Positions 1 through 64,000 of a stretch of DNA of 64,000 nucleotides are shown piece after piece. The position numbers and the translations under genes are program-made. Every line of letters begins with the position of its first letter. Positions within the stretch are counted from its first letter, which is position 1. The DNA is taken from assembly GCF_036588685.1 (NCBI RefSeq), contig NC_086377.1, positions 15,128,001 through 15,192,000 on the forward strand, read 5' to 3'. Under the pieces are notes generated by a model. The model was given only the letters and a program-made list of their open reading frames with translations, ran no database searches and was not told the origin of the DNA. This stretch comes from Mytilus trossulus. Its lineage: Eukaryota.

Positions 1-117
1 GAGGCCGGAATCAGCAACGAGAAAGAAAACCAAACTTGAATATCAAGAAACTCGCTATTAATTTAATAAAGAAAACATTAAGATAAATACAATATAATTT
101 CAAAGTACACATTTTGA
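1..117. repeat. Dispersed duplicate of 11233-11349 (1 mismatch)
   Basis: gaggccggaatcagcaacgag...gtacacattttga occurs at both positions; the copy here is cut by the window edge. Confidence 0.9.
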
Positions 118-354
118 GTAGTGTGATTTGTGTGGAGCGAAACCAGAGTTGTGATCATATTTACATAAGGACCATAAAAGGGGACTATACAAACAAGGTC
201 TATTTACTTTAGGCCTAAGTCTATTTACATAGTAGTTCTTATCAACTCTTAAGTAAACAAAGTTTGTTTACATAGACTAAAAATAAACAAATCACCCAAG
301 TTACGTAATGTACAAACTGATCCAAAATGAGTAAAAAAAAGGGGGAGATTGATA

Positions 355-428
355 GATTGATTGTTGGTTGCTTAACGTCCAGTGGTAAATATTTCATGCA
401 TATTCAGGGCAATAACAAGTTAACAATA
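355..428 (-). mobile_element. SINE 3' tail fragment ((AATC)n tail family)
   Basis: gattgattgttggttgcttaacgtccagtggtaaatatttcatgcatattcagg is the reverse complement of the SINE 3' end at 42420-42487. Confidence 0.75.
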
Positions 429-634
429 AAAAAAAGGAAAAAAACTCTCTTGTTTGTTTGTTTTTTTTTTGTTTTTTTTTTTTTTACTATCATATTTCTT
501 TATTGAGATCGTCTCTTATATTTTATTTGAATCGAAAAACACAAAAAATATTATGTATATTTTTTCTCCGGAAAATAAAACACACTCCCACCCGAAACTG
601 ATATAGTTACCGCCATTTTGAAATTGTGAAAAAA

Positions 635-2232
635 ATGAAAATGTTGCAAACAGTAGTTATCGGATTATGTGTTATTGTTGGAGTTTTAACCAAGGTTATA
701 CCCATCACAAATATTTGTGAGAGTCAGGATGGTGTACTTAGGTGTTCGTACAGTGGTGAGGGGCAGTACATCTCCCTGCAAGATCTAAACAACATTCGAG
801 AGATTCGGTTTGAAAGATTTTTCCAACCATCAACACTTTTCATTGAGAATGCCAAACAATTACGTCAAATTATCATACAATCAGGATCTACGCAGTGTGA
901 GGATATTTCTTGCGACAACCCAAAAGTATTGATATCAATAGCAGGCATCCCTTGTCAAGTAAGTTGTAGACTGGATTTTATTTGAGTGTATTTTTTTGTA
1001 ATCAATTTATGTTTTGAAACGCTCCCCTTTAATTTCCATGATAACCAATTGATCAACTAATCACCAAAGAATAAAAACCAAGAACTGCAAAGGGCCATCT
1101 CAAAGGTGATAATGAAACAAGTTATCATCAACATTACAACCAACACAGCATTAAGTTAATATACTTCATTTTTTTTATAGATATTTAATAAAAGTATTTC
1201 AAATGTGAAATTAAACTACAACTATAATTTACATTGTATCAGAATTTACAAGAAAAGTTTTTTAGTTTTTTTATTCCTTCTTTTTCAGTCATCCAAATTC
1301 ACAACCTCCAGCATCACTTATACAACATCAGAACCTGCTTCCTCCCATCAGGTATGAGTATATCCTACAAATAAAATAATTTCTTTTATAGATAATGATA
1401 TCTTTTAGTATGTACATATGTAAATAAGATATAAAATAATTTCTTTTATAGATAATGATATCTTTTAGTATGTACATGTAAATAAGATAATAAAACAAAA
1501 AATATATTATTGAAACAAAATGGTATAATGATTTTTTTAAATTACAGACAGAAAGACCAATTACTTCCACTACCAGCACACCACCATCAACTTTGTCTTT
1601 ACAAAGTGTTCTCTTGGTTGTTTTTGGTGAGTTTTAATAGAACATAACTATTTTTAATATGTTTAATACATGTATGAAATGAAATTTAAAACAACTAAAT
1701 AGGATTAAACTTTTGGTAAACAATTTAACCACCAACCCTATAATTTTAGTAGACAATTGTATATCTTAGTGGTTGATTATATAAATAAGCAATCAAAGAG
1801 AGAGAAGAGAGAGTTGTATTTTAATGAATTGATAGAATGAATGGAAGTCAACACCATGTTCAACAATACATTTGTACTATATATATAGCTACAACCAATT
1901 TGGGTAGACAACTGGTAAACCTTACCACTTTCAGCTAAAGGTTGTTTTTTTTGTGTGTATGTTGAAATAAAATATGAAAATTTTATAGTAAAAATTTAAA
2001 AGAAAAGATAGATTTTAAAATTGTCTTTTTTTTTTGCATTGCAGCTTCCCTAGCTATATTCGTTGGAATCCTTTTCACCATACACTTTGTAAGGAAATAT
2101 TTACAAAAAAAATCAACTAGACCACATTCTACACTAGACCAAGTTGTAATATCAAACTTTATTAATTCATCAAATTCCAGTATAGAACTTTTTAATTTAG
2201 AAAAGATAGACAGTATAAAAAAAAACGAATAA
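635..2232 (+). CDS. Spliced type-I membrane glycoprotein, apparently intact, ~217 aa; exons 635-958, 1289-1351, 1548-1626, 2045-2232; alternative last exon 2246-2474
   Basis: Signal peptide and Cys ectodomain (CSYSGEGQY...GIPCQ|gtaagt). S/T-rich exons, GT-AG boundaries with matching phases (0,0,1). TM SVLLVVFASLAIFVGILFTIHFV followed by RKYLQKK. Confidence 0.75.
1365..1490. repeat. 60-bp tandem duplication in intron
   Basis: ataaaataatttcttttatagataatgatatcttttagtatgtacat repeated at 60-nt spacing. Confidence 0.8.
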
Positions 2233-2528
2233 CTTTATTTTGCAGAAATTATTCTCTGTGCTCTATATGCATTCAGACCACAACTTGCTAATAATATACA
2301 AAGATTTTACGAACTTCTATTCCCAAATCGACCACTCCGACATCAACCCATCAACATTAACCAACAACCCATCAACATTAACCAAAGACCAAGAAGAAGA
2401 AGACAACATCAACCAAGAGTTCGAAATCTACCACTTAAAGCTAGAAACCAGCCAGACCGCCTTATGTACTATTAAAATGATTATTTCAAATTCACTATAC
2501 CTTAATTATGTTCTGACCACCTCCCTCC

Positions 2529-2793
2529 TCAATCTTCTATTTCATCATCACTGATTTCATAAAACCCCCCATCATCATCATCATCTTCTTCTTCTTCCTC
2601 TATCATTCCCATCATTACAAGTAAAACTAAGTCCAACTCCTCATCATCTAAGTGATAGATTTGGTAAATCATATCCTGATTTTCATCCACATCCTCATCC
2701 ACATCCTCGTCATCAGACAAATATATTTCATTTAACATATCCTGATATTCAGGATCTAGAATCAAATATTCATCAATTTCATAATTTTCCATC
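2529..2793 (-). CDS. Small highly acidic protein (~87 aa from MENYEIDEY); paralogue of 37568-37783
   Basis: D/E-rich ORF. The motifs DP-x-Y-x-x-MLNE-x-Y-x-SDD and GFY-x-x-S are shared with the 37.6-kb copy. Confidence 0.6.
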
Positions 2794-3586
2794 TTTACTC
2801 TATTATGTTTTATCATAAAATGATAATTTTTGCTATATGATATTTTAAACTCATAAAAATATTTTATCATTTATTACTTAGAAGAGACACATGAGACAGG
2901 CAACTTTATTAGTGTCATTTTTATTATCCTTTTGAAACTTCTTGAATTTTATATAACACATGTTAAAGGGTAACTCCACAAGATCCAGAAGTTGATTTGT
3001 CACATCTATTACATATTTAATTATCTCTTCAAGTAAATACTGTCTACCTTGATAATGTCATATACAAACACAGATAATTTAAAGTGTGACATGGTATGAT
3101 AATATAATAATTATCTTGTTAAAGAAGCCTATTGATTGTTTACTGTACAGTTAAAAACTTATCTATTTATTGAACTTACTCAGGTAATTATCGGCAATGG
3201 ACATTTGAGCGCATTGACAGGACATTTGAGCGAAAAAAAAGGACGTTTGAGCGCCAAAGTATAGGACATTTGAGCGCCTAAATTTTAGGACATTTGAGCG
3301 AAAATAAGAATAAGCGTAGGACATTTGAGCGAAAACAAGTCTTGGATAGAGAATTGTCTTATTGGCAATCATACCACATTTTCTTACGAATATAGTTCAT
3401 TAAATGAGGAGTTTACCAACAAAAAGATTAAAACATATTTTAATTGTAAAAAACAAAGCACTAAAAACAAAGCACAGTCATAAAACAGGAGTTTACCAAC
3501 AAAAAGATTAAAACATCTTTTAATTGTAAACAAAGCACTAAAAACAAAGCACTGTCATAAAACATAAAACTCGGCAACGGCATTAT

Positions 3587-4146
3587 TTACAAGTCTGTTC
3601 GGGCTTGGAACTTATATCCCAGGCTTCTGACATAAAAATCCCTCGTAATTTCCTGCTGGCAGTATTTCGAATGCAAATCCCGGAGATTCTGTTCCTTCTC
3701 CTTTTCTGTTCGGCTCTGCGGTGCATCAATGTTCAAAATCCGAATTTTTATGTTAGTCACAGATTGCAATTTGATAATAGTGTCAAGGAAAGTATAAATT
3801 GATGGATGACTGTGATAGAACTGCTCGTTATAATGGGCATGAAATGATTCGGGCCCATTGTTAGTACGTTTTAACGAGGATGGAACTTCGGCCCAGAGAT
3901 GAGGGGGAAATAACGATTCATCTGTTATATAAGTATCAGTCAGGTAATCTGCAAATTCTATACAAGGCTTGTCGTTAGGTACAACGGCCATAAAATCTTC
4001 TACGAAACAGTCGGCTACTTCGTCTGGAGCTAAAAAGGCTATCCCAAAAATCCCTTTAAGCCATTTACTAATGTCTGAATCAAGCTCTTTGTATTGTTGA
4101 CTAAGTCCAACTTTCTGGATTTTTCGCCACCAGGCTTGGCCTAAGT
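3587..4146 (-). pseudogene. MULE transposase C-terminal part
   Basis: LGQAWWRKIQ..., PPHLW, RTNNGPESFH, HPSIYTFL motifs typical of MULE DDE transposases; truncated at about 4146. Confidence 0.85.
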
Positions 4147-4235
4147 AGTAGTAGATGTAGTATGAATCCTAAAAAGACAACTCCTCATCCAAGACACAAT
4201 ATAATTAAAACAAGCAATTATATATTGTATATATA

Positions 4236-4342
4236 CACTGTAAAAATTGTGTTTAGGGCCTAAACACTTTTCTATACACATTTCATGTTAGATCTAAACA
4301 TGTTTAGGAAATGTTTAGGCTCTAAGCACAATTTTTACAGTG
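4236..4342. mobile_element. 107-bp hairpin MITE nested in the MULE
   Basis: TIRs cactgtaaaaattgtg / cacaatttttacagtg flanked by TA. Confidence 0.7.
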
Positions 4343-4610
4343 TATTGTATGAATATTGTAAAGTGCCTAGAAAATCAACCTAACAATGTTATATAGGTTA
4401 CAGTACGACCTTCAACATGGAGCCTTGATACCTAACCCTATATGTGGTAGCTTATATTCAAATGTGTTAAAAAATTAATCTAAAGGAGGTATAAGATAGA
4501 CATATAATGATATAGATATAAATCAAAATTAAAAGAAGTTATGGAAGTTGAAGCGTAACAGACGAACAAGTAGTTTACATTAACATTAAATTTGTAAAAA
4601 AAGGTACTTA

Positions 4611-4725
4611 CTGTACATCTCCAGGATATTTCTTCTCCTTTTAGTGTTTTGTCCACTCTATATCGGAAACTGTCACAAACAAGGCTTCTTTTTCCCTTAT
4701 TAGTCTCGGTCAAAATAATATCCAT
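4611..4725 (-). pseudogene. FLYWCH zinc-finger first exon of the MULE transposase
   Basis: MDIILTETNKGKRSLVCDSFRYRVDKTLKGEEISWRCT followed by a gtaagt donor. Confidence 0.7.
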
Positions 4726-6459
4726 TTTAACACGTACATGTATTATTAGTATTAAGATTTCAAGGGACATTTCACTTAATAGATATATATATAAGAATTT
4801 TAGAACAAAGAAAATTTGCATAGCCAATGAATTATAGTAGAATTGATTGGTAAATAGAGATCAACTTTGGATTTCACTTACATAAACCAGCCAGAACCGG
4901 TCGAATTACTCGGGTGTGAAATAAAATAAAAAATATTTATAACTAAATCTTACTTTTTTTTCTTACTTTTAAAAAAAAATCTTAATTCGTGTAAAATTAT
5001 CAGGGAAAATTTCGCTCAAATGTCCTGTCTGAAAACTCAGGTAAGGTTAATATCCCGGCGCTCAAATGTCCTATGAAGTCGGCGCTCAAATGACCCTATG
5101 TGCTTTTTTCTTTTTCGCTCAAATGTCCTATGCCCGTAATTATTACCCCCCTACCTACTTCCAAAATGTTAATTAAGAACTATACTTATAAGTATCCCAT
5201 ATGTTAGAGGTTATAAATTACCCACCTGTTTAATTTTAAACAAGATAATCTATATTTAACCTTTATATTATTTTTTTTAAATTATGTTTAAATTAGATAA
5301 ATACTTTTAATATATTTTTTAATATAGAATTAAAATTTTAGTCTTCAACATTCCTTTTCATGTAAACTATAATGTTCTAATTAGTACATTGTTGAATGTA
5401 AATATGTTATATACTGATGTTAAATGGTATTAATTAGTTGTTGTCACTGTACAGTTTATTTAGTTCTCAGATAATATGATAGTTATTCTGACCTACCTAC
5501 AAAAACAATAGTCTCGACAAAGATTTTATTCAAATCTAAATAATAGACAAATAGTTTTATTAAATAATGTTTGCTATTCATTATTTGAGTTGATAAAAAA
5601 AAACACTGATGCAATACTTGTGATAATACCATTAGGTTGGAAACTTTTTATAGTACTTTTATTGTTAAACACTCATATCATATGTTGTATTTTTTTTTGT
5701 TGTTGCCATAAATGTTATTAAACTATTGATAGTGCTGCTTGTACAGATAATGAATGATATTGGACCATTCAAAAGTATTTATTTGATTTGCAAACATTTA
5801 TTTTAATTTTTTTAAAGAAATTAAATGAGAATGAACATGGTGAAAGGAGAATAAAAGTATTCCTTATGAATTGAATAACTTATTTTGAATGGTCTTGTGT
5901 AAATATGTTTTTTTAATATATTCAATCAAACTTATGTATTTCATGTGATATAATATATATCAACATACAATCAAACTTGAGTAAGTTTTAAACTTTTTTT
6001 AATCACAAGATCTTTTTTTTCCAAACACTTATTTTTGTATATTTTTACAACTTAAAAGAAGAATAACAATTGGTTTTCTTTATATCATCCATAGTTTAAG
6101 GTTTGATTACATAGTACATAATACTCAATTTGTTGATGCTCAAAAGATATCATATCTACCACATAGTTGTTCAAGAAAAAAATGTGTTCATATTATACTG
6201 TTTTTTTTATATTCTCTTTATTAAAATTGCTATTGCAATTTAGATCTTGTATCAAGCTAAACTGTTACTATATTTATTATACCATGTTGTTTTTTTTTAA
6301 TTTTATATCAGATAGAATAAAAAGTTTTTGAATTTGATTAGCCTTAATTTTTTTATACCAACAACAGACAAAATCACCCTGCCTACCTGTCTGTCTAGAG
6401 TTGAAGTTCACCACCTCAACATATACATAAAAAAAACAACAACAAAAAAACACACAAAA

Positions 6460-7420
6460 AACTAGAAGTTATTGTTACAGTGAAACCTGTCTAAACCAAA
6501 CCCTTTCGGTTTTGGCAGGTATTCGGTTTAATCAGGTTCACAATGTATAAAATGTGATATGATTGTTCTTCATAATAAGTTTGGTTTAGACAGGTTTCCG
6601 GTTTATTCAGGGTTCGGTTTAATCAGGTTTCACTGTATACCCTAACAAAGTTCAGCAGAGAGTATTAGTATATAGAGAGCAATTTGTTTGTCTTAACTCT
6701 TGTGTTTATTCATTATCATGAATGTATGTTACAAACACAAAACAAAACAAAAAAAATCAAAAAAAACTTGTAGGTGAAAGTTCTGAAGAAAGGAATTAGA
6801 GGTTATTGTTATACCCAAATAAAGTTCAGCAGAGAGTATTAAATCAAACTTATAGGTGAAAGTTCTGAAAAAAGGAACTAGAGGTTATTGTTATATCCTA
6901 ACAAAGTTCAGCAGAGAGTATTAGTATATAGAGATCAATTTGCCTGTCTTACTCTCTGTGTTTATTCATTATCATAAGGTATGTAACAAACACAAAACAA
7001 AACAAAAAAAAAATCAAATTTATAGGCGAAAGCTCTGAAGAAAGTAACTAGAGGTTATTGTTATACCTAAATAAAGTTCAGCAGAGAGTATTAGTGTAAA
7101 GAAATCAATTTGTCTGTTTTAACTCTCTGTGTAGAAACTGCTGGTGAAATTCCTAAAGAAAGAAACTATAAGTTATTATTATACCATAACAAATTTAAGC
7201 GGAGATTATTAATATACAGAAATCAATTTGTCTGTCTACCTCTCTGTTAAGAAACTGTTGGATTATTCTTTATTCATTATTATGAGGTAAAATACAAACA
7301 AGAACATAAAAAAACCCGAAGGCGAAAGTTCTGAAGAAAGGAATTACAGGTTATTGTTATATCCAAATAAAGTTCAGCGGAGAGTATTAGTCTATAGAGA
7401 TCAATTTGTTTGACTGTCTT
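6460..7420. repeat. Degenerate tandem array, about 6 copies of core gaggttattgttata-N-aaagttcagcagagagtatt (spacing ~80-180 bp)
   Basis: Core recurs near 6465/6637 (split by a MITE), 6799, 6881, 7051, 7171, 7349. Confidence 0.8.
6478..6635. mobile_element. Tc1/mariner-pogo-type MITE
   Basis: TIRs cagtgaaacctg / caggtttcactg, TA duplication; interrupts one unit of the tandem array. Confidence 0.85.
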
Positions 7421-7454
7421 TCTGTACAGGAGTCAGTTTCACAAAAAAAAATAC

Positions 7455-7581
7455 TTAAACATTCCATTTGCATTTTCAAGAAGTCGTTGAACAAAGGATG
7501 TGTGCCACAACCTGTAGATCCGACAACAAGCATAGAAGTTGGACATTCAAAAGGTACAAGACTTTTGGTCTCCCACCACAT
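7455..7581 (-). pseudogene. N-terminal fragment of a Polinton-type A32/FtsK-like DNA packaging ATPase
   Basis: LVPFECPTSMLVVGSTGCG, then a 1-nt frameshift, then TSFVQRLLENANGMFK: Walker A with the characteristic PF-x-x-P prefix. Confidence 0.7.
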
Positions 7582-7779
7582 CTTCATTCGTATGCAATCA
7601 AACAATAAACTGATTGAAAATGTAATGGGTATTACTATATAAAGGAACCAAAAAAAACAAACAATTATATTAATATTAATATTTTTATTAGATAAAATTA
7701 CATATTATTGGTTGATGTGAACATAAAATACCACCAGCAACATTTATTATCTACTCTACAATTGCTAAATATTTTCATA

Positions 7780-8207
7780 TATGAAGATTAGTTAGTTTCT
7801 ACATGTTCTCCGTACAGCTTTGCATATAATAAAATGCCACATATCTCTCTTAAAACACCCCCTGAAATCTCTTAAAACGAATACATCTAAATGTTGTAAG
7901 TATGATAAAATCTCCTGTTCACGTAAATACCCACAATATATAATATCCATGAAACATATAAAGAATTTATGTTGTCAAAATCGATGTTACGCTGATCAAT
8001 CAACTCTTCTCCAACATAAAAAATATCTAAATCGTAGAAGTTAGAACTTTTTATAAATTGTTCATAGCAAAAATCTACAAATTGTTTTAAAATTAAAGTT
8101 GGGAATGTTACTAAGAAGTCTCTAATGACTTCTGGGGATTGACATGTTCTACTTATCCGATAAAGTGTTTCCATGGACAATTGAAAAAGGGATTGTTGTG
8201 TTGTCAT
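7780..8207 (-). pseudogene. Orphan ORF, frameshifted near 7940; N-terminus resembles a BC/SOCS box
   Basis: MTTQQSLFQLSMETLYRIS...IRDFLVTFPTLILKQF; reading continues in another frame (YCGYLREQEILSYLQHLDVFVLRDF). Confidence 0.35.
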
Positions 8208-8447
8208 TGCTAAATTATTGATAGTATATAATAAATTTCTCAATAAAGAAAAAAATACAAAAATAGTGAGATCAGATTATTCAAATAAGAATACAAAAAC
8301 AAAAAACATCAACTAAATATTCAAGTTTTGAATATCAATTACAAAATTATATTTGATTAACGACAAAATATTCACATATGGTATTTTTCTCTAAATGTTT
8401 ATATATTTACTTTTTTTTTTTCTTTAAATGTCTATACACATATAATC

Positions 8448-10286
8448 TCATTCGAAATCCGATTCGGAGGAGTCCGTTATTTCGATAACCTTCGGTCTCT
8501 TTGTGGTGAAGGTTTGCTTCTGAAATAAAAAAAAAGAAGAAATATTTTAGAAATTATAAAACTAAGAAGTTATCTCCATACATATGTAGGACTTTTAATT
8601 TATACTTGCTATTCTTACTTTTAAACCAATCAAATGGTAAATAAAAATAAAATCATGTTTGAAATTGGGTTTAAACAAGAGATGAATAGTATATTGTGAA
8701 TCAGTTTACAATCATGGATGATATAGAAAACAATCTAAACGATCTTGAAAGATCAGTGAATAGTAGAACTTTTCTTTTAGTGAAAATTATAGGTATATCT
8801 CTGATCCTATATTCCACTGGAGTTTCTATGGTAGCGGTTATAGAAATGGTTGGTGATCGTTCAAATTCAACATCAATATTTCAACAATTTCAGCTTAAAC
8901 GACCTAAACCGATCTTAGTTCCATGCATAGAAAAGTTAAAGTTTGCGATTGTGGGAGATGTATTTGTAAGAGTGTGTGCAAACATAAATGCGATAGTTGA
9001 CATTAGACAGTACAGAAACCAAACACCAACATCAACGGGGATATTTTTATCTACAACTCAGTATGAACATTTAAAAACAACTATCTTGCAAATAGACGAT
9101 TCTATAAAAAACATTACTAAAACAAAGTGAGAGAAAAAAATATCGAACTTGTGTATGTGTAATATGTAAACGTTTAACTAAAAAAAAACAAAAAAAAACA
9201 AACAAACATTGATAATAAAAAGTTATTCAAAATAGTGTTTCTTACCTCTTCTTCACTTCCTATAGTCTTGTGGCGACTTTCTATCGCTTCACTCAGAACA
9301 GATGGATTGTTCTTAACATTTGTCAGTTTCCGTTTTCGTTTGGTGATCTGAAGAAAATAATAAAAAAAAGTTACAGGAGAAATGTAATTCAAAGTTTTGC
9401 TTACATCAGTTTACAATATAAAACCAATTTTCTATTTAGGAAAAAAAAGTTATTAATTATCAATGAAATTCATATAAATAGATTTGTTATCCTCACCTTG
9501 TTGGTTGATTTCACGGGAGATGTAGCTACTTCCTGCTGTGGTGGTTTTTGTGTGGCGATCTACAATGGAAAAAAATATAACATAAATATCAAACATGACA
9601 TTGGAAACAATTTCAAAATATAGTTGAACAATTTAATGGATATGCATTAACTTTTTTTTGTAAACGTGAAAATTACACACATACACTTACATTTCTTAGT
9701 AAATGAAAATCTCTTTACTTTAAAAACTACATAATTCAAACAAAAAGATAGTATAGCATGTTATGAAAAAACAGAGATGGGTGATGTACAAAATAAAGAT
9801 AGTTAGATAAAAATAAACTTACATCGTAGTCTGCGCTTTTCTCTTCCTTTTTGGGATATAATCTTTTATTCTTAAAAGAAAAAAACATAAAATAAACAAC
9901 TACGCTTAAATCTTTGAATTTTTAAAAATTATTTGAATATTTTCAACAATACATACAACTTTCAAATGAAGACGAGTAAACCTTCTTTCTTGTTTTTATG
10001 AAAATCTCACTAAATGTTTTTATGAAAAGAAAAAGTCACAACTACATTTAGTAATTGAAATAAAAATTTAATCTACCTTATTTTGAATCACTTCCTTCGT
10101 ATCCGCAAAATTTCTTGTAAAGACTTCCATTAACTGCTCCATCTCATCTGCTCCTAATGAAATGGATTTTTGGTTTGGAATGTTCTCCAAGTGAACGTAA
10201 ACATACCCCTTCCACGAATTTATTGTAACTTTTTTGTTCCTACCAAATTTTAGTGTAGCCTTTGACTGGTCTTGGTTAAACTGCAT
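8448..10286 (-). CDS. Intact 5-exon PC4-like protein (164 aa); exons 10286-10077, 9870-9823, 9559-9497, 9347-9246, 8519-8448
   Basis: All four introns are GT-AG and phase 0, giving an open frame to TGA. Exon 1 FGRNKKVTINSWKGYVYVHL...SISLGADEMEQL fits the PC4 fold pattern. KRKRK NLS, acidic tail, upstream TATA at ~10366-10373. Confidence 0.75.
8714..9130 (+). CDS. Membrane-anchored PC4-domain protein nested in intron 4 of the antisense PC4-like gene
   Basis: Hydrophobic segment FLLVKIIGISLILYSTGVSMVAVI, then the PC4 signature VDIRQY...PT..GIFL...QYEHL. Confidence 0.7.
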   Translation: MDDIENNLNDLERSVNSRTFLLVKIIGISLILYSTGVSMVAVIEMVGDRSNSTSIFQQFQLKRPKPILVPCIEKLKFAIVGDVFVRVCANINAIVDIRQYRNQTPTSTGIFLSTTQYEHLKTTILQIDDSIKNITKTK

Positions 10287-10654
10287 GATGATTTGTTTTT
10301 CTTTTACGGTAATGGTTATTGGTAAAAAATCTGGAAGCAAGGTAGAGTTGAAGATATTTCGTTAGTTTATATAGGAAATGAGGTGTTATAATGTTTACTA
10401 GCAATTGGAAGATGGACGCGTATGTTAACACAACACACCAATACAATTGTTTTAAGGTGTGGCCAAGATAAAATTCGACATAAGCCACACCAATTTGATT
10501 TACAATTAACTTGAAATTGGAGATAAGATCATCAATTTATTAATTTATTTTAAAGACAAATTCGTGATAAAAAAAAAGAAGAACAAAAAAAACGATTTCG
10601 TATTATCATACTATAGTGTAATACAAATGTATTGTATTCGAGAAAAATGGAATT

Positions 10655-11134
10655 TGTTGAGACACTCGACGCAGCAGTAGCGATAGCTGTTGTGGCAGTT
10701 GCGGTTGTAGTTAAACTTGGATATAACGCAGCAAAATTTTGTGGCGTCTGTAACCGGGAATTTCCTGCAACAGATATCAGTGTTATAGAAAGCGTGGAAG
10801 GAATTATTGGCCGGTGTACGATAGATGGTCGTACTGGCGTGATACTTGATGGAAGAGTTGGCGGTCCTGTCCACGACGAAACGAAAGGATTAGATTTTAT
10901 AGGCGAAGACTGAGAAAAAGGCTGGTCGTCTCCGTAAGGGATTGTGGTATCGTTGTCACACTCGGCAACTTGGTGTTTAATTGGATAGCTCTTCTTGAAA
11001 CTAATAATATCGTCCTGCTGGTCTGCAAATATACCAAGGCCTTCAAATGCAGAGTCTAGTTTGTAATGAACCTGCTGTTTATAGTTATCAGGGGTCTTTC
11101 CAGGTTTCGCGGTTTTCTTTTCGTTGCTAAACAT
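10655..11134 (-). pseudogene. N-terminal half of a ~286-aa P/S/T-rich orphan protein (C-terminal half at 12547-13068)
   Basis: ORF 10550-11134 shares TLSIT...SSVST with ORF 12547-13107; 141-bp nucleotide duplication 10655-10795 = 12928-13068. Confidence 0.65.
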
Positions 11135-12546
11135 GATCCTCTACCATTATATTGTGTTGATGTTTTGTGGTGTTTTGGTGTCCCAACAATTGTAAAGCGC
11201 TATGGCACAATCTAGGGGGAGGTTCACGGTAGGAGGCCGGAATCAGCAACGAGAAAGAAAACCAAACTAGAATATCAAGAAACTCGCTATTAATTTAATA
11301 AAGAAAACATTAAGATAAATACAATATAATTTCAAAGTACACATTTTGAAGTCAAAGTAAGTAAAAACAATGAAAAAATAGTACAACAATTCAGATTTCC
11401 TATTAAATAATAACAATAAAGATTACTGTATAAATAAACCTCTGAATTAAAATATTAGTAACTTAGAAACTTTATTTATTTTTTCCAAAATAAAATTAAA
11501 AGAAAAATAGTTTTAAATTTAAATTATTTTCAAAAACAAGAGACTCACCTAGAATATCAAGAAACTCGCTATTGATTTCATAGCGGCTTGATAAGTTTAT
11601 ATACTAAGTTCTGAATGTCCTAGCAAGTAACAAACAAAAGAATGTATGATTTATGAGTTATCGACAACATGTATAATACAAAAATAAAGTTGCAGACGTC
11701 GCTTGACCGTTGTCCGAACTTTTAAGATGCTCTTTATAACTTTACTAGACATATATATATAATTTGGTAACTGCTGCAGTCTCATTGTCCAGACAAATTG
11801 AATAGTTTATAAAAATGCTTGTTTGACATAACGCTTGAAAAATGTATAGAACATTTAAACAATAATTCTATGTAAAATAGTTTACAAAGTAGAACCCGCA
11901 TACATTAACTAATTAACCATATGAAATAAAATAAACTACATTTTTCTATTACAATAATCGCTCTCCCTTTGAAAAAGAGATTGTTCCACCAATCAAAATA
12001 TATAAACACAAAGAAAAACACTCAATAAAAACACCTTTTTTTTTCTTTTTCAAGAATCATAAAATACACAATGAATAATAAAACATGTATATAGTACAAT
12101 TTAAATATTGGTATATATAAAAATGAATATTATATATCTAATGATCTAAAGGCCTTTAACTATTTACAGATGTACCTTAAGATACTGATTCTAATGATTA
12201 TTCTGAGATTATACACGTCGTATTCTAAATATCATTAAAATGCAGTAAACTTTTATTTACGTTAACGATTTTTCCACGATACTTAATTTGCCTCAATGGA
12301 CAGAAGAAGTGGGTCCTTTTTCATTAAAATTCTTATATATTTTATAAATACATTACAATTAACCTTTGGCTATGAGCTAATACAAGTTTTTCGCGTTTAT
12401 ACGCGCACTTGAATCTAAGTTAGGCGATTTGGGGATTATCTGATAATATAAGAAGGAAGTCTAACTTGAATGGGTCATCTTTGGCAAAATTGTGGAAATT
12501 AAAATTTTATTAAATGATAAATAAATGTTAAATGTAAATTTTCTAT

Positions 12547-13068
12547 TTAACGCAAATAGTTTCTGACTTGTCTCTGATAGGATTTTTGCAATCTTTCAAA
12601 ATAATCGATATATAAACTAATAAAAGGGGGTAAATCATTATGTGGAATTTCTATTTCTGGATTGTTAAGAAGAGTATATAAACAGGATGACTGTAGAGTT
12701 AAATAAGAAAAGGGGTCATACACGTAGGAAACTGTATAATTAATCGCATCTAAATAATCTATGTCATCATGATTGTTTATCAATTTGTTCCATACTTGAT
12801 GTGGCGAAAGTTTAAATAGATCCATATCTGGTAACTCTGAAGAATTTGTTGATGGTAATGTTGTTTGTCCTGTTGTTGCTCCTGGTCCTGTTCCTGACGT
12901 TGTTGTTGTTGTAACTGATTGTGTGGATGTTGAGACACTCGACGCAGCAGTAGCGATATCTGTTGTGGCAGTTGCGGTTGTAGTTAAACTTGGATATAAC
13001 GCAGCAAAATGTTGTGGCGTCTGTAACCGGGAATTTCCTGCAACAGATATCAGTGTTATAGAAAGCGT
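12547..13068 (-). pseudogene. C-terminal half of the same orphan protein (T-rich linker plus helical domain)
   Basis: Open frame to a natural stop; the 5' side is cut at the junction with polB (13068/13069). Confidence 0.65.
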
Positions 13069-16000
13069 TTTTCTGGTGGTTTGGTAAATGTTAAAAATGA
13101 GGATCACAAATGTTTCTTGTGGAGCATATTAGCAGGTCTACATCCAGCTCAACGAAACCCTAATCAAGTTTTACATTATAGAAAATATGAACACTCTATG
13201 GATTTAACCGGAATCGACTTCCCCGTTTCATTGTCTAAAGTTGAAAAATTTGAAAAACAAAATGACTTATCCATCAACGTGTTCGGGTGTGAAGATGGGG
13301 TTGTATTTCCACTATACCTTTCAAAAATGGACAATGGATATAAAGAAATTATTTTATTGTACTTATCAAAGGAAAATAATTCTCATTATTGTTGGATCAA
13401 GAATTTCAGTCGTTTCCTTGGACACACACGAAAGCATCACGGTCAACTTCACTATTGCCATCGATGTTTGCATGGGTTTATTAGAAAAGATTTGCTAGAT
13501 AAACACCGACCATACTGTGACAAATTCGATTTTCAAAAAATTGAATTACCAGAAGAAGGGAAAAATATTCTTGAGTTCAAGGATTTCCATAAAAGTATGC
13601 ATGTTGGATTCACGATTTATGCTGATTTTGAGGCACTGACTCGGAAAATGGATTCATGTTTACCAGATCCGAATATATCATCTACAACACATTGCACGAA
13701 ATTTGAAGCTTGCGGTTATGCTTATCAAGTCGTATGTACCAACAGTAACTACACCAAACCCCCAGTTGTTTACAGAGGTAAAAATGCTGTCGAACGTTTT
13801 TTTGGAGACATGTTTAAAGAAGAAGAGTACGTTAATGGTATTTATGGTGACATTGAACCTTTGATCATGACCGATGAAACAGAAAAAAAAATCAAAAGTG
13901 CAACTCATTGTAATATTTGCAGCGGCAAGTTTTCTGATGGTCTCATCAAAGTCAGGGATCATTCTCACATTGGTGTGACTGGGGATCGATATTCTGATAA
14001 CTATAGTAATTACAGATCAGCAACTTGTCAGGCCTGTAATCTGAATTTGCAAAATCCATCATTCATCCCCATATTTTTTCACAACTTTCGCGGATTTGAT
14101 TCCCATTTACTGATAGAAGCTGCCGGAAAATACAAGGACAAGAAGATCGTGTGTATTCCAAATAATATGGAAAAGTATATTTCCTTCTCTGTTGGAAATT
14201 TAAGGTTCTTGGATTCGTACCAGTTCATGTCGGAAAGTCGGAGAGGCTGGTAAAAAATTTAGCTGTAGACGGTCTGACTCATTTTCACCACTTTAGAAAA
14301 GCTTTTCAATCCGATGAAATAGCCAAATTGCTACTACGTAAAAATGTCTATTGTTATGACTATGTAGATAGCCATGATAAATTCGAGGAGACTATGTTAC
14401 CCCCTAAAACAGCTTTCTACAACACCATAAAAAGAGAGCATTTTTCTAATGATGACTATGATCACGCACAACGTGTCTGGGCTGCTATGGACATGAAAAC
14501 ACTTGGTGATTATCACGACCTTTATATATTAACTGACGTTTTATTGCTGGCAGATGTGTTTGAAAGATTCAGGACAATGACAATAGAATACTATGGACTT
14601 AATGCCTGTTATTTTTACACAGCCCCTGTACTTGCTTGGCAAGCTGCCTTAAAAATGAGTGGTGTCAGTTTAGAATTGTTAACATCTCCAGACATGTATA
14701 ACTTTTATGAACTCGGTTGTCGAGGTGGATTAAGTATGATTAGTCAAAAGTATGCTAGGGCTAACAATAAATATGTTAAAGGTTATGACTCTACTAAACC
14801 TAGCTCATATCTGATGTATTACGATGCCAATAATTTATATGGTTGGGCTATGTCACAACCTCTCCCAACTGGAATGATGCGATGGTTAGATGCGGGTGAA
14901 ATACAAGAATTCAACTTGTTAAAAAAAACAATTGATGGTCCAAAGGGCTACATGCTTGAAGTCGACCTGGAATACCCAAATGAAGTACATGAAAATCACA
15001 ATTCCTACCCCTTAGCCCCCTCACACAAGCACGTGGTGGACGAAGAGCTTTCACCATACAGTAAATCGTTGAATGAAGATTTATATGGTGAACACCGGAA
15101 AAGACCTAAAACGATCAAACTGATACCAACGTTGGAAAACAAATGTAACTACATTACCCACTACAGAAATCTACAGTTATATATCAAATTAGGAATGAAA
15201 ATCAAGAAGATCCATAGGATCATAGAATTTGATCAATCTCCCTGGCTAGCTAAATACATATCCTTTAATACGAAGAAACGTCAAAAATCGAAAAATTGCT
15301 TCGAAATTATTATTTTTAAATTAATGTGTAATTCCGTCTTCGGAAAAAACATGGAAAACCTAAGAAACAGAGTTGATATCAAACTCGTCAATAGCGAGCG
15401 TAGTTTAAGAAAATATACTAGCAAGCCGTCGTTTGAGCGGTTTCAAATCTTCAATGAAGATTTGGTTGGAATTCAAAACAAGAAGACGAATTTATTACTC
15501 AATAAACCCGTCTACGTGGGAGCGAGCATATTGGAACTTTCTAAAATCGTTATGTATGATTTTCACTACAACGTAATGAAGTCAAGATATGGGAAAAATA
15601 TCAACCTTCTCTTCTCCGATACAGATTCTCTGATGTATGAAATTTCCACTGAAGATATTTATCAGGATATGATGACGTTTAAAGATTATTTTGATACTTC
15701 GGCATATGATGTAGAGAACAAACTCCATTCAACAGTTAATAAAAAAGTTGTTGGGAAAATGAAAGATGAATTATCTGGTAAGTGTTTTATTCAAATAGGC
15801 ATACCCGCATATTTAATTTCAAACAATAAATATAAAAGTCAAGTGAAAGTAAATTATCTGTACTTGTTCATACTTTAATTGTTTTCATACTTTAAATGTC
15901 AAATATGTTGGGTTTTTTTTTTTTTTACATTATAATTACTATTTGATTTTATCCTTTTCAAGAGTCCCTATTACGGAATTTGTAGGGTTGCGTCCAAAGA

Positions 16001-16314
16001 TGTATTCCATAATCTACGATGTTGATGGAACACAGAATGAAAAACGAACAGCTAAGGGAATAGCCAAGTGTGCCGTAGACCAACAAATTAGACATGAACA
16101 TTATAAACAGTGTTTGTTTCAAAACAGAATGACTTTAAATGATATGAACTTGATTCGTAGTGATAATCACATTCTATATGTGAATCACATTAGAAAAACT
16201 GGACTGTGTAACTCTGATGATAAGCGGTTTTGGAAAAATTCCATACACAGTTATGCGTTTGGACATTATACAATTCCAATTGTAAATAAAAGTTGTAATG
16301 TATATTGTAAATGA
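13069..16314 (+). pseudogene. polB: Polinton/adintovirus-type protein-primed family B DNA polymerase (endonuclease-VII/HNH-containing lineage), 5'-truncated, 1 frameshift, 1 intron
   Basis: vOTU-like KCFLWS...SHYCWI; ExoI YADFE; Endo-VII CNIC...RDHSH...CQACN; ExoII HNFRGFD; ExoIII YILTDV; Pol A DANNLY, B KLMCNSVFGK, C DTDS; then LRPKMYS and KGI. Frameshift at ~14239, intron 15778-15961. Confidence 0.93.
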
Positions 16315-16430
16315 AATTAATACAATAAAATATGTGTACTTGTTTTTTTTGTTGTTTTTTTTAATTGATGCTCATAAGAACTACAGAGATAAAGCTGAAC
16401 ATCACAAGACTACCGTTTGCACAAATATAG

Positions 16431-17017
16431 TCACTGTAGTTGGCTTAAATACTCCATTGGGTTATAATTCTCCTCTCCCGGGATTTTAGGTTTTTTGTTT
16501 ATCATATCACCTTCTTTACTGTCCATGGATCTCTTATTAGAATGGTTAAGCACTCTTAAATGTTGCGCTGTGTAGGGTGGTGGTGGAGGCGTGGCTTGAG
16601 ATGTCAACGGAAGCAACCCTTTTGCAGTTTGTGGTGAATGGTGTTGTGGAGGATGCTGCATAGGTTGTTCTTTTTCCTTAAAAGAAATGAAATTAAATTA
16701 GTCACTTTTGAAAAAGTTGATATGTTTAGATTGTATTTTTATTGGAGTTCGACTGAATTAAAGATGGATAAAAATGAAAAACTTACCTCTAATTCATTAA
16801 ACAGTTGCTCCAACGCTTCTTTCATGTTAACTAGTTCACAGAATTCATCATAACCAAGAGAGCATCTTCCCGGGTTTCTAGGATTGTTGTTGTATAAGTT
16901 TATATAAAAATAGTCATTCACTTTTGTTAATACTATAGCCATATTCCTCCCGAAATTGGTACGCATCTCCAAATTTCCCTTTATACTATTTTTCTTTGCA
17001 AAAGCGTAACTTTCCAT
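16431..17017 (-). CDS. Intact 2-exon divergent PC4-like protein (158 aa); exons 17017-16787, 16676-16431
   Basis: Phase-0 GT-AG intron. FGRN...YFYINLY...CSLGYDEF aligns with the 10286 gene. Pro-rich tail with PPPPY and KKPK; TATA at ~17084-17092. Confidence 0.7.
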
Positions 17018-18282
17018 TATGTTTATTCTAAAATTAGCAGTATATGAAGAATAAAAATATGTAGTTTTGAGTTAGGTGTTGGGTTTATATATAGTATTAC
17101 AAAAAATATTTGGGAGGGTGGGGTGGGTATTTAAGCTACGTCCCTCTTCATTTGCCCAATTGAATTGATGAATGCATATTTGAATACATGTAGATCTATT
17201 CCTATGGGAGTACAGTTCTCTTCAGGGTTTTCTGACTCGATGTTCTCACGGTCTAGAAAATGGTGATACATTTAATGTCAGAATTAATTTTTAATACTCT
17301 AGCTTATTAACTAATTAAAACAAAATGGAAGATCTGAACATGGGAAAAGGATAACCCTAGAAAGGCTTTTCTAATTTATTATAAATCATCATCATGTACG
17401 GAATAATTTACAGTTTAAAGTTAACCATCATATGATTTATCAAAACAGGCGCTTAACTGTTTGAGTTTCTTTGGTGGGTCAGGTAATTATATATATATGC
17501 ATATCTAACTTGAAATTATGTGGTATGGATATTTTATTAAAATATACTGACGGATTTTGTAATGTATTTTATGGTAAAAATTTCCATTCTTAATTTTGAA
17601 CTCGGACTTCTCTTGAACTGTATTTTAATTGTATGCATTTTGCACCCGTCCTAAGTCGGGAACCTCTAGCCTTTTTTTTTTTTTTGTCTTGTATGTAGGG
17701 TTGATGTCTCTTTGACACATTCCCCGTTTCCATTCTTTATTCTATTAATCCCTCATTTACTGGATAACACAATGTCAATTTGCGCAGAAATAGAAAATCA
17801 TACTCAAAACATATGAAAAGATTAAAAATTATCAAAATCGCACTATGTTGATATAAACGAACAGAAAAACCACGTGGGATAACAGAACATTTAACAAAAA
17901 CTACCTTAGCCATTGAAAGTCATTTATTGTTTTATAAATTTCATCATAGGATATAGTCATATATCACGAGTTGTCTCTCTCTAAACACAAACGATTGACT
18001 AACACAACAAATAACATAGTGTGACAAACAAACTCATTCCATATAATGAACAGATAAAAAAAACCTGTCATTTTATGCAACAACCAAACTCTTTTGTGTT
18101 CAACGAAATATAGAGGGGTGGGGGGCTAAATAATCCTGTTCATTGAGTTGTGGCTAATCTTACATGGTAGACAACTCTATAGTTAAAATACCATTCGGAA
18201 CCTAGATTTTAATAGATTCATCAAAGCCCCTAGAGAGGTCAAGATTTCCCGCGGATTTTAACCATATGACAATGTCTGAAAA

Positions 18283-21094
18283 AATGGCTGTCTCATATTT
18301 TCTGTGCTTATTAATAATATATTTCCAAAGTGCTTGTGCAGTTCGATACGATATAACGGAAGTATGTGAAAAGGAATTTGACTTAAACTTTAAGTTCATA
18401 GGGTATGTATGTTCTTTCCGAGGAGAGGGGACATACATTTTCAAGGATCGGGGGCACTCCGAGTCTGGTGACGCAACCATAAGCTTTGCTATGATCAATA
18501 TACAAACTTTTGTTTTAATTCAAACACCAATCAGAAAACTGGAAATTCGACGAGGGGTTATGGAACTGTGTTCAAACATTTTACTACCAACAGAGGAATT
18601 CTTATAACTGTTAACGGACAGGAATGTGTAAGTGTGTCTCCTCACATAAACAAATTGTGCGTACACCCGAAAGACAGCGTGTTCCCTCCAAAAAAGAATG
18701 TTCAAATAATTTCTTTTCTTTTTCTATATTTATGAACGGGTATTTGTTAGCTAAGGGATGTTTTAAAGCTTTACTATCAATGCATGTCCCAAGTCAAGAG
18801 TCTCTAATTTTAGTGAACTGATCGTTGGTTTTCTGTCATTTGAATTTTAACTGGTCTTTTGGAGTCGTAAAGCTTTTATACTTTGCAGTGTGAGTCAAAT
18901 TATTATGCTCTGTGTTGAAGTCCCATACTGTGACCTATAACTGTATAATTGCTTACATCAACAACATTATGTCTGGAGAGTTGTTTCATTAGCAATCATA
19001 CCATACCATAGTTTTCTGTTCAATCTGAACTTGTTTGTGTTGTTTTCTGTTCACACTGAAAAAACATTTACTGACTACATTGCATCACATTGATTTCAAT
19101 TAAAAAACAAGAAAATATTTACTCTTTAATCTACATTTTTCTCTCAAAATGATACATCAATTGGTATTATATATGTATTTAATAGTTTTCTTAAATTTTG
19201 AATGTTTATAATTGGCACTATTTTTCCATTGTCCTTCCTAGAGCTCGAACAGTCAAATGGTTTCCATATCTGAAAAAAAGTTATAGAAATTAATTACTGA
19301 ATAAAAAATCTTCACAAATAAATTTTAATACCAAAAACAATTTGTATAAGAAAGAAAAATTTATGTATTTGTAGAATTTAATAGAGGATAATCCTCAATC
19401 TTTAGCCTGTTGCACAAATTGTCTTAAATGTGTAGGTGTGTATTATCTCTAGTGCATGCCTTAGTATTTTTTTTTTAATATATTTTATACATCTTCATCA
19501 GTTCAAATATTTAACTAGAAAACATTTTATTTATCCTAACAGGCAACTGATCATGATGTATCCTCCATAACATCTACGGCAGACAAATTAACCATGATTC
19601 AAACTGCCACTCAAACCATGGAAACCATGACAGAAACAATGACCTTTACAGTAAGTACAATTTAAATCTTAGAACTATATTGTGTGTATAGACACACACA
19701 CACAAAGGAATGTTAATATTCACAATCATGGATATATAGTTACCAGTAATAAGATACATGTAGCAACCCTCAAATAAACTGAAAGTGTGATAGAAATGTT
19801 GTTTAAAATTCAGCTTTTATATGCTGATCATTTTACGAAGCAAATAATTTTTTCTTCAACAAAACAGTGTAAATACTTTTTTCTTACAGGTATTGGAAGC
19901 GCAGGTGTCTTCTTCAAAGGCAGCAGACAAGACTGCTACGTATACTTATGTAAGTAATTAAGCAAATATGCGTACCTTAAATACCTTCTTCTGTTTGCTC
20001 ATTTACATCTGTTACATCGGTTACTTGATCTACATGTACTTCTGTTACTAGCTCTGAATATGACGGTGGTGGATTCAATATAGGAGAATTTGATCGTGAT
20101 GAGGTACTTTGACTATCCAGAATATCTTCCTCATCAAAATGAATCTGTGGTAGCTGAATTGTTCTGTTCACCTTCTCCCTACAATTATAAAATAATTACA
20201 ATTCCATTATTTCTTTTTTTAAATTGTAAAATTCTTTACAATGCATTTCTGTTTCCATTTTCAGACTGATAATCAATCCTTAGGCTTGGATGATGAAAGA
20301 TTGGCATGGTTGTATTCAACTGTAAGCTTGATTATTGGTAAATATTTTTAAAATTACATAGTGTGATCATAGAAATGTGTGAAAATGCCACGCAAACATT
20401 TATTTGGTATACCTGTTTGTTTTTAAAAAACACTAGATGCACACCATATCCTGATATTAAAATACAAGTATTACATACATAAATGATCATATTAAATGAT
20501 AGCAATCCACCTTTTAAGGTTTCTAACAAACTTCATGATTAACAGGAAATAACTAATTTTCCCCCTTGTTTTTTTCAGTCATTGCTATCGCCCTGATTGT
20601 CTGCTGTTACAGATGCTTTAAAGCCAGAGCCCGCAATTCATCAAAGAAAACTAACCTGTTCGAACTTTCATCTGACATACATTTTGAAGTACCTGAAGCC
20701 ATTCAGATAGATTAATTTTTAGAAATAAATTTTTTGAATATGCATTCTAACATTTTCTAAGTCATGTGGAAGTCATTATTCTGAATTTCAAATATATTGA
20801 TTCTTTCAGTATATGATTTTGCTGACTCTGCTTATATTACATCAACTGTTTCCAGAAAATGAATTTGTCATTCAATAAAACCAACTTGTAAGGCATATAC
20901 CAGCTATAGCTCGTGGCATTAACGGGAACAGACAAAATAATCAACCAGAACCTCAGCACAATAACCAAGACGGACAAAATAATCAACAAAATGTTATTCA
21001 AAATGTTAATAAAAATGTTAATCACCCTATCCCACCTCAGAGGTTAAGAAGATCTGATCGTATAAAACGACCAGTGCAAAGGTTGTCTTTGTAG
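18283..21094 (+). pseudogene. Spliced type-I membrane glycoprotein, paralogue of the 635 gene; exons 18283-18627, 19543-19650, 19890-19949, 20265-20321, 20810-21094 (alternative last exon 20579-20715)
   Basis: Signal peptide, CSFRGEGTY, NGQEC|gtaagt; T-rich exons; TM LAWLYST|YMILLTLLIL. Frameshift at ~18597 and a premature stop at 20876. Confidence 0.65.
19977..20530 (-). pseudogene. Antisense TM exon (20412-20530) and PPxY-containing tail exon (19977-20178) interleaved in introns of the 18283 gene
   Basis: GLLSFNMIIYVCNTCILISGYGVHLVFFK with a gtatac donor; ttgtag acceptor then ...NPPPSYSEL; phases differ by one base across a homopolymer. Confidence 0.45.
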
Positions 21095-21125
21095 AAGATG
21101 TTTAAAATTTAAACAAAATTGAATG

Positions 21126-21470
21126 TTACCTTTCTTGTATGGTGAGTATTACCATCTCCAATATCTTCCTGCCTACGCCATCCTTTTTCTCCCTCATTGC
21201 TTGGATTAATTCAAATAACCACACTAAAATATCACTTCTAGTATAATACAGAAACATTAACCCCTGTTTCGGAGTTGAATGCACCAATGTATGATATAAT
21301 GAAGCCAGGTCTATATCATAATCTTCCAATCTATCTAAGCAAGATAACATGGTTAAAACTTCAGTTTTACTCGTGTCGTCTAAACTGCATATTATACACG
21401 GTTGGTGGCAGACCACCATGTCTAAAATTTCTTCTTTATGATATTTTAACCTGAACACTATAGATTCCAT
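21126..21470 (-). CDS. Orphan 114-aa protein, single exon
   Basis: Clean ORF with aaaATG context and upstream TATA (~21521-21531); H-x-x-C-x-x-C motif; no recognisable family. Confidence 0.5.
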   Translation of the reverse strand: MESIVFRLKYHKEEILDMVVCHQPCIICSLDDTSKTEVLTMLSCLDRLEDYDIDLASLYHTLVHSTPKQGLMFLYYTRSDILVWLFELIQAMREKKDGVGRKILEMVILTIQER

Positions 21471-22727
21471 TTTCTTAATTTAAAAATGTTTGCAAGTATG
21501 AAATAAGCATGGTTTTCTCAATATATATATAGTCTTTGGAGATAATTGCTAGTGAAGAAGTGTAACCAAATTAAATACCAAAATTCCCCCCCCCCCCTTT
21601 TCCCCCCATTGTCCCATTTTAAATTATATGGGTAGTGCAACGTTTAAGTCCTTTATTTCAAAAATTATATGAACAGTGCAACTATTAGTATATGGTTTAA
21701 ATCTGCTTCGTGAAAAGGTTACCAAATAATAACATAACATTAAGAAACAGGTCAATTTCGGCAGTTCATTATAAGTTCAGTTTTGTATGAGTTTGTGAAA
21801 TATTTTAGAATACATATTCAAAGAAAGAAATCATTGTAGTTTATATTTACAATATTGTTCCACAAGCATCCTTTTTTATTCATTATATATCTGGCATCCC
21901 ACATTATTAATATTTCCACTTGTTTAGTGATTTTTTTTAAATGTTTACTATAGATTTACATTCTCAATGCAGATAAGTTTTTATTTCACATGTTTTATGT
22001 ACAGTTGTTTTAACTGTATATACCTCATTTGCCTAACCATACTTAAACCAGTGATTATTAATTTTCAATTTTTTTTTATCTTTTATCAATATGGAGATAA
22101 TTTAATGGCAGCTTTATGCTTGAACTATGGTTGATAAACCATCCTCTATGAATGTTATATTAGTAATGGTGCTTATGGAAATTTTTTAGTTGTTGAGTAT
22201 ATAATTAACCCTTACAATGTAAATATTTTGATATTGTTATTGATGTTTTTATCAACAGTATTATTTGTGATTGCATCATGGCCAAGTATTAAATTTTGAA
22301 TGATAAACATATATCCCCCTTTGCTAAATAAAGTAAGAATTTTCTTGCAAAGAACTGAAAAAAAAATATATATATTTAAATGTCTAGAATGTGTCATCAT
22401 TTACAACACATGTGTTCAAATCTGTCTTGAGCAGTAATATGAAATCATGTTTTTATTTTGTAGGTTTTTACCATTAACAACACTTTAATCCAAATTTGTC
22501 ACTGTTTAGTAATCACTGATTCTTATTTCAAATGAATCCTTCATATATTGAATTGAACTGAAATTTTTGTAATATGTTACAAAGTGCAAATTAAAAACAT
22601 TTATTTCCACCAAACATCTACTTCAATTTTATTTACATTATTCATTGTTTTCATATCTGTAACTTGACTATTTGCTGTTGATGTTATTATAATTGCTTTT
22701 ATTTGTGTTACATCAATCAATTGAATA

Positions 22728-23280
22728 TCTGTGATTTTATAGTATTAGTGTTTTTATTAAGTCATTCAACTTTCACCTCAGACCCATATTTACAGGTTTC
22801 ATTCTTCATTTTTTTTTATATATCTTAAGGTAAAAATGTTTCTATATAGGTTTAAGTTTATATTTTATAATATGTGTTGCATTACATTTTTATAAGCACA
22901 GTTTTTTATATTATTTTTAAGTCAGGGAGTTTTATGTGATATCCAGATTATGGCCTTTTCCAACTGATTTGTTACTGGTCGTGTTGAATGTATCTATATA
23001 TTATATATTATAGTAGTTTATAGTTGTATTTTTATTAAGTCATTCAACTTTCACCTCAGTCCCTTCTTTCACAAGATTCATTCCTCATTTTTTTTTTATC
23101 AAATTTCAGGTTAAATGTTTCTATATAGGTGAAGTTTATATTTTATAATATGTGTTGCTTTACATTTATATATATGTAGTTTTTATACTAAATTTAAGTC
23201 AGGAAGTTTTATGTGATATCAAGATTATGGTCTTTTTCCACTGATTTGTTACTGGTTGTGTTGAATGTATATATATATAG
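22728..23280. repeat. Two diverged tandem copies of a ~280-bp AT-rich unit
   Basis: ttattaagtcattcaactttcacctcag...ctgatttgttactgg...gttgaatgtat occurs twice. Confidence 0.75.
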
Positions 23281-23609
23281 TAGATATGTAGTTGTTTTTA
23301 CTGTTCTTAGCAATTCATTCAATTTGTACTGCAGTCATATATCAAAGTTATTTTCCTCTGCTTTTTCATATCTGAAAGTGTGCATTTGATCTGAAGTAAA
23401 AAGTCTAAAATGTTTTTATGTTTTTGTAACAGTATTGACACTTATTAACCAAGCCTTCAAAATACCTCAATTTTACATACAGGTACTTTTTATTACACTG
23501 TTCTGATTCTGTTTTTTTGTTGAATGATAATAAAATTTGTTAACTAAATAATGTCTTTGTTTTGTTGTATAGGTTATTATTTTCAAAGTTCAAACTATTT
23601 GCAGGCGTG

Positions 23610-25455
23610 TGAAATTCACAGCTTTACTTTCATCATCGCTAAGAAAAAAGAAAATCCGCATATCATTAAGACTAAAGCGTTAGAGTACATCGACAATGCA
23701 TATAAAAATCATTTAAAAATTTACACCGATGGCTCAAAAGACCCAGCTTCGGGTAAAACTGGATATGCTTTTTTAATCCCATCAAAGTTGACTGCAAGCT
23801 ATAAACGAACGTCAGACAATCTTTCAGTTTACACCACAGAAATGACGGCCATATATCAATCATTAAAGTGGGTATTCTCCAATCAACAGCCAGGGCAAAA
23901 AGTTGTTATTCTAACTGATTCATATAGTGCAATCCAATCTATAAATAATAATGCATCAAGTAGACCCGATATCCTAGAACCAATTCAAATACTGGCTTGT
24001 CGTCTAAAACAAAAAAAAATATAGAAGTAACCATAGAATGGATACCAGCGCATGTTGGTATCCTAGGTAATGAACAGGTTGACAAACTAGCTAAATTAGC
24101 ACTAAGTAATGATAAGATTGGCCTTAACTTGAGTCTTAGTGCAAACGAACTCATTGCAATAACAACAGCATTATATATTAACACATGCTCCCTATGGAGT
24201 CGTTCTATACATACTGCAGTAAATAAAAAAACCAACTTTTATCAAGGTAATCGATTTCATGCAAAAACAATAACTAGACTTAGGTTGGGCACTACTTTAT
24301 TACCTGGGCAACTAGGCCAGTACATACGCAATGTCTCTCCATTATGCAATACATGCGACATTTAAGATGATATAGAACACGTACTAGTAAACTGTATTAA
24401 TCATTCACAAGCGAGACAAAATTTGCAATCAAACTTGGACAAGGTTCAAATACAAAATATTAATACCAAAATTTTACTAGATCCTCCTAAAGACAAACAA
24501 AGACAAGACAAATGTCTGGTCGTGCTTGGTACAATATTTAACAGAAATTGATTATCGTAAATTTATATAAGTATATATATATAAAAAACAGTCATAGAAA
24601 TAAAATAATTAAAATACACTGCTAGAGTTATCCGGGTCAGTGACTCAGAAATGGAGTCAGGCCGTAACCGGCAGTCAAAAACTAAATCTTCACTTCCAAT
24701 ACAGTACGTACTAAAGAAAAGATCGTTAAGAAGACCAGCTACGCTGCAAGAGTTATCCGGGGTCAGTGACTCAGAAATGGAGTCAGGCCGTAACCGGCAG
24801 TAAAAATCAAATCTTCAATACAAATACAGTACGTACTTACTAGAAAAGATCGTTAAGAAGACCAACTACTCTGCAAGAGTTATCCGGGGTCAGTGACTCA
24901 GAAATGGAGTCAGGCCATAACCGGCAGTACAGATGGATCTTCAAGACGACTTACCACAGCATCATTAAAGGGGCAAAACATACTGCAAGAGTTATCCGGT
25001 CAGTGACTCAGAAATGGAGTCGGGCCATAACCGGCAGTAAAAATTAAATCTTAGACAAATTAAATCCAAATTAAATATGATAAAAAATAAAAAAAAAATT
25101 AATCCTTTGAAATAACTTAACATATTTAAAATTAGATAAAATGAATGGGGATTAGTTAATTAAACTATTAGAATTATGCTAACTAAACAAGAACGCACGA
25201 TAACCTTTGTTTTTTTTTCCAAATTCGCGGCAACCCAAATTATTTTTGTTTCTACTTTTGGTCATTATATAAATTTTTCATGTCATTAAGCCGCAAGTCA
25301 AATCTAAGACTTAAAAAAATGGTACGTCGCAAGATCTGGTTTGCGCTTATCTAGTTTTAATTAGCGTGGGGCACTGTCTTCCTGCGGATAAGTGTTCCAG
25401 TGTACTAGCACTCTAAAGTCCTGCAACTACGGTAGGCTAGCACAAAGCAGTCAAA
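23610..25455 (+). mobile_element. 5'-truncated RNase H-containing non-LTR retrotransposon (I/Nimb-like) with long 3' UTR
   Basis: YTDGSK, EMTAI, TDS, WIPAHVGILGNEQVDKLAK (RNase H); RLRLG and C-x2-C...H-x4-C knuckle; frameshift at ~24015 and stops. Confidence 0.85.
24615..25040 (+). repeat. Four tandem copies (~115-135 bp period) of a conserved GC-rich hairpin
   Basis: ctgc..ccgg ggtc tgactc-agaaatg-gagtca ggcc..ccgg cag nested stems conserved in all four copies while the spacers diverge. Confidence 0.8.
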
Positions 25456-26072
25456 ATTTACATACACCCTTTGGTTTTTTATTTTATTTTATTTCACTTT
25501 TCTTTTTTCTTGTACATACAAAACATCCCACTAAATATTTTTGCATAACTCATATACACAAATTTAGGCTTATTGTGGTTTATACATAATATTTGGCATA
25601 TAAATTCACATACACAATTTGGCAAATCAAAATTATCCGCTCTTTACTTGGCTGCTGGTGTACCAGGACAACGTTGCTGCCGTTCACTGCTGTTTGCTTG
25701 GCCAAGCTTTCCTCCTGTTCCTACTTCCAGTGGCTCCGTGTTTAATAATTATTTATTTATTTTGTTTTACTTTTATACAAAATTGTTTCTATATTATTTT
25801 ATTATATTTATTTTTATATTCTTTTATTTTTTATTATTTACTTAATCTTAAAAATTTTACTTTTTTTATTCATTTATTTATCCAAATTTTTGCTTTTAAA
25901 ATTTTTGTTTTTATTAAAATTTCTTATCATTCTAAATCATTTAAATTACCACATGGTAAAAATAAAATTTATTTAATGCCCAAAAAGGCGCAAGCCAAGC
26001 CGACCGTGCAAGGGCTGTATAGCCTGTCAAGGTCGTTAATAGTTATCAAAAGTACCAGGATTATAATTTTAT

Positions 26073-26116
26073 ACGCCAGACGCGCGTTTCGTCTACATAA
26101 GACTCATCAGTGACGC
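26073..26116 (-). ncRNA. Type I hammerhead ribozyme (copy 1)
   Basis: Minus strand gcgtca CTGATGA gtc ttatgta gac GAAA cgcgc GTC tggcgt: intact core with stems I and II and a short palindromic stem III. Confidence 0.88.
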
Positions 26117-26427
26117 TCAGATCAAAAAAGTTAAAAAGCCAAACAAATACAAAGATGAAGAGCATTGAGGACCCAAAATTCCAAAAAGTTGTGCCAAATA
26201 CGTCTAAGGTTATCTACTCCTGGGGTAAGAAAATCCTTAGTTTTTCGAAAAATTCAAAATTTTGTTCACAGAAAATTTATAAAAATGACCATATAATTGA
26301 TATTCATGTCAACACCGGAGTGCTGACTACTGTGCTGGTGATACCATCGGGGACGAAACGTCCACCAGCAGTTGCATCGACCCAGTGGTGTAAATAGTTA
26401 TCAAAAGTACCAGGACTATAATTTTAT

Positions 26428-26471
26428 ACGCCAGACGCGCGTTTCGTCTACATAAGACTCATCAGTGACGC
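26428..26471 (-). ncRNA. Type I hammerhead ribozyme (copy 2)
   Basis: Identical to copy 1, 355 nt downstream. Confidence 0.88.
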
Positions 26472-26799
26472 TCAGATCAAAAAAGTTAAAAAGCCAAACA
26501 AATACAAAGTTGAAGAGCATTGAGGACCCAAAATTCCAAAAAGTTGTGCCAAATACGTCTAAGTTTATCTACTCCTGGGGTAAGACAATCCTTAGTTTTT
26601 CGAAAAATTCAAAATTTAGTTCACAGAAAATTTATAAAAATGACCATATAATTGAAATTCATGTCCACACCGGAGTGCTGACTACTGGGCTGGTGATACC
26701 ATCGGGGACGAAACGTCCACCAGCAGTGGCATCGACCCAGTGGTGTAAATAGTTATCAAAAGTACCAGGATTATAATTTTATACGCCAGACGCGCGTTA

Positions 26800-27025
26800 A
26801 AAACTTCCATTTGTTGTAGGATCCACCAACACTTACATAAGAGATGGCCAGACTAAATCAAACACCACAATAGGCTTTGCTGATCAGACTGGTGCTATCA
26901 GAGGCCAGTGTTTTGATATGGCCAAGTTGAACACCATCAAACCAAACTCAACACTAATGATTAGGAACTTTATCTATAGGGATCAGATGATAATCATTAC
27001 ATCAGCAAACAAGGTAACATCAACC
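26800..27025 (+). pseudogene. OB-fold (RPA/HIN-like ssDNA-binding) gene fragment
   Basis: Hand translation FVVGSTNTYIRDGQTKSNTTIGFADQTGAIRGQCFDMAKLNTIKPNSTLMIRNF...ITSANKV; the AD-x-TG-x-I motif is typical of OB folds; not in the ORF track. Confidence 0.55.
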
Positions 27026-27029
27026 CAAC

Positions 27030-27160
27030 AATGTTAGAACTGTAAATTTCCTTTCGCAATTTTTTTGTTCTTCCCTTGCCGGGATTCGAACCCATGCTAC
27101 TGTGATATCGTGACACCAACTCGCCTGCACTGCAGCCGTCCCGCTAGACCACACGACCAC
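27030..27160 (-). mobile_element. tRNA-derived SINE head
   Basis: Minus strand A box gtggtcgtgtggtctag and B box gggttcgaatcccgg; no full cloverleaf. Confidence 0.65.
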
Positions 27161-27419
27161 TCTTAACAGAGGATGGCAAACAATATACATATTTCAAGAA
27201 CCATGCACACAAGATATAAGAAAGGGGGTTTAAATATCCCTGAAGAAATATCGGATATCAAATTTACAACAGCAATAGTTGAAAAGTTGCCTTCACAGCT
27301 TATATTGACAGTAAAGACTCAAAAGTCAGCAATATTCAAATCATCCCCTCTTAATATTTTGTACAAATCTTACTGACTAAACCTATCTTAATATCAATTT
27401 AACATTATGTCACACAACT

Positions 27420-27623
27420 GATTGATTGTTGGTTGCTTAACGTCAAGTGGCAAATATTTCATGCATATTCAGGACGGGAACAAGTTAACAATAAATACAA
27501 TAGGTAGGTTGTTGTAATAGAGGTCATCTAGGATGATGGTCGGGAAATTTGGACTATGAGGGTATATTGGATAGGGACATAAATCTGCCTTGCAACAGGC
27601 CACCTACGGACCCCTCAAAGAGT
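27420..27623 (-). mobile_element. SINE 3' part ((AATC)n tail family)
   Basis: Matches the reverse complement of 42270-42487. Confidence 0.8.
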
Positions 27624-27889
27624 ATCACACAACTGCTTAACTCTGATAACTTTAATGCTGTATTCATTTTTCATGATATATTAGCCACTATGTTCTCCAA
27701 TATATGAAAATACAGCCTTACTTTGATTAAATTGTGCAATTTTTTTTTTTAAATATAATTGAAAAAACAGACACAAAGATATGGTAGTACTTAAAATCTA
27801 CTCTGTTGTGTCAGAGTTACACTATTTTTTTCCAAGAAATGTCAAGGTGTTTATCTTTTCCCATTCTTATGAATTAAACTATTACCTAT

Positions 27890-28082
27890 TTTTATTAGCT
27901 CACCTGGCCCAAAGAGCCAAGTGAGCTTTTCTCATCACTTGGCGTCCGGCGTCGTCGTCGTTTGCTTTTACAAAAATCTTCTCCTCTGAAACTACTGGGC
28001 CAAATTGATCCAAACTTGGCCACAATCATCATTGGGGTATCTAGTTTGAAAAATGTGTCAGGTGACCCGGCCAACCAACCGA
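27890..28082 (+). mobile_element. HINE 5' fragment
   Basis: ttagctcacctggccc...gtgagc, (gtc)n, same core start as the 32068 element. Confidence 0.8.
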
Positions 28083-28901
28083 CAAAATAGAACCCAGACT
28101 TAACTAATCGATCAGATCGGTAATCGAACACTAATCGATCATATTTGATCAGTACTCGATTGATGACTTGAAGTCATCGATCAGTATTCGATCAAACTCT
28201 CTCGGGAATCAATCTAGAAATCACATGCTCATGGATAATCATACCTTTTGTCGTAGTACAGGAAGACAATGTCACAGGAAATTTTATTTGTTAAAAATTT
28301 TTCAAGGCCATATTAGATCAAGTTAACAGGAAATTGATGCATTCAAAAATTTGAATTAGTTTCCATGAAACGTCTTGGCGAAAGTATACGTTAGTGAAAA
28401 ATGTTTGGGACGCAGGGATGTACGGTCGAACTGTTAAACTCCTAATATGCCACCCGAGGTGAGATGACATAGAATAATCTCTAACACAAACTTACATACT
28501 ATAAGATATATCATATTAATCAACAGGAACTTTACACATATCCGATTTTAATGGAATGTTTGAAATTTTCCTTTCTATAAACACAATTTGTTTATTGTAT
28601 AATTCTTATTTTCCTTTCTCTTCTTTTTTAGGGTAATTACTACAAAGATATCTCTTAATGAGGCTGAATATCTAAACATCGGAACCACCATTTCGATAAT
28701 CAATAAAAAGTTGTATGATGAGCGCTGATGTAAAAATCAAATATTTCCAACAAAGTTTAAAGGTGTTGCAAACACAAATGCTGAAAGACATGAGATTCAA
28801 CGCGCTCCTTGATCAAAGAAACCAAGAACTTGAGACCAAAATGAAATAACTATAAGAACTATCCATCTTTATCCATTGTACATTTTTCTATATTTAAATA
28901 T

Positions 28902-29746
28902 CTGTGGATTCATTTTTATTCGTGGTAGTATACCAATTTTCGTGGATTTCGTGGGTCACAGCGAACCACAAATTTAAGAATTCAACGAAGAATAATCCCG
29001 ATAAATGTGTATGGAGTCGGATGTTTATTTCCGGTTAATTTATGCAGTTCTAGTAAAGTGTTGACTAGCGATACACATTGTCACATAACACGTGTTTTTT
29101 ATTGAAAGAAGATACAAGTATTTCAATTAAATCAATAATAAATATATCGAATATCAGTGATAATTTACTTTTTAAAATTGATTAAAACTTCATGGAAAAT
29201 AACTGCAAGTTGTTAATTACCGTGTCATAGTTAGGTTTACTAGTGATTGAAAATCAATGGGATTAAGTACGGGGATATTGCCCGTAGGTAATATTATTTA
29301 TGACAGGAACATTTATTTTCACACCTTTTACTTAGATGACTGTTTATTATATCGTGATTAGGGAAATAAGCTTTCAATCAAAAAGTTTTGATTGCATTAT
29401 AGAATTCCGACAAGCATTTATAAATTGTAAAACAAACAAATAATTAGTTGTCTTTGTCCATTATTGTAATATAAGTTTTTAATGAACACTTTAACCTAAA
29501 ATGACAAGCGAGGATTTTGACAATTCAAAACTTTTTCAATGAATTCCTTCTTTTTTGTTTGTTTTATTATTAATCACACCAAGGAGGTTATATGATCTCC
29601 TAAATCAAAAAGAAATTCACAAATTACGTATCTGATTTTTTTTAAATTTTTTTGTAATCAGCGATCCACGAATTTACGTATACCACGAAACGTCTTTTTT
29701 CTCTATTCACGAAAATTGATACCCACGAAAATAAATGAATCCACAG
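28902..29746. mobile_element. Non-autonomous TIR DNA transposon (Tc1/mariner-like MITE)
   Basis: TIRs ctgtggattcattt..ttcgtgg / ccacgaaaataaatgaatccacag; TA on the right flank. Confidence 0.75.
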
Positions 29747-30160
29747 TAGTGAGGACAAATATAGTTATATATCTTAGTAAATTCACCAATCAAATAATTC
29801 TTTGCTCAGTTATGTTATTTTGTTGTTCTTTATATAACCTCATGTTGTCCCTTGTGTGTGTTGTGATTTGGAAATAAAATATTCATCATCTTCTTCTTCA
29901 TTATAAAATGACATGGTTCAAAGTACATCCTAAATATGTCTTAGAATCATTACTATTTTTCTTCAGACTCGAAAATTCTACAACAGTCTCTCACAAAATG
30001 TTTCCAACATAGTATCCATATTATATGACAATACATATATGATTCAAAACAAAAATGTAACAAAAAAAGGGATACCGTAACAAAATATGTATTATTTGAT
30101 ATTAACCACAGACCGTTACATTTGAAAGGTATATACATTTGTCTTTCTGTGTCCCTTCAG

Positions 30161-31536
30161 GTCAATACAATGACACGAAGGTATCCTTTCATACCTGACA
30201 TAGTCAACAATTTCGATACCTACGAAGAGTTAATTCAATGGACTCTAGAAAACCAAATGTTAGACCACCCTTTAGTAAAGCAACGCATAAATACTGTAAA
30301 CTATATTAATCAATTTGAAAATGCAGAGGATCTAACCGAATGGGCAATACACCATAGCCTACTGAACGATCGACAGGTTCTAAACAAAATTCAGACTTTG
30401 TATACATGTAAATGGTGTAAAAGGAGATCGGAAAGTACACGTGAATTAAGACTCCACGAACAGGTTCATTTGATGTGTGATGACATACTACAAACTGGAG
30501 TATCATCGGACAACATTACACACACTGATAACCACATTTTGACCAATAATACTTCCGACATTTCTGTTTCTACATATTCACAGAAGGGTGCAGGGGTTAC
30601 ATCAGAACCTCCCTATATTTTTCGTCAATCTGGACAAAAAACGTTTTCTAAAAATTTGGCGACAGGAACAACGTATAAAGTCAAATTACAGACGTGTGGA
30701 AAGGAAAAAAATTGCGCGACATCTTTAAAGATATACAACAAATGTTCGAGGACGTTCTGGTCAAAGCAAAGGGAGGTGAACAGGACCTAGGGCGTGTCAT
30801 TGTCCGTCATACAGATTTGAATCACCCCATCGTCGTACCCCTGGACAAATGGTCTAACATAAATGCAAACACGGTCATGACTGCCGTAGAAAATGTATTG
30901 AACAGCGACGAGACTCTGAAACTGTCTGATCAAACAGAGATTCTTGTCGGCAATATTAGTATCCCTAAGGGGAGTGGCAGAGTACACGTCACACAACTAC
31001 AAGGGCCTCAGAGTTCCATTGCATTAAAACATCAATGTTAAGGGTTGCTAACAGCGATCACATGTGTCTAGCCACGGCCGTAGGAAGATGTTTTGTCAAA
31101 TTATGTAAGATTGTTACGCTGGAAGAATTTAAACGAATAACCGAAAACGACCCTCCTAATATGAGCGCGACAATGAAAATGGTAAAACACAGAGTGATTA
31201 CCAAAAGTTACCTTGCACACATAAAATCGCCTTCTAATAATAAGTACAGACAAATTATGTCAAAGGCACTGTGTCGCAACCAACCTGCCCACAGACAAAC
31301 CGTTGACCATCACGGACATCAAACCATTGGAGGATCTTCTAGACGTCAATATTTTAGTTTTATCGGCTCGATTGGGAAATAAATTTTGTCGAGTGGCAAA
31401 CGTGACAAACCGCAGTAACATCTATCTGTATCTGACAGAAAACGACGATGGTGTGGGACATGTTGATGGTATCGGAAACATCAATGGATTTTTCAATTAC
31501 GGATATTTTTGCGAAACGTGTTTAAAACGTGTTTAA
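30161..31536 (+). pseudogene. polB: N-terminal region (zinc finger, terminal-protein and vOTU-like regions) of a second-lineage Polinton pPolB; three frameshifts, 3'-truncated
   Basis: C2H2 finger CKWC...HEQVH; QKGAG and PKGSG protease-site-like motifs; VENVLNSDE; SDHMCLATAV (Cys) and GHVDGI (His); YFCETC; splice acceptor just upstream of the ATG. Confidence 0.75.
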
Positions 31537-31821
31537 TGTCTTGTGGTGGATTTTCACGTCTTTTAAGATACAGTTACTCGTAGGAGATTCTCACCATCCT
31601 TGATTGTGACCAATCCTCCTTGTAATTAGTGTTTTCAAGCACATTTTACCAATTCTATGTGAAAATATATTTAAACGCATTTCACAGTGCTTTGCTGCAT
31701 TTTTAATCCTCTTCACAGTTGTGTATGATTTATATTGCAGCTTTTTTAGTCCCTCATGTATGCTACTATGTAGCAGGGTGTGATATTCACCTACAAGGTC
31801 TGTTAATGTATCAGTGTCAAG

Positions 31822-31970
31822 TATATAGACATAGGAAGATGTGGTGTGAGTGCCAATGAGACAGCTCTCAGTCCAAATAACAATTTAAAAGGTAAACCAT
31901 TATAGGTTAAAGTACGGCCTTCAACACGGAGCCTTTGCCCACACCGAACAACAAGCTATAAAGGGCCCCA
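31822..31970 (+). repeat. Fragment of an abundant interspersed repeat
   Basis: gaagatgtggtgtgagtgccaatgagac...acggccttcaacacggagcc; related pieces at ~4395-4425 and ~18980-19005. Confidence 0.5.
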
Positions 31971-32067
31971 ATATATTTGTTCTTCAAATATGTTTGCACC
32001 TCTCTAATTTCTTCTAGTAAAACTGGTGCTCTAAGACAATTTACACAGGGAATGTGATTCATGTCAT

Positions 32068-34358
32068 TTTTTAGCTCACCTGGCCCGAAGGGCCAAGTGA
32101 GCTTTTCCCATCACTTTGCGTCCGTCGTCCGTCGTCCGTCGTCGTTGTTAACTTTTACAAAAATCTTCTCCTCTGAAACTACTGGGCCAAATTGAACCAA
32201 ACTTGGCCACAATCATTATTGGGGTATCTAGTTTAAAAAATGTGTGGCGTGACCCGGTCAACCAACCAAGATGGCCGCCACGGCTAAAAATAGAACATAG
32301 GGGTAAAATGCAGTTTTTGGCTTATAACTCAAAAACCAAAGCATTTAGAGGAAATCTGACATGGGGTCAAAATGTTTATCAGGTCAAGATCTATCTGCCC
32401 TGAAATTTTCAGATGAATCGGTCAACCCGTTGTTGGGTTGCTGCCCCTGAATTGGTAATTTTGTGGAAATTTTGCAGTTTTTGGTTATTATCTTGAATAT
32501 TATTATAGATAGAGATAAACTGTAAACAGCAATAATGTTTAGTAAAGTAGGATTTACAAATAAGTCAACATGACCGAAATGGTCAGTTGACCCGTTTAGG
32601 AGTTATTGCCCTTTATAGTCAATTTTTAACCATTTTTCGTAAATCTTAGTTATCTTTTTCAAAAATCTTCTCCTCTGAAACTACTGGGCCAAATTGAACC
32701 AAACTTGGCCACAATCATCATTGGGGTATCTAGTTTAAAAAATGTGTGGCGTGACCCGGTCATCCAACCAAGATGGCCGCCACGGCAAAAAATAGAACAT
32801 AGGGGTAAAATGCAGTTTTTGGCATATAACTCAAAAACCAAAGCATTTAGAGGAAATCTGGCATGGGGTAAAAATGTTTATCAGGTCAAGATCTATCTGC
32901 CTTGAAATTTTCAGATGAATCGGTCAATCCGTTGTTGGGTTGCTGCCCCTGAATTGGTAATTTTGTGGAAATTTTGCAGTTTTTGGTTATTATCTTGAAT
33001 ATTATTATAGATAGAGATAAACTGTAAACAGCAATAATGTTTAGTAAAGTAGGATTTACAAATAAGTCAACATGACCGAAATGGTCAGTTGACCCGTTTA
33101 GGAGTTATTGCCCTTTATAGTCAATTTTTAACCATTTTTCGTAAATCTTAGTTATCTTTTACAAAAATCTTCTCCTCTGAAACTACTGGGCCAAATTGAA
33201 CCAAACTTGGCCACAATCATCATTGGGGTATCTAGTTTAAAAAATGTGTGGCGTGACCCGGTCAACCAACATAGATGGCCGCCACGGCTAAAAATAGAAC
33301 ATAGGGGTAAAATGCAGTTTTGGCTTATAACTCAAAAACCAAAGCATTTAGAGGAAATCTGACATGGGGTAAAAATGTTTATCAGGTCAAGATCTATCTG
33401 CCCTGAAATTTTCAGATGAATCAGTCAACCCGTTGTTGGGTTGCTGCCCCTGAATTGGTAATTTTGTGGAAATTTTGCAGTTTTTGGTTATTATCTTGAA
33501 TATTATTATAGATAGAGATAAACTGTAAACAGCAATAAGGTTTAGTAAAGTAGGATTTACAAATAAGTCAACATGACCGAAATGGTCAGTTGACCCGTTT
33601 AGGAGTTATTGCCCTTTATAGTCACTTTTTAACCATTTTTCGTAAATCTTAGTTATCTTTTACAAAAATCTTCTCCTCTGAAACTACTGGGCCAAATTAA
33701 TCCAGACTTGGCAATCATCATCTTTGGGGTATCTTGTTTTAAAAATGTGTCCGGTGACCTGACTATCAAATCAAGATGGCCGCCACAGCTAAAAATAGAA
33801 CATAGGGGTAAAATGCAGTTTTTGGCTTATAACTCAAAAACCAAAGCATTTAGAGCAAATCCAACACGGGGTAAATTATTAATCAGATCAAGATCTATCT
33901 GCCCTATAATTTTCAGATGAATCTGACAACCCATTGTTGGGTTGCTGCCCCTGAATCGGTAATTTTAAGGAAATTTTGCTGTTTTTGGTTATTATCTTAA
34001 ATTTTATTATAGATAGAGATAAACTGTAAACAGCAATTATGTTCAGCAAAGTAAGATTTACAAATAAGTCAACATGACCGAAATTGTCAATTGACCCCCT
34101 AAGGAGTTATTGTCCTTTATAGTCAATTTTTAACAATTTTCATAAAATTTGTTAATTTTTATTAACATTTTCCACTGAAACTACTGGGCCAAGTTCATTA
34201 TAGATAGAGATAAATGTAAGCAGCAAGACTAGTAAAGTAAGATTTACAAACACATCACCATCACCAAAACACAATTTTGTCATGAATCCATCTGCTTCCT
34301 TTGTTTAATATTCACATAGACCAAGGTGAGCGACACAGGCTCTTTGGAGCCTCTAGTT
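32068..34358 (+). mobile_element. Complete Helentron-associated (HINE/DINE-1-like) element with 4 internal ~502-bp tandem repeats
   Basis: 5' subterminal agctcacct with short inverted repeat gtgagct, (gtcc)n microsatellite, tandem core, 3' aggtgagc plus hairpin aggctc/gagcct, T-rich flanks. Confidence 0.88.
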
Positions 34359-34609
34359 TTTAACAAAGCCATAATGAATGTTGTTACTTTCCATTTCAAT
34401 ATGTTTAAGTTAAACTAAGTAAAAATCTACAATAGCACTTAAGTTATAAATCAAAATATCAAAATACTCATGGGGGTTTTGCGTGCAAGATTGCTCTAGG
34501 GAGCCTTTGTAAATTTTTAAAAGTTGTTGTTTGGCTTCTCCATACTTTTACGAGTCTTAATTTAAGCTATTGTAAAGTTAATTGTTTTGGTTCACAATTG
34601 TGGATAATT

Positions 34610-35212
34610 TTATTTTTTTAGGAACCTGTATAGGGGGACCCGCAAATAGTGACATTTGAAAGGTAGGAGTTGGTTTAAGTTTCAGAGGAGAAAATGTTTG
34701 AAAAATATTAACGACGACAGACGACGTCGACGGACGCCAAGTGATGAGAAAAGCTCATATTTCCTTTTAGGTTGATTGATTGATGTTTCCTAAACGTCTA
34801 GTTGCAAATATTTCATGCATATTCAGGACGAGAACAAGTTCACAATAAATACAATAGGTAGGTTGTTATAATAGAGGACTTTGGTAGGGGAAATTTTGAC
34901 TGCCACTGAAAAATGAGGGGAAATTGAATAGAGACAGAAATTTGCCTTTCAATAGGACACCTACGGACCCCTCAAAGAGTTGTTGCAAGGGTTCTTAACG
35001 TGCAAAGAGCGTGACACTCTCCTTACACGATGCATCGGATTTAACGTCCCCCTTCGGACCGGACGTGACTGTGAACTTATACATCCCGCACAGCCAAACG
35101 GACGCCCCACTTAGGCAAGCGTTTAACTGCCGGTCGGGAGAAGACCAAGTGACCATATTTCTATACCCCAATCCCCTTGGGGACATTTCCCTTTAGGAAA
35201 AGTGAGCTAAAA
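34610..35212 (-). mobile_element. HINE 5' fragment (minus strand) interrupted by a SINE
   Basis: gacgccaagtgatgagaaaagctca...gtgagctaaaa split by the insertion, with duplicated atttcc(t/c)tttagg. Confidence 0.7.
34772..35182 (-). mobile_element. SINE with V-domain-like core and (AATC)n tail
   Basis: Reverse complement of the 48505-48930 family; ~13-bp TSD. Confidence 0.85.
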
Positions 35213-35339
35213 ATGGAGTAGTTTTTTTTTTTTTAATTGAACTAGTTATTACTTTTTAACACCATTGAAGTTCAAATGAGATACCGGTACTGTTAACGTC
35301 AAAGTTTTTTTTATTAACCTGTAAATGAAAAATACTTGC

Positions 35340-35766
35340 ACGTTCGTGGTACAAGTTAAACCATGTGACTGTTTGCCTTTATTGCTTTGTGAACATAAGT
35401 TAAGATTATATTATAAATGCACATCTTCACCGAGCTCTGTATGTTTGAACTGGTCGTAACAAAAAATCAAAAGTGCGTTCTGTTCGTAATTTGACCTGTA
35501 CGATATCATTTGACATGGACAGGAAATGTCATGTTTTTTTCCATTTACAATTTTAATGCGTTTGATGAGTTTGTCCACAATCAGGAGTCCATCTTTGTCC
35601 ATCCCGGCAAACACTCAAATTTGGACATCTGTTGAGAGGACATATGTCCCCTTCTTGAGGAGACCACACAGATCATTTTTGTTGGAAATTTTATCTCTAT
35701 CTCTGTCATGTAACATACGCTTATAAACAATGTGCAGCAAACGAGTATTATGAAACAAGTCGCCAT
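35340..35766 (-). pseudogene. Degraded secreted/membrane protein exon, possible distant member of the glycoprotein family
   Basis: Signal peptide MATCFIILVCCTLFISVC, then (frameshifted) DLCGLLKKGTYVL...IKRIKIVNG...C; contains stops and frameshifts. Confidence 0.4.
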
Positions 35767-36119
35767 TTTGGCAGGTAATGATAACCCTAAAATAAGCCCG
35801 GATGAATCCAAGTTCGACCCTTAATATTATTTTGAAATTCAAACAGATATATAATAATTAAGTGATATTAAAAAAAATTACAAATTCAATTAATATTAAA
35901 ATATTTTTATTTGAAAAAAATATTATCAACATATTGTCCATTTATGGTGATACCGTAAACGTTAAAGTCATTATTTTATTAATGTTATTATCAATATATG
36001 GTATCAATCTTTTCATATATTCCCACTGTCTCTGACTTATTGTAGATTTAAAGTTTGAAATGATGACAACTATATTGTACTTGTTGATACACAATGATAG
36101 ATTACCATTCTCAGGAAGA

Positions 36120-36540
36120 TCAATTTTTTTTCTGGTATTGACACGTCAGATTTTTCGACTGGTCGACATCTAATCCTAAACTTGAACGTTTTATACAGTC
36201 TGAAGTTTTTGAAGATTTTGAATGATAGATATTACTGGTTACAGTTAAAATTGCAATTGTCATCGCTACAAGAATGGCACTCGTGAAAATCTTCATAACT
36301 TTAAGATGAAAATCTTTGTTGTTGTATATGGAATTAAGACTTGAGTATATGGTAGAAGTTTTTAACATAATATGCGTTGTTCCATTGTCTTCAATAAATT
36401 CCTGTCGTGATGTCAGTTTAGTTTCGATGAACAAGTTAGAATGATCATTATGAAGTTCAATTGACGTGTATATTAATAGGTCACAGTCGAGTAAACAAAT
36501 TACTGGTACGTATTGGAAACGTTGTTTTGCGGATACATTT
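36120..36540 (-). pseudogene. Orphan ORF with one TM segment
   Basis: IFTSAILVAMTIAILTVTSNIY; the frame is open upstream of the listed start. Confidence 0.35.
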
Positions 36541-36824
36541 TCTGTCTAACGTTAAACGAAGGGCGAAAATTGTTGTAACAATCCTAATTTTACACTACTA
36601 AACTTTAAATGTCTATACATAATCCATTCGAAATCAGATTCTGAGTTCCATTGAAGATTAAATAGATATATTTTTTTTTACTTTTTCATATTTTTTTTAA
36701 TGAAACTTGAATGGGACTTCTACGATAATGTTTAATAGGGAATAGCCTTTGCATATTAAAAGAATATACACTTCATGTTGCTTTAATGTGATAAACCATG
36801 TACTGCACTGAGCCGAACTTTTTC

Positions 36825-37050
36825 AGGAACAGTCGTTGTCCAAATTTCCCCCAGAAACTGTTGAGACACAGTTTGGCAAGACTACGTAAACCTGGATTTA
36901 CCTTGATGCTGTCGTAATCTAAGTTTTTGCCTTCATTTTCTGTATACAATCGAATGTATTCTCGTTTTTCTTCCTCCGTCCGACAGTGTTTGGGGAAACC
37001 ACTGGCTTCCTGTTTTATTTTAAGAAACAGCTGGACGTAGTCATTCATAT
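36825..37050 (-). pseudogene. polB: Internal fragment of second-lineage pPolB (motif B region)
   Basis: FLKIKQEASGFP...I..NPGLRSLAKLCLNSFWGKFGQR, the hallmark Polinton pPolB motif B. Confidence 0.9.
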
Positions 37051-37540
37051 ATCCGTTGACATCAACAGGACTTGGCGGCGGTTGTCTGAAACCATTCAGG
37101 CTAGGGTGTATACAAGATGCTGATTGTTTATAAGCAACTGCTTGAGGCTGAAGAAGTGCTGGTGGAAAAGCGTAGGCAAATGCACTTGAAGGCTGATAAG
37201 TTGTCGCCTTACTGGATGCTTCCTGCTGCTGAATCCTATGTGAAGACTCCTAATTAAAAAAACACATATAAAAGCGAAAGGTTCTGTACAGATTAAAAAG
37301 GGTCGTAAAATTTCAATTGAACGGAGAAAAGTTTAGAAGTTAAACAAATCAATAACTTACCTCGCATGGGCTGCTTTTTCTGCCGGGAAGACACTGCTCA
37401 GGGAATCAAGATCTCTTCGGATTGATAAAATGAAATCTAGTTCACCAAGTCCTAGACATATCCCATTAAAACGGGCCTTCCCGAACTTATTATCGTATAG
37501 ATCTAAATAGTAAAACTGTTCATGTTTCCTATAAACTAAG
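37051..37540 (-). pseudogene. 5'-truncated 2-exon PC4-like gene (exons ~37540-37361, 37250-37051) fused to the pPolB fragment
   Basis: LVYRKHEQFYYLDLYDNKFGKARFNGICLGLGELDFIL aligns with the 17017 gene; gtaag donor, tag acceptor, Q/P-rich exon 2. Confidence 0.6.
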
Positions 37541-37567
37541 GATTTATTAGTTCACTATACCTTATAA

Positions 37568-37783
37568 TCACACATGTTCCATATCCTTCTCCTCCTCACT
37601 TTCATCTTTGCTCATTTTATAGAACCCCTCACCCTCATCTTCAAAAAGTTCTAAAATAATGATATCTGCCTCCATTATTATCAGATTTAAATCATCATCT
37701 GACCAATAAACCTCATTCAGCATTTCCAGATAGTTGGGATCCATATTTATATACTCCTCATAATTTTCATTTTTATTTTCCAT
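37568..37783 (-). CDS. Small acidic protein, paralogue of 2529-2793
   Basis: MDPNYLEMLNEVYWSDDD...GFYKMS; flanking DNA 37547-38215 is homologous to 2490-3190 plus 5136-5185. Confidence 0.6.
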   Translation of the reverse strand: MENKNENYEEYINMDPNYLEMLNEVYWSDDDLNLIIMEADIIILELFEDEGEGFYKMSKDESEEEKDMEHV

Positions 37784-39065
37784 GTTTACTATGTTTTGAT
37801 TTAATATGATATTTGATAAAAATTATATTTTTGTTATATATATATTTTAAAAAACTATTAAAAAAGATGTTGCCATTTATTACTTAAAATAGACATGGGA
37901 GACAGGCAGCTATATTTGTCATTTTTATTATCCTTTTAAAGCTTCTTGAATTTTTTTTAATTATGTCAAAGGCTACTCCACAACAAACAGAAGTTGGATT
38001 ACCATTCCTATTACACATTTAATTATCTCTTCAGGAAAATACTGTTTACCTTGATTATGTCATATACATAGACTGGTTATATGAAGTGTGACATGACATG
38101 TTAATATAATAATTATCTTGTTAAAGAAGTCTATTAATTATTTATTGAACTAAATCTTATATTAGGAGGGAATTATTACCCCCACCTGCTTCCAAAATTT
38201 TATTAAGAGCTATACCAAATAACTTTATTTTGTAGAAATTATTCTCTATGGCTTATATGTATTCAGACCACAACGTAAATAATGTTCAAAGATGTTACGA
38301 ACTTATGTTTCCGAATATTACCATATATTCATAAGAAACTAAACAAATCTGATATATTTTAACATGTTATTATAACAATGATATACAAGTCTCTAGCTAA
38401 TCCATTTATACAAGTCTCTAGCTAATCCATCGGATGTTTTTATTTTATGTGTTGTTCACTATGGGCGTAGTGGCTTCAATATTTAGCGTCTCTGCATCGT
38501 CCAGTGTACATGAAGATAGTCTTAAAAAAAGGAATACATTTTGTAAATTTATTCCGTATATTTCATAATATAACTGGCAAATCCTCTAGCTTAGATCAGA
38601 TTAAAAAACAAAGGATGAGACCCGTAAGTTTTTACACAGTGAGTATAAAGAATACATCTAAAAATTATCTCTCTCGTGTGTTGTTCACACACAGAAATGC
38701 AAAATTGTTTTTGAGTAAATATATATATATAAGTACGTTTGAACAAGAGACAACTCAACGATAAATTGATTCATTGAATGACCAGTGAAAATAGAAAATT
38801 CTATCAAAAACAGTACTAAAACAAAGTGAGTATACCACTATGTATGAATGTGATAAATGATTACATATAATTATACAATAAAAGGATACAAGAAAATAAA
38901 AAAATATTTTTCTTAAATGATAGGAAGAATTTTTCTTCAAATTGTCAACAGGCAATTTCAAACTAAACGTGTCATTGACATGCTTTGACTTATTTTTGTT
39001 ACACTTAACAAGGTACTTGTTATAAGAACCACAGATATAATTATATTCCAAATTTACAATAAAAT

Positions 39066-41076
39066 TTAAAGATGCCCCACATTGGGCATGGAGCCCCATT
39101 GGTAACAGGGAGGTCTTTCTAGTGCCATGCCTTGGGAGGTTCGGAGAAAGGTCCTTCTTCTTCCTAGTCTTTGTCTGTTCTTCCTTCTCCTCAACCCTCA
39201 CTATCATAACTGATATGAAAGTGAGCAACACACCCACCACTGCACTGATGAGTTTTTCTGAAGAAAAAAATACTTATGATTATACACTACAGAGAGTTTA
39301 GTGTTTAAAAAATTAAACACTCAACTTTAAATAAAAATTTTCATTTTTTTTAAATGAACTTTCTATACTAATGTGTTGCATAAAATATGTTTCTTCTCCC
39401 CACCCTTCGTTTACCACTTTTAAAGCTTGTGCGTTTCTTATTAACCAAGAATATGCATTGCATGAAGGATTACTTTAACTTATCTTGTGCTACTTTGAAT
39501 GGAGAGTTGTCTCATAGACATTCATACTACAAATATTTTTTATATGTAAAGTACCTTTATTTTTTATATGTAAAGTACCTATGTTTTCACAAACCATATA
39601 TATATATATACCCATAAGGAAACTTTTCTAAAAATCTAATTTATCTCTCCATTCAAGTGTTGTCTCTACATGTTCAAACAGTGCAAAAAATAGTATTTTC
39701 CTGATCACTATATATATATGACTAGTTATACTAGTGAAATGAGAGTAGATGAACATTAAATTAGATCTTTAGTTTTCTCATTTGAATTGTTTTACATTGT
39801 TATTCCATGACCTGTTATAAATCAATATGTGGTATGGGTTTTACTCATTGAAGAAGGGTATATATGCTGACCTACAGTTCTTAATTTCTGTTTCATTTGG
39901 TCTCTTGTAGAGAAAATTGTCTGATAAGCAACCATACCCCGTCTTTTTTCTTATTGTCTCTTGATGTTTTCTTTAAATTCTTTTTACATTAATAACATAC
40001 CAAGAATTGACTCCTCACAGTTTGCAGTGGTGGGTAGGTGCTCATTGTGGTGCTTATGGTTGTCTTCATGTACCACAGGATACCATTTCACTTCTGGTTC
40101 CTCCTTCTTATCTTTTACATCATTAATCACTGTTACAAAATAAATAATAGGGAGAAATTAATACATGTTTTCATGTACTCATGATACACTAGAACAACCG
40201 GATGTTTAAAATGTAATCCGCGGTAACGTTTCAAAACATATGTAATCAAGTTCATTGATAAATATTACTTCTTCAATTATTTAGTTTACTTAACGGTTTG
40301 CCATTAAAAATTTAAAATAATAGTTTTAAGAAAAAATCTTGAATAAAATAAGTTGAATGATCCTTGATTGCACCTCTGAGCTTTTCCGACGTTTATCGAA
40401 GCGGAATGGGGATCATCTCAAGGTTTCATGAGGTGTTAATGTAACATGTCATCAATCTTTCGAAATTTTGTTTCAAATTTTGAAAACAATTACACACATC
40501 GGGCAGTTTTCTGTCATCGCTTGTATAGTGTGACAATATGCTTATAATTTGTAATTAAGAGAAACTTTATTCCAAATTTCAAATTTGGAAAAACATAATC
40601 ACAAAATATACTGTATCCTAAGCCATCTATTAGAAATTAAAAATCGATTTCGAATAAAACCTTGAAACATAAATATTCTTTTCAACAGGTAGGGGTACAG
40701 TATGATTATATGGACAGGAAGGTGGCAGGGTGCAAAAAAAAAAGGGGGGGTTAATAATTGATCAAAAAATAAGATACAATACATATTTGAATAAAGATAA
40801 AGATTCATAATAAGTCTTACTCCTGATCTGGCATCCTGATGTGGTAATGTAATGGCCAGGGTCCACTATCAGCCTTGTAAAGGTTGACCCACAGGTTACA
40901 TGCGTGATAAGGGTTCTAATTTTGACACATTGCACCCCCTTTCCACATCTAAGAACTGTTATGGAGCTTCTCACACAGTGCATTGACCCTCTTGGACAAT
41001 CATCATCCTGTCTAGTACTGTTGATGAGAGATACAATTAGAAAAATGGTCGAAACAAAAATGGTAAGGCGCGCCAT
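39066..41076 (-). pseudogene. 3-exon type-I membrane protein with Cys-rich ectodomain; exons 41076-40821, 40129-40001, 39257-~39066; one frameshift after the TM
   Basis: Signal peptide MARLTIFVSTIFLIVSLINS, 6 Cys, phase-1/phase-1 GT-AG introns, TM LISAVVGVLLTFISVMIV; the shifted frame gives LRRRKNR...RPPCY...stop. Confidence 0.65.
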
Positions 41077-41757
41077 TTTCTGTGGTTTCTGTAAAATACT
41101 AGGTGGGGCCAGTTTACGCGAGCCATGGGTAATAACGAAAAACCACGAGATATGTTGTTTTTTTAGCAATATATATTTAATAAGTAGTTTTTATATATAT
41201 GATATGATTTTTAAAATAAAAGTAAGAAAAAAGGATTTGATTATAGAAAAAAAAACATTCAAACTTTTTCCGACTACTTTTTTTTGCACTGAAAAAAAAA
41301 ATGACCCAGGTCACGTACTATAATTAAAACGCCCTAATTAAGTATGTTTTAATGCATCTGTTTAAGATATATTGTCACGACCTTTTTATGAGCCAAAAGA
41401 TAGATTGAAAAAATGCATGACCCATAAATCAAATTTAATTTAGGTTGATGTTCTTAATCTGTCATAGATGTTTAATGACAAAGGACATGAATGACAGCCG
41501 GGTGATAAAATGAGTGCATATCTAATCTAATATCTAATACAGCTGAAAAATTACAGTATTTCAAATTAAATAAAAACTCCCTGTTCAGAGAAAAGTAAGT
41601 TCTTTACATGATGACGATATTTATTTACAATCTTAAGAATTTCTTTTTTTTTTGCTGCAATAATTTAATTTAGTGCTGACAGCATAATTTAAATTACTTA
41701 CCTTCAGATGTGAAATAAATAACAACAACCAAAAATAGATTGTTTTTATTGATCTTG

Positions 41758-41970
41758 TTACGACTTCTTCAATTTTCTCATAACATATAATCCTAACATA
41801 TTCGACTCATGAAATACTCTGTCTAATATCTGTGAATGAACCATTCGTGTTTCGATGTGTATGAATGTCTCACTGTTCGTAGTTCTGATGAATCTGACCG
41901 GTATGAATCTGTCTATTTCAGATACAAGAAAAATGGCAGGAAATTTTAATACCTTTGATGAAGATTCCAT
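41758..41970 (-). CDS. Orphan 70-aa protein
   Basis: Clean ORF from MESSSK, preceded by a candidate splice acceptor; no family recognised. Confidence 0.3.
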   Translation of the reverse strand: MESSSKVLKFPAIFLVSEIDRFIPVRFIRTTNSETFIHIETRMVHSQILDRVFHESNMLGLYVMRKLKKS

Positions 41971-42131
41971 TTCAAAGTGGAGCAAGTAAGTATCTACCTA
42001 ATTTTTCCTTTGTTGAAATTATTTTGCACACATTCGTTTTACTCAACCTAAAGTTTCATTAATAATTAATTTAAAATTTTGAACGATTGAAACAATTTGT
42101 CTTTTCAATATCATAAAAAATACCGGCAGAA

Positions 42132-42488
42132 AAACGCTTGCTGAAGTGGGGCGTCCGTTTGGCTGTGCGGGATGTATCAAGTTCGCAGTCACGTCCGGTC
42201 AGAAGGGGGACGTTAAATCCGATGCCTCGTGTAAAGAGAGTCCCACGTTAAGAACCCTTGCAACAACTCCTTTGAGGGGTCCGTAGGTGGCCTGTTGCAA
42301 GGCAAAAATTTATGTCCCTATCCAATATACCCTCCTTTTCCGGTGGCAGTCAAAATTTCTCCGATCATCATCCCAGATGGCCTATATTGTATCAACCTAC
42401 CTATTGTATTTATTGTGAACTTGTTCTCGTCCTGAATATGCATGAAATATTTGCCACTGGACGTTAAGCAACCAACAATCAATCAATC
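42132..42488 (+). mobile_element. SINE with V-domain-like core, 5'-truncated
   Basis: ggacgttaaatccgatgcctcgtg...cacgttaagaaccc core; ends aagcaaccaac(aatc)n. Confidence 0.85.
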
Positions 42489-43390
42489 TTCTTCTTCTTC
42501 AGCCCTGTAAGTTTTGATTTACATGATTTTTGTTTATATTGTTGATTAGGCTTGTTTAAATGATTTTAATTCCTAGGTGTAAAATTCCTATAACGCTTAG
42601 ATTATTAGTGTGTACGTAGCATGAACTTTCCTAATGAATACTAGTACACTGGCGAATTTAGTGATGTATTGTTGTTACTGTTCTTTTTATGGGATGGAAC
42701 AGGAAATAGAAGATTAAGAAAGTATTAAGACATAAAAAAAAAAACGTTTACAATTGGCCCTAGGTAAAAAAATACCAGGTGTCTCAGATTAATATCTGTT
42801 GTAGAGTTGTTCTGACTCAGGCGTATTTAGATATATGTAAAATATTTATTTATATATGTAATTCATTTTTTTAGAAAAGATGGTAAAAACAAGAAAAGAG
42901 GGAGGGAAGAAGAAGAGGAAGATGGAGAAGAAGAGAAAGAGAATAAGAAAAAGATGTACTACTAAGTTCTTTTCCTGAATGAATACTAAAAGATCAAAAT
43001 GTTATATAAAAATACGATAAATGGATAAGAGAAAGTATGGAAAACTAAAATGTTTATGATACAATACAGAATAAAATAAAACCTCTGTTTTTGACTGATA
43101 ATCACGTACGTTGTATGTTATAGAATATAAAAGAATAGACAAAAAAAAACTAAACATCAAAAGTGCTTTCTTATCATCAAAATATTATATACGTAAATTT
43201 TATAGTGAATGGAGAGAAAAAATCTAGACAAATTAATATTGCACTTACATTATCCTCTAGGGACTTTAAGATTCTTTGTATTTTTAAGCAGAACCTTCAG
43301 CTATTTATACGGTTTTAGCATTTTAAAAATTGATGATTAGAGGTGTTGAATCAATGAAAAGGAATGCGGTGCTTAGATGATCCACTTTAC

Positions 43391-43532
43391 CTCATTTTTT
43401 TTCTGTTGAGAGATGGGTCTTTACTCCTAATGCCTGTATCTTTTTCTTTTCCTTTGTAGACCTCAATCCATCATTCCAGGCTTCTTCCAAGATAGCTAAG
43501 GTTGCATCAGAGATTATTTCTCTACTTCTCTT
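43391..43532 (-). pseudogene. Exon encoding helices 1-2 of a divergent (HDX-like) homeodomain
   Basis: cag acceptor, KRSREIISDATLAILEEAWNDGLRSTKEKKKIQALGVKTHLSTEK, gtaaag donor. Confidence 0.45.
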
Positions 43533-43569
43533 CTGGCATAATAAAAAAATAAATTCAAAGTATAAATGA

Positions 43570-43760
43570 ATTCTAGAGCTGTCTAAAATTGTAATGAACG
43601 AATTCCATTACAAAGTGGTGTTACCAAGGTACAAGGAAAACTTGAACTTAATGTTTACTGATACTGACAGCTTAGTGTATGAAATTTTCACTGAACATTT
43701 CTATGATGACATGGGAGAATTTCAACAATATTTTGACACCTCATATTACGAAGAAAGTTC
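43570..43760 (+). pseudogene. polB: Short pPolB fragment (motif C), same lineage as but distinct from 13069-16314
   Basis: ILELSKIVMNEFHY...LMFTDTDSLVYEIFTE.FYDDM...YFDTS aligns with 15528-15700. Confidence 0.88.
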
Positions 43761-44003
43761 ATGGCCAATCAGTGTATGATTCTGTTCTTAATTCTCATTA
43801 TATTAGACAGGGGTGTGGCAATTGAGCTATAATTTTTTTAGTTGACAATGATTGGCATGTAGGAATGCAGCTTTTACTTGGCAAGTGATGAAATTCACAA
43901 GTAATCAGACAATGATTAATGTGGACCCTGCTATAATTATTTGTCTAAACTTGAGAAGGAAAAAGTCAAGACTCTTACTAGATGTAAATTAAAAATAACA
44001 TAC

Positions 44004-45632
44004 CTTTGTCCATAAGATATAAAAACTTTCCAACTTTTGTAATTTCTTGAACAGCCAATGGACATTGGTAAACATGTTTATTGATTTCTTCTGAATGGCA
44101 CATGTGCCTATAAAAAGCCTGCCTGTCTGTCTCTGGTACATCCAAGTTTGCAAACACAGTTGACATGTAATGTCTCATTTGGGTGGCGTTAATCTCTTTT
44201 GTAAGCCCTGCCTGCTTACATACTTTGTTTACACTATTCCATCCATTGACATGAAAGTCTGAGCCTTTGATGTGTGGAAATACATATATATTACTAGGGT
44301 TTACACCTGCCATCTCTCTCATCTGTGGATCAGTAAGGTTTTTTTTATAGCTTTCCAAGAATCTTTGGGAATGAGCATTGGGAGCATATGGCACACACTG
44401 TTGCCAGACTGATATGACAATTTATATATTTCAAATAATTCAAGCTCCTCTGATGTTTTGGCTTTTTTCTTGTGGGTTTCAGATAATCAGACACCATCTT
44501 TTGCAGCATCCCATTCCTTTCTAGTAAGTCTACTTGGTTCTCCTCCCCGCTTGGCATTGAACAGTTTAATTCTGGCTACCACAAGATCTCTTAGCCGGGG
44601 ATATTCATTCATATCTAAAATCTTGTACGGGTCATCCATCTGTGCAATTCCAGTCAGAGTGTAATTCCGCAATCTTCTTACATCATCATCAAGAGGTAAA
44701 TAGTGTGGTCGTCTAAGGTTTTCCTGTCTATTCTTAATACAATTGTATTCAGCTCCATCGAATATCTCCTTTCTGTAGTAATCAAATAATGTTTTGAATT
44801 CCTCAATTTTTACCAGCTCATCTTTCTTACCCTGCAATAAATGCTGCCCTTTTATGTGGCTAATAACATTTTTCAAAAGATGACCTACATTTTTTTTTAA
44901 TCCAGATTTCATACCTCCATCTTCTTTTGTAGCCATCACATGGATAGCATCCATAAAAGTTGTAAAGTGTTCCATTTTAAACATGTCTAATGTTGCATTT
45001 ATGTCTTTGCCAATTTTAGCTGCCTCGCTTTTAAAACAAAAGAAAAGATTTGCTATCATCCTCATGTGCTTCATTATATTTTTTCTGTTCTGTGGGTTTT
45101 TGTCCTTCCTTGCTGCAAATCTTCTGTAATTGTGAAATCCAAAGTCTTTTAGGTATTTATCAGTTTTACAAAACTTTCCACTTGTATCATCCAAAAAGCC
45201 ACTTAAGATGTCTGCCTTATATTCTTCAGAGTAACCATCATCTCTAACAGCAGAAAGTGGAATTGCAGTCGGTGTAATTGTTGTTCCCTCTGCTGCTGTA
45301 CATTTGATTTGGTGAATCTTAAAGTGTTCTTTTACAAAATACCCCTGACATGAGGAACACATAGCCCTATTTTCCATCACATTTCCTTCCCTCTGTTTTC
45401 TTGCCTGCCTTTCCTTAACTATTTGATTCACATCAAAGTCCTCCTCTTTCATTAGCATCAAGTTGTACAGGTGATAGCCTCTCCTTTTCAAATTGCATAA
45501 AACCTGATTTCTGTCTTTTACTGGAAGCTGCTTTTACCTCATCGTTGTCTTTATGTTTAGTTAGAATATGCCTGCTTAATCGACTTTGAAATATACCACA
45601 AAAAGGACATGGTCTTTTTGGCTTTCTTGTTC
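44004..45632 (-). pseudogene. Tyrosine recombinase-like protein with N-terminal zinc fingers; disrupted exon
   Basis: CPFC...RHILTKH, CSSC...HQIKC; catalytic R in LFNAKRGGE, TQMRH, M(C)HS, HVYQ. Stop at 44487, frameshifts and an internal deletion; bounded by AG/GT splice sites. Confidence 0.75.
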
Positions 45633-45963
45633 CTTCAAAACAGAATAATAATAAATAAATACCAAATCATCAATATGAACTCAGACCAAACACAAGAATT
45701 ACCATAAGACCATGTTTTCCTCATTTGGAATCTATGCATTTTGTAGACTAGTTTTTTATATGATTTTGAAAAGTAACTAGCTGTGCTATGAGTGCCTGAT
45801 ACGCCCATCGCTTTTTCAAAGAAATATGTTCCACAACTCCTCAATGTCATATCAGATGTTCAGTAGAACTAATATATATATGTGCACAATGATGCACTCA
45901 CATTATCATATCAGAGGGAACACATAACTATATTAGTTTCAACCTGATTGGACTTCAACTTAA

Positions 45964-46540
45964 GGTGGTATGGGTGTCTTCCTCCATCTTGGATTGTAAA
46001 AAACAGAGAACCAAAGGTCCATATGTTCTATTAAGTTAGCAAACTTTGATGCAGGAATGCAGATATTTAATGTGAATTTTCATTTAAAAGAACCAATTTA
46101 TAAGATTAATAAATATTATTATTTTTGCAAATGTTGATTATTTTGGTTGTTTTTAAATTTTTTTCAAATTGGCATTTTAAGGGGAGGTAACTCTATAACA
46201 GTGCATTTTCTGAAGGATTCTACATGGAAATTTCCTATTTTGTATTTAAGCCGGGAAAAAGTGTGGTGACCATATCTTTTCTTTTGATATTCTCAAAGCA
46301 TTGTCTGAAAGCGATCTTTTCCTTAAGTATTTAACAATTTTATCATTTTGTTCAGTTTCTAATCACAAAAATTTCCTGTATAATCCATACAAAATTTGTT
46401 ATTTTGTCACGTCCTGTAGCTCAAAAAATGCACGGTGACCTATCATTTTTATTATATTTTTCAACATATATCAATAGATACTACGTTTTGGCAAAGAATG
46501 AACAAATTCTATCATTTTTATTTTAGACTCCCATACCACC
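45964..46540. mobile_element. Non-autonomous TTAA-target DNA transposon (Kolobok-like)
   Basis: TTAA TSD; TIRs ggtggtatgggtgtct / agactcccataccacc. Confidence 0.85.
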
Positions 46541-46929
46541 TTAATAAAAACTACCTTGACCAAAATCTTTAACCTGAAGCAGGACATACAGAAGGAAGGA
46601 GCGATGGACGGATGCATCTAGATAAAAAAAAACATAATGCCCCTAGGTGGGGCATAGAAAAATAAAGAGATGTTATTTTAAAACATAAACAGGCATATGA
46701 AAGTTATGGTGCTAATTTAATTAATTTTATAAAACATTTGTTAAACTGGTTTCTATGATTTTTAATTTTGCATTTTAAATGATACAATGATACAAATTTT
46801 AAAATTTATTTTATGAGACCAAAATAAGTCTCTTCATAAGAGGTCCCAGTCAATTGCATGCCACAGGTTTCACCGCATACAATTTCTGCCATGAGTAAAG
46901 ACAGCTTCGAATACGAGTTGAGAATTTTA

Positions 46930-47778
46930 TAGGCATTCATTTAGGAAAACCGTTAGGTTTACGTTTAAAACCACATTTAGCTTCTTTTGATTTAAAATCT
47001 GTTGCTCAAGTTCAAACTTGCAAATGTCCTCCATGGGAACTTCCCAAACCAAAAATGATATTTGATCTCTGTGAACACAATAAAAATAAAACAAATCCTC
47101 TTTTAATTCAGCAACACATTTTTGTCTATCGAACTGTGATATACCATATACTGATTTTAAATCTAATATTAGGGAATATGTTTTTAATATATTGAAAAAT
47201 AAATGGAGTAAAAAAGATGATAATAAATTGCATGAAATTAAACCTAATTTAGGCAAACCTTTTAATAATATTATGTGCAGAAAAGATCAGTGTGTTATTA
47301 CTTGATGCCGTATTGGTCATACTAGAATAACACACGAATATCTTTTAAAAAATGAAGATGAACCACAATGTGTTCCTTGCAACTGCAAGTATACTATTAA
47401 ACATGTTTTAATTAATTGTATTGACTTTGCTGATATTCGTAAGAAGCATTTCAATGTCAATAATATGTATGATTTATTTAATAATGTTCCATTTACAAAT
47501 ATTGTTGCTTTTTTAAAAGAAATTGGAATTTATTATAGAATATAAAATTGTTATTATATTTAAATCGATTTTAATTTTTATCACGTTATTTTACTGTTGA
47601 TTTTTATTTGTATATACTCAATTTGCTTTAGTCAAGAATTTTAGTATATTGAAGGACCTTTTGTCTTATTTTAAAAATATGCTTTAAATTGTAAAAATAG
47701 TCGAATTAGCTCTCGCCGCGATATAGCCTTTTTGTGCTAATGCGGCGTAAAGCAACCAACAATCAATCAATCAATCAA
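46930..47778 (+). mobile_element. Internally deleted I-group LINE 3' end with (AATC)n tail
   Basis: KPLGLR...PPWEL, then NKLHEIKP, RIGHTRITHEYLL, CVPC...KHVLINC; the tail gcggcgtaaagcaaccaac(aatc)n resembles the SINE tail. Confidence 0.8.
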
Positions 47779-47889
47779 TGAGAGAATGGAATACTATAGA
47801 GACATTATGAGACACCCTTTTGAAGCCAATGATGAGTTGATTAAGATTTCATTAAAATTTTCTGTATAGTTAAAGAGATGATAGAGCTT

Positions 47890-48053
47890 AAACTAGATAC
47901 CCCAAAGATGATTGTGGCCAAGTTTGGTTTGATTTGGCCCAGTAGTTTCAGAGGAGAAGATTTTTGTAAAAGTTAACGACGACGGACGACGACGACGGGC
48001 GTCAAGTGATGAGAAAATCTCACTTGGCCCTTCGGGCCTTGTGAGCTAAAAAA
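47890..48053 (-). mobile_element. HINE 5' fragment
   Basis: Reverse complement of 32068-32235. Confidence 0.8.
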
Positions 48054-48069
48054 GGTCATATTGATTCCA

Positions 48070-48476
48070 TTGGGTGACTGGGGTATAGAAATATGGTCTT
48101 CTCCCGACGGCAGTTAAACGCTTGCCGAAGTGGGGCGTTCGTTTGGCTGTGCTGGATATATCAAGTTCGCAGTCACGTCCGGTCAGAAGGGGACGTTAAA
48201 TCCGATGCCTCGTGTAAGGAGAGTGCCACGTTCTTTGTACGTTAATAACCCTTACAACAACTCTTTGAGAGGTCCGTAGGTGGCCTGTTGCAAGGCCAAA
48301 TTCCTATCCAATATACCCTCATTTTCTAGTGACAGTCTAAATTTTACCCGACTATCATTCCAGATGGCCTCTCTTGTATTAACCTACCTATTGTATTTAT
48401 TGTGAACTTGTTCTCGTCCTGAATATGCATGAAATATTTGCCACTGGACGTTAAGCAACCAACAATCAATCAATCA
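48070..48476 (+). mobile_element. SINE with V-domain-like core (copy 1 of a tandem pair)
   Basis: Same family as 42132-42488. Confidence 0.85.
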
Positions 48477-48504
48477 TCCATTCGTTTGATGTGTTTGAAC
48501 CCTC

Positions 48505-48930
48505 ATGGGTGACTGGGGTATAGAAATATGGTCACTTGGTCTTCTCCCGACTGGCAGTAAAACGCTTGCCGAAGTGGGGCGTCCGTTTGGCTGTGCGGGA
48601 TGTATCAAGTTCGCAGTCACGTCCAATCAGAAGGGGACGTTAAATCCGATGCCTCGTGTTGAGAGAGTGCCACGCTCTTCGCACGTTAAGAACCCTTGCA
48701 ACAACTCTTTCGAGGGGTCCCGTCCGTAGGTGGCCTGTTGCAAGGCAAAATTTCTGTCCCCAGCCAATATACCCTCCTTTATCTGTGGCAGTCGAACTTT
48801 CTCCGACCATCATCCCAGATGGCCTCTATTGTATCAACCTACCTATTGTATTTATTGTGAACTTGTTCTCGTCCTGAATATGCATGAAATAATTGCCACT
48901 GGACGTTAAGCAACCAACAATCAATCAATC
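48505..48930 (+). mobile_element. SINE with V-domain-like core (copy 2)
   Basis: Same family; begins at the same tgggtgactgggg position as copy 1. Confidence 0.85.
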
Positions 48931-49793
48931 AGTTTAAGCTTTTGATTTTGCCATTTGATAAAGGACTTCCCGTTTTGAATTTTCCTTGGAGTTCAGTATA
49001 TTATACTTTTGATGATACATGTATATACATTATGTACACTTACTGCAAATGAATACATTCATGTACATGTGCACAGAATTACAGATGACTTACAACATGA
49101 AGAATGGAAGTTGTTTTAATAACTTTGTATTTTTCCTTTTTTCAGATGATAATTTTTAAAGGCAATCATAAAAAAAAAAAAAACCATTTTTTTTAATATT
49201 TTCTTTTTAGTGACTAGCTGCTGAACGTTCAAATTTAAATCCATTGCAAATAAAATTAAACAAACAAATGTTAGGAATTATAGAAAATGGTTATTTCACA
49301 ATATCGGATTTAGTTAATTTTTGTTTTATAATCAGAAAAATAGGCCTACATATATTTTAACTTATAATAAATTGAAGCATCTAAAATGCATTTTCTTTTG
49401 TTATTTGATTATTTTAAATGATTTTATGATCACATGTATGAAATATTTGTAGTTGATATTGTGAACAGATATAGATATGTTTTCCTCTCTTTTGACAGTT
49501 CTGGTTCATTCTCTATCATATAGCCTCCAGGCTATCTCGTGTTTAATTGGGAATTTGTGTCAACAAAGAAGCCACGTGCCTTTCTATTTAAAGAACTAAT
49601 TTAAATAAAAAAAACATCCGGGTGACCAACCCATGTAGTATATAACGACGAACGGAATCCCGCCTCATGCTTTTTGTACAAAAGGCCACGTGTACATTAG
49701 TTGATACTAAACTGTGAAATTCATTATGGATAAAAAGTGTTCGAACTTAAGCGACATCAGTTCAGTAGAATCTGATAATGATTTATACCCTAC

Positions 49794-50325
49794 TGTTGTA
49801 GACCTGGGGATATAAAGGTAATCTAACTAGTTGAGTTAGGGGAGATCTTCTTTAGCTCAATTGGTTAGAGCGCTGCCTTTAGATCCCGAGATTGTGGGTT
49901 CGAATCCACCTGGTACCATCCATGGATTTTCACATCATTGGCGCTGCGAGCATCTGTTACTTGTACAAACAAGTGTATATAGGTGCCTGGCAATTTGATA
50001 TGGGGTCATGGTGGTTGACCATGACATATCTAGGTGGCCAGAGGACTTCCAAGTAGATGTCTCGGGGTTGTACAGGTAGTGGACCTGTGAGTTGCTCGGA
50101 TGGATGGTTGATTGATTGATTGTTGGTTGCTTTACGCCGCATTACGGATGGATGGTACGCAGCCCGAAAAAAAAGGGGAAGTGTTGTAGACCAGGGGATA
50201 TAAAGGTTATCTAACTAGTTGAGTTAGGGGAGATCTTATTTAGCTCAATTGGTTAGAGCGCTGTCTTTAGATCCCGAGATTGTGGGTTCGAATCCAGCTG
50301 GTACCATCCATGGATTTTCACATCA
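49794..50325 (+). mobile_element. Complete TRIM (Helenus-type) with tRNA-like sequence in both 144-bp LTRs
   Basis: LTRs 49794-49937 and 50182-50325 (TG...CA), 4-bp TSD ctac, PBS tggcgctgcgagca, PPT aaaaaaaggggaag; A box tagctcaattggttagagc and B box ggttcgaatcc inside the LTRs. Confidence 0.92.
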
Positions 50326-51649
50326 CTACAGTGCTCAAAATTTTTGATACTGACCAGGAAGAAGACAGTTTTTCTGGCTTTGAGCATGTAGATCGTGCCA
50401 GTGATTCTGGTTTACAAGTGCCTAATAATGTGGCGAAAAAAAGGTCTAATGATTCACGACGTTGTCGTGATATCACAAAACCGAAGAGTTATGAGAAGGA
50501 AATAGTCGCTAAGGGACCTGGAAAAGGCCCTGGTTTTTTGACAAAATGCTGTGTCACTTTATTTTGAGACAATGACAACAATTATACTTATAAGAAAACA
50601 CTTGCTTACAGAGTTGTTAAACACAAAACCAATTAAGATTGGGTGCGAACATGTAGGGTGTGAAAGTGATAGGGGGTGAACATGAGAGGGCGCAAACGTG
50701 AATGGAAGCGAACGGATGCAGACTATGTACCAGTGAGAAATATAAAAGCCTTTCTACGGTATTTATTTGTACAATTCGGGTAGTCTTGACCTATTCATTT
50801 GTCTTAAAAAAAAACAGCCAGTTGTCACCTTCACTACACACACACACACACAAATATACGAATATCAATTATATGCTTACGATACATGTTACATTGTTAA
50901 ACTAATTCCGGTATGTGAAAATCCAGACTTGCATAAAAACTATCCCAATATTAGAGACGGTGGCGTCATTTTTTTTCATCTTAGAAAGTCATACCGATTA
51001 AAATACCACAATCGGGAGCAATGTGACAATGGTTGAATTAATTAGTGGCAACCCTGTGATTACGACCCGTTAGCAAAATCCTAAATACAGCGTTTGGTGG
51101 TGCGCTTGTCAGATGCGGAACGTACAGATAAGGTAATAGGTAACAGGTGAATATACTGTTGGTATCGGTATCGGATTCGACCCGGAACTCCTTAATTATT
51201 GGCAATATTAATTATGTGGAAAACAAAAGGGTCTAGAGTGGTGTAATTTGAAATCAACAGCATTGTACTATATTAGTTATATATATATATAAAGTTGAAT
51301 TATTTGATTCATCGTTTTTACGTCATGACGGCTGACAAATTGGACCTCGTAATTTTAGTAAGTATTATAGATGAATATGCATGAAATATTTGCCACTGGA
51401 CGTTAAGCAACCAACAGTCAATCAATCAATGTTATGCGAAACCTAAGAATGGGGTGGTTATCCCTTCATAATTCCCACCCCATACTTCAAAGTGTAAAAA
51501 ATAAAACATTGAACTATAATAATATAACCATAAATGTTTTTCTTTTCAGAAAGCAGAACGGAGACTCTGTGCTCTTTATTGAATAATTTTGTATATATTG
51601 TAAAAGAATCATCACTGAAATTAATACTTAATATAAATATTAAAAAAAG

Positions 51650-51810
51650 GAACACTCCCCATCAGAATCCATAACCAGCGCATTTTGCCTCCATTCGATC
51701 CCCAACTAGATATTCCTCTTTCCTCGGTTTTCTGATCACCGACAAGGGGATGTCATTTGTTTTTTTGTCATCCCAGTCGATAATAGCAAACAATTTCTTT
51801 TGATTCATTT
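51650..51810 (-). pseudogene. Possible Tudor/SH3-like domain exon fragment
   Basis: LFAIIDWDDKKTNDIPLSVI...YLVGDRMEAKCAGYGF*WGV; pattern only. Confidence 0.3.
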
Positions 51811-52465
51811 GAGTTGGTAATCGAAAATCTGATTGGAAAGCGGTAAAAAGCGAAATCTGATACGTTTGACAATCAGTTCGAATTGTGCGCATTTTTGTTG
51901 CGCAGTTTCGTACAATACATTTTTAAAACTATTCCTATGTGTTTAAAACTTTCGAAACTTTTGTGAGTTATAAAAACAAATAAATAGTTTTTGCATTACA
52001 AATAATCATATTATTACTTCTTTTTTATTACTTCTTTTAAGGAAAAGAAACTTGGATACTAAAAAAATCGAAAATAATAACAAAAATATATATTGTCTCT
52101 CATAATTTTTACGGAAAGATCCTGTAATTATTATAATCACGACTTGAAACAATAAGAAATGAACGCACTTATCGTTATATCAAATGTGTTGATCGGAAAT
52201 AATCAAAATTCGAGGAAAATATAATAATATTTCGGATTTAAATAAATCTTTTTTATTCCTCTAATTCGCTTGCAGGTGGTGTGTACCTGTGGTCTGCAGC
52301 TATTAATTGTTGATAACCTATTCTTAAGTTTGAATTGAAATGAAACAGACCGTCGTAAATAGTGGTAATTTCATTATTGATTACTTTATAATAATTTCTT
52401 TTTTTGTTATAATCAGAGTCGGTAATATCATTCGCCTCGATAGAGAGCGAAGTTAATTTCCATCT

Positions 52466-52640
52466 GCTTACCCTTCCGGAGCACCTGAGATCACCCCATG
52501 TTTTTGGTGGGGTTCGTGTTGTTCATTCTTTAGTTTTCTATGTTGTGTCATGTGTACTATTGTTTTTCTGTTTGTCTTTTTCATTTTTAGCCATGGCAAT
52601 GTCAGTTTGTTTTAGATTTATGGGTTTGACTGTCCCTTTG
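52466..52640 (+). repeat. Fragment of an abundant interspersed repeat
   Basis: cttacccttccggagcacctgag...ggggttcgtgttg...tttagttttctatgttgtg recalled as a common mussel repeat; single copy in the window. Confidence 0.45.
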
Positions 52641-53528
52641 GTATCTTTCGTCCCTCTTCCTTCCACATGCTAGTTAAAACAAATCGTCTTATCGTCGATA
52701 GCCACATGTTGTTTACGTATTTCAAATTGTACAGCCTGATTTCTTAAAACACAAAAAAGTGCATTTGCTTCATTGCCTACTTCATTCACGAGTTTGTGTA
52801 TTGCTCTTTTTTTTTTTCTTAAAAAAAACCCGATTATTTTAAAGTTTCTAAAATTAAATAAGATGAAAGAGGTTCCAACTTTCCGTTAATCTAGTAAAAA
52901 CTTTTCTTATAACATTTTCACTTTGTCTAGATCGCATGTCAAATTCGTTTGCAATATTAAGCACATCCATGATACAAAGATAAATGCATAAAACTATTGC
53001 AACACAGACCCTTGTTGTATCGTGAAAGTGTCTTTATAGAATGTTTAAATTACTCAGATGAACGAATGAAAATCACCTTTTCAAGGTGACGGATTTCTGT
53101 CATTAAAAATCCTATGATAAAAGAAACTCTTCTTTAGGAATATGTTTATTTAAAACCCCTATCGTCCTGAACATATATGTAATATTTACCGCTGGATTTT
53201 TATTATTAAACAACCCTAAACCTCCTGTGTATATATAGTAAAACAAAAGAATGAAATGTTTAATAGAATATCAAGAGTTATGCCGCTTTAAGCAGAAGTT
53301 ATTCGTGTACTTCACGTCAAATGTTTGCTGCTTGTCGGAAAAACTCGATAATGCACAATCAAACAAAACACACTAAAAAAATAAAGTTTTTATACTGGTG
53401 TCAAAAAGAAAAATCACCGATGCTTAAAACCAATAAATATGATATTAATATACAAAAATAAATGTTAATAAAAAAGTAAACAACATTCCAGTTACGCAAT
53501 TTTTGTTGACTTATGCCGGGAAAACAAA

Positions 53529-54210
53529 ATGGAATTATACAAGGTGCTCTGTTTGTCTCTCATGTTAAATACATCTGTTGCATATTTCTTGCTAAACCAT
53601 AACACTTATGAAGGTGTTGAAAACCCCTCAACATTCGAAATTGTGCAAATAAATTGCCAGTACAGAGGTCCGGGGATATATGTATTCCATGGATTAAAAA
53701 CTATCGAGAAAGTGACGATGAAAAGACTAATGGAGGAGGCTCATGTGAGAATTGAAGAGGGGAGCTCACTGGAGCAATTTATGATATTGACGGGGCCTAT
53801 GAGTTATTGTTATTTGGTGAACGCACCGTCTAGTGTACTAGTTATGATACAGCAGACACCTTGTGTAGGTATCATTTACATAAATCAGTTGTTTTGGTTT
53901 AACTTTCAAACAAAACTGGGTGCTACACTTGGAACTCAAAATTAAGTAAGAATATTTTGATTTTCCTAAATTGAGAGCATATGCTATGGAGGTAATGCTT
54001 ACAAAACTAACAACAACTATATCTAAATTTTGGTTTCCAAGACATGATTATGTGAAAATGTATTATTCAAGATTTGTATGGGTAAAATTATATATACCAT
54101 TATAGTTTAAAAATATTTTATACAGGGTGATCAGACCACAATTACAAATAGTGGTGCAGAAAAGACAACAATCTTTTCTACAAGAAACGGTGTTACTGCA
54201 GTGAACACAG
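53529..54210 (+). pseudogene. Third member of the glycoprotein family; exon 1 53529-53864 intact, T-rich exon 2 from 54126 degraded
   Basis: Signal peptide, CQYRGPGIY, IQQTPC|gtaggt (same intron position and phase as the paralogues), tacag|GDQTTITNSGAEKTT. Confidence 0.65.
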
Positions 54211-55370
54211 ATGAATGGATTAAAACTACTATCATGGCCACAATTCAAGCCAAGAGTAGAAACCATGGTGCTATGAGCACTACACATGACAATGGCTATA
54301 TGACGTATGATGATGGTTATGTTGAAACTACTACCATTACTCAACATGCTCCGGTACATGTGCATCAAATTCAAAAATAAATAGTTTATTGACAAAATCA
54401 AGAAACTCATAGTTAAAACTATTAGATACTCGTGTGTGTGACCCTGATCCATCTAGAGTCCTTACACCTACACTCTGCCAACACGCCTTGTCCGGCACAC
54501 ATTTCACATTCGAATCCTATACACGTTTGTGTACAAATAAGAAAAATAATTAACTGGAAAATCATTACGTCCATTTTGACCATGTGTGTCGTGTATTCAT
54601 TTGGGGGATAAGTTTAATCATTTTCCCACCTCACCCCAAAAAACACACATAAAAGACTTTTTTTAAGGTTTTAATGTGAAATTTCTTATAAAAAATGTAT
54701 CAATAAAAAAGGAGATATCCCTATTTTAATATTACAAAACATGTATTATTTTCTGACATAGAATAATTGAGTGTATGTGTGTCAATTTTGGTCATTGAAA
54801 ATGTTATCCCTTACGGATCTCATATCGTTGTAGTGAAAAACAAATTCCTCCGTAAATTGGTGCACTTAATAATTCATTCAGACCACCTGCTGGTTCAGAC
54901 CCCTTTATTTAGAAAAAGCAAAAACAAAGAAATTATGTGATTTTTTAATGACAGAGTATGTTAGCTGTAGATTGAAGATTCTTTCTTTGAATCACAATGT
55001 ACTATATAGAAACTCGATCTGCTTTCAGTTATTTGTCATAAAAATTTTCTTTGAATCCCATTAATCCTGTATAGATATTATTTTTTCATTTCCTAAAAAT
55101 TGTTTGAATTAGTATTAAATATTAATATCACTCATTTGAAAACAAGCCATCTGTTTCACTTTTATATTAATGATATTTAATTTTCAGTCCTGTCTTCGAG
55201 CAAAGTTTGAAATTAATATACATGTAATAGGACAATATAAATACGAGCTATAATAGCTGCTGTTTTTATTCTCTTATGTATTGTTTGATCTCAAAATGTT
55301 TAAATTGTAAGTATTTACAAGTAAAAAAAAAAAATTATTTGATTGATGATATGAATGTAAAACTGTTTTT

Positions 55371-55416
55371 ACGTCTGGCGTATAAAATTATAATCCTGGT
55401 ACTTTTGATAACTATT
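55371..55416 (+). repeat. Short inverted fragment of the retrozyme monomer
   Basis: cgtctggcgtataaaattataatcctggtacttttgataactatt is the reverse complement of ~26038-26082. Confidence 0.8.
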
Positions 55417-55547
55417 AACTAAAAATTTAATGATTTGTTGTTGTGTATTCCATTGTTGATGTATTGAAATAGCTATGACATATTCTCAGTATGGGTTTTT
55501 TCTTATGAAAAACTGTAAAAATGTTAAATCTTTGATCTTATTTTCAG

Positions 55548-56386
55548 AGAAAACCAAGTAATTCTAAACAGACCACAAAAAAGAAAGATTGATAGAGAGG
55601 ATAACGAACATGTGGAAGTGGAGAATAACGTCTCAATTCAGTAAGATTTATTTTTACGTTTTGCAAGTTAGTATTCATTAAAAAAAAATATTTGTTCGGT
55701 CTATATAACAATAAGTAGTCCGCCCATCATTAATTTTTTTTTTGGAAAAATGGTTTGAAATTAACTTTCCATGACCTAACCAATCAAATTGGTGGATTAG
55801 CCAAGATATTTGAATGAACGAATGAATGAATCTTTATTCTCATAAACCATATGTACATAGTTACAGAGATGATATAATATAAAGTACATAAACAATAAAT
55901 AATAGCACATGTATGAAATATTAAATAAATTAACTTAACCGGGTTGATTGACTTTCTCAGTGATAGTTCTAATAAATTTGCATATTTGTTTTCTAGATAT
56001 AGTACAATATTTTCTGAATTAAAAATTTGAATAAATTTAAGAACATTTGCATGGCAAAAGACAAGACAGGTAAATATTTCTTTCTTTCGTGAATATTATA
56101 TACATTTCGTAAAATTATGAAACTCGTCACTGATGTCACTTCAACAGAATATAAACAGTATTTAATAGTATGTTTTTATTTTATTTTATTTATTATATTT
56201 CTTTTATATACTAGAGCATATTTATTTGTTTATTGTAGGGAATTAAAACACATCAGAAAGTATAAAGAATTTCTGGAGAAAAAAGTCATAAGTATTCAAG
56301 AAGAAATAGACAGAAAAAATAAAGATAAGGATGATGAAATAAAATGCATCCTCATTCTTAACAAGAGGTTGAATGATTTAAATTAA
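55548..56386 (+). pseudogene. Possible exons of a degraded coiled-coil gene
   Basis: AG/GT-bounded charged segments at ~55548-55641, 55997-56069 and 56240-56386; contains a stop. Confidence 0.3.
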
Positions 56387-56555
56387 AAAAAAGATGAGAA
56401 ATAAAATCAATGAGAAATTTAGTTTTTGTTTACTTTATGTATGGTGTGATTAGAATTTTTCACTGGAATACCCTCATGGTTAGAATCAGTTTGATAATTG
56501 ACCCTGATGTTTTTTTTCATTTATTTTGGTTATTTTGTCTTTTAAATTGTCATAT

Positions 56556-57040
56556 GATCCCATATTTTTGGTCGTATTGATATTGTAAGAGGATATTAAT
56601 CATATTTAGTTGTAAGTGCTAGTGGGAAGTACAACAGCTGTAACAAAATAGGTGTTTAAAAATGATAACTCAGCATTATTTTGTATGACGTCATATGGAT
56701 ACTTAAAATTTATATTGTCAGATGAAATTAATAATATTAAAAACGCTGCAGGCAAGTTTAACATTTGTACACCAAATTGGGTGTTTAAATTTAAATCCTT
56801 TTAATCATTTAAAAAATGTCTATGGCTAGCATACGAGTTTCATACAACAACTGTAGGCAACATTATAAATCTACATATCATTTGAAGTTCTATTTCCCAT
56901 ATTTTGGTCGTATTGATATTGAGGATATTAATCATGTTTAGTTGTAAGTGCTAGTGGGAAAGTACAACAGCTGTAACAAAATAGGTGTTTAAAAATGATA
57001 ACTCAGCATTATTTTGTACGACGCCATATGGATACTTAAA
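56556..57040. repeat. ~150-bp direct duplication (56558-56707 / 56896-57040)
   Basis: tcccatatttttggtcgtattgatattg...catatggatacttaaaa occurs twice. Confidence 0.8.
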
Positions 57041-57790
57041 ACATGACATCATTTGGTTATTTTGTCGTTTGTCATATGAAGTCATAAAGTTAAAAACGTC
57101 ATTGTGATAATATATGATTGTGCCGCAATGTATAATGTGACGTCATTATGGTGTTATTATGTCACGTGATGTGACGTCATTATGGGAGTCGAGGAACCCC
57201 CCTTAGTAGTTAGAATGACTGATGAATGTAAGTTTTTCATGTTTTCTGAATCGTGATCGGGGATGATTTTAAAGAATCTTTACTTAAATTTGCATTAACC
57301 TCATTCATCTGCATCTCCTGTACACTAAAATGTTCCGATGTTGTGTGCGAGAGTTTTACTTCTACTGCTTGGTGCTGCATGTAATTAATGCTATTTCTTA
57401 GCTTACACAATAAAATCTATTATATGTCTAGTTGCACATATTGTATGGTGACTTTTAATCAGTAATAAACAAATTTATCATATAAACTTCAATTTAATCC
57501 TTGAAAGGAGGTCTAGATTGCTAAAATAATTTATCAATTTTATTTTTTTTATTTGTCCAAAATCATTTAAATTCATTTAATCAACATCATTTTATGATTA
57601 TTTGATTAAAATATTAATCATTTATAGTCTTTTACCATTTACATTTTTAAAAGCAAAATAACTGAAAACAGGATAAAACAAAGGGAAGTAACAAAAAAGT
57701 ATTTCAATATTCCCAATACACATCGTTTTGATAACACAAAATACATGTAGTGAACTGATATTCTTTTCCTTCCACTGTAACAACTGTACC

Positions 57791-58024
57791 TTAAATTCTT
57801 CTGAGGCATTCAAATTGTAATCCATATAAGCGACAAAAGAATAAACAAACTCTCAACTCTTCACTTGTGTAGAAAATTAATATAGGAAACCCCAAAAAAT
57901 TATACATCTCATGGATATCAATGTCAAAATCAGAGCAAAAACTTATTGCTTGAGAATATTCATAGTCATAAAAAAAAAATATAATTCCAAATGGCAAATT
58001 TTCTTCATGAATAAAGCTGTCCAT
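57791..58024 (-). CDS. Orphan 77-aa protein
   Basis: ORF with aaATG context; no family recognised. Confidence 0.3.
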   Translation of the reverse strand: MDSFIHEENLPFGIIFFFYDYEYSQAISFCSDFDIDIHEMYNFLGFPILIFYTSEELRVCLFFCRLYGLQFECLRRI

Positions 58025-58389
58025 TTCAGAAGCAAAATTAAAAGGAAAGCACTGTATTCCACATGTATGTTAACTCCAAAAAGAGGCTACATGGTCATGG
58101 CAAAGTAACCCCACAAACTTCGGACAAAAACCTTTAAAGATCTGAATTTTAAAAATACTTTCTTGAAAAGTTATATTTTTTCCTAACCTCCTCTGACCCA
58201 AATTTTCCAAAGTAGCTATCCTGGAATAAATTAATAAAGATGTCTTAAGTATGAACATGAAAGCTCACACTTGATGGACACCCAACCCCATAAAACATGG
58301 ATACTATACACAGCTACATTTCTGTGCAAAACTTTTTATTTCTGGGGTTACTTGTCTGTGATTGTGAGGTTTATATCCAATTCGTCATA

Positions 58390-59732
58390 CAGAGTTCTCC
58401 TCAAGACCTTAAAGCACCACGGCCGCGCGGTGCTATCGGTCTTGCCGCGGTGCTATAATTTTTTTACCACGGTGCTATATTTTTCTGGACATTGTATTCG
58501 ATATAACGTAAATCAGTAGGATTTTATCCGCGGTCTAAAATTCCGGGCGTTATTTGAGCTGCACCTTGATGTTTACCTGTTTGATCGATGAAACCTGTTG
58601 ATTGGAATAAATCACTTGATTATCACTTGAAACATAATTCCTTTATATTTTAATTGATTTTGGATTAATTTATGACTGGAGATTATAATGTTATGGCTTC
58701 ACTCACCACCCAAGCGTTGACTAGTGACACCGGCAAATTTACCTTTGTACACAAACAGTGACGACTGTTGTACACACCACGGAGAAGTGATATTATTTCA
58801 TAACGTTGTTGGATTGAGATTAATTATTGTTGGATTAAGAATAATGTTAAGGTTCATACATATTTTGATTCTTTATGGAGCATCATGTGGTCCAAGCTTC
58901 ACTTGACATAAATCTGATACGATACGGAAAATTGGGGAATCAAAACTCACAATGTGGGAGCCAAGTTTTTAAAGTCGGAAAAAACACTAGATCATTGTAA
59001 AATAAAGGGTGAGATAAGCCCCAAACCAACATCCCTTGTTATTTAAAATTGTTATTAACTATGTATAGACAGTGATTGACAGAAGACCAATCCCTGGTTA
59101 ATTATTACCCAAGATAAGAAAGGTATCCATCCCTTCCTTCTTAATTTTAATATACATTTTTCAAGTATTTTTTAAATTATTACACAAGATAAAAACGGTA
59201 TCCTTTCCTTCCTTTCTTAGTTTTAATATAAACCTTTGCAGTATTTTTTTTATTGAAATAAAATAAGAATAAAACTTCTTGTGAAATGAAATAATTTTAT
59301 TTACTGGTTATTTATTTGCTGTAAATTGACTTTATTTAACTTTAGTTCTTATGCCTAAATGTTTTATATGAAAGTAAAGAATAATTAGCCTTTAATCAGT
59401 GAGCACTTGCAAATTTGAAAACAATAGTAACTTTCCTAAGTGCTTGTCATATGTTATGTATGTAATCTTGTTTTATTATTCTTCAACTTGAATAAATAAT
59501 ATTAAACCTTTGTTGCTTTTCATTTATTAAATCAGAAAATGTCAAACTTAGAACAGGGTTAAGAAGAAAACAATAAAAAGGATGCAAAAACAAACCTTTA
59601 ATATGGGTATAACCATAGTATAAAAAAAAACACCATAAAAAACCGACGCAGCGCGTCACAAAAGTCCACACGTTTATCCAACTTGTCACACGCTACCATG
59701 GTGCTATCCTAAAATCCTGGGGGAGAACACTG
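58390..59732. mobile_element. Non-autonomous hAT-like element inserted in a ~69-bp tandem repeat
   Basis: TIRs cagagttctcc / ggagaacactg, subterminal (c/t)ggtgcta repeats, partial TSD gtcata; the flanking repeat unit resumes after 59733. Confidence 0.65.
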
Positions 59733-60374
59733 TGTCATATTAAATAACAATCTATATTTCTGGGGTTACTTGTCTGTGATTGTGAGGTTTATATCTAATT
59801 CATCATATTAAATAACAATCTATATTTCTGGGGTTACTTGTCTATAATTGTTCTCAAGATATAGAGCGGACACGATCTTCACCACAGGATACAGGGTTGT
59901 CAACAGGTATAGCATTTGCAACAGAATGGAAATTAGAATATAATTACCTAAATGTTTACGACAGGACAGTATTAATAAATATTAATCATATAGGAACTAA
60001 CACATTAACATCTAGTGTAGTGTTTTGAAGTAAAATTATTTTACACAATCAATAGACAGATCAAAACATAATCAACTACTTGTAAAATTATACTTTTACG
60101 AATCTTGATTTTGAATGTTATTGACTTTTTTTCAATTGGGAGCTTTTATTTCAAAACAGTTGTATTATTTAGTGAAACTTTAAAGAGAAAACAATTATGG
60201 TTGACAAAAACACATGTTCGCTGATGATATACAAGTAATCATCATAGACTCAAATTTTTGAAATTTTCAAGCAATTCAAAACACTTGTTATTTCTAAGTT
60301 GTTTAATATAATTGTTTATATTATTTTCTATTCTTGACCTGTTAGGTATGGCATGGTATTGGTTGCAAAAATTT

Positions 60375-60785
60375 GATATTTTTCATTCAAATGCAATATT
60401 TTTCATTTAATTGGTATATTTTTTCATTTATATGCAATATTTTTTTCATTTATATGCAATATTTTTTCATTTGTATGGTATATTTTTTCATTTATATGCA
60501 ATATTTTTTCATTTATATGCAATATTTTTTCATTTATATGCAATATTTTTCATTTGTATGGTATATTTTTTCATTTAAATGGTATAATTTTTCATTTATA
60601 TGCAATATTTTTTATTTTAATGGTATAATTTTTCATTCAAATGGTATAATTTGTCATTCAAATGCAATATTTTTTATTCAATTTGTATAACTTGTCATTG
60701 TAATGCAATATTTTTCATTCAATTGGTATAATTGTCGTTTTTTTATTTATATGCAATAATTTTTATTTATATGCAATAATTGCAT
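60375..60785. repeat. ~22-bp minisatellite (ttttcatttatatgcaatattt variants)
   Basis: About 18 degenerate tandem units. Confidence 0.85.
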
Positions 60786-61152
60786 TATGGGAAATTGTTT
60801 GACGTCACAAGGTCAAATTTGCAACAACGTTTGTGATTGGTCGATATAGTCGGGCAGCCCCTGCTTGACTCACATGTTGAAGTTGGCACGTTCTCTATGA
60901 ACTCCCCTGGTTTGATTAGCTGTTGATATCTATATATGAGAAGGTAACGTTTTGTATAACTGTTTGCATTCCCCCTTTCTTTCTCAACACGAATGCATGA
61001 CCAAGAATTAAAAAAACGCGTCGCCCCACTAACTAAATCTTGCGTTCATGCGAGTCCGGCATTGCAGGCTGATACTGTTAGTGTTACTGTTAGGATTATG
61101 TACCCTTGTGTTGATTCAATACTAAACATATGGAAAGTTTATAGAAAATCCA

Positions 61153-61257
61153 TAGTCCAAATAATTATGACGTCTGGCAAGGCTATTTTGATTTTTTTTC
61201 TTGGACGCCTTCCTGCGACCAAAATAGCCTTGCCAGACGTCATAATTATTTAGACTA
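61153..61257. repeat. 105-bp fold-back element with 38-bp inverted repeats
   Basis: tagtccaaataattatgacgtctggcaaggctattttg / caaaatagccttgccagacgtcataattatttagacta (1 mismatch). Confidence 0.8.
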
Positions 61258-61514
61258 GAACATGGATCCACAGCCTTTTCTTTTTAATCTTGTTCCCTCA
61301 AATAAGGCAATTTAATAACTGATAGATATCGGAGTATTGCTCGAAATTTCCTCAAAACAAGTTTATTACTGTAGTTATAATAATGGTTAAAACAAATAAA
61401 AAATGAGCTCAAATTAAGTACACCTTTTAGGGTGCACTTGACTGGCTCAGCACCACTCCAGATGTTTGGGAATTTACAGGTTGCTTATATTTTTTTGTAA
61501 ACAATTAATAAACA

Positions 61515-61552
61515 CAAGGATTTATATAGTAGTCCTACTATATAAATCCTTG
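61515..61552. mobile_element. 38-bp minimal P-element-like TIR pair
   Basis: 18-bp perfect TIRs caaggatttatatagtag with a 2-nt spacer; 7-bp TSD ataaaca. Confidence 0.6.
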
Positions 61553-62108
61553 ATAAACACAAGCACATTTTAGAAAAGCAAGTGAGTAATCTATGTTTGA
61601 AATTTTGTGGATTTTCTATAGAAATCTTGGTTTATTTGCCACAAAGTGCTCGCTTTGTTTATAAAAAATCCGCAAACCAGAACTGGAAGTTGACAGCAGG
61701 TTCATCAGATGGAAACACTTGTTGGAAACAGTTGGGGTACATCTAATAACCAATGTAAAAAAGTGCCGAAATATGCACCACAATGGCCGTTTATGGAAAA
61801 ATTGGAATGTGTTCTAGTTCCCATCTCTGAATCCCCGAAGTAGATTTTTTTTCAACGCCCCACTGTGGTTAATAATTACTATATGTCTTTGCATATTTCA
61901 AAACATATTTTTCTTCAGGAATTGTTAGCTCTCTAGAACTTTTATTTGTCAGCATATTTTGTTCATATTTATACACGAGCTATATATTATTCATAGCCTC
62001 TCATAGGACAATTTTGAATTTCAGCCAGATTCACTTTTATTTCAAGGAGAAATTGCCCTTTATATGATTGAAAATTTGTCGTTTCCAACTTGTTAGCACT
62101 GATTAGGA

Positions 62109-62577
62109 TTATACCCCGCTTTAAAAAAGGGGGGGGGGGGGTATACTGTTTTAACTCTGTCTGTCCATCCATCAGTCCGTCCCATGAATATTTTTGCATT
62201 TTTACTCAGGAACTACAATACAATGATTTCTGAAATTCTGTTTCAGGGTTTATGTAATACAGCTATACCGTTTGATGTGTTTTCAGATTCATCACTCAAC
62301 AACTTCCTGTTTACCGAATACTTGTATGATTTTACACATGTCTTTGATAGCCAAGTTGAAAATTTTCATCACATTTTTTCAGGAACTACAATACAATGAT
62401 TTCTGAAATTTGGTTTCAGGGTTTATATAAGTCAGCTATACTGTGTGATGTGTTTTCAGATTCATCACTCAACAACTTCCTGTTTACCGAACACTTGCAT
62501 ATTTTTACACTATTAATATTATCCACTTGCGGCGGGGGTATCATCAGTGAGCAGTAGCTTGTAGTTTCACTTGTTTT
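62109..62577 (+). mobile_element. Second HINE family element with two ~170-bp internal repeats
   Basis: 5' ataccccgc...gggtata, (tcc/gtcc) microsatellite, duplicated core, 3' gcgggggtat plus terminal stem-loop. Confidence 0.7.
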
Positions 62578-63134
62578 ATATTTTGAATGGATTAAATTTA
62601 TATTTACATTAGGAAAATGGGGAAGGGGAGGGGGGAATTAGTCCTTTAATATACAAGTAAATATTCCAAATTGTATGTTGAATGTGTCACCATCTTGTTG
62701 GTGTTTTGTTCTCCATCCATTGATTTTCTCTCTTTATGGCACCTCGGTATGGATACTTTTGCTTAAAATGCATAAGCCCAAGAACAGGATTTATGGCTCT
62801 TTGTTTGACAGAAAAGTGTCATTTTTAACGCCTGTCTAATACTGGACATTTTATTGTATACCATTGTCTGTAACTTTCAATTGGTGAATTGTTTATAACA
62901 CATTCTGTTTCAACTTGTCAATATTCTGATTTTGTCAAATAGGGAGAGTATGCAAGAATCTGCTTAATAACACCTCCTTAAAATTTAGATAACTGAGGTT
63001 TCTCCCCATATCTTAGAAGAATTTGACTCCTGTTGATGCAAATCGTTGTCTTTAAGTATTTTCAGCTATTTTGTGAGAAGTACACGATTGCAAATGTACA
63101 TATACTATTTTTTTAGTCTGAGGATTTCAGTCCC

Positions 63135-64000
63135 TTTTTAGCTCACCTGGCCCGAAGGGCCAAGTGAGCTTTTCTCATCACTTGGCGTCCGGCGTCCGGC
63201 GTCGTCCGTCGTCGTCCGTCGTCGTCCGTCGTCGTCTGTCGTCGTCCGTCGTCGTCCGTCGTCGTCGTCGTCCGTCGTCGTTAACTTTTACAAAAATCTT
63301 CTCCTCTGAAACTACTGGGCCAAATCAAACCAAACTTGGCCACAATCATCATTGGGGTATCTAGTTTAAAAAATGTGTGGCGTGACCCGGTCAACCAACC
63401 AAGATGGCCGCCATGGCTAAAAATAGAACATAGGGGTAAAATGCAGTTTTTGGCTTATAACTCAAAAACCAAAGCATTTAGAGCAAATCTGACATGGGGT
63501 AAAAATGTTTATCAGGTCAAGATCTATCTGCCCTGAAATTTTCAGATGAATCGGTCTATCGGTTGTTGGGTTGCTGCCCCTGAATTGGTAATTTTGAAGA
63601 AATTTTGCTGTTTTTGGTTATTATCTTGAATATTATTATAGTTAGAGATAAACTGTAAACAGCAATAATGTTCAGCAAAGTAAGATCTACAAATAAGTCA
63701 ACATGACCAAAATGGTCAGTTGACCCGTTTAGGAGTTATTGCCCTTTATAGTCAATTTTTAACCATTTTTCGTTAATTAAAGTAATCTTTTACAAAAATC
63801 TTCTCCTCTGAAACTACTTGGCCAAATTAATCCAGACTTGGCCACAATCATCTTTGGGGTATCTAGTTTAAAAAATGTGTGGCGTGACCTGGTTAACCAA
63901 CCAAGATGGCCGCCACGGCTAAAAATAGAACAAAGGGGTAAAATGCAGTTTTTGGCTTATAACTCAAAAACCAAAGCATTTTGAGGAAATCTGACATGGG
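63135..64000 (+). mobile_element. HINE element (same family as 32068-34358), cut by the window end
   Basis: Identical 5' structure, expanded (gtc/gtcc)n, ~500-bp tandem core. Confidence 0.88.

Follow-up and report, generated by a model that had tools for sequence, protein, structure and literature searches.

Decayed Mavericks with spliced accessory genes at one locus of the mussel Mytilus trossulus

Vertebrate Mavericks are elements of 12.7-24.6 kb with AGTAGT termini and 6-bp TSDs, in which accessory regions lie beside a core of polymerase, ATPase, integrase, capsid and protease genes; as the text of that survey describes them, no introns are seen in genes that intact elements carry (PMC8097293). 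Adintoviruses belong to the Polinton class and occur in animals; they comprise two polymerase lineages and carry accessory genes, the latter including the PLA2X, GasderminX, Cupiennin, Oncoid, Adintoc, Bcl2 and IAP classes (PMC8502044). Polintons of molluscs and nematodes possess two very different polymerases per host group, pPolB1 and pPolB2, which are subject to exchange (10.1101/2023.08.22.554363). Bivalves were reported as the richest hosts of such regions, in an account that, in the part drawn on here, leaves introns out of consideration (10.1101/2025.04.19.649669).

The mussel elements described here resemble the vertebrate Mavericks in termini, TSDs, core genes (the capsid being putative) and flanking accessory regions, and those bearing accessory genes also in size, but differ in having spliced and alternatively spliced accessory genes and a core order that varies between families (compared with the text of PMC8097293). 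They share the Polinton class, two polymerase lineages and accessory genes with adintoviruses, in the main text on which the strings "splic" and "coactivator" occur 0 times; the supplements may show such genes (PMC8502044). Similar to the mollusc and nematode Polintons, they have two polymerases and exchange, as in the families at C4:80 and C5:56, which have common gene sets and different polymerase types; PC4 goes unmentioned in the part of that preprint drawn on here (10.1101/2023.08.22.554363). The two types distinguished below are our own labels and are not equated with pPolB1 and pPolB2. The Maverick/Polinton class is known; no description of the spliced accessory arms was found in the literature searched, which left aside subscription papers and Repbase. 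As Mavericks are annotated by open-frame scans, such arms would be missed.

The window, that is, the whole stretch of 64,000 nucleotides analysed, is best explained, with a probability of about 0.7, as a graveyard of ordinary-sized mussel Mavericks that carried a spliced accessory terminal arm, predicted to be an early transcription unit for handling the host (Table 1). Between positions 117 and 56430, the decayed arms of six or more Maverick/Polinton lineages, with both polymerase types, make up a mosaic in which unrelated transposons are interspersed, which bears out the original prediction of several divergent lineages at one locus. By rough bounds, Maverick-derived sequence makes up ~30 kb of positions 1-58100, and other elements ~13 kb. 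Neither capsid, integrase nor protease was found, whether in the window itself or within the 80 kb flanking each of its ends. A Pfam run on 295 of the 345 window frames of at least 50 aa, which left out most hydrophobic-biased frames, gave RNase H as the only domain above cut-off, in addition to weak matches to PC4, polymerase and FLYWCH.

Table 1. Features assigned in the window, with the observations that accompany each assignment.
Feature	Position	Strand	Remarks
Left terminus AGTAGT and terminal repeat, Maverick element A	117..429	+	98.6% identity to two element ends
Glycoprotein gene GP1, intact	635..2475	+	exons 635-958, 1289-1351, 1548-1626, alternative last exon 2045- or 2246-
Acidic orphan ORF	2532..2870	-	paralogue at 37571-37822; present in C14 and C5:48.57 copies
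Inserted transposon with FLYWCH finger	3184..5135	-	absent from both close copies, skipped by a contig
Packaging ATPase, Walker A region	7441..7647	-	broken 5' piece; tblastn E 8e-7 to element ATPase piece
Conserved orphan ORF	7890..8276	-	homologue in same place in intact family
PC4-like gene, five exons, open 164 aa	8411..10328	-	four RNA joints; basic stretch
Membrane-anchored PC4-like ORF	8714..9130	+	antisense, nested in 726-nt last intron of PC4-like gene 8411-10328
Protein-primed polymerase	13066..16314	+	5'-truncated; break near 14240; intron starting at 15778 inferred
PC4-like first exon, downstream of polymerase	16742..17071	-	same layout in TIR/TSD element at C8:13.35 Mb
Glycoprotein gene GP2	18269..21095	+	several exons, the first broken near 18600; introns deduced from sequence only
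Orphan ORF	21129..21479	-	elsewhere also near glycoprotein homologues
OB-fold-like fragment, Helentron/Helitron	26815..27016	+	90.6% DNA identity to Helentron-linked ORF
Second-type polymerase, 5' part, broken	30134..31493	+	same type as piece at 36818-37042
Second membrane-anchored PC4-like gene, broken	35945..36545	-	PC4-like sequence at 36123/35945
Chimeric junction at 37042	36818..37548	-	second-type polymerase piece abutting first-type PC4 arm
Acidic ORF and glycoprotein-tail remnant	37571..38335	.	76% DNA paralogue of 2707-3148
Glycoprotein gene GP-B, second ectodomain family	39041..41076	-	homologue inside TIR/TSD element at C8:59.2 Mb
Short polymerase piece with DTDS motif	43570..43749	+	64% identity to 13066-16310 over 61 aa
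SET-domain/tyrosine-recombinase element piece	43831..45942	-	93.5% to contigs C107 and C302
Glycoprotein gene GP3, ectodomain family of GP1	52907..54430	+	93.5% to C5:12.095 Mb
Small ORF with hydrophobic stretch	56093..56430	+	other copy ~240 bp from Maverick-type terminus

The polymerase pieces predicted at 13069, 30161, 36825 and 43570 are all present, and fall into two types: one comprises those at 13066-16310 and 43570-43749, which share 64% identity over 61 aa, and the other those at 30134-31461 and 36818-37042. Compared with full frames from other elements, the pieces show 41-58% identity, with a weak PF03175 match in one piece; in the polymerase tree the window copy sits on an open fork where long branches meet. 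A packaging ATPase, predicted at 7455, also exists, but only as a broken 5' piece. The left end of element A matches, at 98.6% identity, the left end at C5:48.575 Mb and the inverted right end at C14:38.811 Mb; no matching right end was found in the window. The C14 copy is 98% identical to window positions 440-6232, and has the same terminal repeat as well as protease-, capsid- and integrase-like ORFs. At the junction at 37042, the polymerase side is 96.9% identical to an element on contig C65, and the PC4-arm side 88.6% identical to the element at C8:13.35.

The accessory arms are Maverick cargo. A recently copied 18-kb family bounded by TIRs and TSDs, of the kind that the original prediction had suggested seeking, combines integrase, putative capsid, protease, ATPase and polymerase with homologues of four window genes; two of its copies are 99% alike and have different 6-bp TSDs. 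The arm in bounded elements comprises a membrane gene, a PC4-like gene, a nested membrane-PC4 gene and an orphan ORF. The accessory genes are hence not single-copy host genes without linkage to polymerase and ATPase; their predicted Polinton/Maverick origin holds, and at other places in the genome they are linked to polymerase, ATPase and putative capsid genes. Of nine glycoprotein matches of this family, eight have a polymerase match 7.6-9.5 kb away. Nine of 16 element regions contain one or more of the accessory families, and the other seven lack every accessory family tested, so that the arm is not essential. Both terminal repeats were found in 12 of 19 polymerase-centred regions, giving sizes of 6.3-18.5 kb in a survey of 30-50 kb fetches that could miss bigger elements; nine of these 12 have an exact TSD, and the accessory-bearing elements span 14.8-18.5 kb.

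Among the core genes, the protease of the intact family is above the Peptidase_C5 cut-off, a protease piece also occurs in element A's C14 copy, and the ATPase of the intact family scores 22.3 bits against a Pox_A32 cut-off of 22.8. The integrase was read from motifs in the C14 copy, and was confirmed by rve and chromo domains in another accessory-bearing family. The putative capsid ORFs (406-449 aa), candidates for the double jelly-roll major capsid protein, occupy the expected position and share N-terminal motifs, with no meaningful Pfam match. The core genes of intact families are mostly unspliced long frames, apart from one inferred intron in one polymerase lineage, so the predicted richness in introns is true of the accessory arm but not of the core.

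RNA evidence had been proposed earlier as a check on the introns, and contigs presumed to be RNA revealed six GT-AG joints in two window genes. These introns, of 149-726 nt, were confirmed by contig runs presumed to be RNA, which are a few letters off the window sequence and may derive from other copies: the first two introns of GP1, and the four of the PC4-like gene at 8411-10328, the latter in two samples of one study. A further joint, also in two samples, leads from the end of the third GP1 exon at 1626 to position 10328 of the PC4-like gene. Neither last-exon joint of GP1 was found among the RNA joints listed, and the two tails therefore rest on public gene models and sequence: both spliced readings are identical to public proteins (P0024 and P0025), and the two-last-exon structure matches public isoform pairs. 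GP1 and its counterpart in the intact family each have intron phases 0,0,1 and two last exons, at 26-29% protein identity. Several genes were expected to be intact; those at 635 and 10286 are indeed open once spliced, but that at 18269 is broken in exon 1.

Where five or six glycoprotein genes had been counted, we recognize four first exons (635, 18269, 41076 and 53529) in addition to a tail remnant at 38236. The membrane protein is predicted to consist of a signal peptide, a small cysteine-capped β domain, a Ser/Thr stalk, a membrane helix and either of two tails, and the model of its ectodomain has a mean pLDDT of at least 90 over residues 21-110. Read as two exons, GP3 (first exon 53529) has no membrane segment before its end. 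For the modelled ectodomain no sequence match was significant, and a viral fold search with its model gave no match under 1e-3; Atlas leads (ECPIP/C21orf62 and leucine-rich repeats) were all under 0.9, PDB sequence searches with the glycoprotein and PC4-like alignments returned nothing under E 0.6, and no glycoprotein relatives were found in viral and metagenome contigs.

Instead of four PC4-like genes, five were found (8714, 10286, 16742-17071, 36123/35945 and 37360), all scoring below the PF02229 cut-off. The membrane-PC4 family has a profile match of 96.7% to Maverick PC4 domains that are above the Pfam cut-off. The corresponding match of the soluble PC4-type family is weak (34.8%), with a Pfam match in one of 11 members and fold matches at E of at least 0.14. 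For the gene at 8411-10328, a weak Pfam PC4 match is joined by model and fold matches; it also has a motif that is presumably SUMO-interaction-like. The likeness to the single-stranded-DNA-binding folds of PC4/Sub1, Pur-alpha and Whirly consists in a modelled β-sheet followed by a C-terminal helix, and the top PDB rows for the soluble model include MoSub1, Pur-alpha and human PC4, every row being non-significant. PC4-like fusions bear a membrane helix in one family and a CARD domain in another; none of 96 candidates was a longer protein containing the family PC4 exon.

We propose that the pieces were probably stacked through repeated insertion, deletion and inversion. One promoter near the terminal repeat would drive the membrane gene, and the donor of its third exon may pick either of the two tail exons or the downstream PC4 exon. 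Adenovirus early units are spliced in comparable fashion, and the E3/E4 regions of these linear, protein-primed genomes are alternatively spliced accessory units encoding type I membrane glycoproteins; the likeness to the mussel arm is an analogy only, with no sequence or fold link found. The membrane protein is predicted to act at the infected-cell surface, either evading immunity or shutting out a second infection, and the PC4-like proteins probably bind single-stranded DNA during protein-primed strand-displacement replication. It is conceivable, though we hold it tentatively, that the Mavericks of bivalves are live viruses whose early unit is alternatively spliced in adenovirus style, a single donor choosing among two membrane tails and a PC4 exon; lineages would exchange unrelated surface domains, and even a CARD-PC4 fusion, against mussel immunity, while one mussel chromosome would archive their expressed arms both for defence and as a reservoir of dispensable genes. 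Public gene sets list the spliced arm genes as uncharacterized genes of the mussel; if our reading is true, viral cargo accounts for part of its orphan and dispensable genes, and the arm supplies named, testable candidates for element replication and the handling of host immunity.

The Maverick relics are strongly concentrated on contig C5, which makes up 6.8% of the assembly, a bias that hints at the place of their storage or silencing by the host. The mussel might accordingly keep and express these relics in its defence, the relics acting as source loci of small RNAs or supplying surface proteins that stop incoming Mavericks, and it fits that GP1 and the PC4-like gene have stayed open and are spliced, the core genes being disrupted or lost. 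A piRNA cluster is expected to be one-stranded, a layout we reject for the window, as its pieces lie on both strands; moreover, element A is young (98% identical to two other copies), so its intact genes need no selection. We consider this defence unlikely, yet it is compatible with the graveyard of Mavericks and not exclusive of it.

The same contig bias, seen in 14 of 14 genome-wide matches of GP-B and eight of eight of GP3, would also suit glycoproteins that were C5 host gene families, captured with their introns as passive cargo useless to the element. Their host-like intron structure and oyster homologues (XP_061190627.1, XP_061170782.1 and XP_062567704.1) agree with this, as do five of 10 further glycoprotein loci that stand alone, the other five having another Maverick gene within 10 kb, compared to none of 10 control stretches. 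Against it, three unrelated ectodomain types fill the arm in different lineages with the layout unchanged, the exon structure and both tails persist where protein identity has dropped to about 28%, none of 14 homologue matches, oysters included, falls outside bivalves or marine contigs, and GP1 begins 518 bp inside the element terminus. Such a capture is distinctly improbable. That everything belongs to one larger intron-rich bivalve virus lineage with its own recombinase and OB-fold gene, as first proposed, is largely refuted and very improbable: the genes do occur together in the window, and seven of the 19 polymerase-centred regions lack a terminal-repeat pair in fetches of limited width, but every two-ended element is of ordinary size, junctions such as that at 37042 join different lineages, and the recombinase and the OB fold derive from other multi-copy elements, in which Maverick core genes are lacking.

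The graveyard of ordinary-sized Mavericks also includes pieces of foreign elements. The OB fold expected near 26800 is a Helentron piece: the ORF matching it lies 1.2 kb after a 2027-aa Rep-helicase gene, and its relatives adjoin a Rep-helicase with an endonuclease tail at three loci (Helitron_like_N, PIF1, Exo_endo_phos_2). The tyrosine recombinase at 44004 belongs to a separate SET-domain element, of which no description was found in the literature searched (subscription papers and Repbase aside), and whose sister family, at least 80 kb in extent, contains no Maverick core genes. A tyrosine-recombinase Polinton-like virus was also rejected, the recombinase not being in one element with polymerase and capsid. 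An AGTAGT at 57205 was discarded as a terminus, no partner being found, and an ORF at 57794 was rejected as a Maverick gene, being 96% identical to a non-Maverick region. The transposon at 3184-5135, which we take to be MULE-like, has a PF04500 match just under the cut-off.

The accessory genes of the window are Maverick genes. A recently copied 18-kb family, bounded by TIRs and TSDs and including two copies more than 99% alike at different target sites, combines the core genes with a 7.8-kb terminal arm. In this arm lie a homologue of the membrane glycoprotein gene GP1 and homologues of the five-exon PC4-like gene, the membrane-PC4 ORF and the 7890 ORF; these latter three follow one another as they do in the window. 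By coordinates, 8 of the 9 matches to the glycoprotein of this intact family lie within 7.6-9.5 kb of a polymerase match. A Maverick terminus, the left end of element A, lies at window position 117, and a copy of its arm on contig C14 has this terminal repeat in inverted orientation, as well as frames resembling integrase, capsid and protease (named by motif reading, the capsid label being presumptive) no more than 4.3 kb from the shared arm. These observations support a linkage of the accessory genes, elsewhere in the genome, to elements with polymerase, ATPase and a putative capsid. Accessory families occur in nine of the 16 element regions scanned; the other seven have none. Ten further glycoprotein loci on contig C5 comprise five with another Maverick gene within 10 kb (core-gene neighbours in three; one locus was picked because a polymerase was already known to lie next to it) and five standing alone; none of ten hand-chosen control stretches has Maverick genes.

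Splicing was assessed by aligning contigs from four runs, presumed to be RNA, to window 400-10600; a few letters in these contigs do not match the window, and other copies may be their source. GP1 exons are joined at 958-1289 by contigs of two runs from two studies, and the second GP1 intron is joined in one run, with no last-exon joint among the joints listed. Four introns of the PC4-like gene are joined in two samples of one study, yielding an open frame of 164 aa, and the whole membrane-PC4 ORF sits antisense inside the 726-nt last intron. Whichever last exon is used, spliced GP1 is identical throughout to a public protein (P0024 or P0025); the locus is listed in the public Mytilus trossulus gene set as uncharacterized, with two isoforms. 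The glycoprotein gene of the intact family, although only 26-29% identical to GP1, agrees with it in intron phases and likewise has two last exons. In two samples a joint links the third-exon donor of GP1 with the opposite-strand PC4 acceptor at 10328, so the two genes are likely co-oriented in those animals, which is the arrangement of the intact family; the window segment with these genes looks inverted. The short GT-AG introns first proposed thus gain contig joints for GP1 (two) and the PC4-like gene (four), and those of the glycoprotein genes GP2, GP3 and GP-B are predicted from sequence; GP2 is broken in exon 1.

Frames of at least 100 aa from 11 element regions served as queries for the window plus 80 kb to either side. 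They matched accessory genes, pieces of polymerase and a single broken piece from the 5' part of the ATPase, and no capsid, integrase or protease in the window or either flank. The polymerase pieces reported earlier stand, and the packaging ATPase is reduced to that single piece.

Window pieces and their nearest relatives
Window position	Nearest relative	Identity	Remark
117-6831	two copies	93-98%	except transposon inserted at 3184-5135
13102-15245	C8:13.35 element	66%	
30636-31493	C1:42.4	65%	
36818-37042	C65	96.9%	
37042-37548	C8:13.35	88.6%	
52907-54430	C5:12.1	93.5%	

Judging by their different nearest relatives, the pieces come from at least six sources that meet at sharp junctions, which supports the claim of several divergent lineages at one locus. 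Overall, the first observation is partly confirmed and its interpretation partly supported. The target sequence of element A, which runs from 84 bases ahead of the window to position 117, recurs without insertion at 11148-11349 (97.5%) and is itself part of a Maverick arm. At 15778-15962 the polymerase is interrupted by a stretch that looks like an intron and has a strong donor; in a related element an acceptor occurs at this position. Outside the window, further Maverick relics (PC4, GP-B, polymerase, acidic ORF, terminus) occur from -24 to -1 kb and from +110 to +122 kb. Inside it, 23548-24550, 32067-34358 and 63253-64000 are occupied by what is left of an RNase H retrotransposon and by arrays of a 502-bp repeat that is common in the host.

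The window is C5:15128001-15192000 of a 1.3-Gb genome, in which a polymerase query has 154 matches and a second-type polymerase query 51; Mavericks are therefore common in this mussel, in agreement with a survey that, in its available text, puts bivalves at the top for Maverick-type regions (10.1101/2025.04.19.649669). Both terminal repeats are present in 12 of 19 polymerase-centred regions of 30-50 kb, spaced 6,322-18,521 bp apart, so that the 'larger' virus lineage once envisaged finds no support. A 6-bp target duplication is exact in nine of the twelve, has a single mismatch in one and is absent from two. Ends and sizes agree with vertebrate Mavericks as described in the accessible part of PMC8097293, and sizes match the 15-25 kb range quoted from PMC6431247. 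Small TIR-bounded elements of 6-10 kb (L010-L012, L099-L101, L105-L107, L079-L081) have polymerase, ATPase and integrase frames, with no capsid-sized frame among those listed.

Arm relics are strongly skewed to C5 (6.8% of the assembly), scattered over tens of megabases. By query, 9-86 Mb of C5 accounts for 14/14, 8/8, 10/11, 5/7 and 10/18 accessory matches, self-matches included; glycoprotein copies of the intact family are on C5 in 3/9 cases. Since the queries were C5 sequences and the counts are lower bounds, local duplication may add to this bias. Chromosomal hotspots of mussel dispensable genes have been described, Polintons going unmentioned in the text available (PMC10514466).

The glycoprotein family has 14 matches among 1.84 billion representatives; beyond its two isoforms, eight of the remaining 12 are named (Mytilus, Saccostrea) and four unnamed. 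Across 16 rows, six positions, held by cysteine or glycine, never vary. The ectodomain model is a confident fold, a small beta domain, with no significant match in sequence or viral-fold searches; Atlas leads (ECPIP/C21orf62, leucine-rich repeats) all score below 0.9. In other families the stalk-membrane-tail layout carries two further, unrelated ectodomains. We infer that the glycoprotein acts at the surface, in immune evasion or exclusion. Members of the glycoprotein clusters P0001/P0002 at ≥90% come from three Mytilus species, and a single record bears accessions of more than one, which suggests recent spread or introgression.

Maverick PC4 domains that score above the Pfam threshold are strongly linked to the membrane-PC4 domain and weakly to the soluble PC4-like family. 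The model of the soluble protein resembles PC4 in layout, with Sub1, Pur-alpha and PC4 among the top rows, none significant. These proteins may bind single strands in replication. A TIR/TSD-bounded Maverick at C8:59.205 Mb (L091:4954-5823) fuses a CARD domain to a pair of PC4 domains that each exceed the Pfam cut-off, and a broken copy lies in the C65 element. At C5:10.993-10.996 Mb (L052), a tandem array of ~17 copies has ~186-bp units formed by the junction of a PC4 last exon and an orphan ORF.

Earlier work already describes Mavericks, their accessory regions and two types of polymerase (PMC8097293, PMC8502044, 10.1101/2023.08.22.554363, in the portions available), and cryptophyte Polinton-like viruses have group I, not spliceosomal, introns, according to the accessible text of PMC12220804. 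The available parts of 10.1101/2024.03.25.586562 and PMC10294476 hold nothing further on spliced arms, and no account of such arms in molluscs was found in the main texts of openly accessible papers.

Two genes once assigned to the virus system trace to other elements. The OB fold (26815-27016) is 90.6% identical to a gene adjoining a Helentron Rep-helicase and is rejected as a Maverick gene. So is the recombinase (43831-45942; Pfam integrase match weak, E 0.037), 93.5% identical to two small contigs; its sister family is a separate element that spans 80 kb or more, includes a SET exon and has none of the Maverick core genes inside it. No description of this SET element was found in the literature searched. 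It has 13 near-equal matches genome-wide and a recombinase-like frame of 567 aa. Three copies (C4:19145656-, C5:36002667-, C8:41587624-; L059-L066, L133-L162) have one sharp left boundary in common, located at a TA run, and are 97-99% identical over 80 kb or more, the right side running into tandem arrays. The left edge of the C4 copy lies ~360 bp from a decayed Maverick.

Follow-up and report, generated by a model that had tools for sequence, protein, structure and literature searches.

The stretch of Mytilus trossulus DNA analysed here (64,000 nucleotides, hereafter the window) contains three genes, starting at 635, 18266 and 53529 and referred to as genes 1 to 3, whose first exons encode a hydrophobic N-terminus and one copy of the motif C-x-[YF]-x-G-x-G-x-Y: CSYSGEGQY at 743, CSFRGEGTY at 18410 and CQYRGPGIY at 53655. 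Each of these exons ends in a phase-0 GT donor (958, 18627 and 53864), 0–1 codon past the last cysteine (Table 1). In genes 1 and 2, S/T-rich exons lead to a predicted transmembrane segment (TM), interrupted by a phase-1 intron, and then to a tail. Three motif copies compare with a mean of 0.05 and a maximum of 1 in 100 Markov simulations of the window, while pairwise identity among the three domains is 19–26%. An initial annotation had described motif-bearing genes with a shared exon structure despite very low identity, a domain that ends at a cysteine before a phase-0 intron and, for genes 1 and 2, a type-I topology, to which the predicted signal peptide, stalk and TM (hydropathy) also point; our results agree with it on these points.

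Table 1. Features of the window, in positions of the whole stretch
Feature	Positions	Strand	Remarks
Maverick TIR, left end of the gene 1 element	117..430	+	starts AGTAGT; 430 approximate, inner end overlaps common repeat
Gene 1 exon 1, signal peptide and ectodomain, phase-0 donor	635..958	+	model pLDDT 95.7
Gene 1 exon 2, S/T stalk (57% S/T)	1289..1351	+	
Gene 1 exon 3, stalk and first TM half, phase-1 donor	1548..1626	+	X1 shows the joint to 1548
Gene 1 last exon A, completes strong TM; short tail, acidic/hydrophobic motif	2045..2232	+	record P0002
Gene 1 last exon B, TM end weaker; tail rich in Q/P and Arg, closing with P-D-R-L	2246..2475	+	record P0001
Small ORF	7890..8276	-	40% over 43 aa to young Maverick gene, E 1e-6
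PC4-like Maverick gene	10071..10361	-	Pfam PC4 E 0.001; 40% to young element's gene
Broken pPolB-type polymerase, three frames	13027..16311	+	42–53% to young element's long ORF
PC4-like Maverick gene	16742..17071	-	
Gene 2 exon 1 (ATG 18266 or 18284), frame change near 3' end	18266..18627	+	
Gene 2 exon 2, T-rich stalk	19543..19650	+	AG/GT ends; P0004 has same peptide
Gene 2 exon 3, stalk	19890..19949	+	
Gene 2 exon 4, first TM half, phase-1 donor	20265..20337	+	
Gene 2 last exon A, rest of TM with Cys/basic stop-transfer; acidic tail	20579..20715	+	P0084 tail similar
Gene 2 last exon B remnant, ends LRRSDRIKRPVQRLSL	20800..21094	+	start approximate, in-frame stop
Small ORF common to other family loci	21129..21479	-	
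Probable broken and diverged member, with signal peptide, stop and frame change	35540..35766	-	
pPolB fragment, PC4-like exon and P/Q exon, neighbours of the 35766 gene	36776..37551	-	Pfam DNA_pol_B_2 E 1.2e-4
Gene 3 exon 1, signal peptide and ectodomain, phase-0 donor	53529..53864	+	model pLDDT 96.3
Gene 3 exon 2, T-rich stalk to stop	54126..54380	+	

State of the individual genes

Gene 1 is spliced. The joint 958>1289 is present in public contigs of X1 and X4, from runs guessed, not confirmed, to be RNA, and loose ends of X1 at 1626 and 2245 are compatible with a joint from exon 3 to last exon B; the junction to last exon A was absent among the public-contig joints examined. The gene starts 518 bp inside the terminus of a Maverick. 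Homology between the TIR at 117 and C5:48.58 Mb begins at the identical base, and the copy of this element at C14:38.81 Mb has the reversed TIR beyond the integrase and retains protease, capsid and integrase genes. Further downstream, the ORFs at 13027..16311 display what we take to be family-B polymerase motifs; Pfam made no PolB call on these frames.

Gene 2, which had been placed at 18283, is indeed a family member, but its first ATG is at 18266 (the second at 18284) and, as read from the sequence, it is broken: exon 1 has a stop at 18605–18607 and its final residues lie in another frame. It is 92% identical to the M. coruscus record P0004. Gene 3 has a copy at C5:12.095 Mb (89%), and a search for its TM exon found none. 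A possible fourth member, suggested at 35766 on the minus strand, scores low by itself (iE 0.46; hhalign 17%), but its DNA is 85–95% identical to a copy at G000:C5:37.99 Mb, the frame of which matches the family profile (E 0.0044; hhalign 73%, E 3e-5), and it is likely to be a diverged, broken member. The nearby exon at 37249, which is fused to the family domain in P0062, was rejected as a family exon; it belongs more likely to the adjacent PC4-like gene.

Definition and extent of the family

A single profile retrieves all three window genes (iE 5e-34 to 2e-20, a partly circular result) and 80 relatives in a protein library, so that, on sequence grounds, the window genes are three motif-bearing members of one homologous family, as the initial annotation had it. 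The columns conserved in at least half of the 80 proteins include four cysteines, present in 66–75 of them, and no tryptophan; valine, the read-through of GT, follows the last cysteine in 45/66. The motif itself does not define the family, because it is carried by only 49 of the 80 relatives and a motif-less member aligns with the family at an hhalign probability of 94.5%. Likewise, the term glycoprotein used for these genes would fit the S/T-rich stalks, but the mature window domains contain no N-sequons.

Low identity, and the weak links that single-protein searches draw between subfamilies, might suggest unrelated signal-peptide exons grouped by chance in repeat debris. This reading is practically refuted already by the motif count, by the reach of the profile, by purifying selection (see below) and by a gene in a young Maverick that lies outside the seed alignment, is found at E 3e-5 and has the same exon phases.

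Within the searches made, the domain falls into no Pfam family and lacks a closely similar solved structure: Pfam matched it to none of its families (30 window frames, 64 family members and 12 full proteins), including any annotated host family, a match to which the initial annotation had regarded as damaging; the best hit of a PDB profile search reached only E 0.9, and PHROGs gave no match. A description of the family was not found in the literature searched; an annotated mollusc example might exist in the genome maps published with PMC8502044 and 10.1101/2024.03.25.586562. Among the 30 clusters looked up, 11 name an organism (Mytilus 10, Tegillarca 1). Three candidate relationships were discarded: a MAM-domain identity, taken from the cut-off UniRef label of cluster P0108 (P0108 and P0109 have no MAM match at E ≤ 1); an ESM Atlas match to RdRP clusters, which was weak (0.92, 157 shared features, low recognition); and a second signal-peptide family (41076, minus strand), which does not align with the present family (hhalign 0.1%).

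Predicted fold of the ectodomain

The ectodomains of genes 1 and 3 were modelled at pLDDT of about 96 with identical strand order, the two models being built from overlapping alignments and not open to mutual superposition. The prediction for both is a beta-solenoid of one kind, with a cysteine cap and a weak likeness to LRR proteins, and the differing folds that the initial annotation had allowed for did not appear; we regard this fold class as probable. The top structural rows were mostly LRR or beta-helix proteins, the best at Z 5.9 (LRIM1, rmsd 3.1, 81 aligned) and 4.9, and values below 8 may reflect merely a common arrangement. For gene 1, the best rows were extracellular LRR proteins whose N-terminus is Cys-capped (LRIM1 3o53, TrkC 4pbw, TLR3 2a0z) and the C-terminal beta-helix of CAP (1k8f), aligned over residues 4–88 at Z 4.9–5.9 and rmsd 3.0–3.5. 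LRR proteins differ from the mussel head, which has two to three rungs and 5–19% identity to them, and 0 of 64 members match the LRR Pfam models (LxxLxLxxN) at E ≤ 0.1. No Ig-type match stood out among the top rows (Z ≤ 5.9), and Foldseek against PDB and BFVD returned nothing at E ≤ 0.001.

Alternative last exons

A feature absent from the initial annotation is the choice between two last exons, giving either an acidic tail (A) or an Arg-rich tail (B), the latter ending R-R-S-x-R...P-x-R-L. Both isoform types are recorded (RefSeq-type) for gene 1 and for the young gene, the expression of which is read from these isoform records only. With a pattern derived post hoc from family members, tail B was found downstream of 7/22 family loci, compared with 0/22 opposite strands and 0/160 control strands; an earlier, looser pattern gave 5/24 family loci against 3/160 control strands. 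Tail B also occurs in the Tegillarca record P0079. Its letters resemble, by our assumption, the chromatin-binding motif of foamy virus Gag. In the available text on that protein, a short C-terminal motif uses its Arg anchor to bind the acidic patch of H2A/H2B (PMC6042332); the mussel motif differs in lying at the end of a predicted membrane protein's tail, where binding is putative only.

Association with Mavericks

A young element of 17–19 kb, with 10 placements, nine of them two-ended, carries a family relative close to its left end, and family exon 1 is present in 9/10. By hydropathy, the product of this young gene also has a signal peptide, a single ectodomain and a TM. The element has TIRs of about 150 bp starting AG(T) (19 exact end matches, control 0), 6-bp target duplications in 8/9 two-ended placements, a chromodomain-bearing integrase (rve PF00665, E 3e-10, above cut-off), an adenain-type protease (Peptidase_C5 PF00770, above cut-off), an A32-like ATPase (Pox_A32, E 1e-4, just under cut-off) and a double jelly-roll-like capsid (Atlas score 0.98 to clusters in which 14–30% of members bear PF21738; no PDB match by sequence). 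With these features it is a Maverick/Polinton. Most copies also contain a 1278-aa frame, to which the window polymerase ORFs align at 42–53%; Pfam, PHROGs and PDB made no polymerase call on it. The element of gene 1 belongs to a second Maverick family.

Co-location with Maverick genes extends to older copies, in agreement with the virus-like origin and the pPolB neighbourhood proposed in the initial annotation. Maverick genes lie within about 10 kb of 13/21 older family copies (9/16, then 4/5 further), compared with 0/20 control loci, or 2/20 if integrase-only matches count (Fisher 1.6e-5 and 9e-4, respectively, for loci that are not independent, several being duplicates, and with some queries derived from other family loci). 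An earlier test with fewer queries gave 4/15 against 2/20. Conversely, the gene is absent from all 14 of the other Maverick loci, several of which have complete capsid modules, and such patchy carriage fits an accessory gene. Scans of viral contigs (queries P0089 and gene 1) and of metagenome contigs (query P0089) gave no outside locus; context beyond the M. trossulus genome therefore rests on fused gene models identified by eye, P0065 containing a polymerase-like piece and P0003 and P0074 containing PC4-like ones. In the window, the family persists as relics inside nested Mavericks that have decayed, with gene 1 still spliced and gene 2 and 35766 broken.

The same data bear on whether these genes are instead a host bivalve family of mini-LRR receptors on C5, captured repeatedly by Mavericks, or relics kept by the host as antiviral decoys. 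C5, 6.8% of the assembly, holds 24/27 older placements (16/119 for ATPase rows), Maverick genes are missing from the surrounding 10 kb or so at 8/21 older loci, gene 1 is spliced despite its decayed element, and its model aligns to extracellular LRR receptors at their N-terminal cap; intron-bearing nematode Maverick cargo is interpreted as host-derived in the available part of 10.1101/2022.07.12.499685. The C5 tally, however, is biased because the queries originated from C5, where several copies are broken or truncated; moreover, at least two Maverick families contain members, most subfamilies have members with Maverick genes alongside, the domain lacks a Pfam match, and the organism-named clusters are confined to Mytilus and Tegillarca. 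We consider a host family very unlikely, and it is highly probable that the genes form an accessory family of Mavericks.

Selection

A hypervariable, rapidly diversifying family, as the initial annotation had proposed, is not supported by the substitution data. In 11 measurable pairs dN/dS ranges from 0.16 to 0.65, below 1 in all and significantly so in seven; the young copies differ by 0–1 base across exon 1, which is 100% identical in a M. galloprovincialis record, and named M. coruscus copies are 92–94% identical to those of M. trossulus. Judged by these comparisons, the family is old, constrained and under purifying selection. An arms race with the host often leaves a signature of positive selection, of which pairwise dN/dS in the 11 pairs gave no sign.

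Comparison with known systems and possible function

Nematode Maverick cargo (wasp, krma) resembles the mussel family in consisting of spliced genes in the variable region adjoining the left TIR, with patchy carriage and near-identical copies across species, and the nematode fusogen MFUS-1 shares the signal peptide and single TM, as far as the available part of 10.1101/2022.07.12.499685 goes. The nematode cargo, however, is either a protease or a kinase, and MFUS-1 is a gB-like fusogen of 866 aa; the mussel protein has about 220 aa, with a stalk, a predicted 90-aa solenoid head and a choice of two tails. CMV RL11 and adenovirus E3 CR1, to which the initial annotation had likened the genes, are similar in forming multigene families near a genome end, with a signal peptide, small ectodomain, O-glycosylated stalk and TM, in the loss of the TM from some members and in low identity. 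Their IgV-like domain, with one conserved Trp, two Cys and abundant N-glycans in the accessible text of PMC11416908, contrasts with the four Cys, no conserved Trp, no window-domain N-sequons and predicted parallel beta-solenoid of the mussel proteins. The comparison thus holds for topology and for a terminal, dispensable position and may serve as a works-like analogy only. Adintovirus accessory proteins (PLA2X, GasderminX, Cupiennin, Oncoid) are also products of animal Polinton genes, some membrane-active, and some accessory proteins have a basic pX-like C-terminus (portions of PMC8502044); section 3.2 of that source, in the portion available, describes none as a spliced type-I membrane protein, and its main text, to the same extent, lacks the words 'splice', 'glycoprotein' and 'Mytilus'.

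The reading we favour, at a probability of roughly 0.65, is that spliced genes at Maverick ends encode a predicted type-I, solenoid-headed protein that likely binds the host as a dispensable decoy or modulator; the decoy or modulator role taken by itself is tentative, with odds slightly below even. The integrated element would be transcribed by the host and its product would enter the secretory route, where an O-glycosylated S/T stalk would raise the head of about 90 residues off the membrane to bind a host extracellular protein. Isoform A, with its strong TM and acidic/hydrophobic tail, might cycle between surface and endosome, sequestering or removing the partner, while isoform B, with its weaker TM, might bring a nucleic-acid- or chromatin-binding tail.

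Alternatively, the protein could serve virion attachment, with membrane-wrapped particles whose heads bind the receptor of the next cell and whose tail B grips the DNA core inside. The fusogen of nematode Mavericks, with signal peptide and TM (available part of 10.1101/2022.07.12.499685), the often pX-like ends of adintovirus virion accessory proteins (available part of PMC8502044), the conservation of tail B out to Tegillarca and the identity of young exon 1 in M. galloprovincialis are consistent with such a role. Against it, the other Maverick loci lack the gene even where capsid modules are full, the frames of at least 85 aa in the young element include no fusogen-sized ORF, the head is small, and splicing sets the gene apart from the intronless core genes; we judge attachment unlikely. 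A bolder reading would make mussel Mavericks active viruses with an E3-like module built on a new mini-solenoid surface protein, in which the last-exon swap, from a sorting tail to one that binds chromatin or DNA, yields from one gene a host-surface decoy and a form directed to nucleus or virion; the host, in turn, would preserve two dozen relic copies, still transcribed and located on a single chromosome, for use as antiviral decoys. This reading seems rather improbable to us.

Whether animal Mavericks are real viruses is an old question. A spliced surface family, conserved under purifying selection, in a young element common to mussel species would be of little use to a purely intragenomic transposon, and the family offers a small, well-modelled protein for testing the virus status of Mavericks. 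Finally, the 'uncharacterized' Mytilus models LOC134718566, LOC134695483 and LOC143078853 were identified as Maverick genes, an identity that, we infer, bears on gene presence-absence variation in mussels.

A family of Maverick-borne predicted membrane proteins

The initial annotation had assigned the genes at 635, 18266 (placed there at 18283) and 53529 to one new family, and a profile built from their three domains bears this out: searched against 1.84 billion proteins, it retrieved 80 at E≤0.001. The shared motif is present in all three genes, compared with an average of 0.05 in simulated windows (n=100), and so is the common exon-1 plan, with a hydrophobic leader and a phase-0 GT at or just past the last Cys. 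As a signature of the whole family, C-x-[YF]-x-G-x-G-x-Y proved too narrow, occurring in only 49 of the 80 library relatives. Median identity is 27% (5th–95th percentile 19–40%), and the conserved positions comprise four Cys, one Tyr, three Gly and an F-D-R-L block. Val follows the last Cys in 45 of the 66 family proteins having that Cys, as expected from read-through into the GT donor. Among 30 clusters looked up, the 11 labelled by organism came from Mytilus (10) and Tegillarca granosa (1). This is a real accessory family of bivalve Mavericks, apparently undescribed so far. A literature search found no description of it in the main text available, and it is not described in the accessible portions of three further sources (10.1101/2024.03.25.586562; PMC10294476; 10.1101/2025.02.07.637071).

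RefSeq models X1 and X2 of LOC134718566 (Mytilus trossulus) are identical to gene 635. Its splicing is seen in contigs from four sequencing runs, guessed to be RNA: the joint 958>1289 occurs in contigs of two of the four (runs X1 and X4, from two studies), contigs of one run show a joint leading into 1548, and loose contig ends in run X1 are compatible with the joint 1626>2246. A frame change towards the end of exon 1 disrupts gene 18266, and a search for a TM exon of gene 53529 found none. The locus at 35766, listed earlier as a possible member, keeps that place solely through a DNA-level relative on contig C5, and the gene itself is broken.

Carrier elements and co-location

Gene 635 has 15 matches in its own genome, of which 9 are near-identical copies, on five contigs, of one distant member (the young gene). 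This gene sits ~640 bp in from the left end of an element with TIRs, 16.9–19.3 kb long and found at 10 placements, 9 of them two-ended and 8 of these 9 with a 6-bp target duplication. The element codes for an integrase, an adenain-type protease, an A32-like ATPase and a DJR-like capsid, and has a long frame that resembles a polymerase. Both genes follow one plan: exon 1 ends in phase 0, stalk exons come next, a phase-1 intron interrupts the TM, and each gene has two alternative last exons. Gene 635 starts 518 bp inside the terminus of another Maverick family, whose C14 copy retains the far TIR as well as genes for capsid, protease and integrase. In the window, decayed elements are nested within one another; it contains three pieces of polymerase and three or four PC4-like genes.

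Features in the window and in other stretches (L-numbers) of the M. trossulus assembly
Feature	Position	Strand	Remark
Family motif, three genes	743; 18410; 53655		
Recurring ~200-bp segment	1-117 with L081:9916-10000; 11148-11349		Just outside Maverick terminus at 117, again 11 kb inside; 95–99% identity; a nested or tandem rearrangement
Two related acidic ORFs	2529-2870; 37571-37822	minus	76% DNA identity; first directly downstream of gene 635
Insertion	3192-5135		Missing from C14 and C5:48.58 Mb copies; transposase-like frames by eye
ORF fusing hydrophobic segment and PC4-like domain	8714-9130; L031:6474-7007	plus; minus	Weak kinship to a young-Maverick gene
Zinc-finger ORF and next frames	30029-31533	plus	Resemble N-terminal part of another polymerase-type gene
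Second membrane gene	41076 to ~39100	minus	Phase-0 donor near 40821; TM exon near 39257
Tyrosine-recombinase-like frames	43981-45533	minus	Phage_integrase E 0.037; beside third polymerase fragment 43525-43752
Tandem repeats of strongly diverged member	L035:8348-9998 (C5 ~30.63 Mb)		No G-x-G motif; adjacent to integrase remnants
Maverick forming a large palindrome	L167-L169 (C11 ~52.91-52.93 Mb)		Target duplication; mirror-image duplicate capsid and integrase modules, 99.9% identity
Relative of second membrane gene	L175:4325-4621		On C8

Co-location with Maverick genes was recovered at 9 of 16 older family loci; Maverick-type genes lay within ~10 kb, queries from a locus itself being left out. 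The same queries placed such genes near 4 of 5 further older loci, leaving aside a sixth that is only 14 kb away from a counted one. Among 20 control loci the number was 0, or 2 if integrase-only matches count. The family loci are not independent of each other. On the other hand, the family is absent from all 14 other Maverick loci within the 19–29 kb read per locus, and is therefore an accessory gene rather than a core one. By our own tally, 24 of 27 older placements fall on C5, spread over ~10–86 Mb; this contig makes up 6.8% of the assembly and holds 16 of 119 ATPase rows, and query bias may lie behind part of the excess. That these loci represent a host family or a host-kept archive is improbable in our view, and ranks next after virion attachment among the rivals discussed below.

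Selection and divergence

The description of the family as rapidly diversifying found no support in pairwise comparison: dN/dS was 0.16–0.65 in all 11 measurable pairs of 16, significantly below 1 in 7, and exon 1 of young copies is only 0–1 base apart. The other pairs comprise 3 without synonymous change (1–4 nonsynonymous, not significant) and 2 that are saturated. Young exon 1 is identical in one M. galloprovincialis record, and named M. coruscus copies are 92–94% identical to those of M. trossulus. The family combines deep divergence between element lineages with constraint within lineages.

Predicted fold

AlphaFold2 modelled the domains of genes 53529 and 635 with high confidence (pLDDT 96.3 and 95.7, pTM 0.86), and in both predicted models the short strands come in the same order, together with a single short helix, although they rest on overlapping alignments and are thus not independent. 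Foldseek returned no match to either at E≤0.001. A wider structural aligner gave, as best matches, Z 4.9 (rmsd 3.8, 90 aligned) for gene 53529 and LRIM1 with Z 5.9 (rmsd 3.1, 81 aligned) for gene 635; both lists contain mostly LRR and beta-helix proteins, on whose N-terminal cap region the gene-635 model often aligns. We read the modelled domain as a parallel solenoid of two to three rungs, stabilised by two likely disulfides. It would have no close solved relative, and its structural likeness to LRRs (Z≤5.9) may not reflect kinship.

Two tails and a possible role

Through last exon A, a strong TM (hydropathy 2.8–2.9) is completed and followed by a short tail containing acidic and hydrophobic residues. 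The TM made with last exon B is weaker (1.7–2.3), and the tail after it is rich in Q/P and closes with an Arg cluster and P-x-R-L; the Tegillarca protein also ends in this tail. A tail-B pattern, drawn post hoc, matched downstream sequence at 7 of 22 family loci compared with 0 of 160 control strands. Tail B resembles Arg-anchor chromatin motifs. Foamy virus offers a precedent for such motifs (PMC6042332).

Because the surface protein is terminal, spliced, patchy and constrained, a host-interaction accessory factor is the best fit, with a probability of roughly 45%; the protein would bind an extracellular host protein, which tail A may then traffic. The main rival, a role in virion attachment, appears unlikely. 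Nematode Mavericks have been described with a membrane fusogen and with cargo genes that contain introns and lie next to the left TIR (10.1101/2022.07.12.499685), adintovirus accessory genes are catalogued (PMC8502044), and RL11/CR1 features are given (PMC11416908).

A second signal-peptide family

The spliced type-I membrane gene at 41076 has a signal peptide and a Cys-rich beta domain, and profile comparison gave no match to the main family. All 15 of its matches in its own genome fall on C5. A related signal-peptide/Cys gene lies inside a two-ended C8 Maverick with target duplication, one of the 14 Maverick loci without the main family.

Follow-up and report, generated by a model that had tools for sequence, protein, structure and literature searches.

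A five-exon gene in the mussel Mytilus trossulus carries a second gene, on the opposite strand, inside its last intron. This arrangement raises the question of what kind of element holds the two genes, whether their nesting is accidental, and whether both encode PC4-like proteins. A preliminary description of this DNA had attributed it to a compact nuclear virus genome with two nested genes of the same PC4 fold family. Here, the locus was analysed in a window of 64,000 nucleotides (contig NC_086377.1, positions 15,128,001 to 15,192,000), the features of which are listed in Table 1.

Table 1. Features of the nested locus and of the element around it, numbered from the first letter of the window.
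Feature	Position	Strand	Details
Exon 1	10077..10286	-	start codon and divergent PC4-like domain, 70 aa
Exon 2	9823..9870	-	48 nt, phase 0-0
Exon 3	9497..9559	-	63 nt, phase 0-0
Exon 4	9246..9347	-	102 nt, phase 0-0; basic KRKRK run
Last intron	8520..9245	-	726 nt, spans antisense gene; joint 8519/9246, CT..AC
Exon 5	8448..8519	-	acidic, serine-rich tail and stop
Nested single-exon gene	8714..9130	+	138 aa, wholly inside last intron
Nested protein (predicted)			hydrophobic helix at residues ~25-43, stalk, Cys71 and Cys88, PC4 fold 73-137, sequons 51, 102, 133
Gene X, third module gene	7887..8207	-	downstream of spliced gene in all three families
Polinton-type terminus	118..330	+	starts AGTAGT; 99% identical copies at two other places
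B-family polymerase remnant (Polinton)	13087..16314	+	three pieces, without N-terminal part
Diverged remnant of exon 5's 3' end	36603..36645	-	41/48 columns identical
Diverged remnant of nested gene's 3' end	38786..38830	+	40/45 columns identical

Structure and splicing of the five-exon gene

All four introns of the gene have GT-AG ends on the minus strand, a pyrimidine tract ahead of the AG and phase 0, and the conceptual product of the five exons is an uninterrupted protein of 164 aa. An identical protein is listed by NCBI as "uncharacterized" LOC134718567 [Mytilus trossulus]; the gene is indeed absent from a plain list of open reading frames, as the preliminary description had remarked, yet it was already annotated. 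To the splice signals and the gene model, contigs of sequencing runs can be added. Contigs of 4 of the 24 listed sequencing runs (unstranded, and all four only guessed to be RNA) were compared with the locus. The results showed that a 768-nt contig of run X6 omits exactly 8520-9245, 9348-9496, 9560-9822 and 9871-10076, each gap with CT..AC ends, and joins all four junctions to the base; no such spliced joint was present in the other three of these runs, whose contigs cross the exon-intron borders. These data, from one run in four, show that the gene is spliced at all four junctions, and the proposal that genes of a virus-like element use the host spliceosome is supported. The last intron does wholly contain the opposite-strand open reading frame. 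This nested frame is covered by low-depth, unstranded contigs in three of the four runs, which could derive from pre-mRNA or DNA, and one covering contig has a 1-nt insertion at 9105.

The basic run and the acidic end that had been described for the protein were located in exons 4 and 5, respectively, and the basic run likely acts as a nuclear localisation signal. A diverged second copy of the 3' end of the last exon was also confirmed, and the nested gene has a similar remnant (Table 1). Two M. edulis models show 88% identity to the spliced protein over its first, PC4-like domain, and the M. edulis models P0002 and P0003 lack exon 2. With all exons in phase 0, the tail of the spliced protein could gain or lose exons.

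Whether the spliced protein is itself a PC4 was examined by several comparisons. The Pfam PC4 profile (PF02229) scored 20.5 bits (E 3.4e-4) against the whole protein and 20.4 bits (E 3.5e-4) against exon 1, both below the cut-off of 25 bits, and it matched only 2 of 30 relatives of exon 1. HHalign aligned the closest relatives of exon 1 to soluble PC4 domains with a probability of 59% (E 9e-5), forward sequences scoring above reversed ones, and to the nested family with a probability of 4%. The predicted structure of exon 1, of low confidence (pLDDT 70), gave no significant PC4 match. The spliced protein is thus probably a PC4, its fold being weakly supported. Compared with two decayed copies, exon 1 differs by 7/2/25 and 8/3/20 substitutions at the three codon positions, a third-position bias that shows purifying selection.

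A nested PC4 homologue with membrane features

For the nested gene, there is good support for a PC4 fold. PF02229 scored 16.5 bits against it (E 5.9e-3), below the gathering score of 25 bits; a profile of the nested family matched human PC4 at E 1e-9, and 53 of the 107 family members matched PF02229 at E <= 0.01. The predicted fold, four strands plus a helix, superimposes on human PC4 with an rmsd of 1.4 over 60 residues at 32% identity. Sequence homology and fold together show that the nested gene encodes a PC4 homologue with an N-terminal hydrophobic helix. Of the proposed common fold family, the nested member is well supported and the spliced one weakly.

The nested gene is not simply a second, antisense PC4 gene, though. 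The hydrophobic helix was found in 103 of the 126 family matches of 105-200 aa, and both cysteines are kept in 99 of 104 rows, counts inflated by a search profile that already held helix and cysteines and by the relatedness of the rows. Sequons C-terminal of the helix number 225 against 104 +/- 9 in shuffles, whereas those N-terminal of it number 18 against an expected 27 +/- 5; soluble PC4 proteins, used as a control, have 21 against 30 +/- 5. Lysines and arginines amount to 243 before the helix and 91 after it. By these sequence statistics, the protein looks like a type II membrane glycoprotein, with an N-proximal helix, a positive-inside N-terminus, sequons on the C-terminal side and a cysteine pair.

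A membrane-bound PC4 could also face the nucleoplasm or cytosol, where it would bind nucleic acid and tie DNA of the element to the nuclear envelope or to a compartment for replication. The close match of the predicted fold to human PC4 speaks for such a tether, as does the conservation of the position equivalent to R86 (94 of 107 rows) and, in most rows, of the aromatic residue after it. We nevertheless regard it as very unlikely, since the positive-inside bias places the N-terminus in the cytosol, the twofold sequon enrichment is confined to the C-terminal side, and the cysteine pair is near invariant. Loss of DNA binding by the nested protein is itself not clear-cut, because the R86 position is kept and the mean net charge differs little (0.7 vs 1.2). 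The positions of R70, R75, R86 and R100 are, we assume, sites on the DNA-binding surface of PC4. Those of R70, R75, W89 and R100 are mostly changed in the nested family: that of R75 is a cysteine in 107 of 107 rows and that of W89 mostly aliphatic, while that of F77 is a tyrosine in 40 of 107. Roles of F77 and W89 in PC4 are dealt with in a passage of PMC7145681. Against decayed copies, the nested gene shows 4/3/10 substitutions by codon position, a weak bias that is weakly suggestive of purifying selection.

A decayed Polinton copy and its young relatives

The window lies in a 1.3-Gb mussel genome, is rich in host repeats and carries internal duplications. Its Polinton-type terminus has a 99% identical copy on contig C14 that adjoins integrase, capsid-like and protease genes, and its polymerase remnant shows 36-45% identity to residues 275-1260 of a family B polymerase. 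A search reaching from 20 kb ahead of the window to 70 kb beyond it yielded no match to an ATPase, capsid-like, protease or integrase gene. Whereas a complete element has both termini and the structural module, the window copy has one terminus, at 118, and a broken polymerase, which lies on the other side compared with two young families. These results indicate that the element is an endogenous, rearranged Polinton/Maverick remnant without the structural module, and not, as first suggested, a compact nuclear virus genome. Dense packing, introns and several PC4-like genes would suit a nuclear virus outside the Polintons, but every homologous module examined in a longer context lies between Polinton termini with Polinton core genes, and the window itself combines a Polinton terminus and polymerase remnant with abundant host repeats. 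That reading is largely refuted, and we give it hardly any credence.

Several further pieces were observed in the window. The first gene after the terminus (635-about 2200, plus strand) is multi-exon by splice signals, is homologous to the first gene of an 18.3-kb Polinton family and has type I membrane protein marks (signal peptide, Cys-rich domain, Thr/Ser stalk and a late hydrophobic exon); open reading frames at 18266 and 53529 resemble it by eye. A FLYWCH-bearing insertion at 3192-5135 is absent from two sister copies. Ser/Thr/Pro-rich, mucin-like coding pieces at 10550-11134 and 12547-13068 (minus strand) share a 141-nt duplication that is 99% identical (10655-10795 and 12928-13068), and probably belong to a single gene that rearrangement has divided. 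At 16739-17017 (minus strand) lies another PC4-like exon, the third and a distant relative; a contig of run X7 lacks 110 nt at 16675/16786, the gap having CT..AC ends, so this exon is probably spliced too. It has many relatives among Mytilus models and unnamed metagenome proteins. Fragments of a second type of Polinton polymerase occur at 30170-31524 and 36773-37054 (Pfam DNA_pol_B_2, E 5e-5), an RNase H fragment at 23551-24024 and a tyrosine-recombinase-like remnant at 43978-45458. The decayed close copies of the subfamily to which the locus belongs cluster on one contig, G000:C5, at about 9.3-15.2 Mb and 34.6 Mb, among them tandem arrays whose 186-bp unit includes a piece of gene X, and this region is possibly transposon-trap or piRNA-cluster-like.

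Homologues of all three module genes were found in a young 18.3-kb family with nine copies, 97-99.9% identical, on several contigs. Its ends are AGTAGT with inverted repeats of about 150 nt, and two of its copies have different 6-bp target duplications. A 15-kb family with the same core has 496-nt terminal repeats and 6-bp duplications. The AGT-repeat ends, inverted repeats at the termini and duplicated 6-bp target sites are those of Polintons, and so is the set of core genes: an rve integrase (E 3e-10) and an adenovirus-type protease (Peptidase_C5, E 2e-5), both above the Pfam cut-off, with an A32-type packaging ATPase (Pox_A32, E 2e-4) just below it. In a 1267-aa polymerase-like open reading frame of the 18.3-kb family, Pfam and PHROGs matched only an endonuclease VII part, and we recognise what we take to be B-family polymerase motifs. 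Candidate capsid frames of 440 aa and 135 aa at the expected positions had no informative match in Pfam, PDB sequences or PHROGs.

Both families carry the PC4-like gene, the antisense homologue of the nested gene and the gene X homologue near the left end, in the same order as the window; their introns are drawn from splice signals and gene models rather than reads. The PC4-like gene of the 15-kb family comprises six exons, each a multiple of three in length, and five phase-0 introns, the last of which spans the antisense gene with its donor 8 nt from that gene's stop. Two of the exons are tandem duplicates, the last exon is acidic like that of the window, and the NCBI M. edulis model P0194 joins at the place of the last intron. 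The counterpart gene in the 18.3-kb family ends 11 nt ahead of a GTAAGT donor; the antisense gene lies between this donor and an acceptor, and with an ATG 22 nt upstream as the start, the intron over it keeps the frame of gene X. A quick tree built from 111 rows places the three nested genes together in a clade of 20 rows, apart from the non-nested ones (SH-aLRT 88, a support under 95, with the nested row on a long branch). Two further Polinton families have the same membrane gene among their core genes and on the same strand as these; no spliced PC4 neighbour was seen beside it there.

The nesting could have arisen by chance during local rearrangement of a decayed copy, given the internal duplications and the displaced polymerase of the window. 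This is highly improbable, as two other families, with nested proteins of only about 26% identity, show the same order with an intron across the antisense gene, and in a decayed close copy the last exon is still followed by the nested gene. The nesting therefore does not look accidental, and from these comparisons it appears to be conserved among mussel Polinton families.

It may also be asked whether the mussel has domesticated the module at this locus. Its three open reading frames have stayed open beside a broken polymerase, the close copies found are decayed, one module gene is spliced, and the M. edulis models are similar in the PC4 domain. On the other side, among the variants in the contigs are several amino-acid changes and, in the nested frame, a frameshift; gene X shows no codon-position bias against decayed copies (10/11/14), and the bias in exon 1 could stem from the active life of the element; that only 16 runs are listed as holding the locus weighs weakly in the same direction. 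We thus consider it quite unlikely that these are now host genes. Gene X has homologues at L039:7563-7994 and L145:1760-2137; its start presumably resembles the BC/SOCS box of Elongin-Cullin adaptors, for which a Pfam search of gene X gave no support.

Proposed function and comparison with known systems

Taken together, we hold with good confidence that mussel Polintons/Mavericks share a conserved accessory module, of which the locus is a decayed, rearranged copy. Expression of both genes would depend on the RNA polymerase II and the spliceosome of the host, and splicing would remove the stretch complementary to the antisense gene; therefore the two mature mRNAs could not pair, and genes might be packed without cytoplasmic double-stranded RNA. 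The spliced product, with its divergent PC4 domain, basic signal and acidic tail, may be a nuclear PC4-like cofactor for transcription or replication of the element. The nested product would be a type II membrane glycoprotein with its PC4 fold, closed by a predicted Cys71-Cys88 disulfide, toward the lumen or outside. We lean slightly toward use of the fold as a dimer that serves as a scaffold for protein binding, either on the surface of the host cell or within the secretory pathway; binding of extracellular nucleic acid seems rather unlikely by comparison. More tentatively, with somewhat more doubt than belief, mussel polintoviruses might combine a spliced, adenovirus-like accessory transcription unit with a captured PC4 domain turned into a disulfide-closed glycoprotein on the virion or cell surface. 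If so, a surface PC4 could serve entry, superinfection exclusion or as an immune decoy, possibly with extracellular DNA binding, and would be the first extracellular PC4/Whirly-type fold that we have found described, in a family of hundreds of sequence clusters. Polintoviruses also go under the label "Beta adintovirus".

Polinton accessory genes are barely characterised, and Polinton virions have not been observed according to a passage of PMC10748475. The families described here share with Mavericks, as defined in the relevant part of PMC8097293, the AGT-repeat ends, 6-bp target duplications, terminal inverted repeats, length of 15-18 kb, probable B-family polymerase, ATPase, protease, integrase and accessory region. 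In intact vertebrate elements, the same part reports no introns in genes, whereas the accessory region of the mussel elements includes genes of several exons and a gene nested in antisense. Intron-bearing cargo is already known from Mavericks: those of nematodes, in the portion of 10.1101/2022.07.12.499685 consulted, likewise have an intron-containing cargo region close to the left terminus and have captured a membrane protein, MFUS-1. There, however, the cargo consists of proteases and kinases, MFUS-1 is a gB-like fusogen of 866 aa, and that portion mentions neither a PC4 fold nor nesting. The spliced gene by itself is thus annotated and ordinary for a Maverick accessory region, and the part worth following is the conserved nested membrane PC4 glycoprotein. 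PC4 genes, nesting or a membrane PC4 in Mavericks were not found in open-licence literature text, and 'PC4' was not found in the main text of PMC8502044 or in PMC11071296. A conserved, widespread membrane glycoprotein would offer a concrete way into the action of Polintons on the surface of host cells.

PC4 as known so far is a soluble nuclear protein. The nested protein shares the four strands and helix of PC4/Sub1 (PF02229) but differs in that its PC4 domain follows a membrane helix and in the replacements at R75 and W89; an extracellular PC4 fold would broaden the known uses of a DNA-binding fold. The words 'membrane', 'disulfide', 'extracellular' and 'secreted' were not found in the PC4 review PMC7549692. 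Bivalves have expanded PC4 genes, many per genome, which have been linked to stress adaptation (PMC9223095), and the string 'transpos' was not found in that paper. The M. trossulus genome agrees in number, with 57 PC4 matches; the N-termini of some loci (L072-L101) are, we presume, death-fold-like. It differs in context: among the top 30 loci, 27 have a match to a PC4 protein carried by a Polinton, and 10 lie within 1.5 kb of Polinton core genes. These data suggest that intron-containing Polinton genes, such as LOC134718567, are being annotated as host genes, and that a large part of the PC4 expansion reported for bivalves consists of cargo of mobile elements.

Follow-up and report, generated by a model that had tools for sequence, protein, structure and literature searches.

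The PC4-like domains described so far all belong to intracellular nucleic-acid binders, according to the accessible part of a review of the group (PMC7549692), and the main text of that review contains no mention of membrane, extracellular, secreted or disulfide. The fold, four strands followed by a helix, is represented by the C-terminal domain of human PC4 (SUB1) and by fungal MoSub1 (PF02229; PDB 1pcf, 6ycs, 4bhm). In human PC4, R70, R86, R100 and K101 contact the DNA backbone, F77 and W89 stack on the bases, and alanine at either of these two aromatic positions abolishes binding, as reported in the accessible part of PMC4350104. The bacterial PC4-like proteins SP_0782 and YdbC carry a DNA-stacking tryptophan at the start of strand 2 (PMC7145681, accessible part).

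Mavericks or Polintons (adintoviruses, polintoviruses) carry accessory genes, and the available part of PMC8502044 lists several which are membrane-active. PC4 is not mentioned among the Maverick accessory genes listed in the available parts of PMC8502044 and PMC10748475, and it is absent from the main texts of PMC11131425, PMC11161782 and 10.64898/2026.10.13.758929. Literature listings and the opening lines of abstracts contained neither a membrane-anchored PC4 protein nor a PC4 protein in mollusc Mavericks; an annotation in supplements, subscription journals or Repbase is possible.

The window, the whole stretch of 64,000 nucleotides from Mytilus trossulus analysed here (NC_086377.1, positions 15,128,001 to 15,192,000), contains a single open frame of 138 aa at 8714..9130 on the forward strand. 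By the reading of the frame and by family membership, it encodes a hydrophobic run followed by a linker with a sequon and by a domain of PC4 fold, and we refer to it as TM-PC4. A preliminary description made from the window alone had proposed such a membrane-anchored PC4 protein, and the architecture proved real. Judged from the sequences, it is conserved and brings together a known fold and a known element class in a new combination.

All features of the protein lie on the forward strand. The N-terminal tail (residues 1-23, 8714..8782) is predicted to be cytosolic, the tails of the family showing no sequon excess; it measures 23 aa in the window copy versus 31-64 aa in the other members of the family alignment A6. 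Lys24, Gly27 and the hydrophobic run of residues 25-43 form the predicted signal-anchor (8783..8845), with a 19-residue Kyte-Doolittle maximum of 2.17 over residues 25-43. A hydrophobic segment of about 24 aa had been announced: the segment is present but shorter, as residues 20-43 are split by K24 and the uncharged run is 19 residues long. The linker (residues 45-70, 8846..8923) carries the sequon N51-S-T and is predicted to be N-glycosylated, linker sequons being found family-wide. Lastly, the domain with its four strands and helix (8924..9115) is assigned from profile, model and structure matches. It contains Cys71 and Cys88, the sole cysteines of the protein, which agrees with the two cysteines first pointed out in the C-terminal part. 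Three sequons are present, N51 (NST), N102 (NQT) and N133 (NIT). The two within the domain are not conserved and solely N51 fits the conserved pattern.

The PC4 signature is weak when the window copy is taken alone. Pfam PF02229 matches it with E=0.0059 and 16.5 bits, below the 25-bit gathering threshold, and phmmer against the PDB gave E=0.6-1. The clear signature of the preliminary description is secured at the level of the family, where a 12-row profile (A2) matches human PC4 with E=1.3-1.6e-7. Furthermore, a relative of the L052/L053 type clears the PF02229 threshold with 40 bits, and PF02229 matches 6 of the 16 members of alignment A3 at E ≤ 0.1 (best 1.1e-9). AlphaFold predicts four strands and a helix both for the window protein (mean pLDDT 58, domain 72-77) and for its relative P0006 (domain pLDDT 77-92). 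Structural searches with these two models returned PC4 and MoSub1 as top matches; in one search the best E was 0.016 with no row at E ≤ 0.001, which is not significant alone, and the other gave a middling Z of 7.1 with an rmsd of 2.4 over 61 residues. Homology of the family domain to the four-strand-plus-helix fold of PC4 is secure at family level.

The equivalents of human D84, R86, G102 and Q109 are largely kept in TM-PC4. Unlike human PC4 and MoSub1, TM-PC4 has a run resembling a membrane anchor, a sequon-rich linker and a cysteine pair, its loop between strands 3 and 4 is five residues shorter, the W89 and R100 equivalents are lost, and it is encoded by a mobile element. A fold search of BFVD produced weak phage matches, none at E ≤ 0.001, and feature searches of the ESM Atlas gave no usable match. 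One structure row of the ESM Atlas is an unnamed 152-aa cluster of 51 members, mostly eukaryotes and most commonly Arthropoda, which aligns over the helix and PC4 parts (TM 0.42/0.44, residues 39-159); it is a possible candidate for a distant TM-PC4 outside the molluscs.

The preliminary description recognized a membrane PC4 protein and missed its placement: the gene is an accessory gene of a Maverick/Polinton and not a variant of the host Sub1. In the window, TM-PC4 is accompanied by a head-to-head ORF at 7887..8207 (-) (tblastn E 1e-7 to its counterpart beside TM-PC4 in the intact C1 Maverick), a convergent small soluble PC4-like ORF at 10068..10286 (-) (Pfam PC4 E=0.0004; E 9e-13 to its C1 homologue) and a pPolB-like gene in several broken frames at 13027..16314 (+), which is 42-45% identical to a 1267-aa ORF of the C1 Maverick. 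The last has 164 genome matches and no Pfam match at E ≤ 0.01; from its motifs, we take it to be a protein-primed B-family DNA polymerase. This arrangement repeats the C1 cassette of head-to-head ORF, TM-PC4, convergent small PC4-like ORF and polymerase, and the same order is seen by eye at L183, including an ORF similar to 7887..8207 at the same place. The window element is broken, with a broken remnant of a Maverick packaging ATPase at 7387..7647 (-) and a split polymerase, and no matching pair of element ends was found around the window copy. A second TM-PC4 copy, broken by stops and a frame break, lies at 35975..36416 (-) beside what is left of a different Maverick polymerase.

Better preserved elements occur elsewhere in the genome. 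The C1 element is bounded by AGTAGT ends, carries inverted repeats, shows a 6-bp target duplication and spans 18,309 bp. Its TM-PC4 gene is present in 9 copies, and since these differ by 0-1 base, the C1 family is young. An element on C7 which holds a relative encodes an integrase, an A32-like ATPase, an adenain-type protease, pPolB and a soluble PC4 protein. In the C8 element, TM-PC4 lies between a CARD-PC4-PC4 gene and the integrase. TM-PC4 has the same fold and mobile-element context as the soluble proteins with tandem PC4 repeats which these Mavericks encode (CARD-PC4-PC4, PC4-PC4), one of them being its neighbour in C8, and as the phage and bacterial PC4-like single-stranded DNA-binding proteins (T5, YdbC, SP_0782, BPSL1147). 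Unlike TM-PC4, both groups are soluble, keep the basic motif and the tryptophan and are without hydrophobic run and cysteine pair.

Several further observations were made in the window. Counterparts of the 7887-8207 (-) ORF are found at 11491-11994 in the L163/C1 element and at L183:2110-2714. The ORF begins with what we take to be a BC-box-like motif and is a possible candidate for a ubiquitin-ligase adaptor. The 10068-10286 (-) ORF and another at 16739-17017 (-) are short, divergent single-repeat PC4-like frames with homologues in the C1, C9, C5 and L183 elements, and each seems to represent one exon of a spliced gene. Remnants at 35975-36416 (-), 30170-31524 (+) and 36773-37147 (-) belong to a second Maverick with the other polymerase type. 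Frames at 635-985 (+), 18266-18607 (+), 53529-53945 (+) and 40762-41076 (-) have signal-peptide-like starts and cysteines and are apparently first exons; they have homologues in other Mavericks of the genome and no Pfam match. A possible TM-encoding exon lies at 1978-2232. The ORFs at 43978-45458 (-), without Pfam match at E ≤ 0.01 for 44490-45458, presumably resemble the tyrosine recombinase of Crypton-like elements.

Genome searches and a profile scan of regions revealed at least 25 copies with an unbroken anchor and domain frame in 8 subfamilies, together with many broken ones. Public searches led to the acceptance of 9 of 1096 and 8 of 782 candidates as relatives; the named ones come from Mytilus edulis and M. 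coruscus and have no assigned function. A single-sequence homologue search had 0 of 7 candidates accepted, and scans of viral contigs and of metagenome contigs returned no TM-PC4 relative. Two alignments were used. A4 has 22 rows; P0001, which nearly duplicates L007, the truncated L082 and two fragments, P0009 and P0017, were omitted from it. The 13 rows of A6 share 14-58% identity (median about 30%) and comprise 11 non-redundant A4-based rows and two very divergent members found later; here the close relative P0015 stands in for L069, which has Tyr at C88.

The homologues carry the hydrophobic segment, and their domain is of the PC4 type; these were the two points on which the preliminary description could have failed. 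The hydrophobic run (19-residue Kyte-Doolittle maximum 1.66-2.27) and C71 are present in all 22 rows of A4, and C88 in 21 of them. Across the 13 rows of A6, K24, G27, C71, C88 and Q116 are invariant, an uncharged run of 19-33 aa is always found, and Q116, L120, K121 and I127, which lie in the helix, are the best kept. The soluble PC4 frames of the same genome have no such run, hydropathy upstream of their domain reaching at most 1.28. Using the pairs of measurable dS, as many comparisons between subfamilies are saturated, we obtained dN 0.27 versus dS 1.63 (L004/L007) and dN 0.43 versus dS 1.76 (L053/L058). By these rates, the TM-PC4 subfamilies are under purifying selection.

Two trivial origins were rejected. 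An accidental fusion of frames within a single decayed copy does not account for 25 unbroken copies in 8 subfamilies under purifying selection. The view that the hydrophobic run is the decayed first repeat of a protein with tandem PC4 domains was dismissed on the grounds that the run is conserved and uncharged, has invariant residues of its own and models as a helix. In a tree of 46 domains (62 columns), 24 TM-type domains are placed together on the same side of a weakly supported branch (61/36), and the tree names no donor. The TM-PC4 domain probably goes back to a copied soluble PC4 gene, one of those that the elements themselves carry.

The side of the membrane on which the domain resides can be approached through the distribution of sequons. 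Every A6 member (13/13) has at least one N-x-S/T in the linker, between the anchor and the first Cys. In total, 24 linker sequons were observed versus 8.8±2.5 expected, a number reached in 0 of 20,000 composition-keeping shuffles, a count that overstates independence and significance given that members share sequons by descent. The N-terminal tails contain 6 sequons versus 9.5 expected and the domains 3 versus 5.2. The asparagines are distributed accordingly: 24 of the 42 linker asparagines form part of a sequon, compared with 6 of the 49 tail and 3 of the 57 domain asparagines. The middle residue of the linker sequons varies, and Ser and Thr are both used. Because N-x-S/T is kept at about 30% median identity and on one side only, linker glycosylation appears to be selected. 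The family-wide run, the sequon excess and the cysteines, C88 being Cys in 0 of 16 soluble repeats at this column, support the type II orientation of the preliminary description, that is, a predicted type II glycoprotein whose PC4 domain faces the lumen or the cell exterior. An invariant Lys precedes the run, yet the net charges of the 15 residues on either side are about equal.

The same distribution argues against the replication tether that had been suggested at the outset. Here the PC4 domain would face the cytosol or nucleoplasm and hold replicating element DNA at a membrane, and pPolB replication indeed produces ssDNA. Furthermore, every PC4-like protein described binds ssDNA (PMC7549692, accessible part). 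However, the sequon excess is found towards the PC4 domain and is missing from the tail, which speaks against the location that a tether needs; the invariant cysteine pair is absent from the soluble repeats, the binding residues are eroded, and soluble PC4 repeats whose motifs are intact are already available in these elements. We regard a tether as highly improbable.

A second question is whether the run is retained in the mature protein. It could be a long cleaved signal peptide, the product being a secreted PC4-fold glycoprotein: the last residues of the run are small in several subfamilies and could suit a signal-peptidase site, and the hydrophobicity of the run is moderate. However, a long internal uncharged run set in from the N-terminus is more typical of an uncleaved signal-anchor. 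Because the run of TM-PC4 comprises 19-33 residues without charge and starts 23-64 residues into the protein, it fits an anchor better; the tail and K24/G27 are conserved as well. Secretion by cleavage is therefore very unlikely in our opinion.

The ssDNA-binding surface has changed substantially. Mapped through the family profile alignment, the window copy retains R86 alone of the six human PC4 contacts, and its domain has a net charge of 0. In A6, the W89 equivalent is Trp or Tyr in none of the 13 rows, the R100 equivalent is basic in 2, the K101 equivalent in 5 and the R86 equivalent in 12. C88 sits where human PC4 has R75, and the hairpin of strands 3 and 4 is partly deleted in three subfamilies. 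The soluble tandem repeats of the same genome have R86 and R100 in 16 of 16 and K101 in 14 of 16; W89 is found in all 8 second repeats, and a single Tyr occurs among the 8 first repeats. R70 is mostly absent from the soluble element repeats too. On this comparison, the ssDNA-contact residues of the family are eroded, and the TM-PC4 domain probably no longer binds DNA. The DNA decoy or uptake factor of the preliminary description loses likelihood with this erosion and partial deletion of the surface which it would require.

Some binding of nucleic acid or polyanion by TM-PC4 is nevertheless possible from the residues that persist. With the same lumenal or extracellular topology, the domain could serve as a decoy or attachment factor for heparan sulfate or for extracellular or endosomal DNA. 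D96 and R98, the equivalents of human D84 and R86, are kept in most members, and the domain is basic in most of them (net charge 0 to +10). The F77 equivalent is Tyr in 7 of 13 A6 rows, and in 8 of 13 an aromatic residue stands at the start of strand 2, as does the stacking Trp of SP_0782 and YdbC (accessible part of PMC7145681). Against such binding stand the loss of the W89 and R100 equivalents, the three subfamilies lacking part of the binding hairpin, the cysteine at the R75 position and the window copy itself with one of six contacts and no net charge. We judge a binding function fairly unlikely.

Instead we favour, with modest confidence, a Maverick accessory type II glycoprotein in which the PC4 fold has become a dimeric host-facing module and is not an ssDNA binder. 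Preceded by the invariant lysine, the internal hydrophobic run would serve as a signal-anchor that is not cleaved and would insert the protein into the ER as type II. The linker would then be N-glycosylated, and Cys71 and Cys88 would form a disulfide; in the AlphaFold model of the window protein, C71 misses the cross-strand register with C88 by four residues. To our knowledge, all single-repeat PC4 domains pair through the helix, and two TM-PC4 chains would pair in the same manner. As suggested by the neighbouring genes, the dimer could offer a new binding surface to a host protein, either within the secretory pathway or on the outside of the cell, most likely for the modulation of host defence during a virus-like phase of the element. 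A host-interaction module is plausible because some element ORFs next to TM-PC4 have signal-peptide-like starts and these, like the CARD-PC4-PC4 protein, fit such a role.

The soluble CARD-PC4-PC4 protein deserves a separate description. It is encoded in Mavericks at L090:9011-9823 (+) and L010:5775-6860 (+) and ends in a Cys/His cluster; in the L090 protein, Pfam detects CARD with E=1e-17 and PC4 with E=2e-18. By joining a death-fold domain and tandem ssDNA-binding repeats, the protein may connect replication with innate signalling. At L102:3887-4612 and 8347-9945, a zinc-finger-like Cys/His region, which we take to resemble a PARP-type finger, precedes PC4-like domains, and this arrangement recurs within a cluster on C8. 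Rearranged elements were also noted. In C7:33759180-33776785 (L009-L011), inverted repeats of 1.5 kb which are 99.8% alike hold a protease and the C-terminus of a capsid protein, and a C9 element has a similar internal inverted duplication of 1.3 kb. At C5:11007700-11012100 (L016-L017), a 186-bp tandem array related to window positions 7978-8164 and 8425-8505 lies beside a deleted TM-PC4 copy; this satellite has apparently grown from element sequence.

The element context also allows a structural role, in which TM-PC4 would sit in the membrane of Maverick particles that are enveloped or cloaked by vesicles and would serve budding or attachment. The gene occurs in elements of both polymerase types, often beside the ATPase or the integrase-capsid block, and the proposed fusogen of nematode Polintons suggests envelopes in some of these elements (PMC10748475, available part). 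However, the gene was found in 1 of 5 regions chosen by polymerase alone, which makes it an accessory and not a core gene; its position within the element varies, and the elements examined showed no membrane protein of fusogen size. A particle component is quite unlikely for these reasons. TM-PC4 shares the element class and a predicted action at membranes with the membrane-active accessory genes of Mavericks (available parts of PMC8502044 and PMC10748475), whereas its fold is unrelated to that of the nematode fusogen PC1, PLA2X, GasderminX and the cupiennin-like proteins.

The fate of the window copy differs from that of the family. Contigs from four other sequencing runs cover the ORF. Among the 40 differences listed (of 51), 30 fall in the ORF and comprise 9 silent changes, 20 amino acid changes and 1 stop; the pN/pS of those listed is 0.67 and not different from neutral (p=0.21), and some of the differences may stem from paralogues. 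Frameshifting indels also occur among the covering contigs. The window copy is probably decaying inside its broken element, as far as these differences indicate, and the family is not. In runs X1, X2 and X3, the ORF was uncovered despite high word shares. Since every run covers non-coding stretches and none shows clear splicing, the runs look like DNA and are uninformative on expression.

The combination of a fold moved across the membrane, kept under selection and eroded at its binding face would represent a clear case of fold exaptation. It also bears on whether animal Mavericks act outside the cell. We know of no role for a secretory-pathway glycoprotein in simple intragenomic transposition, and its retention in young multi-copy elements would point to a host-facing or particle-associated stage. 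In a bolder version, which we consider possible but doubtful, TM-PC4 would be a disulfide-stapled, glycosylated surface protein on infected cells or enveloped Maverick particles and bind a host receptor or extracellular nucleic acid. If this were true, it would be the first extracellular PC4-like domain and would provide direct evidence for an intercellular, virus-like stage of Mavericks in molluscs.

Follow-up and report, generated by a model that had tools for sequence, protein, structure and literature searches.

Composition of the permuted segment

The 64,000-bp window analyzed here (Mytilus trossulus contig NC_086377.1, positions 15,128,001 to 15,192,000) carries a segment, 10655-13068, that begins and ends with 141-bp direct repeats (2 mismatches, sharp ends, spacing 2273 bp). 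Its parts total 2414 bp, or one 2273-bp unit plus the 141-bp redundancy, and on the minus strand the C-terminal part of a coding region comes first and the part with the ATG at 11134 comes last (Table 1). Base shuffles of 5001-18000 (n = 50) gave exact repeats of 18 nt at most, so the terminal repeats and permuted order described in the initial annotation are real. When the repeats are joined, coding parts of 480 nt and 381 nt (232-141+290) form a single frame of 286 codons plus stop, in agreement with the ~286-aa ORF proposed earlier for the 2273-bp unit. The same annotation took this frame for one gene with a promoter between its halves; it is instead a chimera of a gag exon and a second ORF (ORF4) joined at a splice donor (12837/12836), and the supposed promoter is an LTR. 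Since the two repeat copies have diverged by 1.4% (95% range 0.2-5.1%), the insert is young.

Table 1. Parts of the permuted segment, its flanks and a related LTR piece (window coordinates)
Feature	Position	Strand	Evidence or remark
Second LTR piece, equal to 11233-11349	1..117	-	cut at 5' side; runs off window start
Left flank: AT-rich DNA and ORFs	7887..10654		PC4-like 10068-10361 (-), 8690-9130 (+); ORF 7887-8276 (-)
Left 141-bp redundancy	10655..10795	-	repeat comparison
gag exon 5' part, ATG 11134, S/T/P-rich, broken at 10655	10655..11134	-	97% identity, P0002/P0028 residues 1-160, P0030 N-terminus
PBS-like site	11135..11146	-	TGG 3 nt past LTR end; 12 nt before gag ATG
Single LTR, 807 bp	11150..11956	-	6-nt inverted termini; loose ends and high depth
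3'UTR	11957..12546	-	low depth like ORF4, unlike LTR; no ORF of 60 aa or more
Polypurine tract (PPT)-like run	11958..11970	-	12/13 purines; 1 nt before LTR
ORF4 exon, 92-aa ORF, own ATG 12825	12547..12836	-	in frame with gag exon; predicted all-helical
gag 5' exon, 3' part, up to splice donor	12837..13068	-	last exon base 12837; X11 contigs
Right 141-bp redundancy, mid gag 5' exon	12928..13068	-	matches residues 114-160 of gag-family P0002/P0028/P0030
Right flank: 5'-truncated, frameshifted family-B DNA polymerase, presumably Polinton/Maverick-like by motifs	13069..16314	+	

The unit has the order exon-ORF4-3'UTR-PPT-LTR-PBS-exon, with only one LTR, whose limits are defined by three DNA runs and one RNA run (X24) mapped onto 9900-13800. 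Summed depth, which is not a copy number, reached 1911-3458 over the LTR in run X1 versus 67-184 over ORF4 and the 3'UTR and 41.5 over the polymerase, and 600-1687 over the LTR block in X11 versus 12.7 over the polymerase. Loose ends with unrelated flanks were found at both limits, at 11956 in 3 contigs of X1, 5 contigs of X2 and 30 reads of X24, and at 11150 in 3 contigs of X1 and 24 reads of X24. The LTR termini are TATTGT..ACAATA, not TG..CA; the flanks of other LTR copies start with CAA (plus strand) and one ends in CAAG, which suggests a target-site preference. The window contains no tRNA genes and no tRNA was matched to the PBS-like site, whose string is absent among the PBS strings in the available supplements of PMC13524379.

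Other features of the LTR include a 34-bp direct repeat (11267-11300 and 11549-11582), the upstream copy of which is followed by a donor-like GTGAGT motif at 11548. In addition, X24 contains four RNA reads with a 940-nt jump (11459-12400) from the 3'UTR into the LTR, the ends of which are non-canonical; these reads represent a deleted variant of the element. As the initial annotation had noticed, part of the unit recurs at 1-117, where it matches with 1 mismatch (99% identity) in the same orientation, 11.2 kb away. This second LTR piece shows that the neighborhood also fragments elements in place, and it may be part of the same rearrangement.

Decayed mobile DNA also lies at 30029-31536, 36773-37249, 43978-45533, 3587-4860 and 23548-24365. 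It includes an RNase H fragment and a FLYWCH/Mutator-like piece, besides pieces of a second Polinton-like polymerase and an ORF resembling a tyrosine recombinase, these two recognized by eye. A viral secreted family is possibly represented by four short signal-peptide-like ORFs (602-985, 18206-18607, 40762-41190 and 53472-53945) that have a common Cys pattern; three of them look homologous by eye. A 502-bp tandem repeat with a GTCC-rich core (32056-34270, 63123-64000 and 27880-28178) is of a kind that we take to be typical of bivalve Helitron-like elements.

The gag splice donor, ORF4 and the parent element

The ATG-bearing part of the chimera encodes the S/T/P-rich N-terminus of a Ty3/gypsy Gag. 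Named Mytilus proteins make up 24 of its 26 homologues (identity up to 98%); for example, P0030 is a full Gag that has a CCHC-like end besides its Retrotrans_gag domain (E 3e-10), and in P0032 the same leader is followed by protease and RT. The C-terminal part tracks Gag up to 12837 and then enters a different 96-codon frame that contains the 92-aa ORF. Three X11 contigs diverge from the window at 12837 into GT-starting sequence that encodes unspliced gag (compare P0030), and the junction sits exactly on the gag splice donor.

The donor site was found in 22 of 33 proteins with the gag N-terminus, 10 of which continue as Gag and 12 of which depart from it, while the remaining 11 end or diverge upstream of the site or were unscored. 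All departures (13/13, with 9 distinct partners) start on a codon whose first base is G, the requirement of a phase-1 splice. Since this protein-based evidence comes mostly from gene models, in which a GT site is obligatory, it supports use of the donor in vivo and is not proof of it. Among these models, P0017 joins the donor site to the env start, P0055 runs on as Gag at the same place, P0031 joins it to host lectin exons, and the unpermuted gag-ORF4 arrangement is present as the natural models P0028 and P0002. In X2, a contig stops 4 nt beyond the gag-ORF4 junction, as expected where two forms branch, and in another lineage two distinct sequences join ORF4 from upstream at a single position (P0036 versus P0041/43/44). 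The RNA run has a depth of 0-1.4 at 12782-13043, with no junction-covering read in 6% of the run. A splice in the element RNA is the putative source of the gag-ORF4 joint.

The same donor is joined to many partners in models P0031, P0017, P0008, P0010, P0011 and P0019. These partners include a host C-type lectin/Ig gene (RefSeq LOC143080591), a possible case of LTR exaptation as an alternative first exon of a host gene.

Capsid, pol and env have no match anywhere in the window. Because the junction is donor-exact and these regions are gone, the 2273-bp unit is best read as the one-LTR form of what would be a reverse-transcribed spliced subgenomic RNA. We place high confidence in the identity of the parts.

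The parent is probably an F-type-envelope, chromodomain Ty3/gypsy element (errantivirus) of mussels. An env ORF behind pol was found in the relatives P0053, P0052, P0058 and P0054; the envelope is F-type (Baculo_F, E 8e-12 for P0054, with agreement from an atlas search), and P0053 has an integrase C-terminal SH3 and a chromodomain ahead of env. The pieces of the pol order lie in separate records (gag-PR-RT in P0032, IN-chromo-env in P0053), and the whole order is in no single record. A 35,452-bp contig carries the models P0021 (gag N-terminus and chromodomain) and P0034 (env and ORF4), which have neighboring accessions; on another contig, the accessions of P0004 (gag) and P0058 (envelope) differ by two. 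From these neighbors and the order in P0053, we infer a parent order of gag-pol-chromo-env-ORF4. Family members also cluster, with two to four models on several contigs (lengths 1578649, 534050, 4567971, 487352, 666608 and 1905163), which may point to arrays, tandem or nested, or to regions resembling piRNA clusters.

ORF4, which is located behind an envelope fragment in P0034, belongs to a small family (7 matches among 1.84 billion representatives), has no Pfam match, and its atlas matches are unnamed or unrelated. The model predicted for the ORF4 protein P0036 has five helices (pLDDT 73), and a fold search gave a best Z of 4.5 and no Foldseek match below E 0.5; the missing match is no evidence of a new fold. 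A metagenome scan with the ORF4 alignment yielded one of 319 candidates (L002), a DNA contig that carries a decayed ORF4 at 739-1072 (frameshift, stop) with a leader-type junction. Next to this copy lie a hAT transposase that looks intact and, judged by eye, a DIRS-like gag fragment. The scan of viral contigs with the ORF4 alignment (0/212), the metagenome scan with the gag exon (0/133 candidates) and the search of viral contigs for the LTR-PBS motif (0) gave nothing; one of 25 viral contigs found with the ORF4 query (L001) has a 15-residue match that was judged to be chance. The leader of P0038 has no significant similarity to the Mytilus gag leader, and a 'gag exon' in that lineage is a candidate proposed from composition.

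A FAST/sORF2-like fusogen was considered for ORF4 and rejected, as no transmembrane stretch is visible by eye and fusogen RNAs are unspliced in the available text of 10.1101/2025.03.14.642691. By analogy with MMTV Rem (as described in the accessible part of PMC11998498) or Cer1 CERV, ORF4 might be a regulatory accessory protein, which is a guess and an improbable one.

Insertion site and origin of the segment

Both outer ends of the segment lie within gag and not at LTR termini, no TSD of 4-11 nt is present within 5 nt of either end, and the flanking polymerase has lost 1.4 kb or more; therefore, integrase did not insert the segment, and the copy is a derivative and not a provirus. On the right, the motifs DANNLYG, KLMCNSVFGK and SDTDS were recognized by eye, and we take them to mark a Polinton/Maverick-like family-B DNA polymerase. 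Searches of Pfam, NCBIfam and PDB sequences gave no match naming a polymerase, and viral-contig scans with this flank were empty (0/6 and 0/3). The left end adjoins AT-rich DNA and then a PC4-like ORF with an E of 0.001, below the cut-off. This amends the initial annotation, in which both outer ends abut unrelated viral pieces.

Sequencing runs provide information on the junctions. In X1, a polymerase contig (contig 8) reaches 30 nt into the right repeat and stops there, as expected at an assembly branch with k=31. Because 7 of the 762 nt compared are different in the window, the right junction is present in X1 on another haplotype, ~1% different, and X1 may be related to the source sample; its presence there also makes the misassembly foreseen in the initial annotation unlikely. 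In X11, contig 16 has the uninterrupted polymerase, with 1443 upstream letters unlike the window and a 3-nt overlap with the repeat end, so the insert was accompanied by deletion and microhomology. The left junction is bridged by no contig among those listed, and no 'go back' joint occurs among the 15 joints listed. In Mytilus edulis, gene model P0026 starts inside the repeat, contains the junction twice and ends with an exon that corresponds to window ORF 7887-8276; this gene model, maybe of a paralogous site, suggests that two or more tandem units are present on an allele or in a paralogue.

These observations can be accommodated in a model in which a Mytilus errantivirus (LTR-gag-pol-chromo-env-ORF4-LTR) would make a spliced subgenomic RNA that joins the gag 5' exon to ORF4. 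Because such an RNA would keep the PBS, the PPT and the LTR ends, it could be reverse-transcribed by the element's own machinery, and the one-LTR 2273-bp form would exist as a circle or as a head-to-tail product of a circle. A 1.06-unit stretch with its start and end in the gag exon would then have been copied or captured into a chromosomal break without integrase. The break would have been in a decayed Polinton-like element, where the incoming DNA would have replaced 1.4 kb or more from the 5' region of the polymerase. The 141 bp could have arisen when copying overran its starting point on the circle, or when a circle opened with a stagger was filled in. An origin by a copy of a one-LTR circle, or of its concatemer, patched into a break is the most likely reading, and one in which we place modest confidence. 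The resulting insert is incapable of transposing by itself, and its LTR could serve as a promoter or poly(A) site.

The initial annotation had likewise proposed an over-unit piece of a circle or concatemer, and that part of its proposal fits; its other suggestion, a genome segment, does not if a DNA virus is meant, as an LTR, a PPT and a PBS-like site lie inside the unit. In established retroelement biology, and in the available text of PMC12951756 and 10.1101/158386, a PPT-LTR-PBS joint has three sources and no other: a one-LTR circle, its concatemers and a shared-LTR tandem. The joint would, however, also be found if a spliced copy had integrated normally, formed a tandem by LTR-LTR recombination and had both ends trimmed in gag, by two deletions or by copying from an array elsewhere, with no free circle. 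This tandem route corresponds to mechanism A in the accessible part of 10.1101/158386, yields the same sequence as capture of a circle, and contigs from circles and tandems read alike. Family members clustered on the same contigs, a second unit suggested by P0026, and the LTR piece at 1-117 together with the truncated polymerase, which show local deletion, all agree with it. Such a route requires, however, that both outer LTRs and their flanks be lost, with the two breaks falling no more than 141 bp from one point of a 2273-bp unit, and no outer-LTR remnant or TSD is found at either end within the window, so it is regarded as a real but lesser possibility. An intact gene elsewhere with other flanks, which the initial annotation took as a sign of ordinary duplication followed by two deletions, is trivially present in a multicopy mobile family such as this one, and hence decides nothing.

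The remaining explanations account for fewer of the data. Collapse of a repeat or a mis-join in this repeat-rich region might be suspected from the multicopy nature of the family, the unbridged left junction and the hint from P0026 that a longer array may have been collapsed to 1.06 units; the two differences between the repeat copies and the right junction in X1, on its diverged haplotype, make such an artifact very unlikely. Least credible of all is the idea that the 141 bp are an unusually long TSD, or that the flanking DNA virus contributed the unit as a segment or a defective circle. The direct repeats at the two ends and the Polinton-like flanks might invite it, but the repeat codes for gag and runs without a break into the interior on both inner sides, the uninterrupted polymerase of X11 lacks the 141 bp, and the interior is LTR-element sequence. 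An L1-type processed retrocopy was excluded, since a whole LTR lies inside and the ends have no poly(A) tail or TSD.

Relation to known systems

According to the available text of PMC12951756, no by-product of LTR retrotransposition is commoner than one-LTR circles, which are described there as a dead end by which the germline is protected. A heritable, permuted and terminally redundant copy, if true, would mean that one-LTR circles can re-enter chromosomes without integrase, and its signature (one internal LTR, ends inside a gene) would let such events be counted genome-wide. The locus would also expose a small conserved protein without an assigned fold, ORF4, and the splicing programme of mussel errantiviruses, in which env, ORF4 and host exons all share one gag donor. 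A bolder proposal, which we advance tentatively and think rather less probable than not, is that the segment is a germline-fixed rolling-circle copy of a spliced-RNA one-LTR circle whose unit number varies between mussels, and that ORF4 is a conserved, undescribed accessory gene of bivalve errantiviruses, made as a Gag-leader fusion like Rem/Rec, with spliced copies spreading non-autonomously.

One-LTR circles, spliced proviruses, shared-LTR tandems, permuted eccDNA reinsertion and bivalve errantiviruses are all already known. Searches of the open-access literature gave no report of a permuted integrated spliced one-LTR unit, of a gag-ORF4 splice or of ORF4. Bivalve errantiviruses (env-carrying Ty3/gypsy, Metaviridae) are catalogued in PMC13524379, the available part of which lists five Mytilus californianus and three Mytilisepta elements, with M. 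californianus LTR coordinates that span 385-875 bp. Like the proposed parent, these elements have an F-type env and belong to a chromodomain clade in Mollusca; unlike them, the window copy is without capsid, pol and env. The available main text of that paper contains neither the string 'splic' nor a passage on an ORF behind env, and that of PMC6238403 has nothing on env or splicing.

Other systems resemble individual features of the segment. The accessible text of PMC12951756 reports one-LTR circles of nomad, copia, HMS-Beagle and mdg3, defined by the PPT-LTR-PBS joint; these are extrachromosomal and rarely integrate, whereas the one-LTR form in the window is chromosomal, permuted, over unit length and apparently derived from a spliced RNA. 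In the spliced proviruses treated in the available part of PMC11998498 (MMTV rem-type Mtvs, spliced HERV-H), which are rare, the deletion likewise equals the intron of an accessory transcript and the ORF is kept, but they are colinear vertebrate proviruses, while the window has a permuted invertebrate gypsy copy that lost most of gag, pol and env at once. Bari1 arrays, shared-LTR tandems and rolling-circle concatemers (10.1101/158386, as far as its text is available) are similarly head-to-tail, with partial terminal elements and no normal TSD; by comparison, the window has only 1.06 units, and the unit is probably a spliced LTR cDNA. Finally, in the eccDNA-mediated permuted duplications of human, cattle and yeast described in the accessible part of PMC7188851, a circle is likewise opened internally and reinserted in permuted order, but those circles are excised chromosomal DNA, whereas the unit in the window would be a reverse transcript, with a 141-bp redundancy.
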